Source of the DNA: Planctomycetota bacterium
GTDB taxonomy: Bacteria > Planctomycetota > SZUA-567 > JAKLDR01
DNA: 64,000 bases
NCBI GenBank assembly: GCA_022703445.1
Contig: JAKLDR010000005.1
Span: 36,107-100,106 of the forward strand
Reading direction: 5' to 3'
How positions within the stretch are numbered: position 1 is the stretch's first letter; each line of letters opens with the position of its first letter. Position numbers and translations under genes: made by a program. This document shows, in pieces, positions 1 through 64,000 of this stretch. The notes beneath the pieces were generated by a model that was not told the DNA's origin, ran no database searches, and was given only the letters and a program-made list of their open reading frames with translations.

Positions 1-771
<771 letters not shown>

Positions 772-850
772 GCGCCTTCCCTTGTTGCGCGGGAGAGCCG
801 GCCGGCCGCCGGCACCCCGCCGACAACCGGCCCCTCGGACCCGTCGTGGG

Positions 851-877
851 ATTCTACACGGCGGCGGGGAAATGCAA
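851..877 (-). promoter_or_regulatory. candidate sigma70-type promoter for lysC
   Basis: On the minus strand: TTGCAT (877-872), 15-nt spacer, TAGAAT (856-851), about 80 nt upstream of the lysC ATG. The spacer is short, so this is a weak call. Confidence 0.3.
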
Positions 878-937
878 GCGGCCGGCCCCCGGCCCGACCT
901 CGGCCGCATCCGGCAGGCGACGCCACCGCCCTGACAG

Positions 938-965
938 TTGACAGGCCCGCCCCGCCGCCTATCCT
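938..965 (+). promoter_or_regulatory. candidate sigma70-type promoter for the M28 peptidase gene
   Basis: TTGACA (938-943), 16-nt spacer, TATCCT (960-965). ATG 983 lies downstream and is preceded by GGGAGG. This favours the 983 start over the TTG at 938. Confidence 0.4.
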
Positions 966-982
966 GCCGGCGGGAGGTGCGT

Positions 983-2062
983 ATGCCCGAGCCAAGTGCA
1001 GCCGGCGGCGCCCGGGCGGCCGGCCCCGGCCCCAGGTTCCAGCTGTTGCCCCGGGGCCGCAGGGCCTGGATCCGCGCCGGGCTGACGGTGGCCATACCGG
1101 GGATGCTCTTCGCGTTCGGAGGGTGGTACATGAGCGCCATGCCGGGAGAGTCGCACTCGGGCCCGCTGCCCGCGCTCACCGCCGAGGAGGCCGCCCTGGA
1201 GGCCAGCCTGCGCGCCCACGTCGATAAGCTGGCCGTCGATATCGGCGACCGCAGCGCCTGCCGCCCGCAGGCCCTGGCCCGGGCCGCCGCCTACGTCGAG
1301 GAGCGCCTCCGGGCGGCGGGCCTCGAGCCGTCGCGGCACGAGTTCAGCGCCGGCCGGCAGCCGTTCGCCAACATCGTGGCCGAGCTGCCCGGCGCAGCCC
1401 CGACGGCCGCCACCGGGGATGGCATCGTGGTGGTCGGCGCGCACTACGACACCTGCGAAAACCCCGGGGCCAACGACAACGCCAGCGGTGTGGCCGTGCT
1501 GCTGGAACTGGCCGCATCCTTCCGCGGCCGCAGGCCGGACCGGACCGTGCGCTTCGTGGCCTTCGCCAACGAGGAGCCGCCCTTCTTCCAAACCGAGGAG
1601 ATGGGCAGCATGGCCTACGCCCGGCACCTCCGCGCGCGCGGCGAGCGGGTCTCGGCCATGCTGTCGCTGGAGACCTTGGGCTGCTACTCCGACGAGACGG
1701 GTTCCCAGAAGTACCCGGGACCGGTCGGGCTCTTCTACCCGGACCGCGGGAACTTCGTGGCCTTCGTGGGCGACCTGGGCAGCCGGGGGCTGGTCCGCCG
1801 CTGCGTGGGGGCGTTCCGGGCCACGACCGCCTTCCCGTCGGAGGGCGCGAGCCTGCCCGGCTGGGTGCCGGGCATCGGCTGGTCGGACCACTGGGGCTTC
1901 CGGCAGGTCGGCTACCCCGCCATCATGGTCACGGACACGGCGCCGTTCCGGTACCGGCACTACCATGAGGCCTCGGACACCCCCGACAAGCTCGACTACG
2001 GGCGCATGGCCCGGGTCGCATCAGGCATCGGCAGGGTGGTGGCGGAGCTGGCGGCCAGATAG
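983..2062 (+). CDS. M28 family metallopeptidase with an N-terminal membrane anchor
   Basis: ORF 938..2062. Motifs VVVGAHYDT...GANDNASGVAVLLELA...VRFVAFANEEPPFF are typical of M28 aminopeptidases. Hydrophobic segment AWIRAGLTVAIPGMLFAFGGWYM near the N-terminus. The start was chosen at the ATG with an SD. Confidence 0.85.
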   Translation: MPEPSAAGGARAAGPGPRFQLLPRGRRAWIRAGLTVAIPGMLFAFGGWYMSAMPGESHSGPLPALTAEEAALEASLRAHVDKLAVDIGDRSACRPQALARAAAYVEERLRAAGLEPSRHEFSAGRQPFANIVAELPGAAPTAATGDGIVVVGAHYDTCENPGANDNASGVAVLLELAASFRGRRPDRTVRFVAFANEEPPFFQTEEMGSMAYARHLRARGERVSAMLSLETLGCYSDETGSQKYPGPVGLFYPDRGNFVAFVGDLGSRGLVRRCVGAFRATTAFPSEGASLPGWVPGIGWSDHWGFRQVGYPAIMVTDTAPFRYRHYHEASDTPDKLDYGRMARVASGIGRVVAELAAR

Positions 2063-2152
2063 CAGAGTGCCGGGATCGCCATGCGACCCCGGCACTCTCA
2101 TCACATCAGGCTGCCGGCCGGCTGGCGAGCGGCGCCTCTCAGCGGCGGCCGG

Positions 2153-5100
2153 TCAGGGATCTTCGACGGCCGCGCTCCGGTTCGCGCCGGCGTCCACCGC
2201 GATGCCGTCGGTCAGGAAGAGGACCGTCACCGGCGTCTTGCTGGACACCGTGTTGCCGGTGCCCAGCTGGCCGCTGCCATTGGCGCCCCAGGCCCGGAGT
2301 TCGCCACTTTCGAGGAGCGCCAGGGTGTGGCTCCAGCCTGCGGCGACCGCTTCAGCGCCGCTCAGGCCCGGCACTGCCACCGGCGACTTGGCCGTCACCG
2401 TCGTTCCCAGACCCAGCTGGCCGTACTTGTTGGCTCCCCAGGCCATGACCGTGCCGTCGGCCAGCAGAGCCACGGTGTGGCTGCCGCCGCACCTGACCAT
2501 GGCGGCGGTGCTGATCCCCGGGACCGCCACGGGCACCTTGCTGGTGGTCGTGGTCATGTTGCCGAGCTGGCCGGAGCTGTTCAGGCCCCAGGTCATGACC
2601 GTCCCGTCGCTCTTGAGGACCGCCGTGTGGCCGATGCCCGCCGAGGCCGAGGTCGCTCCGCTCAGCCCGAAGACCGCGACCGGCGCAACCCGCAGGGTGG
2701 TGGTCCCGTCGCCGAGCTGGCCGGACGAGTTGTTGCCCCAGGCCCGGACCTCCCCGCTGGCCAGCACAGCTACCGAGTGGTTCCGCCCGGCGGCGATGGC
2801 CGCCACGTTGCTCAGGCCGAGCACGTAAACCGGCGTCTTGCGGTTGACCTTGGTGCCGTCGCCCAGCTGGCCGTACTTGTTGCCGCCCCAGGCCATGACC
2901 GTGCCGTTCTCCATGAGCGCCAGGGTGTGGGTGCCGCCCGCGGCCACCGCCCGCACACCGGTGAGCACCGGCGAGGCCGGCGGCGACTTGAGCGTGGCGG
3001 TGGTGTTGTTGCCGAGCTGGCCGCAGTTGTTGCGCCCCCAGACCTTGACGTCACCGTTGGCCAGGAGCGCCACCGTGTGGTACTCGCCGGCGGCCAGCTG
3101 CATCGCGTCGGTCACCGGCGGCAGCGTGGCCACCGGGTACTTCCGGCCCGTGATCGTGCCGTCGCCGAGCTCGCCATAGGCGTTGGAGCCCCATCCCTTG
3201 GCGGTGCCGCTCGAGCTCTCGACCGTCAGCGTCACCAGAACCGACCGCGGGTTGTTGGTCGCGTTGGGGTCGGCCACCGTAAGCGTGCCGGTGTAGGTCC
3301 CGACGGCCAGGCTGATCGGCGGGCGGTAGCGCCCGCCGGTGTTGGAGTAGGATCCGGTGTTGCCGCCCCAGACGATCACTTCCGCGCCGGTCCAGACCGC
3401 CTTGCCGCTGCAGCGCGCCGCCGGGGCGCCGCTCGAGGCCACGGCTCCAGTCCAGGAGTCGGCCGCCGGGTCGTAGCGCATGCCGTTGGCCAGGAGGCCC
3501 GAACCGTCGTTCCCTCCCCAGACGATCATCTCGCTGCCGGTCCATGCCGAACATGCGCCCCAGCGTCCCGTGGGAGCGCCGCTGGTCGCCGTCACAGCCG
3601 TCCAGGTGTCGGTGGCCGGGCTGTAGCGCGCCCCGGTGTTGAGCTTGTTGGTGCCGTCGGTACCGCCCCAAACGATCATCTCGCTCCCGGTCCACACCGC
3701 GCAGTGGTGCCAACGGGCGGCGGGTGCGTTGGTCGTGCTCACCGCCGTCCAGGTGTTCGCCACCGGGTTGTAGCGCGCCCCCGTGGCAGTGGGGGTGTCG
3801 CCGCCGGTCTCGCCGCCCCAGATAATCATCTCCGAGCCGGTCCAGACCGCGCTGTGCGAGCGCCGGGCGGTGGGCGCGCCCGTGGTGGAGGTCGCCCCGG
3901 TCCACGAGTCAGCCTTGGGATCGTAGCGGTAGCCCTGATTGTAGTATGTCCAGACCGGCTCACTGGAGTCCACGCCGCCCCAGACGATCATCTCGCTCCC
4001 GGTCCACACTGCGCTGTGCAGTCGGCGGCCGGTGGGGGCTCCGGTCGCGGTGGTGGTGCCCGTCCACGTGTCCGTGGCCGGATCGTACCTGGCGCCGGTG
4101 TTCAGCGAAGTCCCGCCCACGTCGATGCGTCCACCCCAGGCGATCATCTCCTTGCCGGTCCAGATCTGGCTGTGGTCCTCGCGCGCGGTCGGCGCCCCGC
4201 TTGGGTTGGTGGTTCCCGTCCACGCCTCCGCCTGGCTGGCCACCGCCGAGACGGTCAGCGTGTCCGTCTCCACCGTGGTCGCGCCCCAGGTCGGCGAGGC
4301 CCGCAGCCAGGGCTTGTCGCCCGAGGCAGTCCAGGCCAGGGTGCCGCCGCCGGTGTTGGTCACCGCTATGGTCTTGTCGGACGGATTCGACCCGGCCGAC
4401 GTCGAGAAGGCCAGGCTCAACGGCGACAGACCGATGGCCGGAGGGACATCGGCCTGCACCTGCAGGCTGACCGAGATGGTCCGCGGACTGCCGGACGCCA
4501 CCGGGTCGGTCACGGTCACCGTGCCGACATAGGAGCCAACCCCGAGGCTGATCCCCGGACGGAAGCGGCCGCCGGTGGCCTCGAAGGCCCCGCCCCAGCC
4601 GCCCCAGAACACGGCCTCGGTCCCGGTCCAGACCCCCGAATGGCAGTGCCGCGCCGTCGGGGCTCCGGCGGTGGAGATGCCCTCCACCCAGGTGTCGCCG
4701 ACCGGATCATAGCGCGATCCGGTGTTGACGTCGGCGGAGCCGTTGTGCCCTCCCCAGACGATCATCTCCGAGCCGGTCCAGGCGGCCCGCGCGGAGTTCC
4801 TGGCCACCAGGCCGCCGGGCGAGGCGACGGCGCTCCAGGTATTGGTGGCCGGGTTGTACTTCGCCCCGGTCTTGAGGGTCCCGCCGCCGCCGTCCATGCC
4901 GCCCCAGACGATCATCTCGGTGCCGGTCCAGACGGCCACGTGGTCGCGCCGCGCGGTCGGGGCCCCGGTGGTGGTCACGGCCGTCCAGGTGTTGGCCGTC
5001 GGGTTGTAGCGCGCGCCGGTGTTGGTCACGCCGTCGCCGGCGACCTGGCCGCCCCACACGATCATCTCCGAGCCCGTCCAGACCGCGGTGTGCGAGCGCC

Positions 5101-7234
5101 GGGCCGATGGCGCGTTGGTCGCGGTGACCCCGGACGACCAGGCGTCGGTCACCGGGTTGTAGCGATAGCCGTCGGCGAGGTACGAGTTGGTCAGGTCCCA
5201 GCCGCCCCAGACGATCATCTCCGAACCGGTCCAGGCCGCGCTGTGCCGCCGCCGCCCGGAGGGGGCGCCGGTCGTGCTGACCGTTCCGGTCCAGGCGTCG
5301 GCCGCCGGATCGTACTTGGCCCCGGTGTTGGTCGGGTTGTGGGCGTAGTCGGTGTTGCCGCCCCAGATGATCATCTCCCGGCCGGTCCAGACCGCGGAGT
5401 GGTCCTCACGCGCCGCAGCCGCTCCCGCGGTGGCGGTGGCGCTCCAGGACTCCGTCTGCGCGACCACCGCCGATACGGCGAGGGCGTCGGACTCGATGGT
5501 GGTCGTACCCCAGGTGGGCGCGACCTGCAGCCAGGGCTTGTCGGACCAGGCCGACCACCGCAGCGTTCCGGTCCCGGTGTTGGTCACCACCGCGCCCTTG
5601 GCGTCGGGGTTGACCCCGATCTGGGCGGAGAAGCTCAGCGCGCCGGGGCTCAGCGCCAGGACCGGACTGCCACCCGCCGGCGTGAAGTTCAGCCCCCAGT
5701 AGTTGCCGGAGGTCGCGGCGTTGTGGGCCGAGGTCCCGGTGGAGACCGCCTGGCTGCTGAAGGTGTAGCCGTCCTTGGACGCCGACACCGTGTAGGACGA
5801 CCCCGAGGGAATTCTGGCCAGCGCGTAGATGCCCCGGGCGTTGGTCGTGGCGGTGTAGGTGCCGCCGCCCGAGCGCACCGCGGAGATGCTCACGCCGCTG
5901 AGCGGCAGGCCGCCCGCGTCGGTCACCCGTCCACTGACGATCTCGCCGGTCCCCGACGGGTAGACGTTGTAGATGCACTTGTAGACGGTGTTGAACTCGA
6001 AGCCGGTGGTACCGATGTCCGGCAGATTGTACCAGGCGTCATCCAGGCCCGACCAGCCCATGTTCAGATGGTGGTAGAGCGTGGACGAGTCGTACCCGTA
6101 GCCGTCGCATACTATGGCGTGCCCGCCGTCGGGACCGGTGATGCCCAGGAGGGACGGCAGGCCGGCATCCAGGCCGGGATTGAGCATGCCGTTGAGCCCC
6201 GCGCCCAGGTCGGCGCCGCCGTTGTAGCCGCGGATGGCGTTGGCGTAGCCGAAGGTACCGGTCAGGCGGTTGGCGGCCATCAGCGTGTCCGCCCCTGATC
6301 CGAGCATCGTGTAGCTCATGTTCACGGAGACGCCGGCGTCGTGGGTCAGGGCGCCGATGGCCTGGCGCTGGGTCAGGGTCATTCCCGCCGACGGGATCAG
6401 GACCATCTGCGCCCAGCTGTAGGCCCCGCCTGAGCCGTTGCCGCCCCGCAGGCTGCGCGTCGTCGGCGTCCCGTTCACCTCGATGCTAAAGGACGTCGTG
6501 CCGACCCCGGCCGTCGGGTGCTGGTGGAAGCGCATGAGCTGCGCCATGGCCGTGGCCACGCAGCCGCAGACGTAGTTGCCCGGTGTGTAGTAGTTGTAGC
6601 AGTCGACGCCGGCAACCTGCTCCTGGTCCCACTTGCTCTGGACCAGCGCGTCGACGCGCGGGTCGGAAATCGTCCCGGTGCCGGCCTCCGTGCCCGCCGC
6701 CGCGGCGGACTCGGACGACCCTCCCCGCAACCGGTCCCACTTGCGCTTCGCCGAGGCCATCCGCCCTGCCGGGACCAGTTCGCGGCCCGCGCCCCTGGCG
6801 GCCGCCTCCCGGCCACGGGCATCCTTGACCCGGCCCCGCAGGTCGCGGTCGGCCAGGGCTCCGAGCGGGTTGCGCTCGGACGGATCGAAACTGCCCTTCG
6901 GCGAGAAGCAGACCACGGGCTCGACCAGGTCTTCGGCTGGCACGATCAGGAACCCGCCGGACTTGAGCGACACGACGTGATAGACGGGTTCGCTCCGGTC
7001 GTCCTTGTAGGTCTTCACGCTGGCGACCTCGACACCCAGCGCGGCGCCGAGCGGACGGGGCCGGGACTTCAGCCAGCTGCCGGCGGCCTTCTCGGCGTCG
7101 GCGGCGGTGGTCGTCTGGGCCCGCGCCTGTCCCGCAGGAGCCAGCGCCCCGGCCAGAACCAGCAACCCGGCGGACGCGATCCTCCATCCCCATCCGGCCA
7201 AGGCGTGGAATATACGCCGGTCAACGCGCTCCAT
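2153..7234 (-). CDS. 1693-aa secreted multidomain protein: Spi-inhibitor-like prodomain + peptidase C10 (streptopain family) + carboxypeptidase-regulatory-like domain + 2 x (BACON/Ig-like + 6 Kelch motifs) + 7 RCC1 repeats
   Basis: Signal-like N-terminus. C10 motifs CGCVATAMAQLMRFHQHP (Cys) and GGHAIVCDGYGYD (His). GRVTDAGGLPLSGVSISAV...YTVSASKDGYTF. Twelve W(T)GxE(M)I(V)WGG Kelch motifs in two blocks. Seven (Y/S/C)G(Q/E)LG(D/N/L/T)xT RCC1 motifs at the C-terminus. SD GGAGGAGG lies upstream of the ATG at 7234. Confidence 0.9.
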   Translation of the reverse strand: MERVDRRIFHALAGWGWRIASAGLLVLAGALAPAGQARAQTTTAADAEKAAGSWLKSRPRPLGAALGVEVASVKTYKDDRSEPVYHVVSLKSGGFLIVPAEDLVEPVVCFSPKGSFDPSERNPLGALADRDLRGRVKDARGREAAARGAGRELVPAGRMASAKRKWDRLRGGSSESAAAAGTEAGTGTISDPRVDALVQSKWDQEQVAGVDCYNYYTPGNYVCGCVATAMAQLMRFHQHPTAGVGTTSFSIEVNGTPTTRSLRGGNGSGGAYSWAQMVLIPSAGMTLTQRQAIGALTHDAGVSVNMSYTMLGSGADTLMAANRLTGTFGYANAIRGYNGGADLGAGLNGMLNPGLDAGLPSLLGITGPDGGHAIVCDGYGYDSSTLYHHLNMGWSGLDDAWYNLPDIGTTGFEFNTVYKCIYNVYPSGTGEIVSGRVTDAGGLPLSGVSISAVRSGGGTYTATTNARGIYALARIPSGSSYTVSASKDGYTFSSQAVSTGTSAHNAATSGNYWGLNFTPAGGSPVLALSPGALSFSAQIGVNPDAKGAVVTNTGTGTLRWSAWSDKPWLQVAPTWGTTTIESDALAVSAVVAQTESWSATATAGAAAAREDHSAVWTGREMIIWGGNTDYAHNPTNTGAKYDPAADAWTGTVSTTGAPSGRRRHSAAWTGSEMIVWGGWDLTNSYLADGYRYNPVTDAWSSGVTATNAPSARRSHTAVWTGSEMIVWGGQVAGDGVTNTGARYNPTANTWTAVTTTGAPTARRDHVAVWTGTEMIVWGGMDGGGGTLKTGAKYNPATNTWSAVASPGGLVARNSARAAWTGSEMIVWGGHNGSADVNTGSRYDPVGDTWVEGISTAGAPTARHCHSGVWTGTEAVFWGGWGGAFEATGGRFRPGISLGVGSYVGTVTVTDPVASGSPRTISVSLQVQADVPPAIGLSPLSLAFSTSAGSNPSDKTIAVTNTGGGTLAWTASGDKPWLRASPTWGATTVETDTLTVSAVASQAEAWTGTTNPSGAPTAREDHSQIWTGKEMIAWGGRIDVGGTSLNTGARYDPATDTWTGTTTATGAPTGRRLHSAVWTGSEMIVWGGVDSSEPVWTYYNQGYRYDPKADSWTGATSTTGAPTARRSHSAVWTGSEMIIWGGETGGDTPTATGARYNPVANTWTAVSTTNAPAARWHHCAVWTGSEMIVWGGTDGTNKLNTGARYSPATDTWTAVTATSGAPTGRWGACSAWTGSEMIVWGGNDGSGLLANGMRYDPAADSWTGAVASSGAPAARCSGKAVWTGAEVIVWGGNTGSYSNTGGRYRPPISLAVGTYTGTLTVADPNATNNPRSVLVTLTVESSSGTAKGWGSNAYGELGDGTITGRKYPVATLPPVTDAMQLAAGEYHTVALLANGDVKVWGRNNCGQLGNNTTATLKSPPASPVLTGVRAVAAGGTHTLALMENGTVMAWGGNKYGQLGDGTKVNRKTPVYVLGLSNVAAIAAGRNHSVAVLASGEVRAWGNNSSGQLGDGTTTLRVAPVAVFGLSGATSASAGIGHTAVLKSDGTVMTWGLNSSGQLGNMTTTTSKVPVAVPGISTAAMVRCGGSHTVALLADGTVMAWGANKYGQLGLGTTVTAKSPVAVPGLSGAEAVAAGWSHTLALLESGELRAWGANGSGQLGTGNTVSSKTPVTVLFLTDGIAVDAGANRSAAVEDP

Positions 7235-7283
7235 GTAACAACCTCCTCCGTCCGAGTGAGCTTATGACTTAAGACTAATGAAT

Positions 7284-7311
7284 ACTCTATCCCATCGCAC
7301 GCCCAAGTCAA
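7284..7311 (-). promoter_or_regulatory. candidate promoter for the C10-Kelch-RCC1 gene
   Basis: On the minus strand: TTGACT (7311-7306), 16-nt spacer, TAGAGT (7289-7284), inside a locally AT-rich patch about 50 nt upstream of the ATG at 7234. Confidence 0.35.
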
Positions 7312-7394
7312 TACAGCGCCGCGAACGGCAACCCACTCGCGGCTGACTCGCGAGAGCACCTGGATCTGCCTCTGCACGGGCGGATGTATTCTTC

Positions 7395-7423
7395 TTGACG
7401 CTAGGAACGACGCAATGTACAGT
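7395..7423 (+). promoter_or_regulatory. candidate promoter for the DUF748 gene
   Basis: TTGACG (7395-7400), 17-nt spacer, TACAGT (7418-7423), about 150 nt upstream of ATG 7571. Confidence 0.35.
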
Positions 7424-7570
7424 GCCGCCCGCTGCCGAATGGCACGCGAGGATTCACCGCGCGGGCATGGCGAAGGCCCGTAGACAGTGTGCCGGAACCG
7501 GACCTGGGTCTGCGGCGGGTCTCTGGATATGCCCAGGCGGCCGAGGCCGATCCAAGCAGGAGCAATCCGA

Positions 7571-10500
7571 ATGATCTGGTCCACACTCCCGGAGCGCATC
7601 AAGCTGTTGGCCCGCGGCCGGCGCGTCCGGCGGGCATTCTGGGCGCTGGGGTCGGTCTTCGTCCTGTTCAACATCACGGTCTTCCTGATCCTGCCGCCCA
7701 TCGTCCGCTCTACGGCAGAGCGCAAAGCCTCCGAGGCGCTCTCCCGGCCAGTGACCATCGAGCGGGTGTTCATCAACCCCTACGCGCTGTCGGTGGGCAT
7801 CCACGGCCTGAAGGTCGGCGAGCGCGGCGGAGCCGGGGAGTTCCTAAGCATCCGGCGCATCTATGCCAATGCCCAACTGGCCTCCATCTGGAAGGGCGGC
7901 GCGGTCCTCTCCGCGGTGCACGTCGACGACCCGGCCGTCCGCATCGTCCGGACCGGACCAGCGGAGTTCAACTTCTCCGACCTGCTCGCCCCGAAACCCG
8001 AGCCGGAGCCGAAGGGCGAACCGGCGCTCTTCGCCATCAGCGACATCCAGGTCCGCGGCGGCAACATCGCGGTCGTCGACGAGACGACCGGCACGAGCCA
8101 CCGGCTCGACCAGATCAGCCTGAGCGTCCCGTCAGTCTCCAACTTCCCCTACTTCGTCGAGACCGACGTGCAGCCGGCCTTCTCCGCCCGGCTGGACGGC
8201 AGCCCCGTCGCGATGACCGGCTACACCCGGCCTTTCGCCGACACACTGGAGACGGCGCTGGAACTCGAGCTCAAGGGCTTCGACCTGACCCGCTACATGC
8301 GCGACGTACCCGTGCCGGTGGATTTCCGGCTGGCTTCCGGAAAGCTCGACCTGCGGCTGAGGTTTTCCTACGTGCAGTCCCGGCGCGCCAGGCCCGGACT
8401 GGGCGTCTCCGGCGACGTGGCCGTGACGGAACTCCACGTCAACGGCAAGGAGGGCAGGCCGGTGCTGCGGTTGCCAGAACTGCGCATCGAGGGCCTGGCG
8501 GCGCGCCCGCTGGCCGGCCAGGTGCGCTTCGGCCGGATTCAGGTCCGGGCTCCGGAGCTCAGTGTCACCCGCGGCCGCGACGGGCGGATCAACCTGCTCG
8601 GGCTGATGCCCCGCGCGCCGGCCGGCAGGACCGCTGCACCCGAATCCCCTCATCCCGGCGCCCTCCCGCCGGAAGAGGGCAAGAAGGCCAAGACCGGGAA
8701 TCCCCTTCCGCTGGCGATGGCCGTGGATCGCTTCGAGCTCTCCGGAGCCAGGGTGGCGATAGTCGACGAGGCCGCCGGCTCCGGCGGGACCTTCCGGACG
8801 GTGCTTGCGCCCATCGACCTGGAATGCAGCGGCCTGAGCACCGACGAGGGCCGAAGCGGGTCATACCGGTTCGCGATGAAGACCGACTCGGCCGAGGAGC
8901 TGACCGTCGTCGGCTCCCTGTCCCTCAACCCGCTTGTCGCCCGGGCCAGGGTGGCCCTGGACGGCGTCTTCCTGCCCCGCTACGCGCCGTACTACCTCGA
9001 CGCCTTCCGGGCCGACGTGACCGACGGCCGCTTCAGCATCGGCGGCGAGGCCTCGTTCGCGCTCGAGGGTGACTTCCCCAAGGCCGACTTCCGCGGGCGG
9101 GCGTCCCTCGTCAAGCTGGCCGTCGCGGACAGGGCCGGCGGAGAGGCCATGGTCGGCCTGGGCGAGCTGAACGTCGAGGGCATCGCGGTGAAGCTCTCGC
9201 CGCCGGAGCCGCTATCGGTCGGCATTGAGGAGATCGTGCTCTCCAAACCAGCCATTAACGCGATCGTCGACAAGGACGGCACGCTCAACATCGCCGCGGC
9301 GCTCGTGGCCAAACCGGCGGCCGCCGGCACGCCCGAAGCCAAGTCGCCGGCCAAGGACCCGCCCCCGGCTCCGGCTCCCGCCCCGCCCCCCGTGGAGCGG
9401 GCCCCGCTGCCGGTGGTCAAGGTCGCCAAGGTCACCGTGCGCGAAGGGAGCTTCGAGTTCGCGGACCGGTCGGTGTCCCCCAGCTACAAGACCTCCCTGG
9501 ACCAGATCGAGACCTCGACTCAGGGCTTCTCCCTCGACCCCGGCAGGCAGGAGGCGCCGGCGGAGTTCTCCTTCCGGGCGCGGCTGGACAAACAGTCGCC
9601 CCTGGCGGTCTCCGGGCAGATCTGCCCCAACCCGGAGCGACTGCTGGTCAACGTGATCGTCGACTTCCAGGGCGTGCAGCTCAGCCCGCTCACGCCGTAC
9701 TCCGGCAAGTACGTAGGCTACCCGGTGGAGAAGGGCCAGCTGCGCCTGGACCTGCGCTACGCAATTGCCGGGGCCAAGCTCACCGCCCAGAACCGCGTGC
9801 TCATCGACCAGCTGACCCTGGGCGACCGGGTGGAGAGCCCCACGGCCACCAAGCTTCCGGTCAAGTTCCTGATCGGGCTGCTTAAGGACCGCCACGGCCG
9901 CATCAAGCTAGACGTGCCCGTGACCGGGAACCTGGACGACCCCAAGTTCCGGCTGATGCCCATCGTGCTCCAGACCCTGGTGAATCTGCTCGAGCGCGCG
10001 GTGACCTCGCCGTTCGCCTTCCTGACCGGCAGCCCCGAGGCCAGCTACGTCGAGTTCGACTTCGGCAGCGCCCAGCTCAGCCCCGAGGCCACGAAGAAGC
10101 TCGACGCCATCGGCCAGCTGCTCGCCGACCGGCCGGCCCTGCGCTTCGAGGTCCGGACCCAGACTGTCGCCGGGCCCGACACCGAGGCTCTCCGCCGGCA
10201 GTTCCTGAACGATCTGGTCAAGGCCCAGAAACGGGCCGAGACCATGGGCAAGAAGGGCCAGAGCGTCCCGCTCTCCGAGGTCCAGGTCAAGCCCGAGGAG
10301 TACGAGCGCTTCCTGCGGCTGGCGTATGAGGCATCCGCAGTGCCCGGCAAGCCCCGGAACTTTGCCGGCGTCGCCAGGGACGTGCCCGTCGCGGAGATGG
10401 AAAAGCTGATGCTGGCCGGCATCCCGGTGACGCCCGACGATCTTCGCAGGCTGGCCTACCGGCGCGCCGCCAAGGTGCGCGAGTACCTGCTGGCTTCCAA

Positions 10501-10756
10501 GGTAGTCGATGCGGTCCGGCTCATGCTGGTCGAGCCGGAGCAAATCGCCGCCGAGTCCGGCAAGGTCGCGGTGCGACCGCGGGCCAACTTCGAGCTCCAG
10601 CTGGCCGAGGGCGGTGCTCCGCCCGGGAAGCAGTTTGTCGCACCGCCGGACGACGGCGGCAAGGTGCGCCTGCCCCCGAGCCACAAGGTGCGCAACACCG
10701 CCCTGGGCGTCGGCGGCGGCGCGGCCATCATTGTAGGCGTGCTGCTGCTGCTCTGA
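7571..10756 (+). CDS. DUF748/AsmA-like large envelope protein
   Basis: ORF 7487..10756. The internal ATG 7571 is preceded by AGGAG. The N-terminal TM segment followed by SEALSRPVTIERVFINPYALSVGIHGLKVGE matches the DUF748 N-terminal pattern as I recall it. C-terminal hydrophobic tail GGAAIIVGVLLLL. Confidence 0.8.
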   Translation: MIWSTLPERIKLLARGRRVRRAFWALGSVFVLFNITVFLILPPIVRSTAERKASEALSRPVTIERVFINPYALSVGIHGLKVGERGGAGEFLSIRRIYANAQLASIWKGGAVLSAVHVDDPAVRIVRTGPAEFNFSDLLAPKPEPEPKGEPALFAISDIQVRGGNIAVVDETTGTSHRLDQISLSVPSVSNFPYFVETDVQPAFSARLDGSPVAMTGYTRPFADTLETALELELKGFDLTRYMRDVPVPVDFRLASGKLDLRLRFSYVQSRRARPGLGVSGDVAVTELHVNGKEGRPVLRLPELRIEGLAARPLAGQVRFGRIQVRAPELSVTRGRDGRINLLGLMPRAPAGRTAAPESPHPGALPPEEGKKAKTGNPLPLAMAVDRFELSGARVAIVDEAAGSGGTFRTVLAPIDLECSGLSTDEGRSGSYRFAMKTDSAEELTVVGSLSLNPLVARARVALDGVFLPRYAPYYLDAFRADVTDGRFSIGGEASFALEGDFPKADFRGRASLVKLAVADRAGGEAMVGLGELNVEGIAVKLSPPEPLSVGIEEIVLSKPAINAIVDKDGTLNIAAALVAKPAAAGTPEAKSPAKDPPPAPAPAPPPVERAPLPVVKVAKVTVREGSFEFADRSVSPSYKTSLDQIETSTQGFSLDPGRQEAPAEFSFRARLDKQSPLAVSGQICPNPERLLVNVIVDFQGVQLSPLTPYSGKYVGYPVEKGQLRLDLRYAIAGAKLTAQNRVLIDQLTLGDRVESPTATKLPVKFLIGLLKDRHGRIKLDVPVTGNLDDPKFRLMPIVLQTLVNLLERAVTSPFAFLTGSPEASYVEFDFGSAQLSPEATKKLDAIGQLLADRPALRFEVRTQTVAGPDTEALRRQFLNDLVKAQKRAETMGKKGQSVPLSEVQVKPEEYERFLRLAYEASAVPGKPRNFAGVARDVPVAEMEKLMLAGIPVTPDDLRRLAYRRAAKVREYLLASKVVDAVRLMLVEPEQIAAESGKVAVRPRANFELQLAEGGAPPGKQFVAPPDDGGKVRLPPSHKVRNTALGVGGGAAIIVGVLLLL

Positions 10757-10775
10757 GCAATGGCGGGCTGCAGGG

Positions 10776-12710
10776 CTATCGATCTGCCCTGATCCACACC
10801 AGCATCTCCCCGGGCCGGCGGTTGGCCCAGACGGAGTAGGGCACGGCGCGGATGCGGACGGCCCGGCGCTTCGGCGCGGCCGCGCGGTAGAGCCGGTTCT
10901 CCCAGCCTGCAGCGCTTTCGCGCTCGGCGCGGGCGGTGATCGTGGCCACGCCGCCGAGCAGCCTCGGGTCGAAGCGCGCCGTGAGCCGCGCACTCCGCGG
11001 CAGGGAGATGGCGTTCAGGTCGCGGCCGTTGTCGGCCTCCTCGAGGCAATAGACCACCGGCCCGCGCTGGAGCGCGACCCGGCCGGCGTCGTGGCGGACC
11101 GCCGGGTGCGCCGAGACGCGCTCGACGGGCATGGGCAGGTCGAGCCGGACGACGTCGCCGTCGCGCCACTCCCGTCGGATGTGCGCGTAGCCCCGGCGCA
11201 CCAGGCGCGCGAGTTGGAGCGGCCGACCGTTCAGCCAGGCCTTGGCGCCGCGACACCAGCCGGGGATGCGCAGTGCCAGGATGAAGGCGGCCGGCTCGGC
11301 CGAACGGACGGCGATCTGCACTCGGCCGTCCCAGGGATAGTCGGTCGACTGCTCCAGGCGCAGCTCGCGGCCGCCGAGGTCGAGCTTCGTCTCGCCCGCC
11401 GCGTACAGGTGCACGGCGACTTGGCCAGGCCCCTGCGAGCAGACGTACTGCCCTACCGAGGCGAGCAGGCGCGCGATGTTCGGCGGGCAGCAGGCGCAGC
11501 CGAACCACTCCTGCCGCTCGGGGGCGACGTGGCCGCCCTGGTCCGCGTGCCGGTAGGCCTCGGGGTGCACGGCCAGGGGGTTCGCGTAGAAGAACCGCCG
11601 GCCGTCGAGCGAGACGCCGCTGGGGATGCCGTTGTAGAGCGCGCGCTCCATGACATCGCCGTAGCGCCCGTCGAGCTCGAGCCCGAGCATGCGCTGCGCG
11701 AACATGGCCAGCCCTATGGTCGCGCAGGTCTCCGCGTAGGCGAACTCGTTGGGCAGGTCGTGGTCGAAGGTGAAGCGCTCGCCGTGCCGGGCCGAGCCGA
11801 CCCCGCCGGTGATGAACATCCGTCGCTCGGTGGCGCTCTTCCAGAGCCGGCGGCAGGCGGCGGCGAGCTTCGCGTCCTTGGTCTCGGCGGCCAGGTCCGC
11901 CATGGCGCTGTAGAGGTACATGGCCCGGACGGCGTGGCCGACTGCGTCCTTCTGCCCGCGGACCGGCGCATGGGCCTGCCACTCCTCGTAGGGCTGGTCC
12001 CCGGGGGAGTAGGCACTGCGCTTGGCGGTCTTGGCCGGAACGTCGCCGCGCTTGCCGGCCTCCCGATCGAAGTAGTGAGGCCGCCGGCCGCGCTCGTCGA
12101 CGAAGTACTTGGCGAGATCGAGGTAGCGCTTCTCGCCGGTCGCCCGATAGAGTTTCACCAGCGCCAGCTCGATCTCCTCGTGGCCGCAGTAGCCGCGCTT
12201 CTGCCCGCGCCCGCGGCCGAAGACCTTGGCGATGTGGTCGGCGTAGCGGCACATCACCGCGAGGAACTTCCGCCGGCCGGTGGCCTGGAAGTGTGCCACG
12301 GCCGCCTCGATGAGGTGGCCGGCGCAGTAGAGTTCGTGCCAGTCGCGCAGGTTGGTCCAGCGCTTCTCCGGCTCGACGATCGTGAAGTGGACGTTGAGGT
12401 AGCCGTCGGGCTGCTGGGCCCTGGCGACCAGGTCGATGACCTCCTCCAGCCGGGCCTCGAGCCGGCGGTCGGGGTGGTCGGCCAGGCTGTAGGCGGCCGC
12501 CTCCATCCACTTGGCGACGTCCGAGTCCCAGAAGATGTGCGGCTCGTTCGGACGGCCCGGCCTCCAGTCCAGCCGGAAGGCGTCGATCCGCCCGGTCTTC
12601 CTGCACTGCTCGTGCTCGATGGGCAGCGTGGCCCGGCGATTGACCGCCGCGCGGGGCGCCCAGAAGCGGTCCGTGAGCTTCACCTGGTTGTGGGGCACGG
12701 GGCGGAGCAT
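10776..12710 (-). CDS. glycoside hydrolase family 127 (DUF1680, beta-L-arabinofuranosidase-like), no signal peptide
   Basis: 644-aa ORF. N-terminal NQVKLTDRFW...RIDAFRLDW, a WHELYCAGHLIEAA segment, and the Cys-rich motif FGCACCPPNIARLL typical of GH127. SD AGGAGG upstream of the ATG at 12710. Confidence 0.85.
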   Translation of the reverse strand: MLRPVPHNQVKLTDRFWAPRAAVNRRATLPIEHEQCRKTGRIDAFRLDWRPGRPNEPHIFWDSDVAKWMEAAAYSLADHPDRRLEARLEEVIDLVARAQQPDGYLNVHFTIVEPEKRWTNLRDWHELYCAGHLIEAAVAHFQATGRRKFLAVMCRYADHIAKVFGRGRGQKRGYCGHEEIELALVKLYRATGEKRYLDLAKYFVDERGRRPHYFDREAGKRGDVPAKTAKRSAYSPGDQPYEEWQAHAPVRGQKDAVGHAVRAMYLYSAMADLAAETKDAKLAAACRRLWKSATERRMFITGGVGSARHGERFTFDHDLPNEFAYAETCATIGLAMFAQRMLGLELDGRYGDVMERALYNGIPSGVSLDGRRFFYANPLAVHPEAYRHADQGGHVAPERQEWFGCACCPPNIARLLASVGQYVCSQGPGQVAVHLYAAGETKLDLGGRELRLEQSTDYPWDGRVQIAVRSAEPAAFILALRIPGWCRGAKAWLNGRPLQLARLVRRGYAHIRREWRDGDVVRLDLPMPVERVSAHPAVRHDAGRVALQRGPVVYCLEEADNGRDLNAISLPRSARLTARFDPRLLGGVATITARAERESAAGWENRLYRAAAPKRRAVRIRAVPYSVWANRRPGEMLVWIRADR

Positions 12711-12837
12711 GGGCTTGTCCTCCTTCTGGCGACAGTTCCGACCTTCTGCAGGTATCTTGACGCGGCACCGCCTCTATGGCAAGATGAAGCTTCCGCAGAA
12801 TAGCGGGACGATTCCGACCTGCGCTCCGGGAGGGCCC

Positions 12838-13686
12838 ATGGACGACCGAAACACTCTGAACCTAGACCCGGAGCTGCCCGTCCGGGCGCTCAACGCCGGG
12901 CTCTTCGTCTCGCGCGGCCAGGGTGTCCACGCGACCCGGACCATCGAATCGCACGAGTTGATCTTCGTGCGCTCCGGCGTCCTGGGGATGTTCGAGGAGG
13001 ACCGGCGCTTCGAGGTCCGCGCCGGGGAGGCGCTCCACCTCTGGCCCGGCCGGCGCCACGGCGGAACCGCCCCCTACCCGGCGGACCTCTCCTTCTACTG
13101 GCTACACTTCCGGACGGCGCAACGAGGGAGGCAGATCGGGCGCAGCGCAACCGCGTTGGTCCTGCCCCAGCACGCCCGGGTGGGCCGGCCCGACCGGCTC
13201 ACCGAGCTGCTCCGGCGCTTCCTCGACGACCAGGAGTCCGGCCGGCTGACGCCGCTCTCCGGAGCGCTGCTCGTGACCCTGATGCTGGAGGAGGCCTCGG
13301 GCGCAGGATCGCCGGCCGCCGCGGCGTCGGCCGCGGCCTCCGGCGCCGAGGCGCTGGCGGCCAGGGCCGACGAGTTCATCCTCACCCACTTCCACGAGCC
13401 GGTCTCGGCGTGGGACGTGGCTGGGAACCTGGACTGCAACCCCGACTACCTCGGGCGGGTCTACCGGCGGATGCGCCGGATGACACTCACCGAGGCCATC
13501 AACCGCGCGAGGCTGCGCCACGCCCGGAAGCTGCTCCTGGACAGCAGCAGGAACATCGACGAGGTGGCCCGCTCGGCGGGCTTCAGCGAGGCCGGCTACT
13601 TCCGCCGCGTCTTTCAGAGAGCCGAGGGCCTGACGCCCTCGGCCTTCCGGCGGTCGTACGCCAGGATGCACATGAATACGGAATAG
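12838..13686 (+). CDS. AraC family transcriptional regulator (cupin-like sensor + AraC HTH), divergent from GH127
   Basis: Internal ATG 12838 of ORF 12511..13686. C-terminal LTEAINRARLRHARKLLLDSSRNIDEVARSAGFSEAGYFRRVFQRAEGLTPSAFRR is a classic AraC HTH pair. Confidence 0.85.
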   Translation: MDDRNTLNLDPELPVRALNAGLFVSRGQGVHATRTIESHELIFVRSGVLGMFEEDRRFEVRAGEALHLWPGRRHGGTAPYPADLSFYWLHFRTAQRGRQIGRSATALVLPQHARVGRPDRLTELLRRFLDDQESGRLTPLSGALLVTLMLEEASGAGSPAAAASAAASGAEALAARADEFILTHFHEPVSAWDVAGNLDCNPDYLGRVYRRMRRMTLTEAINRARLRHARKLLLDSSRNIDEVARSAGFSEAGYFRRVFQRAEGLTPSAFRRSYARMHMNTE

Positions 13687-13756
13687 GTTGAGGGTTGGGG
13701 GTTGGGGGTGGAGGGCTGATAGAACTCATCCTGCTCTCAACCCCCAACCCTCAACC
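13686..13756. terminator. bidirectional stem-loop between convergent AraC and DUF4091 genes
   Basis: Perfect 19-bp stem: GGTTGAGGGTTGGGGGTTG (13686-13704) pairs with CAACCCCCAACCCTCAACC (13738-13756). It lies between the stop at 13684-13686 (+) and the stop at 13761-13763 (-). There is no clear U-tract. Confidence 0.55.
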
Positions 13757-13760
13757 GCCG

Positions 13761-16496
13761 TTACTTCCTCCCGGCCACCTCCGCGCAAAGCGCGAAGAGC
13801 CGGTCATCGCGCTCCTGCCAGCCGGAGCACTCCATGGCCAGCCAGCGGTTGCCGGCCCGCGAGCTCTCCTGGCCGCGCAGGAAGTACCGGGCGCGCTCGT
13901 CGAGCAATTCCACGATCTTCCTGTTGAGCTCGGGCGCCACGCGCTTCTCCTCCTGGGCGCGCTCCAGGAAGATGATGGCCTCGGCCACCTGCACGCCCTC
14001 CCGGAACATCTCCATGCGCTGGTTGAAGACCGCCCCGTCCGGACCGGCGCTGAAGAGCGCCGTGGTGCTCTCGCCCGGGCCGACCGCCTTGAAAGTGTCG
14101 AATAGCACCACGGGCTTGCCGCCCTTGTCGCTGGGGATCATCCAGGAGTCGCCGCCCACCCGCCCGAGGCCGTTGAGGTTGCCCTGCAGCGTGGCCTCGC
14201 TGATGAAGCGGTGCATGGCCAGCGTCGAGGTCTCCCGCAGGGAGTCGCCGATGATCACGGACAGGCCCATCCGCGGATTGCCGAACTCGCGCCGCTTGTT
14301 GCCGTTGGTCCAGAAGCGCGGATAGACCGGCCAGGGCCGGCCGCCGCCGTCCGGGTCGTAGGCGAAGCCGCAGCCCCAGACCCACTCGCTGTAGGGCACC
14401 GGCATGCTGACGCCCTTGGCCGTGCCGGCGAAGGCGCTGATGTTGGGGTGGCTGGTCTGCATCCACTTGCCGTCGGGCCAGATGTTCCTGCAGACGTCGA
14501 CGACCGTCGGGTGCGGGCCGACCGCGTAGTTGATGTGGCAAACCGCGGTCACATCCCACCATCCCCGCTTCTCGAGGCGTTTCCGGAGTTCGGCCAGGAC
14601 CGGCTTCCAGAAGGCCTCGTTCTCGGGCGTGCCGTAAGGCGGCTGGGCCATGGGTTCGACCTTGCCGGTGGCCGGGTCAAGGACGCTGACCGGCGCGCCC
14701 TTGGCGATGCCGACGTCCTTGGCGTTGCCCGCGCAGTTCGGCCAGGGATCGAGGCAGAGGATCGCCGGCTTGCCGCAGTTCTTCTCGTAGAGGTCCATGT
14801 ACTTCTCGGCGATGCTGAAGTCGTAGTCATAGGCCGCTTGCCCTGAGCCCGTCGAAGGGTCCGGCTTCCGGACCCAGCGGACCATCGATTCCGAGTTGTT
14901 GAAGCTCGGGCTGTTGGCCACCAGGTGGACCATGCAGAGCTTGTTGCCGACCTCGCCGAAGGCCTTGAGCGACCTGCCCATCAGCTCGAAGTGCTTCTCG
15001 CTCCAGAGCGGGACCTTGTAGTGCCGCGCCACCGAGTCCACCGACTGGAAGATGTTGTGGTGCGTCGTGAAGTCCCGCGCGTCCGGAATCCGCCAGTCGT
15101 TCACCTTGAGCCTGACGGGCACGGAGAACTTCGCCGGGCCGGCGGTGCCCGCGGCTTCGATGGAGAGCGTCGCCTGATACTCGCCGGCTGCGGAGTCGGC
15201 CGGTACCCGGACCGTCACCCACACCGGCACGACTGCGAGTAGGCGGCGGTCGCCCAGCAGCTTGGCCTGGGGGATGTCGGCCGGGAAGTTGCCCTGCAGG
15301 CGGTCGAAGTTCACCCGGCCCAGCGGGTCCCAGTGCGACAGGTTCACGTTCTCGGCCGAGACTCGCTCGGCCCAGCGCACCTGGACGGCGGAGGCCGGGA
15401 TCTGGCCCTTGCCCCCGGTCAGCGCCAACTCCGAGAGGCTGGCCTTCAAGCCTTTTATCGTATCGGCCGAGCTCAGGACGACCTTTCCGGAGAAGGTCCC
15501 GTTGCGCGCGCCGACCATCCGGATGGGCAGGACCTGGCCGCTCTCGCTGGGGTTGACGATGTCGGCGGCCGAGAGCGTCTCGCAGGGCGAGACCGTGGCG
15601 ATCTCGACGGCCGGCGTCGGAGAGTAGTTGGGCGTCAGCCCGTCGCCGCTCGAGGCCGTGAGCCGGGCGGCGGCCGCGAGCGCGTGCGGCCAGACCGCCG
15701 ACTGGCCCGGCCAGGACTTGTCCCCGACCGTCTTCTCGACGGCCAGCTCGTGCACCGGCGCGGCGCGGATCTCCACGGCCAGGACATTGAGCCCCTTGCG
15801 GAGCATCGCGCCCGGGATGACCACGCCGTCGGGCGCGCCCTTGGCCGGGAGCCCCCGGCCACGGACCCTGGCCAGCTCGGCCACGGCCCACTGGTTCTCG
15901 GCGCCCGGCCGGATCTTCCCGTCAGCGGTGATGTAGGCCTCGTCGGCGTAGCGCTCGGCGAGCGTCTCGGGCTCGAGCTTGCCGGCCGGGAGGTGTCCGC
16001 GGGCCAGTTCGGCGCCGTTCACGTAGACGACCGCGCCGCCGAAGTAGGTCAGTGACACCTTGAGGTCCTTGACCGCGGCCGGGTCGGCCACCCGGAACTT
16101 CCCGCGCAGGCAGACCAGGCTGCCCTCCAACGGGTTGGCGGGCCCGTAGGCCGAGGCGCTCGGCCAGCGGTTGAGCGCCGCGGGGTCGGAGATCCGCGGC
16201 CAGCAGGAGTCGTCGAAGTCGACGGCCGCCCAGTCCGCCGGCGGCGGCGCCGAGCCGCGCACCGGCACCGGCTTGCGGTCCTCCTCCTTGAGGTCCTTGC
16301 GCCGGGGCTCGAGCAGGGGCTTGAGCTTGCCGTCCGCTGAGATCAGCGTCGGCGTCCTCCAGCCCTCGAAGACCCGGAAGGAGCCGCGGTTCAGGTCCAG
16401 GACCACGGTCTCGGTCGGGGTCTTGGCCGGCTCGGCGGCGGACCCCGCGCCGGCGAACGCCAGCGCCGACACCAGTGTCAGCATCAGGTGTCTCAT
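13761..16496 (-). CDS. secreted DUF4091/GH123-like glycoside-hydrolase-domain protein, paralog 1 of 4
   Basis: ORF 13761..16700. Start set at MRHLMLTLVSALAFAGAGSA (signal peptide), where the ATG overlaps the upstream stop as ATGA. It has a GH2-sugar-binding-like segment GSLVCLRGKFRV...GGAVVYVNGAELARGHLP, then WVTVRVPADSAAGEYQATLSIEA...KVNDWRIP. The family assignment is from memory and uncertain. Confidence 0.8.
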   Translation of the reverse strand: MRHLMLTLVSALAFAGAGSAAEPAKTPTETVVLDLNRGSFRVFEGWRTPTLISADGKLKPLLEPRRKDLKEEDRKPVPVRGSAPPPADWAAVDFDDSCWPRISDPAALNRWPSASAYGPANPLEGSLVCLRGKFRVADPAAVKDLKVSLTYFGGAVVYVNGAELARGHLPAGKLEPETLAERYADEAYITADGKIRPGAENQWAVAELARVRGRGLPAKGAPDGVVIPGAMLRKGLNVLAVEIRAAPVHELAVEKTVGDKSWPGQSAVWPHALAAAARLTASSGDGLTPNYSPTPAVEIATVSPCETLSAADIVNPSESGQVLPIRMVGARNGTFSGKVVLSSADTIKGLKASLSELALTGGKGQIPASAVQVRWAERVSAENVNLSHWDPLGRVNFDRLQGNFPADIPQAKLLGDRRLLAVVPVWVTVRVPADSAAGEYQATLSIEAAGTAGPAKFSVPVRLKVNDWRIPDARDFTTHHNIFQSVDSVARHYKVPLWSEKHFELMGRSLKAFGEVGNKLCMVHLVANSPSFNNSESMVRWVRKPDPSTGSGQAAYDYDFSIAEKYMDLYEKNCGKPAILCLDPWPNCAGNAKDVGIAKGAPVSVLDPATGKVEPMAQPPYGTPENEAFWKPVLAELRKRLEKRGWWDVTAVCHINYAVGPHPTVVDVCRNIWPDGKWMQTSHPNISAFAGTAKGVSMPVPYSEWVWGCGFAYDPDGGGRPWPVYPRFWTNGNKRREFGNPRMGLSVIIGDSLRETSTLAMHRFISEATLQGNLNGLGRVGGDSWMIPSDKGGKPVVLFDTFKAVGPGESTTALFSAGPDGAVFNQRMEMFREGVQVAEAIIFLERAQEEKRVAPELNRKIVELLDERARYFLRGQESSRAGNRWLAMECSGWQERDDRLFALCAEVAGRK

Positions 16497-17422
16497 GCGT
16501 ATCTCCTCAGCAGCCGCCGGACGATCCCGTGGACCGCCTCCGGGTCCTCGTTGTTGTGGGCGTAGTAGTAGACCGCCAGGTGGTCGGGCCGGTAGTTCTG
16601 CAGGTAGGCTTCGAAGTTGGCCTCGAACTCCGGGACGGCCTCCTTGGGCATGAGCATGTTCTCGACCAGCGCGAAGGTCTTCTTCCCGGCGGCGGCGCAC
16701 TCATTGACGGTGCGCTCCCACATGGACTCGATGCGGTGCTTGACCCACTTGGGCTCCTCGTGGAAGAAGCTCTGGCGGGCCAGGTTCCCGTCGTAGCCGA
16801 AGTACTCCACGCCGGGGGCCGCGGCCGCACGCTGCGTGAAGTACTCCCGGTCGCGCATCGCGAAGAAGGTGATGCTCAGCCCCGGCTTGACCGCCAGGCA
16901 GTGCCGGTTCAGGTCGCCGATGAACTCGATGGCGGAGTCCATCATGTTCTCCCGGGTGGGGTCGGGCCCGAAACGCGCCACGGTCGCCGGGTGGCGGTGG
17001 ACCATGGCGACCTCCTTCATCTCGTCCCAGATGATGCCGTCGAGTTCGTAGTCGGTCAGCAGCGTGGTCATGAAACCCTTGATCCAGTCGACGAAGGCCG
17101 GCGCCTCCAGCGCCGCCACCGGCAGCCAGGGGTCGGCCGGCGCCACGCACTCGGGGTGTTCGTAGAGCCAGATGCTGGGCATGAGCGGCGCCCCGGCGAA
17201 GCGCCCGCCCAGGCGGCTGGGCACCACCAGGACCTTGAGCCCGCGCTTCCTGGCCAGGTTGACCTGGATCTCGAAGGCCCGGCGCGAGTAGACCATCTCG
17301 CTCTCGCTGAAGGACAAAGCCACGGCGTCGAAGCCGCAGTCGACCATATCGGCGAAGTTCTCGTCGAGGTGATGCGGGATCACCGTGAAGTGGCCGTGGC
17401 TCAGGGTGTAGGCGGTCAGCAT
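16493..17422 (-). CDS. hypothetical cytoplasmic protein, possibly a (beta/alpha)8-barrel glycosidase-like fold
   Basis: 309-aa ORF with no signal peptide. Alternating hydrophobic-strand/helix pattern and a DGIIWDE motif. The fold call is an inference only. There is a 4-bp ATGA overlap with the downstream gene. Confidence 0.7.
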   Translation of the reverse strand: MLTAYTLSHGHFTVIPHHLDENFADMVDCGFDAVALSFSESEMVYSRRAFEIQVNLARKRGLKVLVVPSRLGGRFAGAPLMPSIWLYEHPECVAPADPWLPVAALEAPAFVDWIKGFMTTLLTDYELDGIIWDEMKEVAMVHRHPATVARFGPDPTRENMMDSAIEFIGDLNRHCLAVKPGLSITFFAMRDREYFTQRAAAAPGVEYFGYDGNLARQSFFHEEPKWVKHRIESMWERTVNECAAAGKKTFALVENMLMPKEAVPEFEANFEAYLQNYRPDHLAVYYYAHNNEDPEAVHGIVRRLLRRYA

Positions 17423-17438
17423 GCTGGGGCTCCTCGTG

Positions 17439-17542
17439 GTCAGGTGTCAGGTTTCAGGTGTCAGGTGTCAGCACGGAGTCTCTGACACCCCTTCGACGCT
17501 GCTCAGGGCCTTGAGCTTGTCGAAAGGCTGAACACTGGAACC
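17439..17542. repeat. nested-palindrome intergenic repeat, copy 1 (GGTGTCAG/GGTTTCAG words flanking a CCTTCGAC..GCTCAGGG palindrome)
   Basis: Inner palindrome at 17488-17527 (CCCTTCGACGCTGCTCAGGG / CCTTGAGCTTGTCGAAAGG). A second stem GGTGTCAG..CTGACACC and outer arms built from tandem TCAGGTG/TCAGGTT words. Its reverse complement recurs at 28461-28582. Confidence 0.85.
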
Positions 17543-17548
17543 TCTCCG

Positions 17549-20200
17549 TCACTTTACCTCACACGTCTCTTCGGCGGCGTACTTCCGGTCGACGCGCACG
17601 ACGCGGCGGCTGTAGAGGTCGCCGACGTAGATCTTCTTCTCGCTCGCGCCGGCCGAGAGCGGCCAGCCCAGCGGCACCTCCGGCGTGGCGATCAGCGGCT
17701 TCTTGTCCGCCGAGCCCTCCGGCACCCACTGCGAGTCGAAGTTGCCGTAGGCGCCGAACTTGGTTATCTCGTTGCCGGCGTTGTCCAGCACGCGCACGTC
17801 GAACGTGCAGGTGTTGGGGATCACCAGCCGGCCGTAGGCGTCCAGGTCGAAGCGCGGCGAGCGGCAGACGCAGCCGCCCGGCTCCTTCGTGGGGGTGGCG
17901 CCGCTGAACGAGCCGTAGCCCGGATAGGCCCCGGCCACTCCTTCGTATTCGGCCAGGCGGTCCCGCTTGCCCTTGGGCAGGCCGCCGCCCTCCGGCTTGA
18001 ATTTGACCACGCTGCCGATGCCGCTCTGGAAGGCGGCGTCGCCCTCGAAGCCCGCCGGCGGCTTGTAGCCCTCGGGCAGAAGGTTCATGCCCACGTAGAC
18101 GAAGCCCCGCCGGTCCACCTTGAGTCCGCCGCAGGCCCCCGGGACCAGGCCGATCAGCGCGCTGTTGATGCCCCGGTCGGCCAGCGGCCTGAGGTCACCG
18201 TGGTCGGGCTGGGTCTTGAGGCGCTCGATCTGCGCGGTGCAGACCTTCGGGCCGGGGATGAACTTGCCGTCGCGGTCGTAGGTGACCACGTAGTAGTCGC
18301 CCCAGGCGAGCAAGCCCATCGAGTAGAGCCGGCCGTCCCAGCCCAGGCACGAGCCCTTGGTGCAGTAGCCCTGGCCGTAGCGGCCGAAGACCCAGCCGAT
18401 GGTGTCGCTCTTGGTGGCGGCCAGCGGGGCGGGCTTGAGGTCCCGGTCCATCCGCTTGTAGGCGCCGGAGAAACCCGTTTTCCCATCCTGGATGTAGACG
18501 AATCCGTCCGGGCTGACCACCGTGTCGGTGGCGACGAGCGGATCCATCCGACCGTCCTTCATCGCCCCGTTGTACTTGCCGGTGAGGCCAGAGTAGCGGT
18601 AGGTCCGGATCCAGCCGTCGGAGACGTAGACGTCGTCGGTCTCCGGGTCCACGGTGATGCGGTCCACGCCGCGAATGGCCAACGGGTCGCGCTCGCTCAG
18701 GTCCTCGATGATCCTGAACTCGGTGCCGGCGTCCTCGATGCGCAGCAGGCCGTGGCCGGCGTTGCGGCCGTTGACGTTGGCCAGCCAGACCTGGGGCTTG
18801 GCGGCGCCGAAGTCCACGGCCAGGAAGGACTGCTGGTTCTCGGTCGTGCCCTGGAACTCGATCCGGGCCAGCTGCCTGGCGCCGGCCTCGCAGGCCGAGA
18901 ACTTGGCGAGAGTCACCTTGGCCGCCCGGCTGATGACGTAGACCGCGCCGGTTTTGTCGTCGACCACGGCCCCCTGCGCGCCGGGGAAGGGGAGGGCGCC
19001 GGTCTCCTTCCCGGCGGAGTCGAAGCGGCGCACCGCGCCGTTGGCGAAGTCGCAGACGTAGACGTTGCCCTTGGCGTCGACGGTCACGCCCTGGAGGGCG
19101 CTGGTGGCCATGCCGGGCGCCCAGCCGGCCTCGGGGGGGCGGCACTTGTCGGGGAGCGCCACGTCGGCGAAGGTCTCCATGCCCTGGCCGATCTTGTCGA
19201 GCGACATCTTGTAGACCCGCCCATCCGGGAGGTCCGGGTTGAGCTTCTGGCCCTTGTCCGCGACCCGCGCCTTGCCGGTCAGGTAGAGCGTCTTGCCGTC
19301 GGCGGCCACGGCCATGGCCGGCGAGCCGCCGATGGCGCAGTAGTCGGGGAAGCGCTTGTCGCCCTGCGGCCAGAGCGACTCGCCGAAGACGCCGCCGACC
19401 GCGCCGCCGTCCGCCGCGCGCACCCGACAGAGGACCCGGAAGCTCTCATCGATCAGCAGCAGCACGCCGTCGGGCGTGACTGCCCCCAGCTTCAGAGTCA
19501 GCGGACCGTAGGAGCGCGAGTAGCCCTTGGGCTTGGTCTCGTAGAGGTAGGCCCAGAGGCTGCCCTGGTTGCGGGGCACGAGCGCCTCGCCCGGAGCGGC
19601 GATCAGGCCGAAGGGGGCGGCGTCCTCTTTCTTCAAGTTCGCGGGGTAGGGCATGACCGTGCGCAGGTATTTGCCGGTGCGGTCGAAGACCCGGATGTCG
19701 GTCGAGCCGCCGCCGTTGTAGGCCTCCTCGCGGACGTAGAGGTTGCCCGCGGCGTCGAGGACCATGCCGCGCACCGGCGAGTAGCGCACGGTGCAGAGCG
19801 CGTAGGGGCTCGCGCCCACGAAGCCGTCGAAGACCGTCTTCGTCCCGGCGCGGACGCGGACCTTGAAGGGGCCGCCCGCGGCGGGTTTGCCGAAGTCGTC
19901 CTTCCCGTCCCAGACGATCTCCTGGACGAGCCCGGCCTTGAGCGGCTCCGGCGGCGGCTTCGGCCCGCCCAGGACGCCGGCAGCCAGGTGGCAGACGATC
20001 TTGCCGGCCGCGTCCAACACCGCCACCTCCACGTCGGTCGGCGCCGAGACGGTGAAGCTGATCTTCACCTTGCCCTGCCCTGAGCTTGTCGAAGGGTCGC
20101 CTTCCTTCGCGGCGGCCGGCTTGGCGGTGAAGGCCGCCTCGCCGGCGGTGGCCGTCGTAGCCATGATGAGCCCCGTCATCACGATTAGTGCGCTGCGCAT
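17549..20200 (-). CDS. secreted FlgD-Ig-like + NHL/beta-propeller repeat protein, paralog 1 of 2
   Basis: ORF 17549..20293. Start at MRSALIVMTGLIMATTATAGEAAF (SD AGGAGAG). The N-terminal KVKISFTVSAPTDVEVAVLDAAGK...WDGKDD resembles the FlgD Ig-like domain. NHL-like strands follow, e.g. DAKGNVYVCDFANGAVRRFD. Confidence 0.8.
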   Translation of the reverse strand: MRSALIVMTGLIMATTATAGEAAFTAKPAAAKEGDPSTSSGQGKVKISFTVSAPTDVEVAVLDAAGKIVCHLAAGVLGGPKPPPEPLKAGLVQEIVWDGKDDFGKPAAGGPFKVRVRAGTKTVFDGFVGASPYALCTVRYSPVRGMVLDAAGNLYVREEAYNGGGSTDIRVFDRTGKYLRTVMPYPANLKKEDAAPFGLIAAPGEALVPRNQGSLWAYLYETKPKGYSRSYGPLTLKLGAVTPDGVLLLIDESFRVLCRVRAADGGAVGGVFGESLWPQGDKRFPDYCAIGGSPAMAVAADGKTLYLTGKARVADKGQKLNPDLPDGRVYKMSLDKIGQGMETFADVALPDKCRPPEAGWAPGMATSALQGVTVDAKGNVYVCDFANGAVRRFDSAGKETGALPFPGAQGAVVDDKTGAVYVISRAAKVTLAKFSACEAGARQLARIEFQGTTENQQSFLAVDFGAAKPQVWLANVNGRNAGHGLLRIEDAGTEFRIIEDLSERDPLAIRGVDRITVDPETDDVYVSDGWIRTYRYSGLTGKYNGAMKDGRMDPLVATDTVVSPDGFVYIQDGKTGFSGAYKRMDRDLKPAPLAATKSDTIGWVFGRYGQGYCTKGSCLGWDGRLYSMGLLAWGDYYVVTYDRDGKFIPGPKVCTAQIERLKTQPDHGDLRPLADRGINSALIGLVPGACGGLKVDRRGFVYVGMNLLPEGYKPPAGFEGDAAFQSGIGSVVKFKPEGGGLPKGKRDRLAEYEGVAGAYPGYGSFSGATPTKEPGGCVCRSPRFDLDAYGRLVIPNTCTFDVRVLDNAGNEITKFGAYGNFDSQWVPEGSADKKPLIATPEVPLGWPLSAGASEKKIYVGDLYSRRVVRVDRKYAAEETCEVK

Positions 20201-20225
20201 CGGTCTCTCTCCTGTCCAGAACCCG

Positions 20226-20312
20226 GGGGTGTGTGAGCATGTGGGCATGCGAGCGTGTGGGTACGCGAAGCGATTATTCGCACCCCAACTCACTCACACA
20301 CCCACACACTCC
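20226..20312. repeat. intercistronic imperfect palindrome built from GTGTG(G/A)G words, copy 1
   Basis: Left arm GGGGTGTGTGAGCATGTGGGCATGCGAGCGTGTGGGTACG. Right arm CGCACCCCAACTCACTCACACACCCACACACTCC. A related copy sits in inverted orientation at 41713-41803 and shares GTGTGGGTACG. Confidence 0.75.
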
Positions 20313-20326
20313 GTCGCCGTGCTCCG

Positions 20327-23068
20327 TCACTTCCCAGCCGTCCCCGCCACCTCCGCGCAGAGCGCGAAGAGCTTGTCGTCGCGGAGCTGCCAGTCGGAGC
20401 AGTCGGTGACCAGCGACCGAACGCCGCGCCGGGTGGCGTAGTCGCCGCAGTGGAGCCGGAACCGGGCCCGCTCGACGAGCAGGTCGTCGATCCGCTTGGC
20501 CACGTCGGCGCCGACCTTCTTCTCGACGACCGCGCGCTGCAGGAAGATGATGGCCTCGCAGACCTGCACGCCCTCGCGGAACATCTCCATCCTCGCGTTG
20601 AAGGCGGCCCCGTCCGGACCTGGGCTGAAGAGCGCGATGACGTTCTCGCCCGGCCCGGTGCCGCCGACCTCGGAGTCGAACATGGAGTCCCAGTCGTAGC
20701 GGCCCTCGTATCCGCGCCAGGCGCCCTGCCCCTTGGGCAGCGGCCAGGAGTCGCCGCCCACCCGGCCGAGGCCCCGGCATCCGCCCTGGAGTGCCGCCTC
20801 GCTGATGAACCGGTACTGTCCCTGCGGCGAGCTGGTCCGCAGCGCGTCCATCACGCAGGACGCCCCGTAGCGGGGATTGGCCAGGGCGATGGGCGGCGCG
20901 GCGGCCCACGGCTTGGGATAGCCGTTCTTCTGCGGATTGTAGACCGGGCTTCCACGATAGTCAGGGTCGTAGGCCTGGCCGGCGCCCCAAACGTACTCCA
21001 CGCAGGCCACCGGCATGGTGCTCTTGTCCGCCGCCTGGTACGTGGTCATGTACGGGTGGCCGCACTGCAGCCAGCGGCCGTCGGGCCAGATGGCCTTGAT
21101 CGTGGAGACGAACTCCGGGATCGGCGGGCTGGCGTAGTCGTCGTGGCTCACGGCCGTGACGTCGAACCAGCCGCGCTTCTCCAGCCGCTTCCTGAGCTCG
21201 GTCAGCACCGGCTTCCAGAACGCCTCGCTCTCCGGCGTGCCGTAAGCCGGCTGGGGCAGGGCCTCGAGCTTGCCGGTGGCCGGATCCAGGACGGTGACGG
21301 CCAGCCGCGGCCACCCGGACGCGGCCATGGCTTTGCCTCCCCGGGTCTTGTCGAGGTCCCCGACGGCCAGGATCCCCGGCTTGCCGCAGTTCTTCTCGTA
21401 GACGTCCAGGTACTTCTCGACGAGGCTGAAGTCGTAGTCGTATGCACCGTCAGCCTTCTTTACCCAGCGCACGATCGACTCGGTGTTGTTGATGCCCGGG
21501 CTCTTGATCGCCAGGTGGAGCGTGCAGAGCTTGTTGCCCACCTGTTGGAAGGCGGCCATGGACTTGCCGATCAGCTCGAAGTGCTTGTCGCTCCACATCG
21601 GCACCTTGTAGAACTTCGCCAGGGTGTCCTCCGAGGAGTAGATGTTGTTGTGGACGGAGAAGTCCTTCGGGTCCGGCAGGCGCCAGCCGTTGACCTTGAG
21701 CTTGACCGGCACGACGATCTTGACCGGGCCGGCCGCGCCGGCGGCCTCGAGGCTCACCGTCCCCGCGTACTCCCCGGCCGGGGCGTCGGGCGGCACCTTC
21801 ACCGTCACCCAGACCGGCGCGACCGCCATGGCCACCTCGGGGCGCCGGGGGTCCACCGGCACCGGCGGAATCTCCGCGGGCAGTTCAACGAGCAGGCGGT
21901 CGAACCGGTCCCAGCCGGCCCAGCTCAGCTCGGCCCGGGCGTGCTCGGCCAGGCGCAACTGGACCGCCGCAGCCGGGATCTTCCCCTTGCCTGTGGCCTC
22001 GACCAGCTCGGAGGCCGTGGCCTTGAAGCCCTTGATAGCCCCCGAGGAACTCAGCACCACTCTGCCGGAGAAGCTGCCGTTGCGGGCGCCGACCAGGCGG
22101 ATCGGGAAGACGTTCTCGCCGGGGTGCGCGAAATCCCAGGCGAAGTCGGTCTCGGTCGGCGGGACCACCGCCGCCTCGATCCCCGGCGATGACCAGACGC
22201 TGGGGACGAGCCCGGCGGCCGAGGCGCAGGTCACGCGCGCGTCGGTCACCGCGGCGTGCGGCCAGCAGTGCCTGTACTCGCGCAGGTCCACGCCCTTCCA
22301 GGCGGCGGAGCCCTCCACGCAGGCCTCGTGGGCCGGCGCGGCGCGGACCTCGACCGCCACGACGTTGACGCCCTTGCGGAGCATCGCGGCGGGGATCTCC
22401 ACGCCGTCGGCGAAGGCGCCGGGCTTGAGCTCCCGGCCGCGCACCTTGAGGAGCTCGGCGGCGACCTTGGCGTCCTCGCTCATCCGGGCGAGGACCTTGC
22501 CGTCCTTGTCGACGTAGGCCTCGTCGGCGTAGCGCGCTGCCAGCGTATCCGGGCCCAGCTTGCCCTCCGGCAGGTGTCCGCGGGCCAGCTCCGTCCCGTT
22601 GACGTAGACGACCGCGCCGCCCACGTAGCGCAGGAAGAGCTTCAGCCCCCGGACCTGTCCCGGATCGATGACCCGGAACCTGCCGCGCAGACAGACCAGA
22701 TTGCCTTCCAGCGCGCGCCGCCCCGGGTTGTCGATGCCCACATGGATGGCCGCCGCCCCGTCGCGGCCCCGCGGCCAGCCGCTGTCGTCGAACTCGGCGG
22801 CGTTCCACGTGGCCGCCGGGCGGTCCGACTCCAGGACGGGCATCGGCTTGCGGTCCTCGTCCTTCGGCGTGCTGCCCTTGGGCTCGAGCAGAGGCTTGAG
22901 CTTGCCGTCCGCCGAGATCAGCACCGGCGTCTTCCAGCCCAGGAAGACGCGGAAGGAGCCGCTGTTCAGGTCGAGGACCGCCGTCTCACCGGCGGGCTTG
23001 GGGGGCTCGCCGGCAAGGGCGATGGAGCCGGCGATCAACAGGGCCAGGACGGTCGTGACAGCTCTCAT
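20327..23068 (-). CDS. secreted DUF4091/GH123-like protein, paralog 2 of 4
   Basis: 913-aa ORF. Signal peptide MRAVTTVLALLIAGSIALAGEPP. Collinear with paralogs 1, 3 and 4. SD GGAGGA. Only a 9-bp gap from the upstream gene. Confidence 0.85.
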   Translation of the reverse strand: MRAVTTVLALLIAGSIALAGEPPKPAGETAVLDLNSGSFRVFLGWKTPVLISADGKLKPLLEPKGSTPKDEDRKPMPVLESDRPAATWNAAEFDDSGWPRGRDGAAAIHVGIDNPGRRALEGNLVCLRGRFRVIDPGQVRGLKLFLRYVGGAVVYVNGTELARGHLPEGKLGPDTLAARYADEAYVDKDGKVLARMSEDAKVAAELLKVRGRELKPGAFADGVEIPAAMLRKGVNVVAVEVRAAPAHEACVEGSAAWKGVDLREYRHCWPHAAVTDARVTCASAAGLVPSVWSSPGIEAAVVPPTETDFAWDFAHPGENVFPIRLVGARNGSFSGRVVLSSSGAIKGFKATASELVEATGKGKIPAAAVQLRLAEHARAELSWAGWDRFDRLLVELPAEIPPVPVDPRRPEVAMAVAPVWVTVKVPPDAPAGEYAGTVSLEAAGAAGPVKIVVPVKLKVNGWRLPDPKDFSVHNNIYSSEDTLAKFYKVPMWSDKHFELIGKSMAAFQQVGNKLCTLHLAIKSPGINNTESIVRWVKKADGAYDYDFSLVEKYLDVYEKNCGKPGILAVGDLDKTRGGKAMAASGWPRLAVTVLDPATGKLEALPQPAYGTPESEAFWKPVLTELRKRLEKRGWFDVTAVSHDDYASPPIPEFVSTIKAIWPDGRWLQCGHPYMTTYQAADKSTMPVACVEYVWGAGQAYDPDYRGSPVYNPQKNGYPKPWAAAPPIALANPRYGASCVMDALRTSSPQGQYRFISEAALQGGCRGLGRVGGDSWPLPKGQGAWRGYEGRYDWDSMFDSEVGGTGPGENVIALFSPGPDGAAFNARMEMFREGVQVCEAIIFLQRAVVEKKVGADVAKRIDDLLVERARFRLHCGDYATRRGVRSLVTDCSDWQLRDDKLFALCAEVAGTAGK

Positions 23069-23077
23069 GGGCTCCTC

Positions 23078-24355
23078 CTATTTCTTACCGTCGGCCGGAG
23101 CGACCTCCGGCGGCTTGCAGATGTAGACCGGCTTGTCGGCCCCGGCCATCCAGCCCAGGCACTTGATCGAGGGCACGTAGAAGAAGAAGGAGTACCACGC
23201 GCCGTTGCCGCCCGCCGCGGCGCAGTCGGGCATGGGCGCGGCGAGCTGGACCTTGTCGGCCGTCCAGGCCTTGGTCAGCGGCTCGTCCGCCGGAGGCTTG
23301 AGCCGGTGGAGCGTCGCGCCCCCGCCGTTGACCGGGCGGTAGTAGAAGTTCCCGTCGGGCGGATAGAAGACGAAGCGGCAGGGCTCGGGCGAAGTGACCG
23401 CCGGCAGCTCGCCCTCGACCTTCAGGACTTTCCAGCCGGCGCCGGGGTTGTCGAGCTGGAAGACGTGGAGCTCCTTGCCGGCGAAGTCGATGATCAGCCG
23501 GCGGACCGGATCCAGGAAGCTCCAGCCGCCGCCTCCGAAGGCCGGCCAGCCGTACTGCGGCGCCGTGGCCTTGACCTTGGACCAGTCGGCCGCGTCGTAG
23601 TAGGGGAGGTCCTTGCGCTTCTCGATGCCGCCGACGCTGTAGTAGCGGCCGGTCTTCTCGTCGAAGAGCACCGAGGAGTAGATCCCGGCCATCCGCGGAT
23701 GGTCCGCGGAGGTCAGGCGCGACCACTTCCTGGTGTCGAGGTTCAGGGCGTGAGGCCCGCGCCCGCCGCCGCCGTCGCCCTGCACGCCGGCCCGGCCGAT
23801 GAAGACCACCGAGCCCTTGGGCCCGCCGCCCAGGGCGGCCGGCAGCTCGGCGGCGATGAGATAGGGGTGACTGGGCAGCGGCACCTCGGTGCCCTTCCAC
23901 TCCTGCCAGGGGTCGCCGTTGGAGTTCTGCGCGCAGAACGCGGTGCCGCCATTGATGGTGGCCACGCCGTTGGCGTTCTCGAAGGCCTTCCAGGTCGCGT
24001 CCTCGAAGTCGAAGAACACCGCGCCGGTGAGCTGCATCGGGGCGGCATGCCCGCCCATGCAGGTGAAGACGTAGGCCCCGCGCGAGGAGTAGTCCCGGAC
24101 GAAGGTGCCGCCGCCGAAGGCGCCGAAGAGGGCGGTGGTCATCATATCCGGCTTGACGCCAACCACCTTGGCCACGTCGACGGCCTTGTTGGTGCCGATG
24201 GCCTTCACCTCTCCGGGCTTGGGGAGCTCGTAGGGCGGCTCGGCGGCGGACGATGGAAGGGCCAAGCAGAAGGCCAGGAGGTACTGAGGCACCAAGGCAC
24301 TGAGGCACTTAGTGCGCTTCGCGCGCGATGCCGGATGGGCGAACTTCTCGAACAT
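23078..24355 (-). CDS. secreted hypothetical protein, probable beta-propeller, distant paralog of 31464..32582
   Basis: ORF 23078..24367. The second ATG (24355) follows GGAGGAGACG, so the start may be 24367 or 24355. The N-terminus ...AKRTKCLSALVPQYLLAFCLALPSSAAEPP is signal-like. C-terminal blocks resemble those of the 31464 gene. Confidence 0.75.
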   Translation of the reverse strand: MFEKFAHPASRAKRTKCLSALVPQYLLAFCLALPSSAAEPPYELPKPGEVKAIGTNKAVDVAKVVGVKPDMMTTALFGAFGGGTFVRDYSSRGAYVFTCMGGHAAPMQLTGAVFFDFEDATWKAFENANGVATINGGTAFCAQNSNGDPWQEWKGTEVPLPSHPYLIAAELPAALGGGPKGSVVFIGRAGVQGDGGGGRGPHALNLDTRKWSRLTSADHPRMAGIYSSVLFDEKTGRYYSVGGIEKRKDLPYYDAADWSKVKATAPQYGWPAFGGGGWSFLDPVRRLIIDFAGKELHVFQLDNPGAGWKVLKVEGELPAVTSPEPCRFVFYPPDGNFYYRPVNGGGATLHRLKPPADEPLTKAWTADKVQLAAPMPDCAAAGGNGAWYSFFFYVPSIKCLGWMAGADKPVYICKPPEVAPADGKK

Positions 24356-24406
24356 CGTCTCCTCCATTCAGCTCAGTGCCTTAGTGCCTCAGTCCCTCAG
24401 TGCCTT
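24281..24406. repeat. CAGTGCCT-word palindromic element, copy A, spanning a gene boundary
   Basis: Arm 24281-24316 (GTACTGAGGCACCAAGGCACTGAGGCACTTAGTGCG) is complementary to arm 24372-24406 (CTCAGTGCCTTAGTGCCTCAGTCCCTCAGTGCCTT). The 55-nt loop holds the SD and start of the 23078 gene. Arm 2 covers the last 7-8 codons and the stop of the regulator gene. Confidence 0.85.
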
Positions 24407-25496
24407 CGCGTTGGTCCGGCAGCCTCAGCCTCGTCGGCACCTTGATGAGCGTGGGGGACATTCCGGGGCGCGAGCGCCGCTCGGCCAGGCGCGCGATGGT
24501 CCGGCGGGCCAGCCGGGCGATGCTCCAGGTGATGGTCGGGGGTACCGGGGAGTCGCCGAGGACGCCGCGGTAGGTGTTCCAGTCCTCCTCCGCGCTCCAG
24601 CCCACCATGGCCACATCCCGACCGAGCTCAAGTTTCAGCTCCGCCGCCGCGGGGACGAGCGCATCGACCGAGTTGTGCCAGAGGGCCAGCACCGCCGTAG
24701 GCCGGTCGCGCCGCTCGAGCAGCTTCCGGGCGGCCTCGGGCAGCTGCTCCCAGGGCGTGTCCGCCATCAGTTTCTGATCGATGTCCAGCCCGGCCGCGGC
24801 CAGAGCGGCGGCGGCGCCTCCGAAGCGCTCGCGGCTGGTGGCGCTGTCGGAGATGGGTCCCAGCCAGCCGATGCGCTTGTGCCCCGCGGCGATGAGGTGC
24901 TCGGCCGCGAGCAGCGCCCCCTGGAAGGAGTCCTGCACGACGGCGTCGACGTGCATGGCCGGCTCCCAGGCGTCCATCATCACGACGGGCATGCCGATCT
25001 TCTCGGCGGATGCCAGGCGGCCCGGGTCGGGCGCGTCGAGGATCATCCCCGAGACGCGGCAGTCGCGGAGCTGCTCGATGACCTGCTCGCTGGTGCGCTC
25101 GCCGGTGCCGACCGCCAGCATCGACCAGCCGCGCTCGGCGGCGGCCTTCTGCAGCGCGGCGAAGAGCAGCCGGTTGAACTCGTTCCAGAGCCCTGGCTGC
25201 TCCGCTCCGGAGAGCACGAAGGCCACGGGCAGGCCGCGGTCGGGGTCGTTGGCCCGGGCGTGAACCTTGAAGCCGTGCCGCGGATGGCTGACCAGGAGCC
25301 CCTCGCCCTCAAGCTGCTTGGCCGCCCGCCGGGCGGTCTCGGCAGAGACCCCGTACTTGGAGCCTATCTCCTTGGTCGAAGGCAGATTAGCGCCGGCGCG
25401 GACCTGTCCGGCCTGGATGGCCTGCTTCAGCTGCTCGGCCAGCCAAGGATAGCTGCCCTTGGCATTCTCGCTCGGTACCAACTTGGTGATGGGCAT
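24381..25496 (-). CDS. GntR-type HTH fused to a LacI/periplasmic-binding-protein-like sugar-binding domain, regulator 1
   Basis: 371 aa. LPSTKEIGSKYGVSAETARRAAKQLEGEGLLVSHPRHGFKV (GntR wHTH), then a LacI-like ligand-domain pattern (VAFVLSGAE...GMILD...IGWLGP). Paralog of 49267..50367. Confidence 0.85.
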   Translation of the reverse strand: MPITKLVPSENAKGSYPWLAEQLKQAIQAGQVRAGANLPSTKEIGSKYGVSAETARRAAKQLEGEGLLVSHPRHGFKVHARANDPDRGLPVAFVLSGAEQPGLWNEFNRLLFAALQKAAAERGWSMLAVGTGERTSEQVIEQLRDCRVSGMILDAPDPGRLASAEKIGMPVVMMDAWEPAMHVDAVVQDSFQGALLAAEHLIAAGHKRIGWLGPISDSATSRERFGGAAAALAAAGLDIDQKLMADTPWEQLPEAARKLLERRDRPTAVLALWHNSVDALVPAAAELKLELGRDVAMVGWSAEEDWNTYRGVLGDSPVPPTITWSIARLARRTIARLAERRSRPGMSPTLIKVPTRLRLPDQREGTEGLRH

Positions 25497-25655
25497 GGTG
25501 CCAACCTCCTGCCAACATAGTACCCCACGCGGCCAGAAGTGTTGGCGGGAAAAAGTGCTTACAAAACCAGCTGGAACTGAGTTCCTCGGTCAACTGCCCG
25601 TGACCATCTGCCACGCAGAGCTTGGCGGCTCCGTTGTGGTTGACAGGCGCCCGGC

Positions 25656-28442
25656 TTATTTGCCGGCTGCTTTCGCCACCTCCGCGCACAGCGCGAAGAG
25701 CCGGTCGTCGCGTTCCTGCCAGTTGGAGCACTCGAACGACTTGTAGTTCTGGAAGGCGCGCAGGTAGTACCGGGAGCGCTCGTCGAGCAGGCCGCCTATC
25801 TTCTTGACGCCGTCGGCTGAGACCTTCTTGTCCTCAAGCGCGCGCTCGAGATACAGGATCGCCTCGCCGACCTGCACGCCCTCGCGGAACATCTCCATGC
25901 GCTCGTTGAAGATGGCCCCGTCCGGGCCGGGGCTGAAGCAGGCCGCTATGGCGTCGCTCATGTCGATGCCGCTGCCGCCGTAGGAGACGCGCACCAGGCG
26001 CTTCTTCTCGCCGGTCGACTGGACCGGCCAGAAATCGCCGCCCAGGTAGCCCAGGCCGCAGATGTTGCCCTGCAGCGCGCCTTCGGTGACCAGACGGTAC
26101 TCGGCCAGCCGCGAGTTGTCGCAGAGGTTGTTCACGAACGACACCCCCTGGCGAGGGAATCCCAGGAAGACGTTCTTGGGCGTGGTCTGCCAGCGCTGGG
26201 GGTACTGCGGAAAGCCTTGGCGCTGGAACTGTCTCTGCCCGTCCTGCCCGATGCGCGCGTCGGGGTCGTAGAGCCCGCCGACGCCCCAGACGCCCTCGGA
26301 GCAGAGCACCGGCATCTTCACGTCCTTGGTCGTCCCCTGGTACTCGCTCGGGAAGGTGTGGGCGGTGTGCATCCACTTGCCGTCCGGCCAGATCTTCTTG
26401 AAGACGTCGACCAGCGACGGGTCGGCGGGCTTGGAGTAGTGCACCCAGCCGAAGGCGGCGACGTCGTACCAGCCGCGCTTGTCCAGGCGCTTCTTGAGCT
26501 CGACGAGCACCGGCCGCCAGAAGGCCTCGTTCTCCGGCGTGCCGAAGTCGGGTTGGGGCATCTCCGTCACCTTGCCGGTGGCCGGGTCGAAGACACTGAC
26601 GTTCTGCACCTTCTGCCCGGCCTTGCTCTTGGCCTCGTTGACCCGCTGCCAGGCATCCAGGCGCAGGACGCCGGGTTTGCCACAAGTCTTTTCGTAGAGC
26701 TCCAGATACTTGTCGAGGTTGGTGAAGTCGTAGTCGTAGCCGCCATCGGCCTTCTTCACCCAGCGGACCAGGCCTTCGCTGTTGCCCAGCGTGAAGCTGT
26801 CGGCCAGCAGGCTGGCAACGCAGATCCTGTTGCCGACCTGCCGGAAGGCGGCCAGCGACTTGCCCATCAGCTCGAAGTGCTTGTCGCTCCACATCGGCAC
26901 GTTGTAGTAGCGCGCCACCGAGTCCGGCGACTGGTAGATGTTGTGGTGGATGACGAAGTCCTTGGGGTCCGGCACCTTCCAGTCGTGAACCTTGAGCTCC
27001 ACCGGCACGGAGAGCTTCGCCGCGGCGCCGTCGGCCTCGACGGTCAGCGTCCCCTTGTACTCGCCGGCCGCGGCGTCGGCCGGCACCTGCACCGTCACCC
27101 AGACCGGCGCGATGGCCTGCTTGCGGTTGCCGACCGGCAGGGCTGTGATGTCCACCGGGAAGTCGGCGAGCAGGCGGTCGAAATAGCCGCCGCCGGCGTG
27201 GCCGTAGCCGCTCGTCGGAATCCAGCTGACGTTGGGCGTCGCCGCCTCGGCCCGGCGGACCTGGATCGCCGTGGCCGGGATCCTGGCCTTGCCATCTGCC
27301 CCGGCGAGGTCGGAGACCGAGGCCTTCAAACCCTTGATGTTCTCCGGGGAGGTCACGGCCACCTTGCCGGAGAAGAAACCGTTGCGCGCGCCGACGATGC
27401 GGATCGGGCGGACCTGCACGCCGGGCAGCGCCAGCTCGTTCGTGAAGACCGTCTCGATCGGCTGGTTGTTGACGATCTGCAAACCGGCCGAGGCGTCGTT
27501 GAGGTCGAGCCCCGCCGGCGTCGGGGCGGTGAGCTTGGCCTCCACCACCATGGCGTGCGGCCACTGGACGTCGCCGGCCCAGGTCACGTTGCCGACGGTC
27601 TTCTCGTAGACCAGCTCGTTGACCGGCGCGGTGTGCACCTCGATGGCGATCACGTTCACGCCCTTGCGGAGCATGGCCGGGGGGATGGCCACGCCGTCGG
27701 CCGCACCCTTGGCCGGGAGGTCCCGCCGCCAGAACTTCAGCCCCTCGAGCATGCCGGGCTTGCACCGCGGATCCTCGTAGTAGCCGTAGATCCAGCCGCC
27801 CCAGTACCCGCGGAACTTGTTGTCCGCGGTGACGTAGGCCTCGTCCGGGTAGCGCGTGGCGAAGGTGTCGAAGGCCAGCTTCCCCTCGGGGAGGTGGCCG
27901 CGGGCGAGCTCGGCGCCGTTGACGTAGACGATCGCCCCGCCGAAGTAGCCCAGGGTCAGCTTGAGGTTCGCGGCCTGGGCCGGGTCGGACACCCGGAAGG
28001 TGCTGCGCAGGCAGACCAGGTTGCCCTCGTACGGGCCGCTCGGCTGATACTTCGGGTCGGTCATGTAGCCGGTGGGATTCTTCACCGCCAGCGCCACCCA
28101 GAGGAGGCGCGGGTTCCAGCTGGGATGGTTGATCTCGAGCTTGGGCCAGGCGCTGTCGTCAAACTCCGCGGTCGCCCAGTTGGCCGCGGGCAGTCCCGAA
28201 GCCACCATCGGCACCGGCTTACGGTCCTCGTCCTTCAACTCCTTGCGCTTGCGCTCCAGGAGCGGCTTGAGCTTGCCGTCGGGCGAGATCAGCGTCGGCG
28301 TCTTCCAGCCGATGAAGGCCCGGAAGGTCGCCTGGTTGAGATCGAGAACCACCGTCTCAGCCGGCGGCTTGGGCGGTTCGCCGGCGAGGGCCGCGGTGGC
28401 CGCAAGGAACCAAGCTGCCGCACAGGTCAGAGCTAGACGCAT
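25656..28442 (-). CDS. secreted DUF4091/GH123-like protein, paralog 3 of 4
   Basis: ORF 25656..28457 (TTG). I prefer ATG 28442 (MRLALTCAAAWFLAATAALAGEPP), which is preceded by GAGGAGG. Very similar to paralog 4 by eye. Confidence 0.85.
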   Translation of the reverse strand: MRLALTCAAAWFLAATAALAGEPPKPPAETVVLDLNQATFRAFIGWKTPTLISPDGKLKPLLERKRKELKDEDRKPVPMVASGLPAANWATAEFDDSAWPKLEINHPSWNPRLLWVALAVKNPTGYMTDPKYQPSGPYEGNLVCLRSTFRVSDPAQAANLKLTLGYFGGAIVYVNGAELARGHLPEGKLAFDTFATRYPDEAYVTADNKFRGYWGGWIYGYYEDPRCKPGMLEGLKFWRRDLPAKGAADGVAIPPAMLRKGVNVIAIEVHTAPVNELVYEKTVGNVTWAGDVQWPHAMVVEAKLTAPTPAGLDLNDASAGLQIVNNQPIETVFTNELALPGVQVRPIRIVGARNGFFSGKVAVTSPENIKGLKASVSDLAGADGKARIPATAIQVRRAEAATPNVSWIPTSGYGHAGGGYFDRLLADFPVDITALPVGNRKQAIAPVWVTVQVPADAAAGEYKGTLTVEADGAAAKLSVPVELKVHDWKVPDPKDFVIHHNIYQSPDSVARYYNVPMWSDKHFELMGKSLAAFRQVGNRICVASLLADSFTLGNSEGLVRWVKKADGGYDYDFTNLDKYLELYEKTCGKPGVLRLDAWQRVNEAKSKAGQKVQNVSVFDPATGKVTEMPQPDFGTPENEAFWRPVLVELKKRLDKRGWYDVAAFGWVHYSKPADPSLVDVFKKIWPDGKWMHTAHTFPSEYQGTTKDVKMPVLCSEGVWGVGGLYDPDARIGQDGQRQFQRQGFPQYPQRWQTTPKNVFLGFPRQGVSFVNNLCDNSRLAEYRLVTEGALQGNICGLGYLGGDFWPVQSTGEKKRLVRVSYGGSGIDMSDAIAACFSPGPDGAIFNERMEMFREGVQVGEAILYLERALEDKKVSADGVKKIGGLLDERSRYYLRAFQNYKSFECSNWQERDDRLFALCAEVAKAAGK

Positions 28443-28460
28443 GATGGACCTCCTCAAGTA

Positions 28461-28582
28461 AGGTTTCAGGTTTCAGTGTTCAGCCTTTCGACAAGCTCAA
28501 GGCCCTGAGCAGCGTCGAAGGGGTGTCAGAGACTGGGCCTGACACCCGAAACCTGACACCCGAAACCTGACACCTGAAACCT
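28461..28582. repeat. nested-palindrome intergenic repeat, copy 2 (inverted relative to copy 1)
   Basis: The reverse complement aligns with 17439-17542. The inner palindrome is at 28484-28523 (CCTTTCGACAAGCTCAAGG / CCCTGAGCAGCGTCGAAGGGG). Confidence 0.85.
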
Positions 28583-28587
28583 CGCTG

Positions 28588-31332
28588 TCACTTCCCGCCC
28601 ATCGCCTTCGCCACCTCCGCGCACAGCGCGAAGAGCCGATCGTCGCGCTCCTGCCAGCCCGAGCCGGCGAAGACATGGAAGGTCGAGCCGTGCTCCTCGG
28701 CCCGGAGCATATGCCGGGCGCGCTCGTCGAGCAGGTCATTGATCTTCTTGGCGACCTCGGGCGAGACCTTCTTGTCCTCCATGGCGCGCTGCAGGAAGAA
28801 GATCGCCTCGCCGACCTGCACGCCCTCGCGGAAGATCTCCATGCGCTCGTTGAAGGCGGCGCCGTCCGGTCCCGGGCTGAAGCAGGCCACGACGGCATCC
28901 TGCATGTCGATGCCCTGGCCGCCGTAGGAGACGCGCACCAGCCGCTTCTTCTCTCCGGTCGACTGAACCGGCCAGAAGTCGCCGCCCAGGTAGCCCAGGC
29001 CCCACAGGTTGCCCTGGATGGTCATCTCGGTGACGGCCTTGTAGGCCGCGAGCCTGGAGCCGTCGTACAGGGCGTTGATGAACTGCACGCCGAACCGCGG
29101 GAAGCCCAGGATGACGCTCTTGGGGCCGTGCCGCCAATGCTGGGGATACTGGTTCTGGTACTTCTTCTGGAAGTACGGGTTGTCCGGGTCGTAGAGGTCC
29201 CCGCAGCCCCAGACGTACTCGTCGCACATGACCGGCATCTTCACGTCCTTGGTCGTCCCCTGGTACTCGAGCGGGCAGGTGTGGGCGGTGTGCATCCACT
29301 TGCCATCGGGCCAGATCTTCTTGAAGACGTCGACCATCTGCGGGTCGGCGGGCTTCGAGTAGTGCACCCAGCCGAAGGCGGCCACGTCGTACCAGCCGCG
29401 CTTGTCCAGGCGCTTCTTGAGCTCGACGAGCACCGGCCGCCAGAAGGCCTCGTTCTCCGGCGTGCCGAACGGCGGCTGGGGCAACTGGTCGACCTTGCCG
29501 GTGGCCGGGTCGAAGACGCTGACGTTCTGGACGGTCTGACCGCTCTTGGCCTTGGCCTCGTTGATCCGCTGCCAGGCGTCCAGGCGCAGGACGCCGGGCT
29601 TGCCGGAGGTCTTCTCGTAGAGATCCAGGTACTTGTCGAGAATGGTGAAGTCGTAGTCATAGGCCGCTTGCCCTGAGCCTGCCGAAGGGTCGGCCTTCTT
29701 GACCCAGCGCACCATGCCTTCGCTGTTGCCCAGCGTGAAGCTGTCGGCCAGCAGGCTGGCGACGCACATCCTATTGCCAACCTGCTTGAAGGCGGCCAGC
29801 GACTTGCCCATCAGCTCGAAGTGCTTGTCGCTCCACATGGGCACGTTGTAGTAGCGGGCCACCGAGTCCGGGGACTGGTAGAAGTTGTGGTGGATGACGA
29901 AGTCCTTGGGGTCCGGCGCCTTCCAGTCGTGAACCTTGAGCTCCACCGGCACGTCGAACTTGGCCGCCGCCGCGCCCTCGGCCTCGACGGTCAGCGTCCC
30001 CTTGTACTCGCCGGCCGCGGCGTCGGCCGGCACCGGCACAGTCACCCAGATCGGCACTATGACCTGCTTGCGGTTGCCGGCCTGGGGGACGCTGGCCGGG
30101 AAGTCGGCGACGAGCCGGTCGAACTGCCCCTGGGCCCAACCGGTCTGCGGCGCGGTCAGCTCCGCCCGGCGGACCTGTACCGCCGCAGCCGGAATCTTGG
30201 CCTTGCCGTCCGCCCCGGTGAGGTCCGAAACGAACGCTTTGAGGTTCCTAACTGCCTCGGCCGAGGTCAGCACCACCTTGCCGGAGAAGACGCCGTTGCG
30301 CGCCCCCACCATGCGGATGGGGTTGAGCTTGGCGCTCAGTGCCGGCGTCTCGTTCACGTAGACCGAGTCGATCGACTGGACGTTGGCCAGCTGGATCCCC
30401 GAGCCCAGGCCCGCACCGTCCAGGCCGGCCGCCGACGGCGCGATCAGCCGGGCGCTCACCACCATGCAGTGCGGGAAGGGCTTCTGGTGTTCGCCGGTCC
30501 AGGTCGTCTTCCCGTCGGTCAGTTCGAAGACCAGCTCGTTGACCGGGGCGGCGCGCACCTCGATGGCGATCACGTTGGCGCCCTTGCGGAGGGCCGAGGA
30601 GGGAATGGCCAGGCCGCCCGGCGCACCATCCTTGCCGGCGAACTCCCGGCGCCGGCCCTTCAGGGCCTCGTTGGTGAACTCCGGGGTCTTGTAGTTGAGG
30701 GTGCCGCCCCGGCTGTCGATGACATAGGGGCGGAACTTCTTGTCCGCGGTGACGTAGGCGTCCTCGGGGTAGGGCGTGGCCATGGTCTCGGGCGCGAGCT
30801 TTCCCTCCTGGAGATGGGCCCGCCCCAGTTCTGCGCCGTTCACGTAGACGACGGCGCCGCCGGTGAAGCCCAGATCGAGCCGGAGGTCCTTGACCTGCGC
30901 GGGGTCGGCGACCTTGAACGTCCCGCGCATGCAGACCAGGTTGCCCTCCAACACGTTCCTCGAGGCGTAGCGCTTGTCGGCATAGGGGGCGCTGGCCATC
31001 CAGCTGTTGACCGTCACCCACTTGTTGCAGCGCGGCCAGACGCTGTCGTCGAACTCCGGCGCGAACCAGTTGGCCGGCGGGGGAGCCGAGGAACGCACGG
31101 CGAGCGGCTTGCGGTCCTCGTCTTTCAACTCCTTGCGCTTGGGCTCGAGCAGGGGCTTGAGCTTGCCGTCCGCCGAGATCAGCGTTGGCGTCTTCCAGCC
31201 CACGAAGGCCCGGAAGGAGGACTGCTCGAGATCCAGGACCACGGTATCCGGGTTGGGCCTGGGCGGTTCGCCGGCGAGGGTCGCCGCCGCCATCAGGAGC
31301 CAGGCTGCCGCGCACGTCAGGATCAGGCGCAT
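28588..31332 (-). CDS. secreted DUF4091/GH123-like protein, paralog 4 of 4
   Basis: The track ORF 28588..32709 is a stop-free read-through. The real start is ATG 31332 (MRLILTCAAAWLLMAAATLAGEPP), preceded by AAGGAG. 914 aa, collinear with the paralogs. Confidence 0.85.
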   Translation of the reverse strand: MRLILTCAAAWLLMAAATLAGEPPRPNPDTVVLDLEQSSFRAFVGWKTPTLISADGKLKPLLEPKRKELKDEDRKPLAVRSSAPPPANWFAPEFDDSVWPRCNKWVTVNSWMASAPYADKRYASRNVLEGNLVCMRGTFKVADPAQVKDLRLDLGFTGGAVVYVNGAELGRAHLQEGKLAPETMATPYPEDAYVTADKKFRPYVIDSRGGTLNYKTPEFTNEALKGRRREFAGKDGAPGGLAIPSSALRKGANVIAIEVRAAPVNELVFELTDGKTTWTGEHQKPFPHCMVVSARLIAPSAAGLDGAGLGSGIQLANVQSIDSVYVNETPALSAKLNPIRMVGARNGVFSGKVVLTSAEAVRNLKAFVSDLTGADGKAKIPAAAVQVRRAELTAPQTGWAQGQFDRLVADFPASVPQAGNRKQVIVPIWVTVPVPADAAAGEYKGTLTVEAEGAAAAKFDVPVELKVHDWKAPDPKDFVIHHNFYQSPDSVARYYNVPMWSDKHFELMGKSLAAFKQVGNRMCVASLLADSFTLGNSEGMVRWVKKADPSAGSGQAAYDYDFTILDKYLDLYEKTSGKPGVLRLDAWQRINEAKAKSGQTVQNVSVFDPATGKVDQLPQPPFGTPENEAFWRPVLVELKKRLDKRGWYDVAAFGWVHYSKPADPQMVDVFKKIWPDGKWMHTAHTCPLEYQGTTKDVKMPVMCDEYVWGCGDLYDPDNPYFQKKYQNQYPQHWRHGPKSVILGFPRFGVQFINALYDGSRLAAYKAVTEMTIQGNLWGLGYLGGDFWPVQSTGEKKRLVRVSYGGQGIDMQDAVVACFSPGPDGAAFNERMEIFREGVQVGEAIFFLQRAMEDKKVSPEVAKKINDLLDERARHMLRAEEHGSTFHVFAGSGWQERDDRLFALCAEVAKAMGGK

Positions 31333-31357
31333 GATCGCTCTCCTTCTTCCTCTCAGG

Positions 31358-31448
31358 CTCCCTCTCCCCTTGAGGGAAAGGGCCGGGGTGAGGGGTGTGC
31401 CAGGGCGAGAACCCCTCACCCTTTCCCTCTCCCGCAGGGGGAGAGGGG
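31358..31448. repeat. intercistronic imperfect palindrome built from GGGGAGAGGG/GGGAAAGGG words
   Basis: Left arm CTCCCTCTCCCCTTGAGGGAAAGGGCCGGGGTGAGGGG pairs with right arm CCCCTCACCCTTTCCCTCTCCCGCAGGGGGAGAGGGG. It lies between the stop at 31464 and the start at 31332. Confidence 0.75.
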
Positions 31449-31463
31449 ATCTGTAGGGAAGGG

Positions 31464-32582
31464 TCACTTGCCCGCCGTCCTGATGAAGTACAGGTTCTCC
31501 TTGCCGCTGGCCAGGAGCACGAAGCCCTTGAGCCCCGGCGCGTAGCGGAAGCGGTTGTTGATGCCGGCGCCGCCGGCGGGCGGCGGGTGCTTCGAGCCCG
31601 GGCCGAGGGTCAGGATGCTCATCTCCCACTCGTTGCCGTCGGCGGGCTTCACGGCGTAGATCCGGCCGGCGTCGGCCTTCTCGACGCCGTTGTAGAAGAG
31701 GAAGCGGTCGCCGTCCGGGTCGTAGTCCATGCCGGAGTAGACCGGCTTGTCCTTTTTGAACTGCTCGAGCGCCTCGCCGGGCTTGATGGTCACCTGGATG
31801 GACTCGTTGCCGGCGGCCGGCACGCGCACCGCAGTGACCACGTTCATGTCGCCGTAGCCCTGGCCGTCGCCGACGTTCAGGCCGAAGATCTGGTTGCGCT
31901 TGGTGTCGAAGGCGTAGGGGAAGCGCACGCCGTTGCGGGCGCGCTTGGTGATCGGGCTGCTCCAGGTCTTGGTCGCGGGGGTCCACTTCATCAACCCCTG
32001 GGTCCAGAGGTCGCCGGTGGCCGGGTCGGCCACCACGCCGTAGCCGCCGCCCTTGGGCACGTCCGGCCAGGTGCCGGCCGGGTCCCACTTGTTGGCGGCC
32101 AGGTCGAAGCCGTCGAGCTTGGGATGCTCGTGCGCGCCCGGCCAGGTGAAGCGGTTGCCGACCAGCATGACCCGGTCGAGCGAGGGCACGTAGAGCGAGG
32201 AGTGATAGGTGTGGCGCGACGTCGGCTTGCCGTCGGCGTTGTAGGCCACGTTCTGGGCGCGGTCCGCCGAGGGCGCGCAGCGCTGGACCCACTTGGGGGC
32301 GTCGGCGCGCAGGTCGATCGAAACCACCCGGTTGTCGTTGGAGCCGCCGTGGCCGCCGGCCGCGGCGATCACGATCTCGCAGGTGCCCGGTCTGAAGGCC
32401 ATGCCGCAGAAGTCGTTGACCGGCGCGCCGCCGGCGCCGGCCGTGCCCTCGATGGGGAGCCACTCGTTGAGCGCCTTGCCGGCCAGCCAGGCGGGGGTCT
32501 TGACCTCCTCGGCGGCGGGGGACGCCGTGCCGGCGCAGAGCGCCATCAAGGCGAAGATGGCGGATGCAAAGGGCTTCATCAT
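31464..32582 (-). CDS. secreted hypothetical protein, probable beta-propeller, distant paralog of 23078..24355
   Basis: ORF 31464..32606 (GTG). I prefer ATG 32582 (MMKPFASAIFALMALCAGTASPAAEE), preceded by GGAGAG. 372 aa. Confidence 0.75.
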   Translation of the reverse strand: MMKPFASAIFALMALCAGTASPAAEEVKTPAWLAGKALNEWLPIEGTAGAGGAPVNDFCGMAFRPGTCEIVIAAAGGHGGSNDNRVVSIDLRADAPKWVQRCAPSADRAQNVAYNADGKPTSRHTYHSSLYVPSLDRVMLVGNRFTWPGAHEHPKLDGFDLAANKWDPAGTWPDVPKGGGYGVVADPATGDLWTQGLMKWTPATKTWSSPITKRARNGVRFPYAFDTKRNQIFGLNVGDGQGYGDMNVVTAVRVPAAGNESIQVTIKPGEALEQFKKDKPVYSGMDYDPDGDRFLFYNGVEKADAGRIYAVKPADGNEWEMSILTLGPGSKHPPPAGGAGINNRFRYAPGLKGFVLLASGKENLYFIRTAGK

Positions 32583-32602
32583 CTTGGTTCTCTCCAAAAA
32601 GC

Positions 32603-35107
32603 TCACTTGGCCTCGGCCGTATCCTCGGCCGCAAAGACCTTGTCAACCCGGACGAGGCGGTGGTTGAGGGCGTCGCCGACGTAGATGAACTTGTCGCTGG
32701 CGCCGGCAAAGACCGGCCAGCCCAGCGGGATCTCGGGCTTCGGTTCGGCGCTCTTCGGCCCCTGGGCGTCCCAGTTGCCGTAGCCGCCGAAGGAAAGGAT
32801 GGTGTTGTCGGAGTTGTCCACGAGCGTCACCTTGTAGGTCGAGCCGTTGGGGATGTAGAGCCGGCCGTAGGCGTCGACGTCGAAGCGCGCCTTGGTGCAG
32901 CGGCAGCAGGCGCCGAGCGAGCCCCAGGCGCCGGAGATCGGGCCGCACGCCGGTCCGTAGGTCCGCAGCGCGCCGACCGGGACGCCCTTCTGGAACTCGC
33001 CGCCCTTGGGGCCGAACTTGTAGATGGCACCGCAAGTCCCCTGGTAGGCCGGGTCCTTCTCGAAGCCCTTGGGCGGGACGTGCCCCTTGGGCAGGCCGAT
33101 CTGCAGAACGTAGACGTTGCCGGCCGCGTCCGCCCGGACGCTGCCGCTCTGGTCGAGCATGCCGGTGACCAGCGCCGGCACGGGCGTCTTGATGTCCAGG
33201 CCGTGTCCGGACTGACCGGGGATCGCCTTGCGCTCGAACTCGACGGGCTTGCCGTCGGGCTCGAAGGCCTGGACCAGGCAGGTGTTGCAGCCGTTGGTCA
33301 CGTAGAGCCGGCCGTCCGGGGCGTAATCGAGGCCGGCCACCGAGTTGCCGCGCCCCATGCGCCCCATGCCGTTGACGTAGGTGTCCTTGCCGGTGGCCAG
33401 CGGAGCGGGTTTGAAGTCCCGGGTGTAGCGCTTCAGTGGCCCGGTCCAGCCCTGCCAGACGCAGAACGTCCCGTCGGGGGCGACCGCCACGTCGACTCCT
33501 CCGACGGGCGTCAGGCCGCCCTCGCCGGTCTCGCCGTTGAATCTCCAGATTTGCCTGGAGTCGGTGACGTAGACGAGTTCGGCGGAGGTGTCCACGTCGC
33601 CGAAACACACGAAACCGACGACGTTCTTGTCGGCGTTGAGGATGCTTCCGCCGGAGTCGGCCAGCTCCGCCCCGCGGTCCTCGAGACGCAGCAGTTGCCC
33701 GCCACCTCCGAGCCAGATGACCGGCTTGTCGCCGGACTCGTCAAGGGCCATGGACTCGGGGGGAATGCCCTTGAGCGGAAGCTTGGCGACGACCTTGGCG
33801 TCCGCCCCACGGCCGGTGACCTTGAGCAGCGTCGCCGCGCCCGGCCGGAACGAGGGGTGGCTGTCGGAGACAGAGCAGGACAGCACGTAGAGCGTCCCGG
33901 CCTTGGAGCTGACCATCACCCGGTCGGGCCAGGGCACCTTGGTGGCGCCGAGCTTCTGGCCCTCGGGGCTGACCTCGACCACCTCCTGGTTGACCAGGTC
34001 GCAGACGAACACGTTGCCCTTGGCGTCGACGTCGAGGCCCGCCGCGGCGGTCCGCTTGTTCCAGGCGTTGGGCAGCCAGTACTTCTGCTTGTCGTAGTCG
34101 GGCAGCTCCAGGTCGTAGAACTTCTCGGGGTCGGAACCGGCCCTGGAGAGGTCCTGGCGGTAGACCCGCCCCTGGGGGAACTGCTTGTCCATCTTCGAGG
34201 GGTGAACGTCCTTGTCCGCGGGGGTGTTGGCCACGTTCGAGTAGTACGCGTACTTGCCGTCCGGCGAGAAGGCCAGCTGCGGCGCGAGCCCGTTGGCCCA
34301 CTTGAGCTTCTCCGGCTTCGAACGCATGGGCACGGTCCGGACCGCGTTGGAGCCGTCGACCTTGAAGAAGGTCAGCCGGGCCGAGCCGTTGTCCGTGAAG
34401 ATCACGTTTCCGTCCACCACCCGGGAGTAGAGGTTCTCGCCGAAGTTGAAGAGCACCACATCCAGCCCGGAGTTGTTCCCGGGGGTCAGCAGCCCGTCGC
34501 CGGCGTCGATCAGGCGGAAGCCCGAGGCCTTGGCCGGCTCGGTCGATGGCGGATAGGGCAGGAGCGTTTTCTGGTACTTGCCGGCCCGGTCGAACCGGCG
34601 CAGCTGCCAGGGCAGCCCCTGGTGGAGGTTGCCCACCGCCGAGGTCATCTTGGCGTAGAGCGTCCCGTCCGGGGCCGTGGCCAGCCCCGCCACCTCCGAC
34701 CACAGCTCGCCGGTGTAGGGGCTGGTGCCGATGATCCGGCCGAACTTGGCGGACATGCCGGCGCGGACCCGGAACTTGAAGGGCCCGCCGGCCGCGGGCT
34801 TGCCGGCGTCGTCCTTGCCGTCCCAGACCAGCGATTGGGCGAGCCCTGCCGCGAGCGGCTCGGGCGGAGGATTCTTAGCCCCGAGGACCCCGGCGGCCAG
34901 ATGCCGCACGGCCTTGCCGTCGGCGCCGAGCACCGCCACCTCGACGTCGGTCGGCGCGGAGACGGTGAAGGTGATCTTCACCTTGTCGCCGTCTTTGGCT
35001 GCCGCCGGCTTGGCGGCGAAGGACACTTCGCCGGCGAGGACGGCAGAAGCCCCGACCGCGGCGGTAAAAACCATCATGCCCAGCATCGGAATCACACCCT
35101 TGCTCAT
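32603..35107 (-). CDS. secreted FlgD-Ig-like + NHL/beta-propeller repeat protein, paralog 2 of 2
   Basis: 834 aa. The N-terminus aligns with paralog 1 (AAKPAAAKDGDKVKITFTVSAPTDVEVAVLGADGK...). SD GAGGAG. ATGA overlap with the upstream gene. Confidence 0.85.
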   Translation of the reverse strand: MSKGVIPMLGMMVFTAAVGASAVLAGEVSFAAKPAAAKDGDKVKITFTVSAPTDVEVAVLGADGKAVRHLAAGVLGAKNPPPEPLAAGLAQSLVWDGKDDAGKPAAGGPFKFRVRAGMSAKFGRIIGTSPYTGELWSEVAGLATAPDGTLYAKMTSAVGNLHQGLPWQLRRFDRAGKYQKTLLPYPPSTEPAKASGFRLIDAGDGLLTPGNNSGLDVVLFNFGENLYSRVVDGNVIFTDNGSARLTFFKVDGSNAVRTVPMRSKPEKLKWANGLAPQLAFSPDGKYAYYSNVANTPADKDVHPSKMDKQFPQGRVYRQDLSRAGSDPEKFYDLELPDYDKQKYWLPNAWNKRTAAAGLDVDAKGNVFVCDLVNQEVVEVSPEGQKLGATKVPWPDRVMVSSKAGTLYVLSCSVSDSHPSFRPGAATLLKVTGRGADAKVVAKLPLKGIPPESMALDESGDKPVIWLGGGGQLLRLEDRGAELADSGGSILNADKNVVGFVCFGDVDTSAELVYVTDSRQIWRFNGETGEGGLTPVGGVDVAVAPDGTFCVWQGWTGPLKRYTRDFKPAPLATGKDTYVNGMGRMGRGNSVAGLDYAPDGRLYVTNGCNTCLVQAFEPDGKPVEFERKAIPGQSGHGLDIKTPVPALVTGMLDQSGSVRADAAGNVYVLQIGLPKGHVPPKGFEKDPAYQGTCGAIYKFGPKGGEFQKGVPVGALRTYGPACGPISGAWGSLGACCRCTKARFDVDAYGRLYIPNGSTYKVTLVDNSDNTILSFGGYGNWDAQGPKSAEPKPEIPLGWPVFAGASDKFIYVGDALNHRLVRVDKVFAAEDTAEAK

Positions 35108-37068
35108 CGGCCTTCTCCTCTTCCGTGGCAGCGAATCGTTCCCTTCCGCAGATCAAGCGTGATCCGGGAGGACTTCCGCCCACGCTTCACCTGGACGGCG
35201 AAGCGATCCTGCTCGAACGGATCGCCGAAGAGCCGGACCTCCGGGGCATTGAGCGGCCGCCGGCCGAAGCACAGCGCCGAGACGAACACCATCCGCTTGT
35301 CGCGGTGGAAGTTCTCGACATAGACGAACGAGTTGCCGACGCGGACCTGGCCGTTCTCGGTGTTGTAGGCGCTGCTGCGCCGGTCGATGCCCAGGACGAC
35401 GTTGTGCTCCCGCGACGGACAGAGACTGGCCACCGTCAGCTCGGCCGCGCCGCGGCGGATCGTGAAGCGGTCGACGTCCGGCTCCGCCCCGTCCAGGAAG
35501 TGGTAGAGCACGCGGGCCTTGAGCTTCTCATCGGCGCGCAGCTCGTCGACAAGGACGATCACCCCGGGGGGCAGGTAGGCCAGGTAGCGGCGCACGCGGC
35601 GGGCGATGGGCCGGTAGTAGGGCGTGAGGTCGACCGCGAGCAGGCTCTTCTCCACTCCCAGGTCGCACTGCGTGATCCGGGCCGTGGCCCCGAAGACCCG
35701 GCGCGGATAGTCCGCGCCGATGACGGGCAGATTGTGGCCGATGCCAGCGTACCCGTCGAAGTTCCAGCGGCGGCCGTCCGGCGCGGAATCGTTGCATCCG
35801 CCCGCGCGGCTGTTGCCGAAGGGCGGCTTCCTCCTGGTCATGACCTGGGCGTAGGGCCAGTTCTCGGTTTCGGCGAGCAACTCGTCGGGCCCGACAAAGA
35901 TGACCAGCGAGCCCAGGTCCAGGTGACAGTGGTTGATCTCCCGGGCGACCGACCCGGCCTTGAAGCCGACGAACTCGTCGCCGCGTCCGAATCCGCTGCG
36001 CATGGCCACCACGCCGATGGACGGGAAGACCTTGGCAGGCGCCGCTCCCCGGGCGGATGCCGCCGGCAGGCTCGGATCGAAGTAGCCGAACATCTTGAGC
36101 CCGCTGATCCCCTCGCGCTCGACAACCCGCTGCCAGCCTCGGTCGCGGCAGACCCGGGCCAGGATCGCGAGGCAGATCGAAGGCGAGGCCCCTTTGCCGC
36201 AGTCCGACCAGTTCCAGATGCGGCCGGGCCACGCAGTCATGTGGGCACGGAAGTCCCCGGTGCGGCGCAGGAACGGATGCCGGAAGAGGTCGACCCTCCC
36301 GCGGCTCATGGCCCGAAGGAGGAAGGCGGGCTCCGCGCAGTGGACGATGCCGTACTCCCAGTAGCCCGGCCCCTCGTTCCAGCCGCCCTCGGGGTCGCCG
36401 AGGTCTAGGATGGTCAGGATGCCCTCCACCCCGTACTCAACCACCTCGGCCCACTCCTCGAATTCTTCGCAGAAGGCCATGGCGCCGATGGCGAAGCTGC
36501 CGGTCATGACCGACCGCCAGTTGTGCTTCGCCTCACTCCACCAGTAGCGGCGGACGCGCAGGGCCTCCAGCGCGGGCCGCAGCACACGGTCGAGGGCCGT
36601 CCGACGCAGCCTGGCCCGGACCTCGTCGTCCATAACGGGGTCGAAGGCGGCGCGCATGATCCCCATCGCCTTGACCGCCGCCGCGGTCCACAGGTCCATC
36701 TCCGTGCCGGCACGCAGGTTCACGTGGTAAGTGAAATAACGGTCCTTCCAGGCCTCCAGGACCTCCAGGCCGGCCAGCGCCCAGGACAGCGCCTTGGGTT
36801 CGCCGGTCAGAAGGTAGTGGAAGGATGCGTTCTCAATCCTGGCAATCGTCGCCCAGAAGTCCGCGGACGGCTTGGCGCGCAGTGCCGCCGCAGCCGCGGC
36901 TATCTCCCTCCGGTAGCACCTGGACTTCGCCGCCAGCTCCCGCGCCGGGAGCGCGGCCCGGAGAAAGTCGGCTCCGGGCGCCGCGCCCTGCAGGCCGGCG
37001 CGCCAGGCGTCGAAGTCCCGGAAGCAGCGCCGGGCGGACGGCCCGAATGCCCTGCGGTCGGTCAGCAA
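35104..37068 (-). CDS. heparinase II/III-like (polysaccharide lyase-like) protein, no signal peptide
   Basis: 654 aa. The helical N-terminal half and the INHCHLDLGSLVIF motif resemble the H-x-H-x-D..s-f motif of heparinase II/III-like domains. The start is TTG 37068, the only in-frame start near the 5' end, so it is less certain. Confidence 0.65.
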   Translation of the reverse strand: MLTDRRAFGPSARRCFRDFDAWRAGLQGAAPGADFLRAALPARELAAKSRCYRREIAAAAAALRAKPSADFWATIARIENASFHYLLTGEPKALSWALAGLEVLEAWKDRYFTYHVNLRAGTEMDLWTAAAVKAMGIMRAAFDPVMDDEVRARLRRTALDRVLRPALEALRVRRYWWSEAKHNWRSVMTGSFAIGAMAFCEEFEEWAEVVEYGVEGILTILDLGDPEGGWNEGPGYWEYGIVHCAEPAFLLRAMSRGRVDLFRHPFLRRTGDFRAHMTAWPGRIWNWSDCGKGASPSICLAILARVCRDRGWQRVVEREGISGLKMFGYFDPSLPAASARGAAPAKVFPSIGVVAMRSGFGRGDEFVGFKAGSVAREINHCHLDLGSLVIFVGPDELLAETENWPYAQVMTRRKPPFGNSRAGGCNDSAPDGRRWNFDGYAGIGHNLPVIGADYPRRVFGATARITQCDLGVEKSLLAVDLTPYYRPIARRVRRYLAYLPPGVIVLVDELRADEKLKARVLYHFLDGAEPDVDRFTIRRGAAELTVASLCPSREHNVVLGIDRRSSAYNTENGQVRVGNSFVYVENFHRDKRMVFVSALCFGRRPLNAPEVRLFGDPFEQDRFAVQVKRGRKSSRITLDLRKGTIRCHGRGEGR

Positions 37069-37078
37069 GCGGAAGACC

Positions 37079-39304
37079 TCATTTCCTGTCGCCGGCCGGC
37101 GCAGCCGGCGCGCCGGCGGGAGCCAGCTCCGCGGCGATCTCCGCGAAGGTCTTGATCACCACGGTCTTCGGGTCGAGGCGCAGCGCGTAGACCTGGGCCC
37201 GGGTCTCGGCGATGTAGAAGAGGCCGCGCTTGCGGTCGAAGACCAGGCCCACCGACGAGCCGCGCGGGAAGTCCCCGGCGATCTTGAGCCCCACCCAGCG
37301 GTTCTTGGCCGGATCCAGCGCCGGGAGGTAGCCGCCGGGCAGCAGCGAGAGGAAGAGGAAGAGGTCGAGGTCCGGATGCCTGGCGACCTCGCGGAGCTCC
37401 CAGAAGTACTTCCGGTCACCGGTCAGGGCCGGGATGTGCTCCGAGCCCTCCGGCTTGAACGCGGAGGCCGCCAAGGTGGTCAGGTCCAGCGCGTGGACCT
37501 CGCCGTCGAAGGGCTTGGCGTAGCCGGTGGAGGCGAAGAAGAGGGCCCGCCCGCGCCGGTCGTCGTAGACGCTGCCGCTGTGGTCCACCACCGGGCCGCG
37601 CAATGTGCCCTTCACGGCGAGCTGCTTCCAGTCGAGGCTGGCGGCGTCGAGCTGCCACACCTTGTTGTACCAGGTGACCATCCCGGCTTCCTTGCTGAAG
37701 AAGAGCTGGGCCCCGTGCCGGCCGAAGAACTCGGGGGTGCGCTTGCGGGAGACCCAGTCGCCGAGGTCCGGATCGTAGAGATAGCAGAACTGGTCGACGG
37801 GCGGATTGGTGCGCTGGCGGCCGTTCAGCACCAGCTTCTTCAGCTCGGGGTGGTAGGCGAAGGATCTGTACTGGTGGCCCATCCACGGCCGGCGGTTGAA
37901 GCTCCAGCCGATCATCGGCTCGTTGGTGCCGATGAAGCCGGGCGGCAGCTCGGTCTCGACCGGCTGGTCCCAGGTGTTGGTGGCGAGATGGTAGTGGGCG
38001 ACGTCGCTGCCGGGATAGGCCGAGTGGCCGCCGCTGTACCAGTAGAGGAGGTCGCGGTCCGGGTCCAGGATCACGGTGCCCCAGTCGCGGTTCCACGCGA
38101 AGGTCTTCAGCGGCTTCAGCGGCACCCAGGTGTTGGCCGGCAGCTCCGCGAGCCTCTTGGCGTGTGCGGCCGGGTCGGGCCGGGGGTCCGAGGTGAAATG
38201 GTCCGGCAGGAAGGCGCCGCCGCGGTAGTGCCGGGTATCCGCCGGGAAGGTCGGCAGCCCGGCGGGGCCGCTCCAGGCGTTGGCCGCGAGGTCGTAGCTC
38301 CACTCCTCCGGCCCGGCGCCGACGTACGTGGAGCTGTCCCAGCCCGGCTGCTTCCGGCCGTAGACGTAGCCGCCCTTCAAGACCACCTTGCCCGGCTCGC
38401 CGCCGGCCAGGAGATGCTCGGCGCGCGGTTCGGGCGCGGTCGGCGGATGCCGCTGCCGCCAGCGCGGCCCCGTGGGCTCGAAGACCCAGAGGTCGTTGGT
38501 CAGGTAGTCGAGGTGATCGCCGCCGAAGAGCACGAATAGCCCGGTCTTGGCGTCGTAGGCGATCTGGCTCAGCGCCCGGGCCGGCGGCGCCGCATCCAGT
38601 GCCTCAGCGGCGATTTCCAGGTTGATGCGGGCCTGGCGGAGCTCCTCGAACTTCTTCCCGCTCAGGCCGGCGGCCAGGCCCTCCAGCGCCGGGCTGACCT
38701 TGGCCAGATAACCCCTGGCGAAGGCGACCTGCCCGGCCAGGTAGGCGTCCTGCGTCTTGAACCCGGCCAGGGCCTTGTCGAGCTCCGCGAGCTTGCCGGT
38801 GACATCCGCGGCAAGCGGCACCACCTCCTTGGCGAGATGGGCCGCTTCCGCCGGACCGGCGAGGCCCTCGAGGTAGCCGTGCCGGGCGAGCCCCGCGACG
38901 CGCTGGAGCGGGGTGCGGAGCGCGGCCAGGCGGTCGGAGAAGTCCTGCAACGGATTCTGCCGCCGGAGATCGGCGTGGATCGCCGTCCACTTGCCGTCAC
39001 GAAGCACCTCGGTCTCAGGCCGCGGATCATCGGTGCGGATCGAGATCCCGCCGAAGCCGAGCCCCCGGCCATCCGGCAGGGTCAGACGCCAGCCCCAGAT
39101 CACCGGGCAGCGTTCGGCGTTGCCGATGCCCCCAGGCGGCCGGTGCTCCTTGCCCCGCAGCCCCGGCGCCTTGGCCTGATACTTCGGATCGCCCTGGTAC
39201 TCGGCGGCCGGGCCGGCCGCCGGCGCGGCATTGGACGGAGGTTCGCCGGCGAGAGCCGACACGACCAGGCAGACAGTCATCGCGCAGATCAGCTTCAGAC
39301 GCAT
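37079..39304 (-). CDS. secreted Kelch-type beta-propeller protein with helical insertion, paralog 1 of 4
   Basis: ORF 37079..39835. Start at MRLKLICAMTVCLVVSALAGEPP (ATG 39304). Kelch-like LFVLFGGDHLDYLTNDLWVFEP. A helical block of about 170 aa follows the first WGW..LPDG..FGG strand set. Confidence 0.8.
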   Translation of the reverse strand: MRLKLICAMTVCLVVSALAGEPPSNAAPAAGPAAEYQGDPKYQAKAPGLRGKEHRPPGGIGNAERCPVIWGWRLTLPDGRGLGFGGISIRTDDPRPETEVLRDGKWTAIHADLRRQNPLQDFSDRLAALRTPLQRVAGLARHGYLEGLAGPAEAAHLAKEVVPLAADVTGKLAELDKALAGFKTQDAYLAGQVAFARGYLAKVSPALEGLAAGLSGKKFEELRQARINLEIAAEALDAAPPARALSQIAYDAKTGLFVLFGGDHLDYLTNDLWVFEPTGPRWRQRHPPTAPEPRAEHLLAGGEPGKVVLKGGYVYGRKQPGWDSSTYVGAGPEEWSYDLAANAWSGPAGLPTFPADTRHYRGGAFLPDHFTSDPRPDPAAHAKRLAELPANTWVPLKPLKTFAWNRDWGTVILDPDRDLLYWYSGGHSAYPGSDVAHYHLATNTWDQPVETELPPGFIGTNEPMIGWSFNRRPWMGHQYRSFAYHPELKKLVLNGRQRTNPPVDQFCYLYDPDLGDWVSRKRTPEFFGRHGAQLFFSKEAGMVTWYNKVWQLDAASLDWKQLAVKGTLRGPVVDHSGSVYDDRRGRALFFASTGYAKPFDGEVHALDLTTLAASAFKPEGSEHIPALTGDRKYFWELREVARHPDLDLFLFLSLLPGGYLPALDPAKNRWVGLKIAGDFPRGSSVGLVFDRKRGLFYIAETRAQVYALRLDPKTVVIKTFAEIAAELAPAGAPAAPAGDRK

Positions 39305-39323
39305 GAAGGCTCTCCCGTGGCTA

Positions 39324-39479
39324 GAAGGGTGGAAGGTGGAGGCAACGACGGAGGACGGCGAACCGCAGAACATCGAACGCCGAATAACGCAGTCCGAAGT
39401 CACTTCGGAATTCGACATTCGGTGTTCTGCGGTTCTGCGGTTGGCGGTTACTTCCACCTTCCACCCTCCACCTTCCACC
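39324..39479. repeat. intercistronic compound palindrome (GGAAGGTGG words outside, CCGCAGAAC arms and a CCGAAG..CTTCGG stem inside)
   Basis: Outer arms GAAGGGTGGAAGGTGGAGG (39324-39342) and CTTCCACCTTCCACCCTCCACCTTCCACC (39451-39479). Inner arms CCGCAGAACATCGAA.. / ..TTCGGTGTTCTGCGG. Core TCCGAAGTCACTTCGGA. Confidence 0.8.
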
Positions 39480-39483
39480 GCTG

Positions 39484-41682
39484 TCACTTCCCGGCCGGTG
39501 GCGCCGGCGGCGCCGGCGGGGCGTAGTCCTTGAGCGGGGCGATCTCCGCCTTGGCCGGGTCGAAGCGCAGGGCCCAGACGCCGCCGTCCCAGCTGGCGTC
39601 GCCCAGCCAGAAGAGACCGCGCTTGGCGTCCCAGTGGATGCCGCAGCAGACCCCGGTGTTGAGCTGGCCGGCGCCCGGAGTGATGGCCAGCTTGACCGTC
39701 ACCCAGCGGTTCTTGGCCGCGTCGTAGGCCACGAAGAGGTCCGGCGACTGCTTGCCGTCGATGTTGATGCGCTGCGGCCAGAGGAAGAGGTCGCTCTCCG
39801 GGTGGTAGGCCACCTCGCGCGGGAAGAAGCCCCACTTCCCGGCCGGGTTCATGCCTTCGGGATTGAGCGGCGCGACCGCGAGCGTGGTCATGTCCAGCGC
39901 ATGGAGCTGCCCGTCATAGGGCCGGCCGTAGCCGTTGAGCGTGGAGAAGATCATCCGGTCGCGCTTGGGGTCGTAGACCAGCCCCGAGCTGTCCACGCCG
40001 CCGCCGGGCATCTTGCCCTGGACCTTGAGCAGCTTCCACTCCAGGGTCTTGCCGTCCAGGCGATACGGGCCATTCCAGGCGAGCATGCCGCTCTTGGTGT
40101 AGCGGATCTGCATACCGTAGGCGTCGTTGTTCATGCCGTCCGGCACGCGGAAGCGCCCGGACCAGTCGCCCCTGTCCGGGTCGTAGAGGTAGGTGTAGCG
40201 GTCGACCTTGGCGTCGTTGACCGAGCCCATGACCATCTTCCTGATGCCCGGGTCGTAGGCCTGGCCGTTCCAGACGTGCTTCTTGGCCCACGGCCGCTGG
40301 TTGAAGTTGAAGCCCGAGGGGTACTGCTCGTTGGTGCCCCAGCAGCCCAGCGGAGCCTCGGTCGGGTCGGTGATCTCCCACCGGTCGGTGGCCAGGTGGT
40401 AGCGGGCCACGTCGTTGCCGCAGTAGCTGGCGTGGCCGCCGGCGTAGACGTAGAGCATGTCCCGGTCGGTATCGTAGACCCAGGTGCCCCAGTCCCGGCC
40501 GCCGAGCGGCACGGCGGTCTTCATCCGCACCCAGGTGTTGGCCGGGAGCGCCTTGAGCTTGGCCTCGTTGGCCGCGGCGTCCGGCTTGGGGCCCTTCATG
40601 AAGTTCTCGGGCCCGGACGGCGGCCAGCCGCCGACCCGCGTATCGGACGGGAAGGTCTTCTCCGTCGCGACGTCTGCCGTCCAGGCGTTCTTATCGAGGT
40701 CGTAGGTCCACTTGACCGGACCGACGTGCTGGTAGCCCCTGCCCAGGAAAGCCCCGCCGCGCATCGAGAGCTTGCCCTCGCCGGCCGATTCGAGGCGCGC
40801 GTCGAAGCGCGGCTCGGGGGCCGCGTCCTGGTGTTTCTGGAACCAGCGCTTCTTGGCCGGGTCGAAGACCCACAGGTCGTTGGTCCAGTAGTCCATGTGG
40901 TAGCCGCCGAAGAGGGCGTAGAGCTTGGTCTTAGGGTCGTAGGCGATGATGGAGAGCGCCCGCGGGGCCGGCTCGGCATCGAAGGCCTCGGCGGCGATTT
41001 CCATTTCGATCTGCGCCTTGCGCATGGCGGCCATCTGGTCGGGGCTCGCCGCCGCGCCGAAGGGCTTGATCAGCCCGGCGGCGGCCTCGAGGTGCTTCAC
41101 GGCGAACTTGACCTGCCCGGCCTCGTACTCGCCGAGGCCCGACTGGCCCTTGAGCTCGGCGACCAGCGCGGCGAGATCCTTAGCGCACTTCTCGACGGCG
41201 GGGTCGACCTCGTCCTTGAGCGCCTTGGCCTCGTCGGCGGCCGGCTTGCCCTCGAAGTAGATGTGCCGGGCCTTGGCGAGCGTGTCCTTGCAGGCGTTGC
41301 GGAGCGCGCGGACCTGCTCGTTCCGCTTCTGGAGCGGGTTCGCCTTCCGGAGCTCGTCGACGATCAGCTTCCAGGCGCCGCCCTCCTTCACCTGCGTGTG
41401 GGCGATGCCGTCGTCGGCGGTCTGGTGGACTCCGCCGAAAGTCATCCCGGAACCGTCGGGCAGTTCGCAGGTCCAGCCCCAGAGGATCGGGTCCTGCTTC
41501 CACTGGGTGGCCGGAACCGGATAGGGCTTGCCCTTCTCCAGCGGCTCGGGGATGGCCCGGGCCGGGACGGTGACCGACTTGGCCCCGTTGGCGTCCACCA
41601 AAGGAGGCGGGGGCGGGGGCTCGCCGGCGAGGGCCGCCGCAGACAGTAAGCCAGTCATCGCACCGATCAGCATTGAACGCAT
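39484..41682 (-). CDS. secreted Kelch-type beta-propeller protein with helical insertion, paralog 2 of 4
   Basis: ORF 39484..41811. Start at MRSMLIGAMTGLLSAAALAGEPP (ATG 41682). 732 aa. LYALFGGYHMDYWTNDLWVFDP. Confidence 0.8.
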   Translation of the reverse strand: MRSMLIGAMTGLLSAAALAGEPPPPPPLVDANGAKSVTVPARAIPEPLEKGKPYPVPATQWKQDPILWGWTCELPDGSGMTFGGVHQTADDGIAHTQVKEGGAWKLIVDELRKANPLQKRNEQVRALRNACKDTLAKARHIYFEGKPAADEAKALKDEVDPAVEKCAKDLAALVAELKGQSGLGEYEAGQVKFAVKHLEAAAGLIKPFGAAASPDQMAAMRKAQIEMEIAAEAFDAEPAPRALSIIAYDPKTKLYALFGGYHMDYWTNDLWVFDPAKKRWFQKHQDAAPEPRFDARLESAGEGKLSMRGGAFLGRGYQHVGPVKWTYDLDKNAWTADVATEKTFPSDTRVGGWPPSGPENFMKGPKPDAAANEAKLKALPANTWVRMKTAVPLGGRDWGTWVYDTDRDMLYVYAGGHASYCGNDVARYHLATDRWEITDPTEAPLGCWGTNEQYPSGFNFNQRPWAKKHVWNGQAYDPGIRKMVMGSVNDAKVDRYTYLYDPDRGDWSGRFRVPDGMNNDAYGMQIRYTKSGMLAWNGPYRLDGKTLEWKLLKVQGKMPGGGVDSSGLVYDPKRDRMIFSTLNGYGRPYDGQLHALDMTTLAVAPLNPEGMNPAGKWGFFPREVAYHPESDLFLWPQRINIDGKQSPDLFVAYDAAKNRWVTVKLAITPGAGQLNTGVCCGIHWDAKRGLFWLGDASWDGGVWALRFDPAKAEIAPLKDYAPPAPPAPPAGK

Positions 41683-41712
41683 GACAAGTCTCCCTTCCGA
41701 CCGAACCTTGGC

Positions 41713-41803
41713 GTGAGCGAGTGTGTGGGTTTGTGGGTGTGTGAGTGGGGCGCAGGCCCAACGTACCCACACACACACATGCCCACGCGCCCACATACTC
41801 CCC
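41713..41803. repeat. intercistronic imperfect palindrome built from GTGTG(G/A)G words, copy 2 (inverted relative to 20226-20312)
   Basis: Arms GTGAGCGAGTGTGTGGGTTTGTGGGTGTGTGAGTGGGG and CCCACACACACACATGCCCACGCGCCCACATACTCCCC. Confidence 0.75.
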
Positions 41804-41807
41804 GTCC

Positions 41808-44072
41808 TCACTTTCCCGCAGCCGGCGCCGGCGCGCCCGACGGAACGAAATCCTTCACCGGCGTGATCTCGGCCTTGGCCGGGTCGAAGCGCATAACCGA
41901 GACTCCGCCGCCCCCGCCCGAATCAGCCGCCCAGAAGATCTTGCGCTTGGCGTCGTAGGCGATCCCGCCGCTGATCCCCGGCAGAACCGCGCCCTTCTGA
42001 ACGGCGATCTTCATCAGCACCCAGCGGTTCTTGGCCGCGTCGTAGGCCGGGAACAGGTCCGGGGCCACCGGCTTGGACGAGAGGTCGCGCCCCTTCTTGT
42101 AGAGCTCGCCCCAGACGAACAGGTCGCTCTCCGGACAGTAAGTCACTTCGCGGGGGAAGAACCACCATGTCTTCGAATCGTCCATGCCCTCCGGATTGAG
42201 CGGGGCAACCTGGGAGGTGGCGAAGTCCAGGGCGTAGATCTGTCCGTTGTACGGTTGGGCATAGCCCGGACTCATGAACAGCATCCGGTCTCGCTTGGGG
42301 TCGTAGACCATGCCGCAGGCGTCCACGCTGGTGACGGGCATCGCTCCCTTGACCGCGAATCTCTCCCATTTCATGGTCTTGGCGTCAAGCAGGAAGATCT
42401 TGTCGCCCTGCCAGCAGAGCGTCCCGTGTTTGGTGTGCCGCACCTGCCCGCTCATGACTGACGGTTCGAAACTCAGGCTGCCTCGGGGGGACATCCAGTC
42501 GGCCTTGTCCGGATCGTAGAGGTAGAAGTACTTGTCGATCGCCCGGAAGCCCAGCTGGACCATCTTGCGGAGATCCGGATCGTAGTCGTGGGAGTTCCAG
42601 GAGTGCGGCTTGACCCAGGGCCGCCGGTTGAAGTCCACGCCGAAGGGATACTGCTCGTTGGTGCCGATGCAGCCGAGCAGCGTCATGGTCGGATCGCTGG
42701 TCTCCCAGCGGCCGGTGCCCAGATGGAACTGCGCCACATCGTTGCCGCAGTAGCTGCAGTGGCCGCCGCCCCAGACATAGAGCATGCCCCGTTCGAAGTC
42801 GAACGGGATGGTTCCCCAGTCGCGGCCGCCGAGCGGAACAGGGATCTTCAGCCCAACCCAGGTATTGAGCGGCAACGCCTTGAGGCTGGCCTCGAAGGCC
42901 GCGGCGTCCGGTCGCGGTCCGGCCATGAAAGCTTCCGGCATGGCCGGCGGGTAGTAGCGCGCCGAGCGTGCCTCCGACGGGAAGGTCTTCTCCTGGTGGC
43001 CGTCGGCCGTCCAGGTGTTCTTCTCGATGTCGTAGATCCACTTGGCCGGGCCGACGTGGATGTAGTGCTTGCCCGGCTCATAGACGCAGCCGCCGCGCAT
43101 GACCACCTTGCCGTCGCCGGAGGCGTCGAGGTGCGCGTCGAAGCGCATCTCGGGGGCGGCGTCCTGGTGGCGCTGGAACCAGCGGCGCTTGGCCGGATCG
43201 AAGACCCAGAGATCATTGACCGCGTAGTCCAGGTGGTCGCCGCCGAAGATGACGTAGAGCTTGGTCTTGGAGTCGTAGGCCGGCTTGGAGAGCACCCGCG
43301 GCGGCGGCTCGCAGTCGAAGGCCTCGGCGGCGATCTCGAGCTCGATCTGGCCCTTGCGCATGGCGGCCATCTGTTCCGGCGTCGCCAGCGCGCCGAAGGG
43401 CTTGATGAAGCCGGCGGCGGCCTCCAGGTGCTTCAGGGCGAACCTGACCTGCCCGGCCTCGTACTCGCCGAGGCCCGAGGCGCCCTTGAGCTCGGCGACC
43501 AACGCCGCGAGATCCTTAACCAGCTTCTCGACCGCCGGGTCGACGCCGTCCTTGAGGAGCTTGGCCTCGTCGGCCGCGGGCTTGCCCTCGAAGTAGATGT
43601 ACCGGGCCCTGGCGAGCGCGTCCTTGCAGGCGTTGCGCAGTGCGACGACCTGCTCGTTGCGCTTCTGGAGCGGGTTGGCCTTCCGGAGCTCATCGATGAT
43701 CGGCTTCCATGTCCCGCCCTCCTTGAGCTGGGTGTGGGCGAGGCCGTCGTCGGCGACCTGCTGGACGCCGCCGAAGGTCATGCCCGAGCCGTCGGGCAGC
43801 TCGCAGGTCCAGCCCCACAGGACCGGGTCGTTCTTCCACTCCGTGGCCGGCACCTTGTAGGGCTTGCCGCGCGCTTCGGGCTCGGGGATGGCCCGGGCCG
43901 GCACGGTCACGAACTTGGTGCCATCGGCCGCCACCAGCGGGGGAGGCGGCGGGGGCTGGCCGGCGAGGGCGGCGGTGCCGAAGACGACGGCCAGGAGGCA
44001 CTGAGGGACTAAGGCACTGAGGCACTTAGTGCGCTTCGCGCCCGCTGTCGGATTGGTACGTATCTGGGTCAT
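41808..44072 (-). CDS. secreted Kelch-type beta-propeller protein with helical insertion, paralog 3 of 4
   Basis: 754 aa, SD GGAGGG. The N-terminus MTQIRTNPTAGAKRTKCLSALVPQCLLAVVFGTAALAGQPP includes the repeat-encoded AKRTKCLSALVPQ block. Confidence 0.85.
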   Translation of the reverse strand: MTQIRTNPTAGAKRTKCLSALVPQCLLAVVFGTAALAGQPPPPPPLVAADGTKFVTVPARAIPEPEARGKPYKVPATEWKNDPVLWGWTCELPDGSGMTFGGVQQVADDGLAHTQLKEGGTWKPIIDELRKANPLQKRNEQVVALRNACKDALARARYIYFEGKPAADEAKLLKDGVDPAVEKLVKDLAALVAELKGASGLGEYEAGQVRFALKHLEAAAGFIKPFGALATPEQMAAMRKGQIELEIAAEAFDCEPPPRVLSKPAYDSKTKLYVIFGGDHLDYAVNDLWVFDPAKRRWFQRHQDAAPEMRFDAHLDASGDGKVVMRGGCVYEPGKHYIHVGPAKWIYDIEKNTWTADGHQEKTFPSEARSARYYPPAMPEAFMAGPRPDAAAFEASLKALPLNTWVGLKIPVPLGGRDWGTIPFDFERGMLYVWGGGHCSYCGNDVAQFHLGTGRWETSDPTMTLLGCIGTNEQYPFGVDFNRRPWVKPHSWNSHDYDPDLRKMVQLGFRAIDKYFYLYDPDKADWMSPRGSLSFEPSVMSGQVRHTKHGTLCWQGDKIFLLDAKTMKWERFAVKGAMPVTSVDACGMVYDPKRDRMLFMSPGYAQPYNGQIYALDFATSQVAPLNPEGMDDSKTWWFFPREVTYCPESDLFVWGELYKKGRDLSSKPVAPDLFPAYDAAKNRWVLMKIAVQKGAVLPGISGGIAYDAKRKIFWAADSGGGGGVSVMRFDPAKAEITPVKDFVPSGAPAPAAGK

Positions 44073-44123
44073 TTCGCCCTCCGTTCGACTCAGTGCCTTA
44101 GTGCCTCAGTCCCTCAGTGCCTT
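43997..44123. repeat. CAGTGCCT-word palindromic element, copy B
   Basis: Arm 43997-44033 lies inside the 5' coding region of the 41808 gene. Arm 44089-44123 lies in its 5' UTR. Arm 2 is identical over about 35 nt to 24372-24406. The 55-nt loop contains the SD and ATG 44072. Confidence 0.85.
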
Positions 44124-44145
44124 CTCACTTCCCCACCACCATCGC

Positions 44146-46716
44146 CTACTTCAGCTCCGCGTATTCCGCCGTGGCCGGATCGAACCGCAGCGCGAAGACC
44201 TGGAAGCCCAGGTCGGGCGCTGGACCGAGGAGAAACACGAGTTTGCGTTTCGGGTGGTACATCAGGCCGCTGCCGATGAAGCCGCCGGGCGCCTGGACGT
44301 TCTTCGGCTTCAGGCGCACGCTCTTCCATTCGTTCCCGGCCACGTCGTAGAGGTAGTGCCAGTCCGCGCCGCCGGCGAGGAAGAGCACCGCGTCCGCCTC
44401 TGGAAGGTAGATGGACTCGCGCGCCGTCTCGGCCTCGAACCTCACCTTGTCGGCGTTCTTCGGCTTGAGTTCAGCGATCTCGGTGGTCTTGAAATCGTAG
44501 CTCCAGACCACGCCCTCCTTGAGGGAGCCGTAACCCTTGCCGTTGGCGCAGTACAGGCGGTCGCGCTTGCTGTCGTAGCTGTACGCGGCGGAGAAACCGC
44601 AGAAGCCGTCGGGCCACTTGCCCTGCGCCGGCATGGGCACCCAGCCCTTGGTGGCGTCGAAGCGCTTCACTCCGCCGCCGATGAGGCCGTGCGGGGTGGC
44701 CACGAAGTTGGCGACGCCAATCGGGAAGGAAGTCTTGTCCCAGGCCCGGCGCGCCGGGTCATACATGTACGCGCCGGATGAGGAGTGGATCACGGCGCGC
44801 TTGCTGGCCGCGTCGTAGGCGCAGCGGTGGTAGGTGTGCATGCCCATCCAGGGGCGGCCGTCGAAGTCGGTGCCGGGGAATCCGCTGCAGGCACCCTCGT
44901 GGGTGAGCGGATGGGAGGGCCGGTAGCTGATGCTCCAGGTGTTCGCCTTGATGGAGTACAGCGCCAGGTCGTTGCCGCAGTAGCCGGCGTGACCGCCGCG
45001 CCACCAGATGAGTTGGTCGGTGTCTGGATCGAGGATGCAGGTGCCCCAGTTGCCGTAGCCGCCCGGATTGCCAGAGTTCTTGGCCGTGATCATGGTCCAG
45101 GTGTTGGCCGGCAGCTTGGCGAGGCGTTCCTCGGCGGCGGCGCTCTCCTCGGCCGGTTCGCGGTCGCAGGGGCCGGGTCCGCCGAAGAAGGTCACGGTGT
45201 TGGGCTTGACCCCGTATTTCGCGGTCCCGGCGGCGTCGGCCTTCGCCGCATCCAGGCGGCAGGCCCAGGTGCTGAACTTCCGTTCGTTGACCCAGTACCC
45301 GATCTCCCCGAGCCCCACCAGGAGATCGTCCGGCCCCGCCGCGAAGGCCGAGAGGCCGGTGTTGCACAGCTCGGCCGGCGGCGCGCCGGTGTTGTCCTCG
45401 ACGTGCTGGAGCAGCGCCCAGCGGTCCGCCGCGAGGTCGTAGGTCCAGAGCTCGAAGGGCAGCGTCTCATAGAGCCCCTGCTTGCCCCGCGCCTGATTGG
45501 GCAGGTAGCCGCGGCCGGCCAGCAGCACGGTCTTGGCCTTGGGCAGCCAGACCAGCGCGTGTCCGGCCCGCGGGCCCGGTCCGACCGGCGGGTGCTGCTG
45601 CATCCAGCGGGACTTGGCCGGGTCGAAGGTCCAGGTGTCGGAATAAGCCCGGCTGTAGCCATCGCCCCCGAAGGTCACGACCTTCCTGGCCACGGGATGC
45701 CAGAGAAGCGGACTGTTGCCGCGCGGCGGCGGCTCGACGGCGAGTTCGTCGCGGGCGCTGCGCAGGATCTCCGTGAGGCCGTCCTGCAGGGTGGTCAGGG
45801 TGGGGACGTCGAGCCGGCCGCCGAGCTTCTTGAACTCGCTCTCGGCGATCTTGAGCGCCTCCGCCAGCGCCGCCTTGGCCCGGGCGAGCTGCTGGGTCTC
45901 GTAGTCGTCGGCGCCCTTGGCGGCGCCCAGGGTCGCGCCGGCGGCCGTGACGGCGGCGACCAGCTCCGCGCCCATCTTCTCGAGGCTCAGCTTGGCGGTC
46001 TCGGCGGATTCGGTGCGATAGTGCCGGTTGCGGCAGGCGGCCACCAGATCCTGGCCCTGGACGTAGAGCTTGTGCAGGTCGGCCCGGCGGTCGTTGATGA
46101 GCGGCGAGCCGAACTTGAGCTCCCGCCACTCGTTGCTCTTCGGGCTGTAGAGCCAGGTGCCGGAGCCGCCCAGAGGCGCGGCGCCGTTGGCCAGCATGAC
46201 CTCGCCGCTCTCCGGCAGCCAGCACAGGGTGGCCCAGCGGGTGAAAGCCTCGCCGTTCCTCGGCGGCGCATTCTTGGATGCCGGATTCGTCCAGGTCTTC
46301 TGCGCATAGTCGAAACTTAACAGGTTTTTGCCCCAGGTGTCCGATCCGATGTATCCGTAGCCCCGGTCGGTCGCCGGATCCCAGGCCAGGAAGCAGTTGG
46401 AGGATTCGTTGAGCAGCTTGTTCGGCCCCTGGCCGGGCTTGGCCTCCTCCCACTTGCCGGTGGTCGGGTCGAACAGCATCTCCGCGGTCTTGCCGTTGTA
46501 GCCGGTGAGCAGGAACTTGCCGGCGCTCGCCACGTAGGTGAGCCCGCAGCCCGGGCTCCTGCCGTCCTTGGTCATGCCTTCGTCCAGCTTGACCCAGGCG
46601 TTGGGCGCAGCCTGGGCGATTTGAGGACAGAGCTCTCCGGACTTGGCCGGCGACTCTCCGCCGCGAGCTGCCACCATCGTCGCGGCCAGGGCCAGGGGCA
46701 ATGCCATCTGCTTCAT
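44146..46716 (-). CDS. secreted Kelch-type beta-propeller protein with helical insertion, paralog 4 of 4 (most divergent)
   Basis: ORF 44146..46827. Start at MKQMALPLALAATMVAARGGESP (ATG 46716, GAGGAG 6 nt upstream). VVTFGGDGYSRAYSDTWTFDP. Confidence 0.8.
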   Translation of the reverse strand: MKQMALPLALAATMVAARGGESPAKSGELCPQIAQAAPNAWVKLDEGMTKDGRSPGCGLTYVASAGKFLLTGYNGKTAEMLFDPTTGKWEEAKPGQGPNKLLNESSNCFLAWDPATDRGYGYIGSDTWGKNLLSFDYAQKTWTNPASKNAPPRNGEAFTRWATLCWLPESGEVMLANGAAPLGGSGTWLYSPKSNEWRELKFGSPLINDRRADLHKLYVQGQDLVAACRNRHYRTESAETAKLSLEKMGAELVAAVTAAGATLGAAKGADDYETQQLARAKAALAEALKIAESEFKKLGGRLDVPTLTTLQDGLTEILRSARDELAVEPPPRGNSPLLWHPVARKVVTFGGDGYSRAYSDTWTFDPAKSRWMQQHPPVGPGPRAGHALVWLPKAKTVLLAGRGYLPNQARGKQGLYETLPFELWTYDLAADRWALLQHVEDNTGAPPAELCNTGLSAFAAGPDDLLVGLGEIGYWVNERKFSTWACRLDAAKADAAGTAKYGVKPNTVTFFGGPGPCDREPAEESAAAEERLAKLPANTWTMITAKNSGNPGGYGNWGTCILDPDTDQLIWWRGGHAGYCGNDLALYSIKANTWSISYRPSHPLTHEGACSGFPGTDFDGRPWMGMHTYHRCAYDAASKRAVIHSSSGAYMYDPARRAWDKTSFPIGVANFVATPHGLIGGGVKRFDATKGWVPMPAQGKWPDGFCGFSAAYSYDSKRDRLYCANGKGYGSLKEGVVWSYDFKTTEIAELKPKNADKVRFEAETARESIYLPEADAVLFLAGGADWHYLYDVAGNEWKSVRLKPKNVQAPGGFIGSGLMYHPKRKLVFLLGPAPDLGFQVFALRFDPATAEYAELK

Positions 46717-46726
46717 GGTCATCTCC

Positions 46727-49270
46727 TCAGGTCTTCCGTTCGAGGCGAAGAGTGACGATCTCCCACGCCCGCACCGCGAACTCGGCGACACCGCCGCGAA
46801 CGGCGAGTTCCCGGCCCTCGCGCTCAAGCAGGTTGACGCGCTCGGCGCGGCGCACCCACGCCGGCAGCCGGACGCGCACGCACCCAGCGCGGCCGCGGTG
46901 CTCGGCCAGGCGCAGGATGAGCGCGCCGCCCTCCTCGGCCGGCTTGAGCGCCGCGACGTAGACGTGGTCCGACTCCACGGCCGGCATCTCGGGCAGCCGG
47001 ACCTCGCCGGCGACGGCCAGCATGCCGGCGTTGTAGAGCCCGGCGTCGGCCTCGACGGAGCTCTCCAGGAGCGCCCCGCGGTAGCCGGTCACCGCGTACT
47101 CCAGGCGGTGGCGGCCCTCGTCACGCATGCCGTCGTAGCCGGTCATCACGTAGGACTCCGGCTCGTGCAGGTAGGTCGGGTAGGCCGGGCTCCTGAGCAG
47201 CGAGAGCAGGATCGTCGAGCGGCCCCGGCCGGCCGGCTCTATGCGGTAGGAAGGCAGGCCGCGATTGAGGACGGCGACGGAGAAGCCCTTGGCATCCAGC
47301 CCCGCCCAGTTGATCGCCGGCCAGTCACCGCCGGCCGCCTTCCAGTTGAACCACGGCTTGTAGACCGGCCGCTCGAGCGCGCCGTAGGGTATCCCGTAGA
47401 GGTGCCGGCCCGTCGCCGGCACCGGCACGGCGGCGCGCAGACGGGTGTTGCAGGCGTGCCACTCGACCTCGACGGCCACGTCGATGCGCTCGATTCCGGA
47501 GGTCAGCGTCACGGTGGTCCACGCCCGGGCCTTGTGATCGTTGGCCAGCCGATCGATGTCCACCTCGAACCGCAGGGTCTGCCGCGCCCCGCAGCGCTCG
47601 GCGGAGACGAGCTTGGTCTGGCCGACGAGCGCGGTTCGCTCCTGCGAGGGCTTGATCGTCGCCCAGGGCGAGCCCTCGTCCTCCTCGAGGATCAGCTCGA
47701 AGGGCCGGTAGGCGCCGGGGGCGAGCAGCGCCCGGCCCAGGCGCTTGTCGAAAACCCGGCGCACGCCGTGCGCGTCGGCTTCGATGCGGAAGCGCGCGTT
47801 CTCGATGCGCGGGACGCGGAGCTTCCGGACCGCCGGGGCCGGCGCGGGGCGGAAACGGAAGCTCGCGGCGGAGAACGCCGGCACGGCCGGGGCCGCGAAG
47901 GTCACGCGGGCGCGAGCTCCCGGCAGGCGCTCGACGGCCGCGACGGGGAGCAACCGGCCGGCGGCGTCCTCGATCCTGGCACCGGCGGAGGCCAGCGGCA
48001 GCTCGGCGGTCGCGAGCGTCGGCCGGGAGAAGCCGGTGAGGTTGACCAGCGAGAAGCTCCCGCGCCGGGGCGAACTCAGCCGCCGCAGGGACTTCGCCGC
48101 AAGGCCCGCGGTGCGCCCGGCCAGCTCGGCGTTGATGTCCATCAGCTCGTCGTAGGCCGCGTCGACGTGCGTGCCGGTGACGGCGTCGTGGAAGGCGGTG
48201 AAGAGCAGCTGCTCCCAGCACTTGGCGAGAGCCGCGCGCGGCGGAGTCGCGCCGCACAGGGCGGCGGCCGCGGCCAACATCTCGGCACCGAGCAGGGCGT
48301 ATTCGGCGCGGCGCAGTTCCTGCTTCAGGCGGATGCGGGTGACGTAGCAGCCGGAGTTATTGGGGTTGACCTCGGCGCTCGAGTGCAGCTCACGCTCCGG
48401 AACGGAGTCGACGCGGGCCAGGCGCCCGGCCAGGAGCGGAAGAGCCTCGGACTCGACGGCGAAGCGCGCGTCGAGCCCGCGCGCGCTTCGGCGCAGCCAG
48501 GCGACGGCGTCGGGATTGGGCAGGAGTTCCTCCGGGGACAGCTCGACGAAGGCCCGGCCCTTGCGCTCCACCAGCCCGCGGTCGAAGTCGAGCAGCTTGG
48601 CCCGGGGCGCGGAGTCGAAGCCCCGGCCGCCGCAGCGCCGGCAGCCGCGCCCCGCGCAGCTCGGGCACGGCGGGTACTTGTCGTAGCCGGCCAGGATCCC
48701 GGCGCGCGGCAGCCCCCGCCCGCAGACCGTGCTGCCGTCCAGGCCCCGCCAGTACTCGGCGTCGAGCTCGGAGTAGGTCAGGCCGGTGACGAGCTTCAGG
48801 CCGCAGCCCCGGACGATCTGGGGCAGCTGGGCGCTGTTGCCGAAGGCGTCGTTGCGGACGACGAGCGCCGCGCGCTGGCCGAGGTGCTTCTCGAGCCAGA
48901 GAAACCCGGTCACGAAGTTCCTGGCCAGCGTCTCGCCCAGCACCAGGTTGCCGTCCACGATGTTGTCGCCGGCGCCCGAGACCTCGAAGCGCCCGGCGGC
49001 GGCCAACCGCCGAAGTTCGGCGCGGCGCTCCGGCCGGCGCTCCAGGAACTTGCGGACCACCGCGGTGCACTCGGCCATGAACTTGTACCCGGGGTGGCGC
49101 CGGGCGATGGCCAGGTTCTCAAGCATGTAGGCCTCCTCGATGTCGGCGTAGGAGGCATAGGTCTGCCCGTTCCAGGTGAAGCGGCGGTCCCAGCAGCGGC
49201 GCCAGGTGAGGTCGAAGTGGTTGTTGACCAGCACGTGGAGCACTGGTCGGGTCGGGAGACGAGAGCTCAT
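46727..49270 (-). CDS. glycoside hydrolase family 38 (alpha-mannosidase-like), no signal peptide
   Basis: ORF 46727..49756. Start at MSSRLPTRPVLHVLVNNHFDLTW (ATG 49270, ATGA overlap with the regulator stop). GRFEVSGAGDNIVDGNLVLGETLARNFVTGFLWLEKHLG...RNDAFGNSAQLPQIV matches the GH38 N-terminal catalytic region. Confidence 0.8.
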   Translation of the reverse strand: MSSRLPTRPVLHVLVNNHFDLTWRRCWDRRFTWNGQTYASYADIEEAYMLENLAIARRHPGYKFMAECTAVVRKFLERRPERRAELRRLAAAGRFEVSGAGDNIVDGNLVLGETLARNFVTGFLWLEKHLGQRAALVVRNDAFGNSAQLPQIVRGCGLKLVTGLTYSELDAEYWRGLDGSTVCGRGLPRAGILAGYDKYPPCPSCAGRGCRRCGGRGFDSAPRAKLLDFDRGLVERKGRAFVELSPEELLPNPDAVAWLRRSARGLDARFAVESEALPLLAGRLARVDSVPERELHSSAEVNPNNSGCYVTRIRLKQELRRAEYALLGAEMLAAAAALCGATPPRAALAKCWEQLLFTAFHDAVTGTHVDAAYDELMDINAELAGRTAGLAAKSLRRLSSPRRGSFSLVNLTGFSRPTLATAELPLASAGARIEDAAGRLLPVAAVERLPGARARVTFAAPAVPAFSAASFRFRPAPAPAVRKLRVPRIENARFRIEADAHGVRRVFDKRLGRALLAPGAYRPFELILEEDEGSPWATIKPSQERTALVGQTKLVSAERCGARQTLRFEVDIDRLANDHKARAWTTVTLTSGIERIDVAVEVEWHACNTRLRAAVPVPATGRHLYGIPYGALERPVYKPWFNWKAAGGDWPAINWAGLDAKGFSVAVLNRGLPSYRIEPAGRGRSTILLSLLRSPAYPTYLHEPESYVMTGYDGMRDEGRHRLEYAVTGYRGALLESSVEADAGLYNAGMLAVAGEVRLPEMPAVESDHVYVAALKPAEEGGALILRLAEHRGRAGCVRVRLPAWVRRAERVNLLEREGRELAVRGGVAEFAVRAWEIVTLRLERKT

Positions 49271-50367
49271 GACTTGCCTTTCTCCGCCGGCCGCAGCCGC
49301 ACCGGCACCTTGATGAGCGTCGGCGGCATCTCCGGCCTGGCCCGGCGCTCGGCCAGCCGGACGATGGTCAGCCGGGCGAGCTCGGCTATGCTCCAGACCA
49401 TGGTGGGCGGCACCGAGCCCCTGAAGCTCGCGCTGTAGGCGCCGCCGTAGAGTTCCTCGGTGCACCAGCCGACGAGCTCGAGATCCCGGCCGAGGCTCAG
49501 GCCCAGCTCCCCGGCCGCCGCGGCGAGCTCGGCGGCGGCGTCGTGCCAGAGCCCGAGCACGGCGGTGGGGCGCTCGCCGAGGCTCAGGAGTCTCCGGGCC
49601 GCCGCGGGCGTCTCCGGCCAGGGCGTGTCCCGCATGTACTCCGGCCGGAACTCGACGCCCGCCGCGGCCAGCGCCGCCGCGACGCCGCCGTAGCGCTCCT
49701 GGCTCTGCACGCTCTCCGAGATCCGGCCGAGCCAGGCGATCCTCCGGTGGCCGCAAGCGAGGAGGTGCTTCGTGGCGGCCATCGCGCCCTGGAAAGAGTC
49801 CTGGACCACCGCGTCCAGGCTCATCTCCGGACTCCAGGCGTCCATCATCACCGCCGGCAGGCGCACCCGGCCGACCTCGGCCAGCAGCTCGGGTTTGGCG
49901 ACGTCGAGCACCATGCCGCAGGCCCGGCAGTCGCGGAGCTGCTCCATGATCTGCGCCGGCGAACGCCCCCCGATGCCGATGGCCAGCATCGACCAGCCGC
50001 GGTCCGCCGCCGCCTGCTGCAGGCAGGCGAAGAGCATGCGCGAGAAGTCGTCCCAGAGCTCGGTCTTCTCCGCGCCGCCCAACACGAAGGCGATGGGCAG
50101 CCCGCGCTCCGGGTCGTTGACTCGGGCCAGGACCCGGAAGCCCTGACGCGGCTCGGAGGCCACCAGGCCCTCGGCCTCGAGCTGTTTGGCGGCGCGCCGC
50201 GCCGTCTCGGGAGCGACGCCGTGGGTCGCGGCCAGTTGCTTGTTGGACGGCAGAATCTCGCCGACTCCGATCTCGCCGTTCAGGATCGACTGCCGCAGCT
50301 TGCCTGCCAACTCGACGTAACCGATTGCCTCCAAGACCGATCCATCTGCACGCCGCGTGACCACCAT
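49267..50367 (-). CDS. GntR-type HTH fused to a LacI/PBP-like sugar-binding domain, regulator 2
   Basis: ORF 49267..50571. Start at MVVTRRADGS (ATG 50367, AGGAGG upstream). LPSNKQLAATHGVAPETARRAAKQLEAEGLVASEPRQGFRV. Collinear with regulator 1. Confidence 0.85.
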   Translation of the reverse strand: MVVTRRADGSVLEAIGYVELAGKLRQSILNGEIGVGEILPSNKQLAATHGVAPETARRAAKQLEAEGLVASEPRQGFRVLARVNDPERGLPIAFVLGGAEKTELWDDFSRMLFACLQQAAADRGWSMLAIGIGGRSPAQIMEQLRDCRACGMVLDVAKPELLAEVGRVRLPAVMMDAWSPEMSLDAVVQDSFQGAMAATKHLLACGHRRIAWLGRISESVQSQERYGGVAAALAAAGVEFRPEYMRDTPWPETPAAARRLLSLGERPTAVLGLWHDAAAELAAAAGELGLSLGRDLELVGWCTEELYGGAYSASFRGSVPPTMVWSIAELARLTIVRLAERRARPEMPPTLIKVPVRLRPAEKGKS

Positions 50368-50518
50368 CGTAACTACCTCCTGCCTACCATACACCGGGAG
50401 TTGCTGCCTGTTCGCGGTGTCCGGGCGAATTATTGCATCAAAGAGGCTTGTGGCGCTGACTCGCACTGTACGAAGGGATCGACACCCAGCCACGGCGCCG
50501 GAGCCGGTCAGCCGGAAA

Positions 50519-50624
50519 CTTATGTATTTGAACTGTCGCAGCGCCTTTCGCTTATGTAATTGAACTGTCACCTTATGTATTAGGAGTGTCGCAGCCGCTT
50601 TGGCTTATGTATTTGGACTGTCAC
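50519..50624 (+). repeat. four direct copies of an AT-rich 21-mer CTTATGTAWTWGRAsTGTCRC (a 53-bp unit duplicated in tandem)
   Basis: Copies at 50519-50539, 50551-50571, 50572-50592 and 50604-50624. A further full copy at 54014-54034, with a truncated one just before it. Confidence 0.85.
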
Positions 50625-50717
50625 CCCGTTTGCAGGGGGCCGGCGCCCGGCGAAAGCACCACAAAAGTCCGTGCGCGCAGAATTCTGGGCAGAAAATCGC
50701 ACGGACGGGCCCAAAAC
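50581..50717 (+). repeat. ~137-bp direct repeat, copy 1 (contains the REP-like hairpin 50667-50706)
   Basis: TAGGAGTGTCGCAGCCGCTTTGGCTTATGTATTTGGACTGTCACCCC...GTCCGTGCGCGCAGAATTCTGGGCAGAAAATCGCACGGAC recurs at 53991-54128 with a few substitutions and indels. Confidence 0.9.
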
Positions 50718-50778
50718 GGCCTCTCTACAGCACCTAACACCTTATGCCGCAGCTAGATGTCGTGCTCCGACGAGGATG
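50698..50778 (+). repeat. ~80-bp repeat B, copy 1 (ends in the 19-nt core GATGTCGTGCTCCGACGAG at 50756-50774)
   Basis: CGCACGGACGGGCCCAAAAC..CACCTAAC..TTATGCCGCAGC..GATGTCGTGCTCCGACGAGGATG. A second copy lies at 53890-53970. Confidence 0.85.
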
Positions 50779-50864
50779 TCCCAGACGAGGATGTCCCAAG
50801 GACGAGGATGTCCCAAGGATGTCCCAGTGCCCCGACGAGGATGCCCAGACGACGAGGATGCCCC
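50769..50864. repeat. degenerate microsatellite of GACGAGGATGTCCCA-like units
   Basis: CGACGAGGATGTCCCAGACGAGGATGTCCCAAGGACGAGGATGTCCCAAGGATGTCCCAG..GACGAGGATGCCC, immediately 3' of the PD40 gene stop. Confidence 0.8.
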
Positions 50865-52736
50865 TTATTCTTGCCGCCTTGTGTCCTGGCAAGGAATGCG
50901 CACACGGTAGAGATCCTGCCCCTTCATTGCCAAGTACTCCACTGTGCCGTCCTTCAGGAATACTGGGCCACATGTAAGACTGGTGATAGGAGGTGCAGAT
51001 CGGCCGTCAACAACAACTACTCGTTGGCCACCGGTGTCTGCTACGTAGACGATGCGCGAACTGTCTGGGCTGAAAGCCATAGTGCCAGCATCAATTCCTC
51101 CGAACGCCGGCCCGGGCTGGCCGTCAACGACGGCATATCGTCTTTCTCCGCTACGTGCTACGTAGGCCCAGCGTTTGCCGTCTGCGCTGAAGACGGGCAT
51201 TGGTGACAGTATCTCATCATACTCAGGACCTGCGGTGGCATCGTATACCACACACTGTCCCCCACCACGCTTGTCGAATAGTCCGGGGCGTCTTTCGACA
51301 ACATATGTCAAATGCTTCCCATCTGGACTGAAGGCCGGCACTCCCACCACAATATCGCCAAACCGTGAAGCTTCTCTGCCATCGAGAAGCACATGATCCT
51401 TACCGTCGCGGCTGACTACGCAAACGACCTTGGCGCCATCAGGGCTAACGACAGGACATCCTTTCCGGACCGAGTCGTATGGCCCCAACTTCTCGTCATC
51501 GACAACCAGGAACGAACGTCCCCCCTCAAAGCCGACATGCAGCCGTCGCTTGGTGCCAGAGCTGAGGCGCAACGAACCGAAGGCAATGGCATCAGTTTCG
51601 GGTCCGGAGTTGCCATCAAGTACAGAACTCCACTTGCCGCCATCTAGGGCGATATAGGCAAAATGCTTGCTGTCTGTGCTAAACAGCACGTCATCGTTGG
51701 ATATCCCATCGTACTGCTTGGTGGTCTGCTCATCTATCACCACCACCCAACGCTCCTGAGTCACTGCGACATAGGCAAGGCGAGAGCCGTCAGGGCTGAA
51801 ACGAAAGCCGCTCTTGCCAAGGTGATCATACGCCTGACTTTCGCGCCCGTTGACCACCACTATCGGCTTGTTATCTCTTACTCCGACATAGACACACTTG
51901 GTGCTGTCTGGGCTGAAAAGAACATCGCAGATCCTGTCGAATCTAGGGCCAACCTTGCCATCCACAACCACGACAGCTCCGTTATCATTCCGGCCATGGT
52001 AGGCTACGCGTCTGCTGTCAGGGCTGAATATCGGGGCGCCGATCTTGTCGAAGACCGGGCCTGCTTCTTCATCCACAACAACCCGCTCTTTGCCGTCCTC
52101 CTTGATACAATAGGCGAACCGCTGGCCATCAGGACTGAAACAAGGAGGTCCCGCCTCATCACAGGCAAGTCCTTGCTTGCCGTCAAGATGGTAGCGTGCC
52201 TTCTGCCCATCCCAGGCAAGATAAGCTAGGCGCGTTCCCTCTGGACTGAAGCGGCACCACCCTACCCGATCATGTTTCTGCCCCTTCTTCTGGTCAACCA
52301 CGGCCGTCCAATGCGTTCCCTCGGAGGCTACAAATGCGTAGCGCCTCCCGTCAGGGCTGAAGGCGCAAGGGCCAGGTTCGTCGGAGCCGTTAATGCAGGT
52401 GGACATGATGCTATCGCATTCCATTTCAACACGCCCGTTCACAACCACACAACGCTTGCGTCCCTTGTTGCCTACGTAGAAGCATAGGGTGCCTTTGGGG
52501 TTGAAATGAACACCAGCTAATGCCTCGAATCGTGGACCTAGCGCGCCATCCAGTACCACGCGGTAGTTTCCGTCGCGCTCACTGACAACGAGGGCGGCAT
52601 GGCACCCGGATGGAGTTGCCGACAGGTATGTCCTGTGCACCCGCCAATCGTCAGCCACTCTGCAGAGAAGTTGCTCTTCGCCCATCGCAGAGTGGACTTG
52701 GAACAGACATGACGCGAGAATGATCCAAGTGCGCAT
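50865..52736 (-). CDS. secreted PD40/TolB-like (WD40-like) repeat protein with about 12 tandem ~45-aa modules
   Basis: ORF 50865..52769. Start at MRTWIILASCLFQVHSAMG (ATG 52736). Twelve recurrences of FSPDG/FSPDS/FSADG-x-R/K-x-AY...VV(V)DG..GP.(Y/F)D.I. G+C is visibly lower (two hand-counted lines gave 53-55%). Confidence 0.8.
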   Translation of the reverse strand: MRTWIILASCLFQVHSAMGEEQLLCRVADDWRVHRTYLSATPSGCHAALVVSERDGNYRVVLDGALGPRFEALAGVHFNPKGTLCFYVGNKGRKRCVVVNGRVEMECDSIMSTCINGSDEPGPCAFSPDGRRYAFVASEGTHWTAVVDQKKGQKHDRVGWCRFSPEGTRLAYLAWDGQKARYHLDGKQGLACDEAGPPCFSPDGQRFAYCIKEDGKERVVVDEEAGPVFDKIGAPIFSPDSRRVAYHGRNDNGAVVVVDGKVGPRFDRICDVLFSPDSTKCVYVGVRDNKPIVVVNGRESQAYDHLGKSGFRFSPDGSRLAYVAVTQERWVVVIDEQTTKQYDGISNDDVLFSTDSKHFAYIALDGGKWSSVLDGNSGPETDAIAFGSLRLSSGTKRRLHVGFEGGRSFLVVDDEKLGPYDSVRKGCPVVSPDGAKVVCVVSRDGKDHVLLDGREASRFGDIVVGVPAFSPDGKHLTYVVERRPGLFDKRGGGQCVVYDATAGPEYDEILSPMPVFSADGKRWAYVARSGERRYAVVDGQPGPAFGGIDAGTMAFSPDSSRIVYVADTGGQRVVVVDGRSAPPITSLTCGPVFLKDGTVEYLAMKGQDLYRVRIPCQDTRRQE

Positions 52737-52856
52737 TTCCGACCCTCTACGTAAGATCAGTGTCACCATGTGCGACTCCAGCCTAGCACGAAACGCTGCT
52801 TAGTATCGTACTTGCGTCTCGTGTCTCGTCGTCTCGTGTCTCCCTCGTGTCTCGTC

Positions 52857-52938
52857 GTGTCTCGTCGGAGCACGACATCCTCCTGGCGCACAGCTTCGTC
52901 GTGTCTCGTCGGAGCACGACATCCTCCTGGCGCACAGC
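52857..52938. repeat. two tandem 38-nt units (44-bp period), each carrying the inverted 19-nt core
   Basis: GTGTCTCGTCGGAGCACGACATCCTCCTGGCGCACAGC at 52857-52894 and 52901-52938. CTCGTCGGAGCACGACATC is the exact reverse complement of the core at 50756-50774. A GTCTCGT-word tract precedes it (52810-52860). Confidence 0.9.
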
Positions 52939-53073
52939 GAGTTAGATGCTCCCGAAACCTCATTTGTACCCCGTCCATTGCGTTTTCGGGGGCCAAATCA
53001 ACGCGTACGGCCTCCGGCCAGCGGGTAAGGCCACGCACGGATGGCCTCTCGGCAGTGCCGCTTCGCGGGGACT

Positions 53074-53835
53074 TCAATCTTTCCCCTTCCCAGACTCTGC
53101 CCCGGCAGGCCCCCGCCCATAGGGCTCCTCGGTCTCGCGCACCAGCCACGAATCGTCTTGGCCGCGCCGGATCTCCAGCTTCGCCCGCCACTCGTTCGCG
53201 TCCGCGACCCCGTTCACGAACTCCTGGCTGCCCACCGCGATCGAGTCGGTCCACTGCGCCTCGCGGCCCAGCCGGTGCGCATCCAGCGCCTCGGCGATCA
53301 TCGCCTGGTGGTCGCGGGCCAGCTCCGCGGCGCTGGGCGTCCCGGTCAGCTCCAGGAGCTTCTCCCGGTCGAGCACCAGGAACTTCCGGCGCTCGCCGGC
53401 CAGCTCGTCGTAGCCGCACCACCGCCACTCCCGCGGATGTCCAACAACCCCGGCCCGGACCATGTTCAGGTCGATGTAGCGCATGCACCGCCAGAGGTGC
53501 TCGCCGCTCTCGACCATCGTGCAGTGATAGCGCCCGTTCCAAAACGCCCCGCTGCGCCGCCGGCGCAGGTTGTACCACTTGCCGAACTCGCCCTGCAGCC
53601 GCTGCATGAACCGGGCGATGGCCGCCGGCTCTTGGGCGCTGACCAGCAGGTGCACGTGGTTGCTGGTCAGGCACCACGAAAGCAGCGAGACGTCCGAGCC
53701 GCCCAGGACCTCCCGCAGGCGCCGGCGGTACTCCTGCCGGTGCGCCTTGAAGCGGAGGAGGAACTTCCGGTCGTGACAGCGGTGCGTCAGGTGGCAGGCG
53801 CTTCCGGGCAGGACATATCTATTTGCTACCGGCAT
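53074..53835 (-). CDS. REP-associated tyrosine transposase (RAYT, IS200-like Y1/HUH transposase), copy 1
   Basis: 253 aa. HUH motif SNHVHLLVSAQ. Tyr motif RYIDLNMVRAGVV. Inverted REP-like cores flank it (52861-52923 on one side, 53948-53966 on the other). Confidence 0.85.
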   Translation of the reverse strand: MPVANRYVLPGSACHLTHRCHDRKFLLRFKAHRQEYRRRLREVLGGSDVSLLSWCLTSNHVHLLVSAQEPAAIARFMQRLQGEFGKWYNLRRRRSGAFWNGRYHCTMVESGEHLWRCMRYIDLNMVRAGVVGHPREWRWCGYDELAGERRKFLVLDREKLLELTGTPSAAELARDHQAMIAEALDAHRLGREAQWTDSIAVGSQEFVNGVADANEWRAKLEIRRGQDDSWLVRETEEPYGRGPAGAESGKGKD

Positions 53836-53860
53836 GGTGGCGCATCATACCCGCCCGAAG

Positions 53861-53899
53861 CGTCCGTGCAAGAATCGGGTGGCAATAAACGCACGGACG
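53861..53899. repeat. REP-like hairpin
   Basis: CGTCCGTGC (53861-53869) pairs with GCACGGACG (53891-53899). The same stem sequence occurs in the hairpins at 50667-50706 and 54078-54117. Confidence 0.8.
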
Positions 53900-53970
53900 G
53901 GCCCAAAACAGCTTCTCCAGAACACCTAACCACTTATGCCGCAGCGGGATGCCGTGCTCCGACGAGGATG
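53890..53970 (+). repeat. ~80-bp repeat B, copy 2 (core GATGCCGTGCTCCGACGAG at 53948-53966)
   Basis: Aligns with 50698-50778. The core has one mismatch. Confidence 0.85.
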
Positions 53971-53990
53971 CGTAGGATGCGTTGCGTCCT

Positions 53991-54128
53991 TAGGAGTGTC
54001 GCAGCCGTTTTGGCTTATGTATTTGGACTGTCACCCCGGTTGCAGGGGGCCGGCGGCCCGGCGAACGCACCACAAAAGTCCGTGCGCGCAGAATTCTGGG
54101 CAGAAAATCGCACGGACGGGCCCAGAAC
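53991..54128 (+). repeat. ~137-bp direct repeat, copy 2 (contains hairpin 54078-54117)
   Basis: Aligns with 50581-50717. GTCCGTGCG (54078-54086) pairs with CGCACGGAC (54109-54117). Confidence 0.9.
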
Positions 54129-54472
54129 CGGACTCCAGTCATGGTCAACCCATTGCAGGACAGAGAGATGGCGTGGTCCGACCCCGAAGCCCGGAACCCG
54201 AAGCCCGGAAGCCCGCCCCGTGACTGGTCTCGCCGTCTTCTTGGCCGTTCAGCCTCGGTGGACCCATTCACCCTGTCTAGCCCTCAATCCTTCGCAATGC
54301 TTCGACGGCCGCATCGTGAACGCGCCAGTCGCTGTCACCAAGCAGCCTCTTCAGCGCTGGCACAGCATCGCTGGCCGCTGACCCGATCCCGCCCAACGCT
54401 TTGGCGGCATCCTGTCTGATATCACCACTCTGGCATTCCAACATCTTGGGGGCTTCCGGGGACACAACACTT

Positions 54473-55135
54473 TTACCCCCCTGTCCTTCTCGGCCGTCTC
54501 TGCAGGTCCCGCCCGGTGAGCTTCTCCACCAGCTTGACGAACTCCCGGTCGCCGGCCGGGCGCGACGTGCGCGACGACCGCCGCAGCTGCCTCTCGGCCG
54601 GTTCGTCCGCGCCGGTCAGGAGTTCGCGCCACGCGCGGGCGTCGGGCACCAGCCCCAGCAGCGTCCGGTCCCGGATCAGCGGGTCCTTGTCCTGCAAGGC
54701 CAGATGATAGCGAGCGCTCGACCACGGCCAGTCTTCCGCTTGCGCGGCCAAACCGGCCTTCACCGGATTGAGTTCCGTGTACCGCGCCGCAGCCAGCAGA
54801 TGGCGCTGATCGAGCACGCACGAACCGAAGCGCCCCTGGAACAGGTAGCCGCGCGCCCCCTCGGCGAAGTTGCGCCAGCGGGTGTAGCGCTTGTGCGCCT
54901 CGCCGACCGCGCGGGCCAGCGCGGTCTCCTCCGGCGGCACCATCACCAGATGGACATGGTTGGTCATCAGGCACCAGGCCAGCACTTCCACCCCCTGGAG
55001 ACGGCAGTGCTCGGCCATCAGTTCGAGGTAAGTCCGCCGTTGGGCGTCGGTGCTGAGCACGTCCATCGAGCGCACCCCGCGCTGCGTGACATGATGCGGA
55101 TGCCCGGATACCACAACACGTGCGATTCTTGCCAT
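54473..55135 (-). CDS. REP-associated tyrosine transposase (RAYT, IS200-like), copy 2
   Basis: ORF 54473..55171. Start at MARIARVVVSGHPHHVTQRG (ATG 55135). HUH motif TNHVHLVMVPP. Tyr motif RYTELNPVKAGL. 220 aa. Confidence 0.85.
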   Translation of the reverse strand: MARIARVVVSGHPHHVTQRGVRSMDVLSTDAQRRTYLELMAEHCRLQGVEVLAWCLMTNHVHLVMVPPEETALARAVGEAHKRYTRWRNFAEGARGYLFQGRFGSCVLDQRHLLAAARYTELNPVKAGLAAQAEDWPWSSARYHLALQDKDPLIRDRTLLGLVPDARAWRELLTGADEPAERQLRRSSRTSRPAGDREFVKLVEKLTGRDLQRRPRRTGG

Positions 55136-55288
55136 GACCGGATGACTATATCCGAAACAGAAGAACTTCAAGAGGGAAAAGTGTTGTGTCCCCCGAAGCC
55201 TCCCGTGCGATTCTTGCCATGACCGGATGACTATATCCGAAACAGAAGAACTTCAAGAGGGAAAAGTGTTGTGTCCCCCGAAGCCTCC
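55119..55288. repeat. 85-bp tandem duplication (2 units) covering the RAYT-2 start codon, its upstream region and the right inverted end
   Basis: Units 55119-55203 and 55204-55288 (CGTGCGATTCTTGCCATGACCGGATGACTATATCCGAAACAGAAGAACTTCAAGAGGGAAAAGTGTTGTGTCCCCCGAAGCCTCC) appear identical by eye. Confidence 0.9.
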
Positions 55289-55372
55289 GTGAGCCCCAAC
55301 ATCGAAAGCGTCAGCAGGGACACGCACTGCCACATGACCGTTCTCCGGCGCATAGAAATCCTCCTGCCGCCG

Positions 55373-55404
55373 TCAGCTTACCCCGCCCGGCGGTGGCGCG
55401 CAAG
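55373..55404 (+). repeat. 32-nt direct repeat, copy 1
   Basis: TCAGCTTACCCCGCCCGGCGGTGGCGCGCAAG. It matches 59996-60027 at 31 of 32 positions. Confidence 0.85.
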
Positions 55405-55443
55405 GCTCTCCCCGTCCCTAGGAGCGACGCAAGGAGGGGTGGC

Positions 55444-55986
55444 CTACTTGCCAGCCGCTTTGGCCCGGACTGTCTGCAGCGAGTAGTCGGCGGCGGAACG
55501 CACGTCCTCGTGCCGATCTGTGGCCGCCAGTTCCAGAGCGGCGATCACCTCGGTGATCCGGTTGCCAAGTTCGCAGTCACGCAGGCCCTCTACTGACGCT
55601 AGGCGGATCAGCGGGTTGGAGTCGGTGATACCATCGAGCGCTGCGACGACGGACCGCCCGTCGCAGATCTGCAAAAGGAGGTAAGCTGCAGACTCGCGGT
55701 CGCCGGACGGTCTCAGCAGCCTAATGTAGAGCCTGGTCTTGCGGGCTGCCTCTCGTGGATTGTCTAGCAGTCGGCCCTCTATCGCGCTGGCAAGTCCCAA
55801 GTAGTGGACCTTGGCGGGTTGGCTGCGCTCCAGGTCGTTGACCGCATTATTCACCTGCCACACCGGCACCACCACCGCACCGACGAACCAGGCCAGGCCG
55901 AGGGCCAGGAGGATGGCCGCCGTCCACGCCGCCATCGGCCGCCAGGTGCGGAGGGGCTTGGCAGGCTGGTCAGCGGGCTCGGTCAC
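55444..55986 (-). CDS. membrane-anchored HEAT-repeat protein
   Basis: 180 aa. GTG start with GAGGAG 8 nt upstream. TM segment AAWTAAILLALGLAWFVGAVVV. HEAT-like DSNPLIRLASVEGLRD...ATDRHEDVRSAADYSLQTV. Confidence 0.75.
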   Translation of the reverse strand: MTEPADQPAKPLRTWRPMAAWTAAILLALGLAWFVGAVVVPVWQVNNAVNDLERSQPAKVHYLGLASAIEGRLLDNPREAARKTRLYIRLLRPSGDRESAAYLLLQICDGRSVVAALDGITDSNPLIRLASVEGLRDCELGNRITEVIAALELAATDRHEDVRSAADYSLQTVRAKAAGK

Positions 55987-56014
55987 TTCGCCGGCTCCTC
56001 GCGACAGCTGTTAC

Positions 56015-56410
56015 CTATGACACCCATCGTGATGGAAACTCGAGAACCCATTTCCCATCCACACGACGGGCAACGCCTTCTGCCCCACCTGATGCCTCGG
56101 GATCGCGATACTGACAGTATAGAACTTCAGCAGTCGTGTCGTTCAGCCATCGCGTGATCGAGAGCTGCAGCAACCACGCCGGGCGTCCCTCTCCCCGTTC
56201 CCGAACGAACCCATGGGCATCCTTGGCTGCTTCCGAGGCCCTGCGGAAGACGGCCACACCGGAGCTGTTAAGTCTGGCCAGCAGGTCTCCGGAGATGTCC
56301 TGCCCATCGCCGCATCCAACAAACCATTCCTTCACATGGGTCCGCCTCTCCAAGGCATGAAAAGCGAGAGCCTCCAATAGCGACGCCTCTGATTCGTGCG
56401 AAGCTGTCAT
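56015..56410 (-). CDS. hypothetical protein (131 aa)
   Basis: ORF 56015..56458. I prefer ATG 56410 (MTASHESE), preceded by GGGAGGT. I recognise no family. Confidence 0.6.
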   Translation of the reverse strand: MTASHESEASLLEALAFHALERRTHVKEWFVGCGDGQDISGDLLARLNSSGVAVFRRASEAAKDAHGFVRERGEGRPAWLLQLSITRWLNDTTAEVLYCQYRDPEASGGAEGVARRVDGKWVLEFPSRWVS

Positions 56411-56415
56411 CGTGT

Positions 56416-56452
56416 CAACCTCCCCCGCCATTCTCCCCGCCCCCCGCGCCCG
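56416..56452. repeat. conserved junction motif upstream of small genes, copy 1
   Basis: CAACCTCCCCCGCCATTCTCCCCGCCCCCCGCGCCCG. A near-identical copy (one indel) lies at 56885-56920. On the sense strand it supplies the SD (GGGGAGGTTG) of the downstream gene. Confidence 0.8.
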
Positions 56453-56476
56453 GCGCAAGGCGCGGGAGGAGCAACT

Positions 56477-56854
56477 TCAGGGTCGGGCTGGTGGCTTCCC
56501 GGGAGGCCAGGCGTCTATCCGGATGAGTCTCTCCCTCAGCAGTTCGCGGACAAACGATTCCTCTGAGGCTGACGCCCACAGCTCACTTGGATGATCATGG
56601 AAACCGAACAGCTCAATGCCACCTCGAACCAACCGGAAGTTGCGGGTCTTGATGATGTTGTCGTTGGTGCACCACGTGGCCAGCAAGGACGGAACGTCCT
56701 CAGCGGAAAAGGCCCGTTCATCAATCTCAATGGTTGCGCCCTGGCCATAGTGTTCTAGAATGCGCTTGAAGACCGCTGAGTACCTCGTAGTACTTAGCCC
56801 ATAGATACTTGACGGCTCCTTCCTCTGCCCGTTGAGCCAATTCCAGAACGACAT
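56477..56854 (-). CDS. hypothetical protein (125 aa)
   Basis: ATG-initiated ORF with coding-like composition. I recognise no family. Confidence 0.6.
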   Translation of the reverse strand: MSFWNWLNGQRKEPSSIYGLSTTRYSAVFKRILEHYGQGATIEIDERAFSAEDVPSLLATWCTNDNIIKTRNFRLVRGGIELFGFHDHPSELWASASEESFVRELLRERLIRIDAWPPGKPPARP

Positions 56855-56884
56855 GTGCAGGCTCCCATCCGCCTACGAGGCATC

Positions 56885-56920
56885 CAACCTCCCCGCCATT
56901 CTCCCCGCCCCCCGCGCCCG
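56885..56920. repeat. conserved junction motif upstream of small genes, copy 2
   Basis: CAACCTCCCCGCCATTCTCCCCGCCCCCCGCGCCCG. See 56416-56452. Confidence 0.8.
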
Positions 56921-56939
56921 CTGCAAGGCCAGGCGTGGC

Positions 56940-57302
56940 CTACTTCCCCATTAGGGCGGAGATGATGGGCTCACCCAGCCAGATGATCCTCACCACCACG
57001 CAACCCAGATAGGTGATTACGAAAGCCAGCGGGATCAAATACAGGATCAGCGTCCACGCTCGGGTGGCCCACCGCGTCTTCCTGATCCATAGGAGGGTGC
57101 CGATATCGATGACCACAGCGCCCAGTGCCGCCTGCCAGATGGTCTTGCCGAGAGGTGCGCCATCCAGGCCAAGCCACACAGCCATAGCGACGAGGCCAAT
57201 ACCAGAGATCAGCCAGAAGGGAACTGTTAGCAGGGTCTTGAGCCTCTTGAGGAACACCGACTGTTCGAACAGAGGGGCATTGAGAAGCTTGAGGAGTCCC
57301 AT
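56940..57302 (-). CDS. small integral membrane protein (about 120 aa, 3-4 TM)
   Basis: ORF 56940..57329 (GTG). I prefer ATG 57302 (MGLLKLLNAP), preceded by GGAGAGG. Hydrophobic segments VPFWLISGIGLVAMAVWL, AALGAVVIDIGTLLWI and WTLILYLIPLAFVITYLGCVVV. Confidence 0.65.
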   Translation of the reverse strand: MGLLKLLNAPLFEQSVFLKRLKTLLTVPFWLISGIGLVAMAVWLGLDGAPLGKTIWQAALGAVVIDIGTLLWIRKTRWATRAWTLILYLIPLAFVITYLGCVVVRIIWLGEPIISALMGK

Positions 57303-57307
57303 CAGGT

Positions 57308-57379
57308 CTACCTCTCCCCCGCCGTCCACGCCGCCATCGGCCGCCAGGGGCGGAGGGGCGGGGCGGGTTGGTCAGTCAC
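57308..57379 (-). other. 23-codon leader ORF homologous to the N-terminus of the 55444 gene (remnant or uORF)
   Basis: GTG 57379 ... TAG 57310-57308 encodes MTDQPAPPLRPWRPMAAWTAGER. Compare MTEPADQPAKPLRTWRPMAAWTAA at 55986-55915. It ends 5 nt before ATG 57302. Confidence 0.5.
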
Positions 57380-57425
57380 TTCCGGCATGGCGTCCTAAGT
57401 CCCCACGGATGGCCCGGTTAATTTC

Positions 57426-57460
57426 CCGAAGGCCCGGCGAAGCAGGCATCGGGCCTTCGG
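57426..57460 (-). terminator. stem-loop downstream of the 57465 gene
   Basis: Perfect 11-bp stem CCGAAGGCCCG (57426-57436) / CGGGCCTTCGG (57450-57460) with a 13-nt loop. It is followed on the sense strand by GAAATTAA, a weak U-tract. Confidence 0.5.
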
Positions 57461-57464
57461 CCGT

Positions 57465-57752
57465 TCATTCATGCTTGGTCATGGCGTCGATGAACTCGAG
57501 CTCCAGACCGCCCGTCGACTTGGCGATCACGTTATAGAGGGCCGCCATGATGACCCCGCCGATAAAGCCCACGATGCCGTACAGGACCGGCAGGGCCAGG
57601 ATGAACAGCATGCCGGCAGGAGCCGCCGGGCCGAAGGCGGACATCAGCAGGAAGACGGGGATAAAGACCATGCCGAGGGCGGCATAGAGAAGGCCCAGTA
57701 CGAGCCCGGCCCGAAGGGGGGCCACGCGGGTAAGACGTTTCACTGCAATCAT
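57465..57752 (-). CDS. small integral membrane protein (95 aa)
   Basis: ORF 57465..57767. I prefer ATG 57752 (MIAVKRL), preceded by GGAGGT. Three hydrophobic segments. C-terminal GGLELEFIDAMTKHE. Confidence 0.65.
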   Translation of the reverse strand: MIAVKRLTRVAPLRAGLVLGLLYAALGMVFIPVFLLMSAFGPAAPAGMLFILALPVLYGIVGFIGGVIMAALYNVIAKSTGGLELEFIDAMTKHE

Positions 57753-57878
57753 GTGCGGAACCTCCATTCCCCGTAAGCTGTCGCTGCTTCCCCGCTCACG
57801 TCAGAGATCAAACAGTCCTTTCTTTGCCGGAGCGGGTTCCGAGCCCGTACCGGCTTCCGGCTTGGTTGGCGTCATCCT

Positions 57879-59894
57879 TCACCGATCCTCCCCGCTGCGC
57901 CCCTTAGCGGGCTCGGCCAGCAAGCGTGCTATATCATCATGGCCCCTCTCCGCGGCAAGCTTCTGCGCGGTGATGCCTGTGTCCGTAACGGCCTTGACAT
58001 CGGCTCCAGAGGCCAATAGGCACTTAACCACACCGATCATGCCACAGTAAGCGGCGATGTGCAGAGGGGTCTGCCCATGCGCGTCGCGTGCATCTACTTT
58101 CGCGCCCCTCCCAATCAGACGTGCGGCCACATCTGCATGTCCTCCGAACGATGCCTGATGCAGCGCAGTGAAGCCATCATCCGTGGTCGCGTTGCTGTCG
58201 GCCTTGGCATCCAGCAAGAACATGACAACCTCAACGTTGCCAAATCGCGCAGCATCCATCAGCGGAGTCCAGCCCTTGGCACCACGAGCATCAACCGGAG
58301 CCCCTTTGTCGATCAACAGCTTGGCAACCGGCACATGGCCGGCCATTGCGGCAAGATGCAGAGGCGATGCCCCTGTCTTCATCTGAGCCCGGGGGTCACC
58401 GCCAGCCGCTATCAGCATCGCTGCTATCTCAGCACTGCCTTTGCCTGCGGCAACGTGGAGCGGGGTTGCTCCACCTTTCGTAACGATATCGGCTTTGGCT
58501 CCATGCGCCAAGAGATACTTCACGGTCTCCGCATTACCGGTGGACACTGGCGCAAAAATGGGTGTGCTACCATCCGATCTGACTGCGTTTGCATCGGCCC
58601 CTCGCTTGAGCAAGACCTCCATCACCCCAAGGTTCCCGGACATTTGGGCGACATGCAAAGGGGTGTCCCCGTCCTGACTCTTGGCGGCAACGGAAGCGCC
58701 TTGGCCCAGCAGGTAATCGACCAATTCCGCATATCCACCAACGCAAGCTGAGTGCAGGGGCGTCCACTCGCCGTCAGCCCTCTTGCCGATATCCACACCA
58801 GCTGCGGCGAGGGTCTTGACGATCCCAAGCTCTCCCGCCGTCGCAGCGGCATCAAGGAGTGTTTGCCCAGCGCTATACCTCGTCTTCAGGATAGAAGGAT
58901 CTTGGCGCAGCAGTTCCTTCAGCTGGTTGACATCTCCTCGTCGCACCGTAAGCATAGCGGGGTCGGCAGGAATCGGTCGCAAGACCAGCGAGAAGCAGCC
59001 CAGGTACTCACGGAGGTTCGACTGCGACGCCATCTGGACAAGCTTGGCGTGCGTGGGGGCAGGCATAGTAACAAGAGGGCCCTCCGTCAAGGGCCAACGA
59101 CTTTCAGGTCGGGCCGCTCTTATGGCCACACGAAGTTCCTCCAGCCTTTTCTCGGACACTACGGGGATCACCGGCACATCCTGCTCCGCAACGAGCCCCA
59201 TCTGCAGGGTCAGATCAAGCCCATTCGGGCCATCATGGTGTCCCCTGCAGGCAATCGCCATTGCCTTCCCCGCGTCTACCCAAATGAACGCTGTCTTGTC
59301 TTGTCCCCTGAGTTGTCCATGGGTCGCGAGCAGATAGGATTCCTTCCCGCCTATTCTGGCCATCATCGACGGCGTGCCTTCCGTCCACTCAAGTAGTGGT
59401 ACTAAGTTGACGTTAACGCCAGCAACTCCGTCAGGCTTTCTTGTGATGGCCTGAGGGATCACCGCAAAACTGGGCCCTGCGTCGGCACGTTTCGCAACGA
59501 CATATTCCGAGAGGTCTGAATCGAACCACGCTGCGCACTCAGGGCCAGCGATCAACAATGGGGCATCTCCCAGTGCCACAAGGTAGAAGAACTTGGTGGG
59601 GCTGGCATACAGCAAGTAGGTGCGCAGTGTGCCGTCGATGCCTGTGCGCATGGCCTCGCTCTTCGCCACGAAGACTGCACCCTTGGGAATATCGACTCTG
59701 CCACAAAGGAAAGCAGGAAGGGCCGCTCGAGCGCTAAGAGCCTTAATGTCCTTCATTGAGCGGGCAATTACAGTGTCATCACCGCGCTGGCCTGGCACAT
59801 CTTCTCCCGCCAGACCGCCGGGGATTGCGATGGCGATCAGGACGACCAGACATGAAGCTACGCGCGCCAGAAGGGGTTCCCTGTCGGTATGCAT
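57879..59894 (-). CDS. secreted or membrane-anchored protein with an N-terminal unknown domain and about 9 ankyrin repeats
   Basis: 671 aa. Repeated G.TPLH.A...G....V..LL..GA...A motifs, e.g. DGDTPLHVAQMSGNLGVMEVLLKRGADANA and GATPLHVAAGKGSAEIAAMLIAAGGDP. N-terminal hydrophobic segment LLARVASCLVVLIAIAIPGG. Confidence 0.85.
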   Translation of the reverse strand: MHTDREPLLARVASCLVVLIAIAIPGGLAGEDVPGQRGDDTVIARSMKDIKALSARAALPAFLCGRVDIPKGAVFVAKSEAMRTGIDGTLRTYLLYASPTKFFYLVALGDAPLLIAGPECAAWFDSDLSEYVVAKRADAGPSFAVIPQAITRKPDGVAGVNVNLVPLLEWTEGTPSMMARIGGKESYLLATHGQLRGQDKTAFIWVDAGKAMAIACRGHHDGPNGLDLTLQMGLVAEQDVPVIPVVSEKRLEELRVAIRAARPESRWPLTEGPLVTMPAPTHAKLVQMASQSNLREYLGCFSLVLRPIPADPAMLTVRRGDVNQLKELLRQDPSILKTRYSAGQTLLDAAATAGELGIVKTLAAAGVDIGKRADGEWTPLHSACVGGYAELVDYLLGQGASVAAKSQDGDTPLHVAQMSGNLGVMEVLLKRGADANAVRSDGSTPIFAPVSTGNAETVKYLLAHGAKADIVTKGGATPLHVAAGKGSAEIAAMLIAAGGDPRAQMKTGASPLHLAAMAGHVPVAKLLIDKGAPVDARGAKGWTPLMDAARFGNVEVVMFLLDAKADSNATTDDGFTALHQASFGGHADVAARLIGRGAKVDARDAHGQTPLHIAAYCGMIGVVKCLLASGADVKAVTDTGITAQKLAAERGHDDIARLLAEPAKGRSGEDR

Positions 59895-59947
59895 GCATCC
59901 CTCCCCAGTGCCACTAGACAGGCCATTTCCGACATGACGTTCGCCCT

Positions 59948-59975
59948 ATCGTAAGTCAGGACTTGCTCTGGTCAA
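59948..59975 (-). promoter_or_regulatory. candidate promoter for the ankyrin / small-gene block
   Basis: On the minus strand: TTGACC (59975-59970), 16-nt spacer, TACGAT (59953-59948), about 55 nt upstream of the ATG at 59894. Confidence 0.4.
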
Positions 59976-59995
59976 GAAACAGCGGCATTCCGGGG

Positions 59996-60027
59996 TCAGC
60001 TTACCCCGCCCGGCGGCGGCGCGCAAG
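59996..60027 (+). repeat. 32-nt direct repeat, copy 2
   Basis: TCAGCTTACCCCGCCCGGCGGCGGCGCGCAAG. See 55373-55404. Confidence 0.85.
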
Positions 60028-60167
60028 CTGGCTCGCGAGAAAGTTCTCCGCCATCTCCGCCGCCGGCGGCCGCCAGGCGCGGAGGGCGGCAGGCGGAGGG
60101 CCAATGGCGGCGCGGCCACCCCGGGGCCGCTGGGGCCGGCAGCCATGCCCCCGCCCCAATTCTCCCT

Positions 60168-60195
60168 TTGGCCCCTCCGCCCGCCCGCCTATAAT
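60168..60195 (+). promoter_or_regulatory. candidate promoter with a perfect -10 just upstream of the sulfatase-like gene
   Basis: TTGGCC (60168-60173), 16-nt spacer, TATAAT (60190-60195). The GTG at 60204 lies only 8 nt downstream. Confidence 0.45.
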
Positions 60196-60203
60196 CCCGG
60201 CCC

Positions 60204-62225
60204 GTGAGCACCGCGGAACCGGACGCCCGGACCGCCCCCCGCGCCCCCCTGGGAGAGGCGGAGCCGCCCTCATCCGACCTGGCGCGGGCCATGCGCCGCG
60301 CCCTCGGCTGCGTGGCCGCCCTCGACTTCGCCTACTGCGTCGCGGCGGCCTCGCCCTACGCCATCGCCTGCCTGCCCCCCGACGCAGGATGGTCGTCGTT
60401 CGCCTCGGCGGCCGGGGTCATCCTTCTCGAGGTCCTGGCCGTGAGCCTGCCGGCCTACGCGCTCGGCTTCGTCCTGTGGCGCTGGGGCGCTCGCCGCGCG
60501 GCGGTGGCCGGGTGCCTGTCGCTGCTGGTCCTGGCCGCGTTCCTGCTGCGCATCGACGCCATCATGTTCCCGTTCTTCCGTCAGCACGTCTACGGCGCGC
60601 TGGCCCTGGGCTGCCTGGCCCAGGGCGACGCCGACGCCCTGGCCATGACTCCGGGACAGCTCGCGATCTACGGGCTGGAGGCGCTGGCGGTCGTCGGGCT
60701 GCAGATCCCGGGATACCTGGCCATCCGCCGCCTCTTCCTGACTCGCTGGCCCCAGCGGTCGGCCCCCTGGGTCCGCCCGACGCTGGCGCTGGCCGGCCTA
60801 GGGATGCTCGTCCTGGCCCTGGCCGCCTGGGCCGGGAGCCGGACCAGCGGGCTGCGGCCGGGCTTCATTCCGGCCAGCCGCAAGGCCGACCTGCTGGCCA
60901 TGCAGCAGGGCCTGCTCGTGCCCCTGGCCGGCAGCCAGGAGACCGCGCCGCCCGCTGCGATCGCGGCTGCCGCGGACAAGGGCTTCCGCAAGGCCCTGGC
61001 CACCATGGACCGCCGGCCGGCGTGGCTGGATCCCCTTAGGGTCGCCACCGGCCCGGCACGCCGGCCGAACATCGTGATCGTCTTCGCCGAGAGCCTGCGC
61101 GCCGACGCCATGACCCCCGAGGTCATGCCCGAGATGACCAGCTTCGCCGCGGGCGCGACCCGCGCCGGCAGGCACTTCTCGACCGGCAACACCACCTACC
61201 TGGCGCTCTTCGGACTGACCTACGGCCAGGACGCGGCCGCCTGGGACCTGGCGCTGGCCGAGCGGGCCGCGCCGCCGCCGCTCGCGGCGCTCAAGGCCGC
61301 CGGCTACCGCCTGCACCTGGTCTCGGGCTGCTCCATGGCCTGGTGGCGGCTCGACGAGCTGGTCCTGCCCCGGAGCATGTTCGACAGCTACTTCGAGCGC
61401 GAGGGCGATCCCGTGGCCGACGACCTGGCCGTGGTCCGCGAGGCCGGCCGGGTGATCGACTCGGCGGGCGGGGAACCCTTCTGCCTGCTCGTCTTCCTCT
61501 ACGCCACCCACTGGAGCTATTACTTCCCGCCGGACCGCGCCCGCTTCAGACCCTACATGGAGAACGTCGAGCTGAACATCGGCCCCCGGCTGGTGACCCG
61601 CCGCGAGGAGGTCTGGAACCGCTACCGCAACGCGGCGGCGTTCGTGGACCGCTCGGCCGGACAGATCGTCGGGAACCTCGAAGCCCGGGGGCTGCTCGAC
61701 GGCTCCGTGGTGGTCTTCGCCGGCGACCACGGCGAGAGCTTTCACGAGACCGGCGGCTTCTGCCACGGCAGCTCCCTGGGCATCCAAGAGCTGGCCGTGC
61801 CCTGCGTGGTCCGCTGGCCGGGGCAGACCGCCGGCCGCGAGATCGCCGGCTTCACCCAGCACAAGGACATCTTCCCGTCGATCTTCAGACACATGGGGCT
61901 GGAGAGCCCGCAGCTGGCCGCGCTCTCCGGGCGGCCGCACCTGCTAGAGGGGCAGGGCGGAGCCTCCGCGCAGGCCGGCGCCGGCGACAAAGGCTCCCCC
62001 CGCCGCTGGCTGCTGCTGGACGCGAACCGCCGGCTGACTATATTCATGCCGCAGGGGAAGCCGCGCCTGGAGTGCCTGGGCTGGCGGGACGCCTCGGGGC
62101 TCGAGGGCACCCCGCTGACCGGCGCGCCGGCGCCCGGCGAGGCGGCCGCCGTCGAGGACCGCCTGCTGGACTGGCTGCTGTCCTCCGGAGCGGCGGGAAT
62201 GTGGCGGGCGGCGGGCGCCAAGTGA
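60204..62225 (+). CDS. membrane-anchored sulfatase-like / alkaline-phosphatase-superfamily enzyme (LtaS/OpgB/EptA-type architecture)
   Basis: 673 aa. Several N-terminal TM segments, then PNIVIVFAESLRADAMTPEVMPEM...VVVFAGDHGESFHE, typical of the sulfatase domain. The start (GTG 60204 or ATG 60291) is uncertain. Confidence 0.8.
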   Translation: MSTAEPDARTAPRAPLGEAEPPSSDLARAMRRALGCVAALDFAYCVAAASPYAIACLPPDAGWSSFASAAGVILLEVLAVSLPAYALGFVLWRWGARRAAVAGCLSLLVLAAFLLRIDAIMFPFFRQHVYGALALGCLAQGDADALAMTPGQLAIYGLEALAVVGLQIPGYLAIRRLFLTRWPQRSAPWVRPTLALAGLGMLVLALAAWAGSRTSGLRPGFIPASRKADLLAMQQGLLVPLAGSQETAPPAAIAAAADKGFRKALATMDRRPAWLDPLRVATGPARRPNIVIVFAESLRADAMTPEVMPEMTSFAAGATRAGRHFSTGNTTYLALFGLTYGQDAAAWDLALAERAAPPPLAALKAAGYRLHLVSGCSMAWWRLDELVLPRSMFDSYFEREGDPVADDLAVVREAGRVIDSAGGEPFCLLVFLYATHWSYYFPPDRARFRPYMENVELNIGPRLVTRREEVWNRYRNAAAFVDRSAGQIVGNLEARGLLDGSVVVFAGDHGESFHETGGFCHGSSLGIQELAVPCVVRWPGQTAGREIAGFTQHKDIFPSIFRHMGLESPQLAALSGRPHLLEGQGGASAQAGAGDKGSPRRWLLLDANRRLTIFMPQGKPRLECLGWRDASGLEGTPLTGAPAPGEAAAVEDRLLDWLLSSGAAGMWRAAGAK

Positions 62226-62228
62226 TCA

Positions 62229-62255
62229 GACCGATCGGACCGATCCGACGGATCA
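62229..62255 (+). repeat. three tandem 9-mers GACCGATCG GACCGATCC GACGGATCA
   Basis: Read directly. Together with TGATCA at the stop codon this gives four GATC sites within about 33 bp, between two co-directional genes. Confidence 0.8.
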
Positions 62256-62274
62256 GCAACTTGAGGAGAACCCG

Positions 62275-64000
62275 ATGCGCGCAACCCTGACCTTCCTGAG
62301 TGCGGCGATGCTGTTCGCCTCCGCGGCGCTGGCCGGCGAGGCCGCACCGCCCCCCGCCCAGCCCGCCGCCGGCGAAGTCACCGAGATCAGGGCCGTCTGC
62401 CGCAACGGGCAGACCTTCGTCACCTGGAAGGATGCAGCCGAGGGCGAGGCCGCGGCGGGGCTGCGCTACGCCTTATACCGCGCGGACGGGCCGATCACCC
62501 AGGAGAACCTGGCCGCCGCACAGTGCCTCCAGAAGGGCATCTACTACAACTCCGCGCGGCTCTACGGCAGCGCCTTCTGCGAAAAGTCGCGCCTCGACCC
62601 GGCCAAGCCCCAGGTCGTGATCGAAGACGGCGGCAAGCCCCTGCCGATGTGGAGCGGCGTCACCGCCGTGACCGTCCAGAAGGACGGCAAGAGCTACTAT
62701 GCGGTGTTGGCCACCGACGCCAAGGGCACGCCGGTGACCAAGGTCGTCCCGGGGAAGAGCGCCACGACCGAAGCGGTCCAGGAGAAGGTCGGAGCCATCC
62801 AACCCATCCTCTGCGAGGGATTGAAGAAGGCCCCGGGTGCGAGCCCTGCGCCGGCCTCCAGCTTCGGCAAGAAGCTGCCCATGCAGGTGGACCTGCACGC
62901 CTCGAGCGGCTATGCCAGCGACAAGCTCTACGGCGCGGGCGACGCCTACCTCTACTTCGCCACCCCCCAGATGGGCTATCGCGACGGCCTGCAGGGCTCC
63001 TTCGTGGTCCGCGAGAACCAGGGCAAGTCGCTGTCGCTGTCGGCCTTCGAATCCCTCGAGAACCCGGCCGGCAACCCCGTCAATCTGTGTTTCGAGACCT
63101 ACTGGTTCGGCTACCTGTGCGTGCCGCAGTGGGCCGACCACAAGGAGCCGCGCGCCTACCCCTTCACCGAGAACCGCATGCTCTGGGTCATCGACTGGGT
63201 GGCCAGGAAGTACGACGTCGACACCAACCGGATCTACGCCGGCGGCGGCTCGATGGGCGCGTGGGGCTCGAGCACCTTCGCCTTCCGCCACCCGGAGATC
63301 TTCGCGGCCGTGTATCCCAACCGTCCGCGGACCCGCCAGCGCGGCATGCCCTCTCTCGCCAAGCTGCCCCCCGGGCAGAAGGAGGCGATGATGGACGACG
63401 GCAAGACGCCCTACCTGGAGCGCATGGACATGGTCAAGTTCGCGAGCGAGCACCACGAGGACCTGCCGGTCTACATCTGGTGCTGCGGCCGGCGCGACGG
63501 TTTCGCCTCCTGGCAGGAGCAGGTCGACCTGGTCAAGGCGCTCACCGCCAGCCACCACGGTTTCGCCTTCGCCTGGAACAACGGGGATCACTCCTCGGGC
63601 GGCTATCCCATGGGCAAGGTGGCGAAGTACTTCGGCAGTGACAAGTTCGCCAGGAACCAGAGCTACCCGGCCTTCGGGAACAGCTCCATCAACGACAACA
63701 TGGGCAACGGCGATCCCAAGGACGGCGACCTCGGCAACGACGATCCGAAGAAGGGCCCCGTCGAGGTCTTCGGCATCAACCTGGGCTTCATCTGGAAGGA
63801 CGTGGTCGACGAGCCCGGCAAGTGGTCGGTGAAGCTCTCGAACGATCTGGCCAAGGCGGAGATGACCGTGGACGTCACCCCGCGGCGCTGCCAGCAGTTC
63901 AAGCTCAAGGCCGGTGACAAGCTCAAGTGGACCAACTCGGCTGGCGGAGCGGGCGAGGCGACCGCCGACCAGTGGGGCCTGGTGACCATTGAGAAGGTCA
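62275..64000 (+). CDS. secreted alpha/beta-hydrolase-like esterase (3' end beyond the window)
   Basis: My own translation from ATG 62275 (SD GAGGAG at 62264-62269): MRATLTFLSAAMLFASAALAGEAAPPP...RIYAGGGSMGAWGSSTFAF (G-x-S-x-G nucleophile elbow)...WNNGDHSSGG. The frame stays open to the window end. It is absent from the ORF track because it is open-ended. Confidence 0.75.
   Translation, partial: MRATLTFLSAAMLFASAALAGEAAPPPAQPAAGEVTEIRAVCRNGQTFVTWKDAAEGEAAAGLRYALYRADGPITQENLAAAQCLQKGIYYNSARLYGSAFCEKSRLDPAKPQVVIEDGGKPLPMWSGVTAVTVQKDGKSYYAVLATDAKGTPVTKVVPGKSATTEAVQEKVGAIQPILCEGLKKAPGASPAPASSFGKKLPMQVDLHASSGYASDKLYGAGDAYLYFATPQMGYRDGLQGSFVVRENQGKSLSLSAFESLENPAGNPVNLCFETYWFGYLCVPQWADHKEPRAYPFTENRMLWVIDWVARKYDVDTNRIYAGGGSMGAWGSSTFAFRHPEIFAAVYPNRPRTRQRGMPSLAKLPPGQKEAMMDDGKTPYLERMDMVKFASEHHEDLPVYIWCCGRRDGFASWQEQVDLVKALTASHHGFAFAWNNGDHSSGGYPMGKVAKYFGSDKFARNQSYPAFGNSSINDNMGNGDPKDGDLGNDDPKKGPVEVFGINLGFIWKDVVDEPGKWSVKLSNDLAKAEMTVDVTPRRCQQFKLKAGDKLKWTNSAGGAGEATADQWGLVTIEKV

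What the first reader, a model, noticed from the sequence alone, without database searches (positions are those of the whole stretch)
24281..44123. CAGTGCCT-word palindrome straddling gene boundaries: it encodes a regulator C-terminus and the N-terminal AKRTKCLSALVPQ of two unrelated secreted proteins, enclosing SD and start codon in a 55-nt loop
Seen: copy A has arms at 24281-24316 and 24372-24406; copy B has arms at 43997-44033 and 44089-44123. The upstream arms are identical over about 35 nt. The downstream arms lie inside coding sequence and give ..ASRAKRTKCLSALVPQYLL.. (propeller gene) and ..TAGAKRTKCLSALVPQCLL.. (Kelch paralog 3). These are the positively charged n-region and the start of the h-region of the signal peptides. 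In both copies the arms are separated by 55 nt, and those loops share only their first bases and contain the SD and ATG. In copy A the upstream arm also supplies the last 7-8 codons (EGTEGLRH-stop) of regulator 1. The paralogous regulator 2 ends differently (..RLRPAEKGKS). Inference: either a mobile palindrome has been co-opted as coding sequence, or it is a conserved long-range 5' structure controlling translation initiation of selected genes.
Basis: partly seen in the sequence, partly recalled or inferred. Interest (0 to 1): 0.65.

Follow-up and report, generated by a model that had tools for sequence, protein, structure and literature searches.

The report
Octamer-array foldback enclosing gene starts
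Two copies of a small repeated DNA hairpin, built from four tandem 8-base units per arm, sit right after one gene's stop codon and enclose the next gene's ribosome-binding site and start codon. The far arm is therefore translated as part of a secretion signal, which is an unusual coding use of a REP-like bacterial repeat.

Summary
On the minus strand, two about 140-nt modules (24277-24407 and 43994-44124) each consist of a 5' arm (AGGSACTN)x4, a 55-nt spacer holding the SD and ATG, and a 3' arm (NAGTSCCT)x4 read as ..TKCLSALVPQ(C/Y)L.

The window comes from a Planctomycetota MAG. At least 11 further modules with the same geometry and the same reading phase occur in related genomes, in front of at least five unrelated secreted-protein families.

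Orthologues of the copy-A gene carry plain signal peptides, so the arm is translated and was acquired recently. The arm uses the genome's rarest codons (TTA is 0.2% of Leu), so the DNA is conserved, not the peptide.

Arms stay 94-100% identical where the flanks are 80-83% identical and the spacers cannot be aligned. Spacer relatedness cuts across gene relatedness. There are no pair-specific compensatory changes.

Other copies, including all those seen in other phyla, are non-coding hairpins placed directly after stop codons.

Best reading: a REP/REPIN-like foldback repeat family that has been built into operon junctions, here engulfing the next gene's translation start. A dedicated role in translational control is possible but not shown. 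Inversion and slippage switching found no support in eight assemblies.

The parts
24372..24407 (-). Copy A, 5' arm: GAAGGCACTG AGGGACTG AGGCACTA AGGCACTGAG (four tandem octamers). It carries stop codons in all three frames. The TAA at 24383-24381 ends the regulator ORF.
   Evidence: Identical over 36 nt to the copy B arm.
24315..24371 (-). Copy A spacer (the loop): SD GGAGGAG at 24365-24359, ATG at 24355 (alternative at 24367), and codons 1-13 (MFEKFAHPASRAK) of the 425-aa gene.
   Evidence: Gene callers in five assemblies start the gene at one of these two ATGs. 34 of 55 bases are identical to the copy B spacer.
24277..24314 (-). Copy A, 3' arm: CACTAAGTGCCTCAGTGCCTTGGTGCCTCAGTACCTCC, translated as (R)TKCLSALVPQYL. 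This covers the end of the n-region and the start of the h-region of the signal peptide.
   Evidence: Orthologues have plain signal peptides ending A|AEPPY.
23078..24355 (-). 425-aa secreted protein with no Pfam family, downstream of copy A. The mature part starts at AEPPYELP.
24381..25496 (-). GntR-HTH plus periplasmic-binding-domain regulator. Its last 8 codons and its stop lie in the copy A 5' arm.
   Evidence: The orthologue in L143 ends 11 codons earlier at a TGA that the window has lost.
44089..44124 (-). Copy B, 5' arm, the same 36 nt as in copy A. It lies in the intergenic region and starts 22 nt after the TAG (44148-44146) of the upstream Kelch gene.
44032..44088 (-). Copy B spacer: SD GGAGGG at 44082-44077, ATG at 44072, and codons 1-13 (MTQIRTNPTAGAK).
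   Evidence: There is no other in-frame start codon before the mature part.
43994..44031 (-). Copy B, 3' arm: CACTAAGTGCCTCAGTGCCTTAGTCCCTCAGTGCCTCC, translated as (R)TKCLSALVPQCL. It includes the rare codons AGT, TTA and CCT.
41808..44072 (-). 754-aa Kelch-repeat secreted protein downstream of copy B. Its tandem paralogue (39484-41682) has a plain signal peptide, MRSMLIGAMTGLLSAAALAG|EPPPPPP.
44146..46827 (-). Upstream Kelch-repeat gene. Gene callers give 856 aa; the ORF listing gives 893 aa from a TTG.

Best explanation
These are two copies of a lineage-specific foldback repeat of the REP/REPIN/MITE kind.

**Anatomy.** Two handed, inverted arms each consist of four tandem octamers: the 5' arm is (AGGSACTN)4 and the 3' arm is (NAGTSCCT)4. 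They are separated by a poorly conserved 37-100-nt spacer.

**Position.** The element's home is the stretch immediately after a gene's stop codon. In this Planctomycetota clade the gene clusters are long, co-directional and tightly packed. The next gene's SD and ATG therefore lie inside the spacer, with the ATG about 19 nt after the 5' arm. The distal arm is read in the one suitable open frame as ..TKCLSALVPQCL.., which extends the n/h-region of a Sec signal peptide.

**DNA level (inferred).** The module persists and spreads as a unit, through recombination or gene conversion between copies or through an unidentified enzyme. The arms are held constant as sequence while the spacers turn over. 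Gene bodies can also be swapped behind a resident module. Copy A most likely arose when the leader module of a Kelch gene that followed the regulator became fused to the 425-aa gene.

**RNA level (predicted, not measured).**
- The arms pair into an imperfect helix of about 31-35 bp.
- The 5' arm stops any upstream reading frame.
- The helix caps the 3' side of the upstream cistron.
- The helix holds the downstream SD and AUG in an open loop.
- The first ribosome has to melt the helix 12-26 codons into the gene.

The expected effect is a modulation of mRNA stability, processing and initiation at the junction. It is not an on/off sequestration of the SD.
For: **Shown by tool results**
1. Family and geometry. 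15 pairs occur in this clade, almost all with exactly four units per arm. In 11 of them a strong SD and ATG lie 11-25 nt (mode 19) after the 5' arm, the 3' arm lies 31-79 nt after the ATG and always in the KCLSALVPQCL phase, and the upstream stop lies between -26 and +22 of the arm start.
2. The downstream proteins fall into at least five unrelated families.
3. Recent gain. Ten orthologues of the copy-A gene (68-84% identity) have plain signal peptides cleaved before AEPPY.
4. Nucleotide-level constraint. The arm codons TTA, AGT and CCT are 0.2%, 2.1% and 3.3% of their synonymous sets.
5. At an orthologous junction the flanks are 80% and 83% identical, the arms 94% and 100%, and the spacers cannot be aligned (99 against 62 nt).
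6. Incongruence. The spacers of L046b and L126 score 43, and those of copies A and B score 26, although the flanking genes are unrelated.
7. No pair-specific compensation. Within a pair there are 27.8 Watson-Crick positions, against 28.0 between arms of different pairs. The 5' arms and 3' arms differ systematically at two positions.
8. Non-coding members lie directly after stop codons in this clade (L130, L135). All inverted pairs examined in other phyla do the same, with no credible start in the loop.
9. At the orthologous regulator junction in L143 both arms belong to a second octamer family, AGGCACAN/NTGTGCCT. The regulator there keeps its TGA, and a Kelch gene follows.
10. Six other operon junctions in the window carry stop-hairpin-SD-ATG foldbacks built from other short tandem units.
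11. The RNA helix is strongly predicted, with SD and AUG in the loop.

**From the literature**
- REPINs are inverted conserved ends with a less conserved spacer that form hairpins (PMC3116915).
- Pairs of four tandem octamers on opposite strands at variable distance were catalogued in Geobacter metallireducens (PMC2700814).
Against: - No mobilising enzyme is known. None of 15 Pfam-scanned ORFs in the window is a transposase or recombinase.
- No target-site duplication is visible.
- I could not take a whole-genome census, so the copy number and the fraction of coding copies rest on about 15 pairs.
- Identical arm consensus in genomes whose proteins are only about 80% identical implies a sequence-specific reader or strong selection. 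That fits a dedicated regulatory element as well as it fits a selfish one.
- The regular spacing of 5' arm, SD and ATG, and the restriction to secreted proteins, could reflect function rather than mere tolerance.
- The arms are direct octamer arrays, not palindromic REP cores.
- There are no expression data of any kind.
Confidence: 0.5

Rival explanations
1. A dedicated post-transcriptional control element that defines a regulon of secreted glycan-active proteins. A sequence-specific reader (a protein that binds periodic RNA, an sRNA made of octamer arrays, or RNase III acting on the long helix) toggles between two states. In one, the arms are paired and the SD is free in the loop. In the other, the 5' arm is occupied and the CCUCC tail of the 3' arm is free to pair with the SD.
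For: - The arm sequence, not only its complementarity, is conserved between genomes.
- The distance from arm to SD to ATG is constant.
- All 11 coding modules precede proteins with signal peptides.
- When the 5' arm is blocked in silico, the SD pairs with the CCUCC end of the 3' arm in most modules.
- Two different octamer families adopt the same architecture, with both arms switched together.
- A solitary 111-nt array exists in L017 and could act in trans.
Against: - In the default fold the SD and AUG are in the loop, so the helix does not by itself block initiation.
- There are no compensatory changes, and an A.C mismatch is conserved.
- Close orthologues and tandem paralogues do without the module.
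- Family members in this clade and elsewhere are non-coding hairpins after genes.
- There is no Rfam family match.
- No candidate reader has been identified.
Confidence: 0.25
2. A DNA-level protein-binding site. Each arm would be an array of four 8-bp boxes bound cooperatively by a regulator or nucleoid protein, in the manner of MetJ on tandem 8-bp metboxes or the IHF/HU proposal for Geobacter. The inverted pair would act as an operator or roadblock inside the operon.
For: - There are exactly four units per arm in nearly all copies.
- The sequence is conserved without pairing compensation.
- The published analogue of paired four-octamer sites at variable distance was interpreted in this way (PMC2700814).
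Against: - The spacing (37-100 bp) shows no helical phasing.
- No promoter-like site is nearby.
- The sites lie inside transcribed operon junctions and coding sequence.
- The 5' and 3' arms are handed, which a symmetric binder does not need.
- Array length varies from 3 to 7 units between related 5' arms.
Confidence: 0.1
3. A phase-variation switch. Either the spacer inverts between the inverted arms, removing the SD and ATG from the gene, or slipped-strand gain or loss of one 8-nt unit in the translated arm shifts the reading frame, as with the CTCTT repeats in the leader-peptide region of Neisseria opa genes.
For: - Inverted repeats flank the translation start.
- The tandem unit is not a multiple of three and lies in a leader-peptide coding region, as in opa (PMC3960869).
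- Unit number differs (3 against 7) between two related non-coding 5' arms.
Against: - Eight assemblies from different samples show the same orientation and the same unit number at both copies.
- All 11 translated arms have four in-frame units.
- The units are imperfect and few, which disfavours slippage.
- A 55-nt spacer is very short for recombinase-mediated inversion (own knowledge).
- No invertase gene was found among the scanned ORFs.
Confidence: 0.05

Closest known systems
REP / BIME / REPIN elements (REP doublets forming hairpins, mobilised by RAYT transposases; PMC3116915)
   Same: - Many copies per genome.
- Two highly conserved ends in inverted orientation with a less conserved spacer.
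- Predicted hairpin in ssDNA or mRNA.
- Placement directly after genes.
- Persistence in a lineage.
   Different: - The ends are direct arrays of four octamers, not imperfect palindromes.
- The end-to-end distance varies (37-100 nt) rather than being fixed.
- One end is translated in most copies.
- No compensatory changes are seen.
- No RAYT is known here.
Paired 'class 1' sites of Geobacter metallireducens: four tandem octanucleotide repeats (GTTGCTYN) on opposite strands at variable distance (PMC2700814)
   Same: The architecture is the same: four octamers per site, sites paired in inverted orientation, variable distance, many copies, and outer units less well conserved.
   Different: - The octamer sequence differs.
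- The Geobacter sites were only catalogued and guessed to be IHF/HU sites.
- No coding overlap or enclosure of a start codon was reported.
- IS elements insert next to them.
Coding tandem repeats in leader-peptide regions of contingency genes (Neisseria opa CTCTT pentamers; PMC3960869)
   Same: A short tandem repeat whose unit is not a multiple of three is translated as the hydrophobic part of a signal peptide.
   Different: - The opa repeats are numerous, perfect and variable in number, and they act by frameshifting.
- Here there are four imperfect units, invariant in number.
- Here the array is always partnered by an inverted array in the 5' UTR.
Intercistronic and post-stop-codon hairpins that set mRNA stability or translation in operons (REP stabilisers such as malE-malF; REPs within about 15 nt of a stop codon that affect upstream translation; own knowledge)
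   Same: A strong hairpin begins within a few nucleotides of the upstream stop codon inside a polycistronic unit.
   Different: Those hairpins lie wholly between genes. Here the hairpin encloses the next gene's SD and ATG and reaches 12-26 codons into it.
Proteins that read periodic short motifs (MetJ on tandem 8-bp metboxes in DNA; TRAP and HutP on spaced triplets in RNA; own knowledge)
   Same: A periodic short unit (here 8 nt, with GAG/AAG recurring each period) is repeated a fixed small number of times.
   Different: No such protein is known or was identified here, and the motif sequence is unrelated to any of these.

Membership tests
REPIN / REP doublet | Two conserved ends in inverted orientation, with a less conserved spacer, forming a hairpin. 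| tested here: met
   Arms are 94-100% identical where spacers are 46-62% identical. Folds are -73 to -97 kcal/mol.
REPIN / REP doublet | Each end contains an imperfect palindromic REP core. | tested here: not met
   Each arm is a head-to-tail array of four octamers. There is no internal palindrome apart from a 4-bp GCAC/GUGC turn at the inner end of the 3' arm.
REPIN / REP doublet | Extragenic placement. | tested here: not met
   The 3' arm lies inside an ORF in 11 of 15 pairs, and in copy A the 5' arm also overlaps the upstream ORF's end.
REPIN / REP doublet | Compensatory changes maintain the hairpin. | tested here: not met
   Within-pair complementarity equals between-pair complementarity (27.8 against 28.0 Watson-Crick positions of 33), and private variants are uncompensated.
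REPIN / REP doublet | A cognate RAYT (Y1 transposase) in the genome. | not testable with these tools
   None was found among 15 Pfam-scanned ORFs of the window. The rest of the genome is not available.
MITE | Terminal inverted repeats on a short non-autonomous unit. | tested here: met
   Arms of 31-38 nt on a unit of about 130-170 nt.
MITE | Target-site duplication flanking the element. | tested here: inconclusive
   No direct repeat is evident in the anchored flanks of 15 copies, but the outer boundary is blurred by degenerate outer octamers.
MITE | The internal sequence is shared among copies. | tested here: inconclusive
   It is shared in some pairs (copies A and B, 34 of 55 bases; L046b and L126, score 43) but not detectable in most.
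Slipped-strand contingency locus (opa type) | A tandem repeat with a unit that is not a multiple of three, inside the leader-peptide coding region. | tested here: met
   Four 8-nt units are translated as KCLSALVPQCL.
Slipped-strand contingency locus (opa type) | The repeat number varies between cells or strains and switches the frame. | tested here: not met
   The sequence is identical in eight assemblies, and there are four in-frame units in all 11 coding modules. Read-level data were not available.
Invertible DNA switch (inverton) | Both orientations of the segment between the inverted repeats are found. | tested here: not met
   Only the ON orientation occurs in eight assemblies. No spacer matches another in reverse complement above chance.
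Geobacter-type paired octamer sites | Four tandem octamers per site, with sites paired on opposite strands at variable distance. | tested here: met
   compared with the description in PMC2700814.
Geobacter-type paired octamer sites | Octamer consensus GTTGCTYN. | tested here: not met
   The consensus here is AGGSACTN, with a sister family AGGCACAN.
SD-sequestering translational operator or RNA thermometer | The SD and/or AUG is base-paired within the regulatory stem. | tested here: not met
   The SD and AUG lie in the loop. Mean probability of being unpaired is 0.32-0.70 for the SD region and 0.34-1.0 for the AUG.
Any curated RNA family (Rfam 15) | A match at the gathering score. | tested here: not met
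   No match anywhere in the 64-kb window.

The most novel reading that the evidence does not exclude
The inverted octamer arrays mark a portable leader cassette. The cassette would carry three-frame stops, an SD, an ATG, the n-region and the start of the h-region, and could be placed in front of any exported protein. It would be read by a sequence-specific factor, possibly together with the very rare TTA codon that each arm carries. The result would be a post-transcriptional regulon of secreted glycan-degrading enzymes in a Planctomycetota clade. It would also be one manifestation of a cross-phylum class of AGGSACT octamer arrays that serve a shared, still unknown machinery.
Probability: 0.15. 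Interest if true: 0.8.

Novelty: new variant of a known kind. Interest (0 to 1): 0.55.

Why it matters
Small interspersed palindromic repeats are regarded as extragenic. Here one family routinely encloses a translation start and contributes about 12 codons to Sec signal peptides of unrelated proteins.

- This is a clear natural case of repeat DNA being taken up as coding sequence.
- It shows a leader (SD, start codon and the first part of the signal peptide) behaving as a module that is separable from the gene behind it.
- If the helix or the arm sequence proves to be read by a factor, it would define a new kind of operon-internal control in a phylum where post-transcriptional regulation is almost unexplored.
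- The recurrence of the same octamer in arrays across many phyla is unexplained and can be tested by co-occurrence genomics.
- For annotation, these arms explain odd C-terminal extensions (EGTEGLRH) and LSALVPQ-type peptides in MAG proteomes.

Tried and rejected
1. **Word-indexed protein search** with a synthetic query of arm peptides. It collected only 5 candidates and gave one hit, P0001, so it was useless as a census.
2. **Exhaustive profile search** of the N-terminal motif against 1.84 billion representatives. Only P0001 was real, and the other three hits are unrelated low-complexity proteins. The motif is too short for this route.
3. **Look-up of P0001's contig**. It is not on record.
4. 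**Full-text search** for the array sequences. No paper was found.
5. **Rfam** at gathering score. No match.
6. **Sigma-70 promoter and intrinsic terminator scans** around both copies. No sites, so the helix is not a canonical terminator and the spacer does not hold a recognisable promoter.
7. **Inverton idea.** The orientation is identical in eight assemblies, and no spacer matches another in reverse complement.
8. **Slippage idea.** There is no variation in unit number in the translated arms.
9. **Covariation as evidence for a selected RNA structure.** Complementarity within and between pairs is the same.
10. **The idea that the conserved 'GGGAAGTGA' before many foldbacks belongs to the element.** It is the conserved ..GK-stop C-terminus of the GH123 and Kelch paralogues.
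11. **Chi, KOPS, uptake-sequence and G-quadruplex readings of the octamer.** I considered these from general knowledge and dropped them, because the arrays are local, paired and mostly AGGCACT (only GG runs).

Full report
**1. What is in the window**

All the genes concerned are on the minus strand. Read in gene sense, copy A runs as follows.
- The GntR/periplasmic-binding-type regulator (24381-25496; Pfam) runs into the 5' arm GAAGGCACTG AGGGACTG AGGCACTA AGGCACTGAG (24407-24372). It ends at a TAA inside the third octamer.
- Then come 6 nt, the SD GGAGGAG, 3 nt, ATG (24355) and 13 codons.
- Then comes the 3' arm CACTA AGTGCCTC AGTGCCTT GGTGCCTC AGTACCTCC (24314-24277).

Copy B starts 22 nt after the TAG of a Kelch-repeat gene.
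- It has the identical 36-nt 5' arm (44124-44089).
- The SD is GGAGGG and the ATG is at 44072.
- The 3' arm lies at 44031-43994, inside a 754-aa Kelch-repeat gene.

The words are far beyond chance. There are 7 matches against 0.00 expected for a 20-mer and 12 against 0.46 for two units, and every match lies in these four arms. The RNA folds at -81 and -85.5 kcal/mol, with z = -5.2 and -7.4.

Both module regions are base-for-base identical in eight independent metagenome assemblies. The sequence is therefore real.

One point in the finding is wrong. The two 55-nt spacers are homologous. They have the same length, the ATG falls in the same column, and 34 of 55 bases are identical. Their local score is 26, against 7.8 +/- 1.7 for shuffles.

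**2. The arm is translated**

- In copy B there is no in-frame ATG, GTG or TTG between the ATG at 44072 and the mature part.
- The tandem paralogue begins MRSMLIGAMTGLLSAAALAG|EPPPPPP (gene called from the ATG at 41682). The copy-B protein begins MTQIRTNPTAGAKRTKCLSALVPQCLLAVVFGTAALAG|QPPPPPP.
- For copy A, ten orthologues at 68-84% identity all carry ordinary signal peptides that end just before AEPPY. One example is MRAAAIVLASLAITAVHA|AEPPYELP. Only the window's protein reads MFEKFAHPASRAKRTKCLSALVPQYLLAFCLALPSSA|AEPPYELP.

So the protein needs a signal peptide, the start lies in the spacer, and the arm supplies the end of the n-region and the first part of the h-region. The module is also a recent acquisition at this gene.

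The same search names the source organism as a Planctomycetota MAG.

**3. It is a repeat family with a fixed geometry**

I scanned public genomes for four octamers and metagenomes for the inverted pair. These returned the same architecture in a related MAG (CALGYR01: L017, L046, L056, L092) and in metagenome contigs with about 70% GC (L126, L130, L131, L133, L135, L136, L142).

In this clade almost every array is one of an inverted pair, and nearly every arm has exactly four units.

In 11 of 15 pairs:
- a good SD and ATG lie 11-25 nt (mode 19) after the 5' arm;
- the 3' arm begins 31-79 nt after the ATG;
- the 3' arm is always read in the same phase, (T)KCLSALVPQCL, followed by a Leu-rich core and an A-x-A-G-E type end;
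- the upstream co-directional ORF stops between -26 and +22 of the arm start, mostly 1-8 nt before it.

The downstream proteins fall into at least five unrelated families.

The 5' arm has stop codons in all three frames. The 3' arm is open in two frames, and the one used is the more hydrophobic (read directly from the sequence).

Four pairs (L017, L056, L130, L135) lack a clear SD-led start in the spacer. L056 may still be coding. L130 and L135 are non-coding hairpins that follow a stop codon.

**4. The DNA is conserved, not the peptide and not the pairing**

- The arm codons AGT, TTA and CCT make up 2.1%, 0.2% and 3.3% of Ser, Leu and Pro codons in 9,949 codons of this window.
- At an orthologous junction in two genomes (L092a and L142) the flanks are 80% and 83% identical. 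The arms are 94% and 100% identical. The spacers cannot be aligned (99 against 62 nt).
- Complementarity within a pair (27.8 Watson-Crick, 1.4 G.U and 3.8 mismatches out of 33) equals that between arms taken from different pairs (28.0, 1.3 and 3.7).
- Private variants are not compensated.
- All 5' arms differ from all 3' arms at the same two N positions, which gives a conserved A.C mismatch.

So the arms behave as two handed, sequence-constrained ends. They do not behave as a helix kept by compensatory evolution.

**5. Modules and genes have different histories**

The spacers of L046b and L126 are clearly homologous (score 43). They also share a rare first-octamer variant and the rest of the signal peptide. 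Yet the proteins behind them and the DNA in front of them are unrelated. Copies A and B are related in the same way.

Conversely, members of one protein family carry unrelated spacers.

In the related MAG the gene order is: orthologous regulator (82% identical 3' end, ending RLRLPE-TGA), module, 744-aa Kelch gene, 11 nt, the 403-aa orthologue of the copy-A gene with no module. The 5' arm there aligns without gaps to the window's copy-A arm. However, both of its arms belong to a sister octamer family, AGGCACAN/NTGTGCCT, and the 3' arm is read as LCLCAFVPLCLP.

I draw three inferences.
- The junction module is older than the present gene arrangement.
- The window lost the regulator's TGA, so the ORF now runs on to the arm's TAA. 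This explains EGTEGLRH.
- The Kelch leader module most likely became fused to the 425-aa gene through loss of the Kelch body.

Modules therefore seem to be exchanged or converted as units, and gene bodies can be swapped behind them.

**6. Context**

Six other junctions of this co-directional glycan-enzyme cluster have the layout stop, foldback, SD, ATG. Their arms are made of other short tandem units (AGGTTTC, GGTTGGG, GTGTGGG, GGTGGAAGG, GAGGG/CCCTC). In five of the six the G-rich arm comes first. The sixth (31346-31461) is a nested palindrome that does not fit this rule.

In other phyla the AGGSACTN arrays are mostly single-orientation intergenic arrays. Where they form inverted pairs, the pairs sit 2-20 nt after stop codons, often between convergent genes, and no credible start lies in the loop.

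The general habitat of the family is therefore the stretch just after a gene. Enclosing the next gene's start is the special feature of this clade.

Regulator 2 is joined to a cytoplasmic-type gene by an ATGA overlap, without a module.

**7. How it most likely works**

*Shown:* the anatomy, the translation of the arm, the family, the turnover, and the lack of compensation.

*Predicted:*
- In the mRNA the arms form an imperfect helix of about 31-35 bp.
- The SD and AUG remain in the loop.
- When the 5' arm is made unavailable in silico, the CCUCC tail of the 3' arm tends to pair with the SD.

*Inferred:*
- The element acts like other hairpins placed after stop codons. It ends any upstream reading frame, caps the upstream cistron and isolates the next initiation region.
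- The first ribosome has to melt the helix 12-26 codons in.
- A perfect-enough duplex of this length is also a plausible RNase III substrate (own knowledge).

I rate 'REP/REPIN-like foldback repeat built into the leader' at 0.5. I rate a dedicated translational or processing regulon read by a sequence-specific factor at 0.25, a DNA-binding array at 0.1, and phase variation at 0.05.

**8. Comparison with known systems**

- **REPIN (PMC3116915).** This is the closest class: conserved inverted ends, a looser spacer and a hairpin. Four defining features fail here. There is no palindromic core in each end. The element is not extragenic. There are no compensatory changes. The spacing is not fixed. 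The cognate transposase could not be tested.
- **Geobacter metallireducens (PMC2700814).** This is the closest published architecture. It has 24 pairs of four tandem octamers on opposite strands at variable distance. They were only catalogued and guessed to be IHF/HU sites, and their octamer is different.
- **Neisseria opa (PMC3960869).** Translation of a tandem repeat as the hydrophobic part of a leader peptide has a precedent in the CTCTT repeats. The hallmark of that system, variation in repeat number, was not seen here.
- **Rfam.** No family matches.

**9. Verdict**

'Translational control structure' remains open.

It is a new variant of a known kind of element, with an unusual and well-documented coding overlap. 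Interest 0.55.

Noticed in passing
window 28461-28582; 20227-20303; 41735-41800; 13693-13756; 39326-39467; 31346-31461: Six other operon junctions carry stop-foldback-SD-ATG hairpins (-53 to -107 kcal/mol). Their arms are tandem short units of other families (AGGTTTC, GTGTGGG, GGTTGGG, GGTGGAAGG, GAGGG/CCCTC). In five of the six the G-rich arm comes first; 31346-31461 is a nested palindrome. In these junctions the next ATG lies after the 3' arm.
   Followed up: partly
L001-L120 (genome contigs); L146-L157 (viral contigs): Tandem arrays of the same octamer, AGGSACTN, occur in many phyla, including Acidobacteriota, Bacteroidota, Chloroflexota, Desulfobacterota, Streptomyces, Planctomycetota and Cyanobacteriota. 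In viral contigs there are 12 loci, against 2, 0 and 1 for three composition-matched permuted octamers. The cause is unknown.
   Followed up: partly
L143:1705-1822 and 5222-5384; L092:3317-3347: A sister octamer family, AGGCACAN/NTGTGCCT, forms the same start-enclosing modules. Its 3' arm is read as LCLCAFVPLCL. One gene (L092b) has both families in tandem in its leader.
   Followed up: partly
window 43994-44031 (also most 3' arms in L046, L092, L126, L131, L133, L142): Almost every translated arm contains a TTA codon. TTA is 0.2% of Leu codons in this window. A rare-tRNA dependence like that of Streptomyces bldA is conceivable for the genes that carry the module.
   Followed up: no
window 17508-17527 (-), 20077-20096 (-), 28484-28503 (+); L143:5237-5280: A second small palindromic repeat, CCTTTCGACAAGCTCAAGGC...GTCGAAAGG, occurs three times in the window (0.00 expected). 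It is nested in the loops or arms of the foldbacks, including inside a 5' arm in L143.
   Followed up: partly
window 24381-24413 vs L143:1680-1705: The 11-residue C-terminal extension of regulator 1 (DQREGTEGLRH) results from loss of the ancestral TGA that the orthologue retains. The three-frame stops in the arm caught the read-through.
   Followed up: yes
window 44125-44145: Between the TAG of the upstream Kelch gene and the copy B arm lies GCGATGGTGGTGGGGAAGTGAGA. It ends like the ..GK-TGA termini of the paralogues, so it may be a relic of an older gene end or start.
   Followed up: no
window 49264-49300: The paralogous regulator 2 is joined to the next gene by an ATGA stop/start overlap. 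That gene is GH38-like and has no signal peptide. There is no hairpin at this junction.
   Followed up: yes
window gene ends at 13761, 20327, 25656, 28588, 31464, 39484, 41808: Many secreted proteins of the cluster end in ..(A)GK-stop or ..RK-stop. The GH123 paralogues end CAEVA..GK and the Kelch paralogues end PA(P)AGK. In six of these seven cases a foldback follows directly.
   Followed up: partly
L126:3113-3167 vs L046:4544-4566: Two closely related modules differ in 5'-arm length, with 7 units against 3. Array length therefore changes in the untranslated arm, while the translated arm stays at four units.
   Followed up: partly
L127, L129, L132, L134 (Ga0307416/Ga0307410, GC 0.70-0.74): In another high-GC lineage the inverted octamer arrays directly extend a GC-rich inner hairpin (GAGATGACGGCCGCTCGGG...CCCGAGCGGCCGTCATCTC). 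The result is very long intergenic hairpins.
   Followed up: no

What the first reader, a model, noticed from the sequence alone, without database searches (positions are those of the whole stretch)
54438..55303. RAYT-carrying 850-bp element with inverted ends and an 8-bp flanking direct repeat has split a small HEAT-repeat gene; the intact 72-aa ORF can be reconstructed in frame
Seen: CCAACATC occurs at 54438-54445 and 55296-55303 (GATGTTGG on the gene strand). Just inside these are imperfect inverted ends GCTTC(C/G)GGGGACACAACACTTTT(A)CCC. The ATG at 55353 (SD AGGAGG) encodes MRRRTVMWQCVSLLTLSML and then runs into the element. ORF 54277..54465 continues with ..MLECQSGDIRQDAAKALGGIG..EALRRIEG. 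The ATG-TTG codons inside both 8-mers are in frame with their respective fragments. Deleting 54446-55303 therefore yields one ORF: MRRRTVMWQCVSLLTLSMLECQSGDIRQDAAKALGGIGSAASDAVPALKRLLGDSDWRVHDAAVEALRRIEG. Established knowledge: Y1/HUH transposases of the IS200/IS605 and RAYT type normally act on subterminal hairpins. They do not create target-site duplications or have terminal inverted repeats. Inference: this looks like a recent insertion of a RAYT-containing unit behaving like a classical TIR+TSD insertion sequence. That is atypical and may indicate mobilisation in trans by another enzyme or an undescribed RAYT mobility mode.
Basis: partly seen in the sequence, partly recalled or inferred. 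Interest (0 to 1): 0.7.

Follow-up and report, generated by a model that had tools for sequence, protein, structure and literature searches.

The report
Known-type TIR-flanked tyrosine transposase element
The element is an ordinary member of an already described class, a RAYT-like tyrosine-transposase gene framed by long inverted repeats (a "TIRtron"), sitting in what looks like a small HEAT-repeat gene of an uncultured planctomycete; the 8-bp flanking repeat is real, but no other copy in the family has one.

Summary
This covers the two CCAACATC 8-mers, the 30-nt inverted ends, the Y1 transposase ORF and the in-frame 72-aa HEAT reconstruction.

The premise that inverted ends are atypical for a RAYT-like gene is wrong. 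Such units were described in 2013 as TIRtrons, and their transposases as TIRYT (TnpA_Y1 subclass 2.1). This protein has that class's signature motifs (NHVH, FQ, Y-ELNP), and its repeat (GGGGACAC) fits the published GGGGWSAS motif. The 13-nt repeat core is conserved next to relatives in several phyla, so the repeats belong to the Y1 enzyme itself, not to a helper transposase.

Whole units do move. A 99% identical copy lies at another site in the same metagenomes. In another genome, two 99.3% identical copies lie on one contig.

None of 33 other elements, including these recent copies, has a flanking duplication. No empty site exists in any public assembly. The 8-mers are also separated from the element by 5 and 10 extra bases.

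The duplication is therefore a one-off repair footprint or chance (about 0.3-2%), not a family mechanism.

The parts
54451..55285 (-). The TIRtron as bounded by homology with other copies (GGCTTCS GGGG ... CCCC SGAAGCC). It is 835 bp, or 750 bp without the 85-bp duplication.
   Evidence: Homology with copy B (L084, L088, L096) and with L002 starts and stops at these bases. The unit size matches relatives, whose cores lie 717-759 bp apart. L026 and L030 share a 754-bp unit.
54473..55135 (-). TIRYT gene: a 220-aa Y1 HUH tyrosine transposase of the RAYT-like subclass 2.1.
   Evidence: PF01797 E 9.5e-9. NCBIfam REP_Tyr_transpos 64.5 bits against a cut-off of 80; IS200 model only 16 bits. PDB 4ER8 TnpA_REP by sequence, E 1e-4, and by fold, E 3.7e-9. 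Motifs NHVH, FQGRF and YTELNP are present.
54448..54477 (+). Inverted repeat at the 3' end of the gene. Its core GGGGACACAACAC is at 54458-54470.
   Evidence: It fits the published GGGGWSAS motif (PMC3733652). On its own it does not fold into a hairpin (z +0.87).
55259..55288 (-). Outer copy of the inverted repeat at the 5' end of the gene.
   Evidence: No significant hairpin (z -1.27).
55174..55203 (-). Inner copy of the 5' inverted repeat. This is the copy in front of the intact gene.
55119..55288 (-). Perfect 85-bp tandem duplication (two units). Each unit holds the inverted repeat, the 57-nt leader and the first 17 nt of the ORF. Its outer boundary coincides with the outer end of the 30-nt repeat.
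   Evidence: D1, 100% identity. The junction is reproduced in L001, L083, L087, L090 and L093-L095. It is absent from copy B (L084).
54438..54445 (.). 8-mer CCAACATC (GATGTTGG on the gene strand), copy next to the 3' end. It is separated from the element by TTGGG.
55296..55303 (.). 8-mer CCAACATC, copy next to the 5' end. It is separated from the element by TCCGTGAGCC.
55297..55353 (-). The 19 codons MRRRTVMWQCVSLLTLSML with AGGAGG 7 nt upstream. This is the presumed N-terminal fragment of the interrupted ORF.
   Evidence: It is too short for any homology test.
54277..54444 (-). HEAT-repeat C-terminal fragment (MLECQSGD...RRIEG, 55 aa plus the stop codon; 54277 is the first base of the stop on the + strand).
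   Evidence: The 72-aa reconstruction that contains this fragment scores HEAT_2 E 1.7e-10, HEAT and HEAT_PBS. The fragment itself matches a generic HEAT module in 25,417 proteins.

Best explanation
The segment 54451-55285 is a TIRtron. This is a roughly 750-bp unit made of one TIRYT gene and two cognate 25-30-nt terminal inverted repeats built around the conserved core GGGGACAYAAYAC. A TIRYT is a RAYT-like Y1 HUH tyrosine transposase of TnpA_Y1 subclass 2.1 (Bertels group 1). The host is an uncultured Planctomycetota bacterium.

Shown:
- The class assignment.
- The core is conserved with the gene across phyla.
- Whole units occur as near-identical copies at different sites, with sharp repeat-to-repeat boundaries and no target-site duplication.
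- The repeat ends are hot spots for tandem partial duplication.

Inferred mechanism:
1. The enzyme recognises the 13-nt core at each end. Because the sites are inverted, it acts on opposite strands at the two ends.
2. It nicks at or just outside the G-run.
3. It occasionally moves or copies the whole unit by a single-strand HUH cut-and-rejoin route, which makes no duplication.
4. Nicking followed by slipped resynthesis at the G-runs produces the 10-14-nt 'stutter' copies. It also produced the 85-bp duplication seen here.

This copy probably (about 60%) landed in a small signal-peptide plus HEAT-repeat ORF. The 8-bp repeat lies 5 and 10 nt outside the element. It is best read as a one-off junction or repair footprint (microhomology plus filler bases) or as chance, not as the regular product of the transposition chemistry.
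For: Class assignment:
- PF01797 match.
- Closer to REP-associated tyrosine transposases than to IS200 (64.5 versus 16.2 bits).
- Best solved structure is 4ER8 TnpA_REP, by sequence and by fold (pLDDT 90.6; E 3.7e-9).
- Motifs NHVH, FQ and Y-ELNP are invariant in 28 relatives, as listed for subclass 2.1 in PMC6006769.
- The repeat GGGGACAC fits the GGGGWSAS motif of TIRtrons in PMC3733652.

The repeats are cognate to the gene:
- The core sits about 57 nt upstream of the ATG and just after the stop in relatives from Desulfobacterota, Binatia, Planctomycetota, Bipolaricaulota, Acidobacteria and Alphaproteobacteria.

Mobility of whole units:
- Copy B (5' flank in L084; 3' flank in L088 and L096) is 98-99% identical and sits in different, intergenic surroundings in the same sample series.
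- A 90% copy lies at a third site in a sister species (L002, L097).
- L026 and L030 are 99.3% identical over 754 bp on one 160-kb contig, with unrelated flanks.

No duplication in the family:
- The longest direct repeat in the flanks of 33 other elements equals the cross-locus control.

End-anchored duplication:
- 36 of 130 repeat arms carry an extra tandem copy of [outer 6 nt + GGGG]; 0.29 are expected, and the inward mirror test gives 5 of 130.
- The 3' repeat is triplicated in L097 but not in L002.
- The neighbouring, unrelated TIRtron also has its end duplicated (D3).
Against: - The 8-bp repeat is unlikely by pure chance (0.3-2%). Only a TSD-style deletion restores one reading frame. A real, insertion-linked duplication therefore cannot be dismissed.
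- The cleavage position and the strand chemistry are inferred, not shown.
- No C-terminal HTH domain was detectable by Pfam here.
- That copies A and B share one genome is likely but unproven.
- Most relatives checked (P0328, P0334) sit in one fixed context across many samples. They look domesticated rather than mobile.
Confidence: 0.72

Rival explanations
1. The 8-bp repeat is a true target-site duplication. The TIRYT, acting on its inverted ends, inserted the unit into staggered nicks 8 bp apart in the HEAT ORF. This would be an undescribed double-strand mobility mode for a Y1 HUH enzyme.
For: - An exact 8-mer lies within 15 nt of both ends; chance is 0.34% in this window and 0.8% in cross-locus controls.
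- Deleting one 8-mer plus everything between the two restores a 72-aa HEAT ORF in frame, while other deletions frameshift.
- The N-terminal fragment has a good Shine-Dalgarno sequence.
Against: - The repeats are 5 and 10 nt away from the homology-defined ends.
- 0 of 33 other elements show a duplication. That includes the recent pairs L026/L030 and L009/L040, copy B and L002.
- No empty site was found in seven independent assemblies or in 5.8 billion protein clusters.
Confidence: 0.15
2. No gene was split. The 19-codon ORF upstream is fortuitous. The HEAT piece is a remnant, or a small gene started from the ATG at the repeat edge. The 8-mer match is chance in a repeat-rich, rearranged region.
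For: - The 72-aa protein has no homologue other than its own fragment.
- The N-terminal fragment is too short to test.
- About 0.3-0.6 such 8-mer matches are expected among the 34 elements examined.
- The neighbourhood is packed with other repeats and a second TIRtron.
- Precise removal of the element alone leaves a frameshift.
Against: - AGGAGG sits at ideal spacing before the ATG at 55353.
- The fragment reads like a signal peptide, as in the neighbouring HEAT paralogue with an N-terminal membrane segment.
- The HEAT fragment lacks its own N-terminal helix and a strong start.
- The in-frame join continues the HEAT helix pattern.
Confidence: 0.1
3. The unit is passively mobilised in trans by a classical DDE transposase that recognises the inverted repeats. 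The Y1 gene is cargo.
For: Only the superficial resemblance to an insertion sequence: inverted ends plus one flanking direct repeat.
Against: - The 13-nt repeat core stays at fixed distances from the Y1 gene down to about 45% protein identity in several phyla.
- No other ORF lies in the unit.
- There are no duplications elsewhere in the family.
- The published class definition links these repeats to the Y1 gene (PMC3733652).
Confidence: 0.03

Closest known systems
TIRtron / TIRYT (Di Nocera, De Gregorio and Rocco 2013, PMC3733652), which is TnpA_Y1 subclass 2.1 (Quentin et al. 2018, PMC6006769) and Bertels et al. 2017 RAYT group 1 (PMC5581495)
   Same: - A Y1 HUH gene of about 220-240 aa with NHVH, FQ and Y-ELNP motifs and a conserved C-terminal extension.
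- Flanked by long terminal inverted repeats instead of REP hairpins.
- The repeat contains GGGGWSAS (here GGGGACAC).
- The repeat sequences also occur as low-copy singles, dimers and clusters (L085, L086, L091, L092).
- The phylum range includes Planctomycetes.
   Different: Nothing that defines the class. Added here:
- Near-identical whole-unit copies at different sites.
- One copy sitting inside an ORF.
- A family-wide tandem 'stutter' of the outer repeat end.
- The absence of target-site duplication, measured on 34 elements. The two papers do not discuss target sites.
Canonical RAYT / REPtron (E. coli TnpA_REP, PDB 4ER8; NCBIfam NF047646)
   Same: - Best sequence and fold match.
- The Y---NP catalytic motif.
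- A gene bracketed by its cognate repeats in inverted orientation.
- Repeat doublets that form long hairpins (REPIN-like) exist elsewhere.
   Different: - Scores below the NCBIfam cut-off (64.5 against 80).
- The repeats have no GT[AG]G foot, and single arms do not fold.
- The repeat family is low-copy: 11 exact hits in the whole metagenome collection.
- The whole unit is duplicated, which is unusual for domesticated single-copy RAYTs.
IS200/IS605 insertion sequences (IS608, ISDra2)
   Same: - The Y1 HUH fold.
- Small single-gene units.
- No target-site duplication in the family.
   Different: - The IS200 model scores only 16 bits.
- The catalytic motif is Y---NP, not Y---Q.
- The ends are inverted repeats without subterminal hairpins, rather than similar hairpins in direct orientation on one strand.
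Classical DDE insertion sequences with inverted ends and target-site duplication
   Same: Size, inverted ends and, in this one copy, a nearby 8-bp direct repeat.
   Different: - No DDE transposase is present.
- The repeat does not abut the ends.
- Other copies have no duplication.

Membership tests
TIRYT / TIRtron (TnpA_Y1 subclass 2.1) | Y1 HUH catalytic core | tested here: met
   PF01797 E 9.5e-9. 4ER8 by sequence and by fold, TM 0.73 normalised to the target.
TIRYT / TIRtron (TnpA_Y1 subclass 2.1) | Signature motifs NHVH, W[EQ]/FQ and YIELNP/Y[IV]HLNP (Table 1 of PMC6006769) | tested here: met
   TNHVHL, YLFQGRF and RYTELNP are present. The relatives have YVELNP. The H, H, Y, N and P positions are invariant in 28 sequences. 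The second residue of the Y motif is T here.
TIRYT / TIRtron (TnpA_Y1 subclass 2.1) | Gene flanked by long terminal inverted repeats rather than REP hairpins | tested here: met
   30-nt arms, 90% complementary. Single arms do not fold (z -1.27 and +0.87).
TIRYT / TIRtron (TnpA_Y1 subclass 2.1) | Repeat carries the GGGGWSAS motif | tested here: met
   GGGGACAC in all three arms. The core GGGGACAYAAYAC is found in relatives.
TIRYT / TIRtron (TnpA_Y1 subclass 2.1) | C-terminal HTH-like domain (Bac_DnaA_C, HTH_23 or HTH_28 similarity) | tested here: inconclusive
   A conserved 80-aa C-terminal extension with three confident helices is present. Pfam gives no hit even at E up to 10.
Canonical RAYT (NF047646, REPtron) | Score at or above the curated NCBIfam cut-off | tested here: not met
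   64.5 bits against a cut-off of 80.
Canonical RAYT (NF047646, REPtron) | Flanking REP hairpins with a 5' GT[AG]G foot, present in high copy number in the genome | tested here: not met
   No GTAG foot and no hairpin in single arms. No further copy in the 64-kb window. Only 11 exact hits in the metagenome collection.
IS200/IS605 | IS200 transposase model and Y---Q motif | tested here: not met
   NF033573 scores 16.2 bits against a cut-off of 55. The motif is Y---NP.
IS200/IS605 | Subterminal hairpins at both ends on the same strand | tested here: not met
   The ends are reverse complements of each other and do not fold.
Classical TIR+TSD insertion sequence | A fixed-length direct repeat abutting the inverted ends in independent copies | tested here: not met
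   Only this copy has a direct repeat of at least 8 nt, and it lies 5 and 10 nt from the ends. 33 other elements match the control distribution. L026 and L030 have none.
Classical TIR+TSD insertion sequence | An empty site that differs from the filled site by the element plus one repeat copy | tested here: not met
   No intact 72-aa allele in the protein collection. All seven assemblies of the locus carry the insertion. Raw reads could not be searched.

The most novel reading that the evidence does not exclude
The TIRYT enzyme inserted its whole TIRtron into double-stranded target DNA through nicks staggered by 8 bp, leaving a true target-site duplication. In that case Y1 HUH transposases of this subclass would have a second, insertion-sequence-like mobility mode, besides the duplication-free single-strand route known for IS200/IS605. 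The end-anchored 'stutter' duplications would then mark the cleavage point at the G-run.
Probability: 0.13. Interest if true: 0.65.

Novelty: new member of a known kind. Interest (0 to 1): 0.3.

Why it matters
Nobody has shown what TIRYT enzymes (the largest RAYT-like subclass) do, or whether TIRtrons move.

This locus and its relatives give sequence-level evidence on three points:
- Whole units do relocate, between sharp repeat-to-repeat boundaries.
- They do so without target duplication.
- Their ends undergo frequent tandem partial duplication at a G-run, which is a concrete hint to where the enzyme cuts.

This narrows the experiments needed. It does not overturn current understanding of Y1 transposases.

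Tried and rejected
- **Empty-site search by protein.** The 72-aa reconstruction found only its own 62-aa fragment.
- **HMMER search with the HEAT fragment.** The exhaustive search returned 25,417 generic HEAT-repeat proteins and no orthologue. It was uninformative and used the only job of that kind.
- **Neighbouring gene as a route to an empty site.** The upstream 180-aa HEAT gene has no relative closer than 47%. All contigs carrying the identical gene also carry the insertion.
- **Paralogue in the window.** No paralogue of the 72-aa ORF exists in the window.
- **Relatives seen on many contigs.** Looking up P0328 and P0334, in the hope of multi-copy elements, showed one fixed context each.
- **Subterminal hairpins of the IS200 or REP type.** Rejected by folding.
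- **Sigma-70 promoter or terminator scan of the element.** Nothing found.
- **Rfam scan of 50000-56500.** Nothing relevant.
- **Reading the extra 10 and 5 nt as decayed stutter copies of the repeat.** This would make the 8-mers abut the element. The similarity to copy B's stutter is suggestive but too weak to claim.
- **Microhomology origin of the 85-bp duplication.** The junction has one G too many for a simple CACG slippage.

Full report
**1. The observation**

- CCAACATC occurs at 54438-54445 and 55296-55303.
- A 30-nt inverted repeat, 90% complementary, lies at 54448-54477 versus 55259-55288. Its 24-nt core pattern occurs only at the element ends in the 64-kb window, with none expected by chance.
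- Between the arms lies one ORF on the minus strand, with a Y1_Tnp domain (PF01797, E 9.5e-9). Its real start is the ATG at 55135 (MARIARVV..., 220 aa).
- The ATG at 55353 is preceded by AGGAGG.
- Deleting 54446-55303 gives exactly the 72-aa ORF quoted, and that ORF scores as HEAT_2, HEAT and HEAT_PBS.

Three things were missed.
- The gene-proximal end is a perfect 85-bp tandem duplication (55119-55203 / 55204-55288). Each unit holds the repeat, the leader and the first 17 nt of the ORF. The duplication junction is reproduced in independent JGI, ENA and NCBI assemblies.
- The 8-mers do not abut the element. The bases shared with other copies run from 54451 to 55285. That leaves TTGGG on one side and TCCGTGAGCC on the other.
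- Removing only the element (either definition of its ends) gives a frameshift. Only the TSD-style deletion restores one frame.

**2. What the protein and the ends are**

- The protein scores 64.5 bits on NCBIfam 'REP-associated tyrosine transposase' (cut-off 80) and only 16 bits on the IS200 model.
- The only solved relative by sequence is E. coli TnpA_REP, 4ER8.
- A confident AlphaFold model (pLDDT 90.6) also matches 4ER8 best (E 3.7e-9). The IS608 and ISDra2 transposases follow.
- The family is very large: at least 5,298 proteins at E up to 1e-40. In an alignment of 28 members, TNHVHL, YLFQGRF and RY(V/T)ELNP are conserved, along with a C-terminal RTGRPAGD...LTGRDL...PGRP tail.

The literature search shows this class is already described.
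- Di Nocera et al. 2013 (PMC3733652) named RAYT-like genes flanked by long terminal inverted repeats 'TIRYT' and the units 'TIRtrons'. They noted a shared GGGGWSAS motif in the repeats. They also found low-copy families of the repeats as singles, dimers and groups.
- Quentin et al. 2018 (PMC6006769) equate these with TnpA_Y1 subclass 2.1. Its features are NHVH, FQ, YIELNP, a C-terminal HTH-like domain, no REPs, and a correspondence to Bertels group 1.

The window element meets each sequence feature. Its repeat reads GGGGACAC.

**3. The repeats belong to the Y1 gene**

A scan of one genome per species found 479 relatives. I kept 80 loci. The core GGGGACAYAAYAC sits about 57 nt upstream of the ATG in one orientation. 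It sits just after the stop in the other orientation. This holds in relatives down to about 45% identity, from Desulfobacterota, Binatia, Planctomycetota, Bipolaricaulota, Acidobacteria and Alphaproteobacteria. Such co-conservation argues that the Y1 enzyme itself recognises these ends. It argues against a trans-acting DDE transposase.

Single arms do not fold (z -1.27 and +0.87). Isolated doublets of the repeat found in other metagenome contigs form very strong hairpins (z -8.4 and -10.8). Those doublets are REPIN-like.

The exact repeat occurs in only 11 stretches of the whole metagenome collection. It is a low-copy family.

**4. Do whole units move, and with what junctions?**

The organism is an uncultured Planctomycetota bacterium (GCA_035390085.1). 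Besides the window copy (copy A), three further cases bear on this.
- **Copy B.** It is 98-99% identical to copy A. Its 5' flank is on L084, just after the stop codon of an unrelated gene. Its 3' flank is on L088 and L096, upstream of an FGE-sulfatase gene. It comes from the same sample series. It lacks the 85-bp duplication. It carries a 20-nt partial repeat copy at one end and a 12-nt one at the other. No 8-bp direct repeat is visible.
- **A sister-species copy.** It is 90% identical at the nucleotide level and lies at a third site (L002, L097). It has an older duplicated 5' end. In L097 only, the 3' repeat is triplicated.
- **L026 and L030.** In a different lineage, these two copies lie on one 160-kb long-read contig. 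They are 99.3% identical over exactly 754 bp, from 5-6 nt outside one G-run to 5-6 nt outside the other. Their flanks are unrelated and there is no duplication.

Across 34 elements with both arms, the longest direct repeat in the flanks follows the cross-locus control. The only value of 8 is the window copy (earlier version).

Two further relatives seen on many contigs (P0328, P0334) sit in one fixed context each. They behave like stable single-copy genes.

**5. The empty site**

- The 72-aa protein has no relative in 5.8 billion clusters other than its own fragment.
- The HEAT fragment is a generic module.
- The upstream gene has no close orthologue.
- Every assembly of the locus carries the insertion and the duplication.

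**6. How much weight the 8-mer deserves**

An exact direct repeat of at least 8 nt within 15 nt of both ends occurs at 0.34% of positions at this spacing in the window. Within 20 nt the figure is 0.76%, and within 40 nt it is 5.5%. Cross-locus controls give 0.8-1.8%. The in-frame join adds a factor of about three.

So pure chance is not comfortable. On the other side stand the 15 extra bases and the uniformly negative family evidence. I therefore put:
- about 0.15 on a true, mechanism-made duplication;
- about 0.1 on 'no gene was split at all';
- the rest on a TIRtron whose insertion here left an irregular junction (microhomology plus filler), or whose 8-mer is coincidental.

**7. A feature that does look mechanistic**

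In 36 of 130 repeat arms, the outermost 6 nt plus GGGG are repeated in tandem further out. The period is mostly 10-14 nt. Shuffling predicts 0.29 such arms, and the inward mirror test gives 5 of 130.

The same kind of event differs between close strains (L097 versus L002). The 85-bp duplication of the window copy starts exactly at the outer end of the repeat. The neighbouring TIRtron (53074..53835), which has an unrelated repeat, has its 3' repeat perfectly duplicated as well (D3).

I infer that the enzyme nicks at or beside the G-run, and that slipped resynthesis generates these copies. This is inference, not demonstration.

**8. Verdict**

This is a new member of a known kind. The 'atypical RAYT with inverted ends' premise is wrong. 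The classical TIR+TSD behaviour is not supported. What remains of interest is modest:
- sequence evidence that TIRtrons relocate without target duplication;
- a reproducible end-stutter that points to the cleavage site.

Noticed in passing
window 52850-53970: A second TIRtron lies directly next door. Its Y1 ORF is 53074..53835 on the minus strand (253 aa; PF01797 E 3e-14). It is flanked by unrelated 30-nt inverted repeats (52861-52890 / 53937-53966, CTCGTCGGAGCACGRCATCC, no GGGGWSAS). Its 3' repeat is perfectly duplicated in tandem (52852-52894 / 52896-52938), followed by GACGAGACAC-like stutter.
   Followed up: partly
window 50760-50880: A solo copy of the second element's repeat (CATCCTCGTCGGAGCACGACATC), preceded by about five tandem GGGACATCCTCGTC partial copies and with no transposase gene.
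   Followed up: no
window 50560-50720 and 53990-54192; L088 6493-6715: A dispersed repeat of about 145-200 bp (…GGGCCCGTCCGTGCGATTTTCTGCCCAGAATTCTGCGCGCACGG…), about 94-95% identical between copies. It lies after stop codons or next to type-2 repeats. A partial third copy is at 53887-53909. There is no Rfam match.
   Followed up: partly
window 54172-54215: A run of GGGCTTCC / GGGCTTCG / GGTTCC / GGGCTTCGGGG units that resembles the outer part of the type-1 repeat but lacks its core. It lies 60-110 nt downstream of the HEAT stop. It may be a footprint of a lost repeat or part of the dispersed repeat.
   Followed up: no
L098 (ENA ERZ27257508, k141_160722): This contig has the 5' flank of copy A (the HEAT N-terminal fragment and the 85-bp duplication) and the 3' flank of copy B (the FGE-sulfatase side). 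It is either an assembly chimera across the repeated element or a real recombinant between the two copies.
   Followed up: no
L004-L053, 5' arms (for example L020 2944, L026 2943): In most relatives the 5' repeat core is followed 8-10 nt later by TTGAC, a likely -35 box. The gene's promoter would then overlap the enzyme's own binding site. The window copy has TTGAAG and TATAGT at a 15-nt spacing, which the sigma-70 scan does not call.
   Followed up: partly
L085 4960-5002, L091 2952-2989, L092 4870-4932, L086 626-665, L025 4063-4109, L044 1752-1803: Gene-less doublets or tandem copies of the same repeat core. Some are in AT-rich genomes. Several form near-perfect long hairpins, which makes them REPIN- or MITE-like derivatives.
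   Followed up: partly
window 55444-55986 and many hits: The upstream gene belongs to a large Planctomycetota family of small proteins with an N-terminal membrane segment followed by HEAT repeats. L002 and L003 carry N-terminal homologues (about 59% identity) within about 0.6-2.6 kb of their Y1 elements.
   Followed up: no
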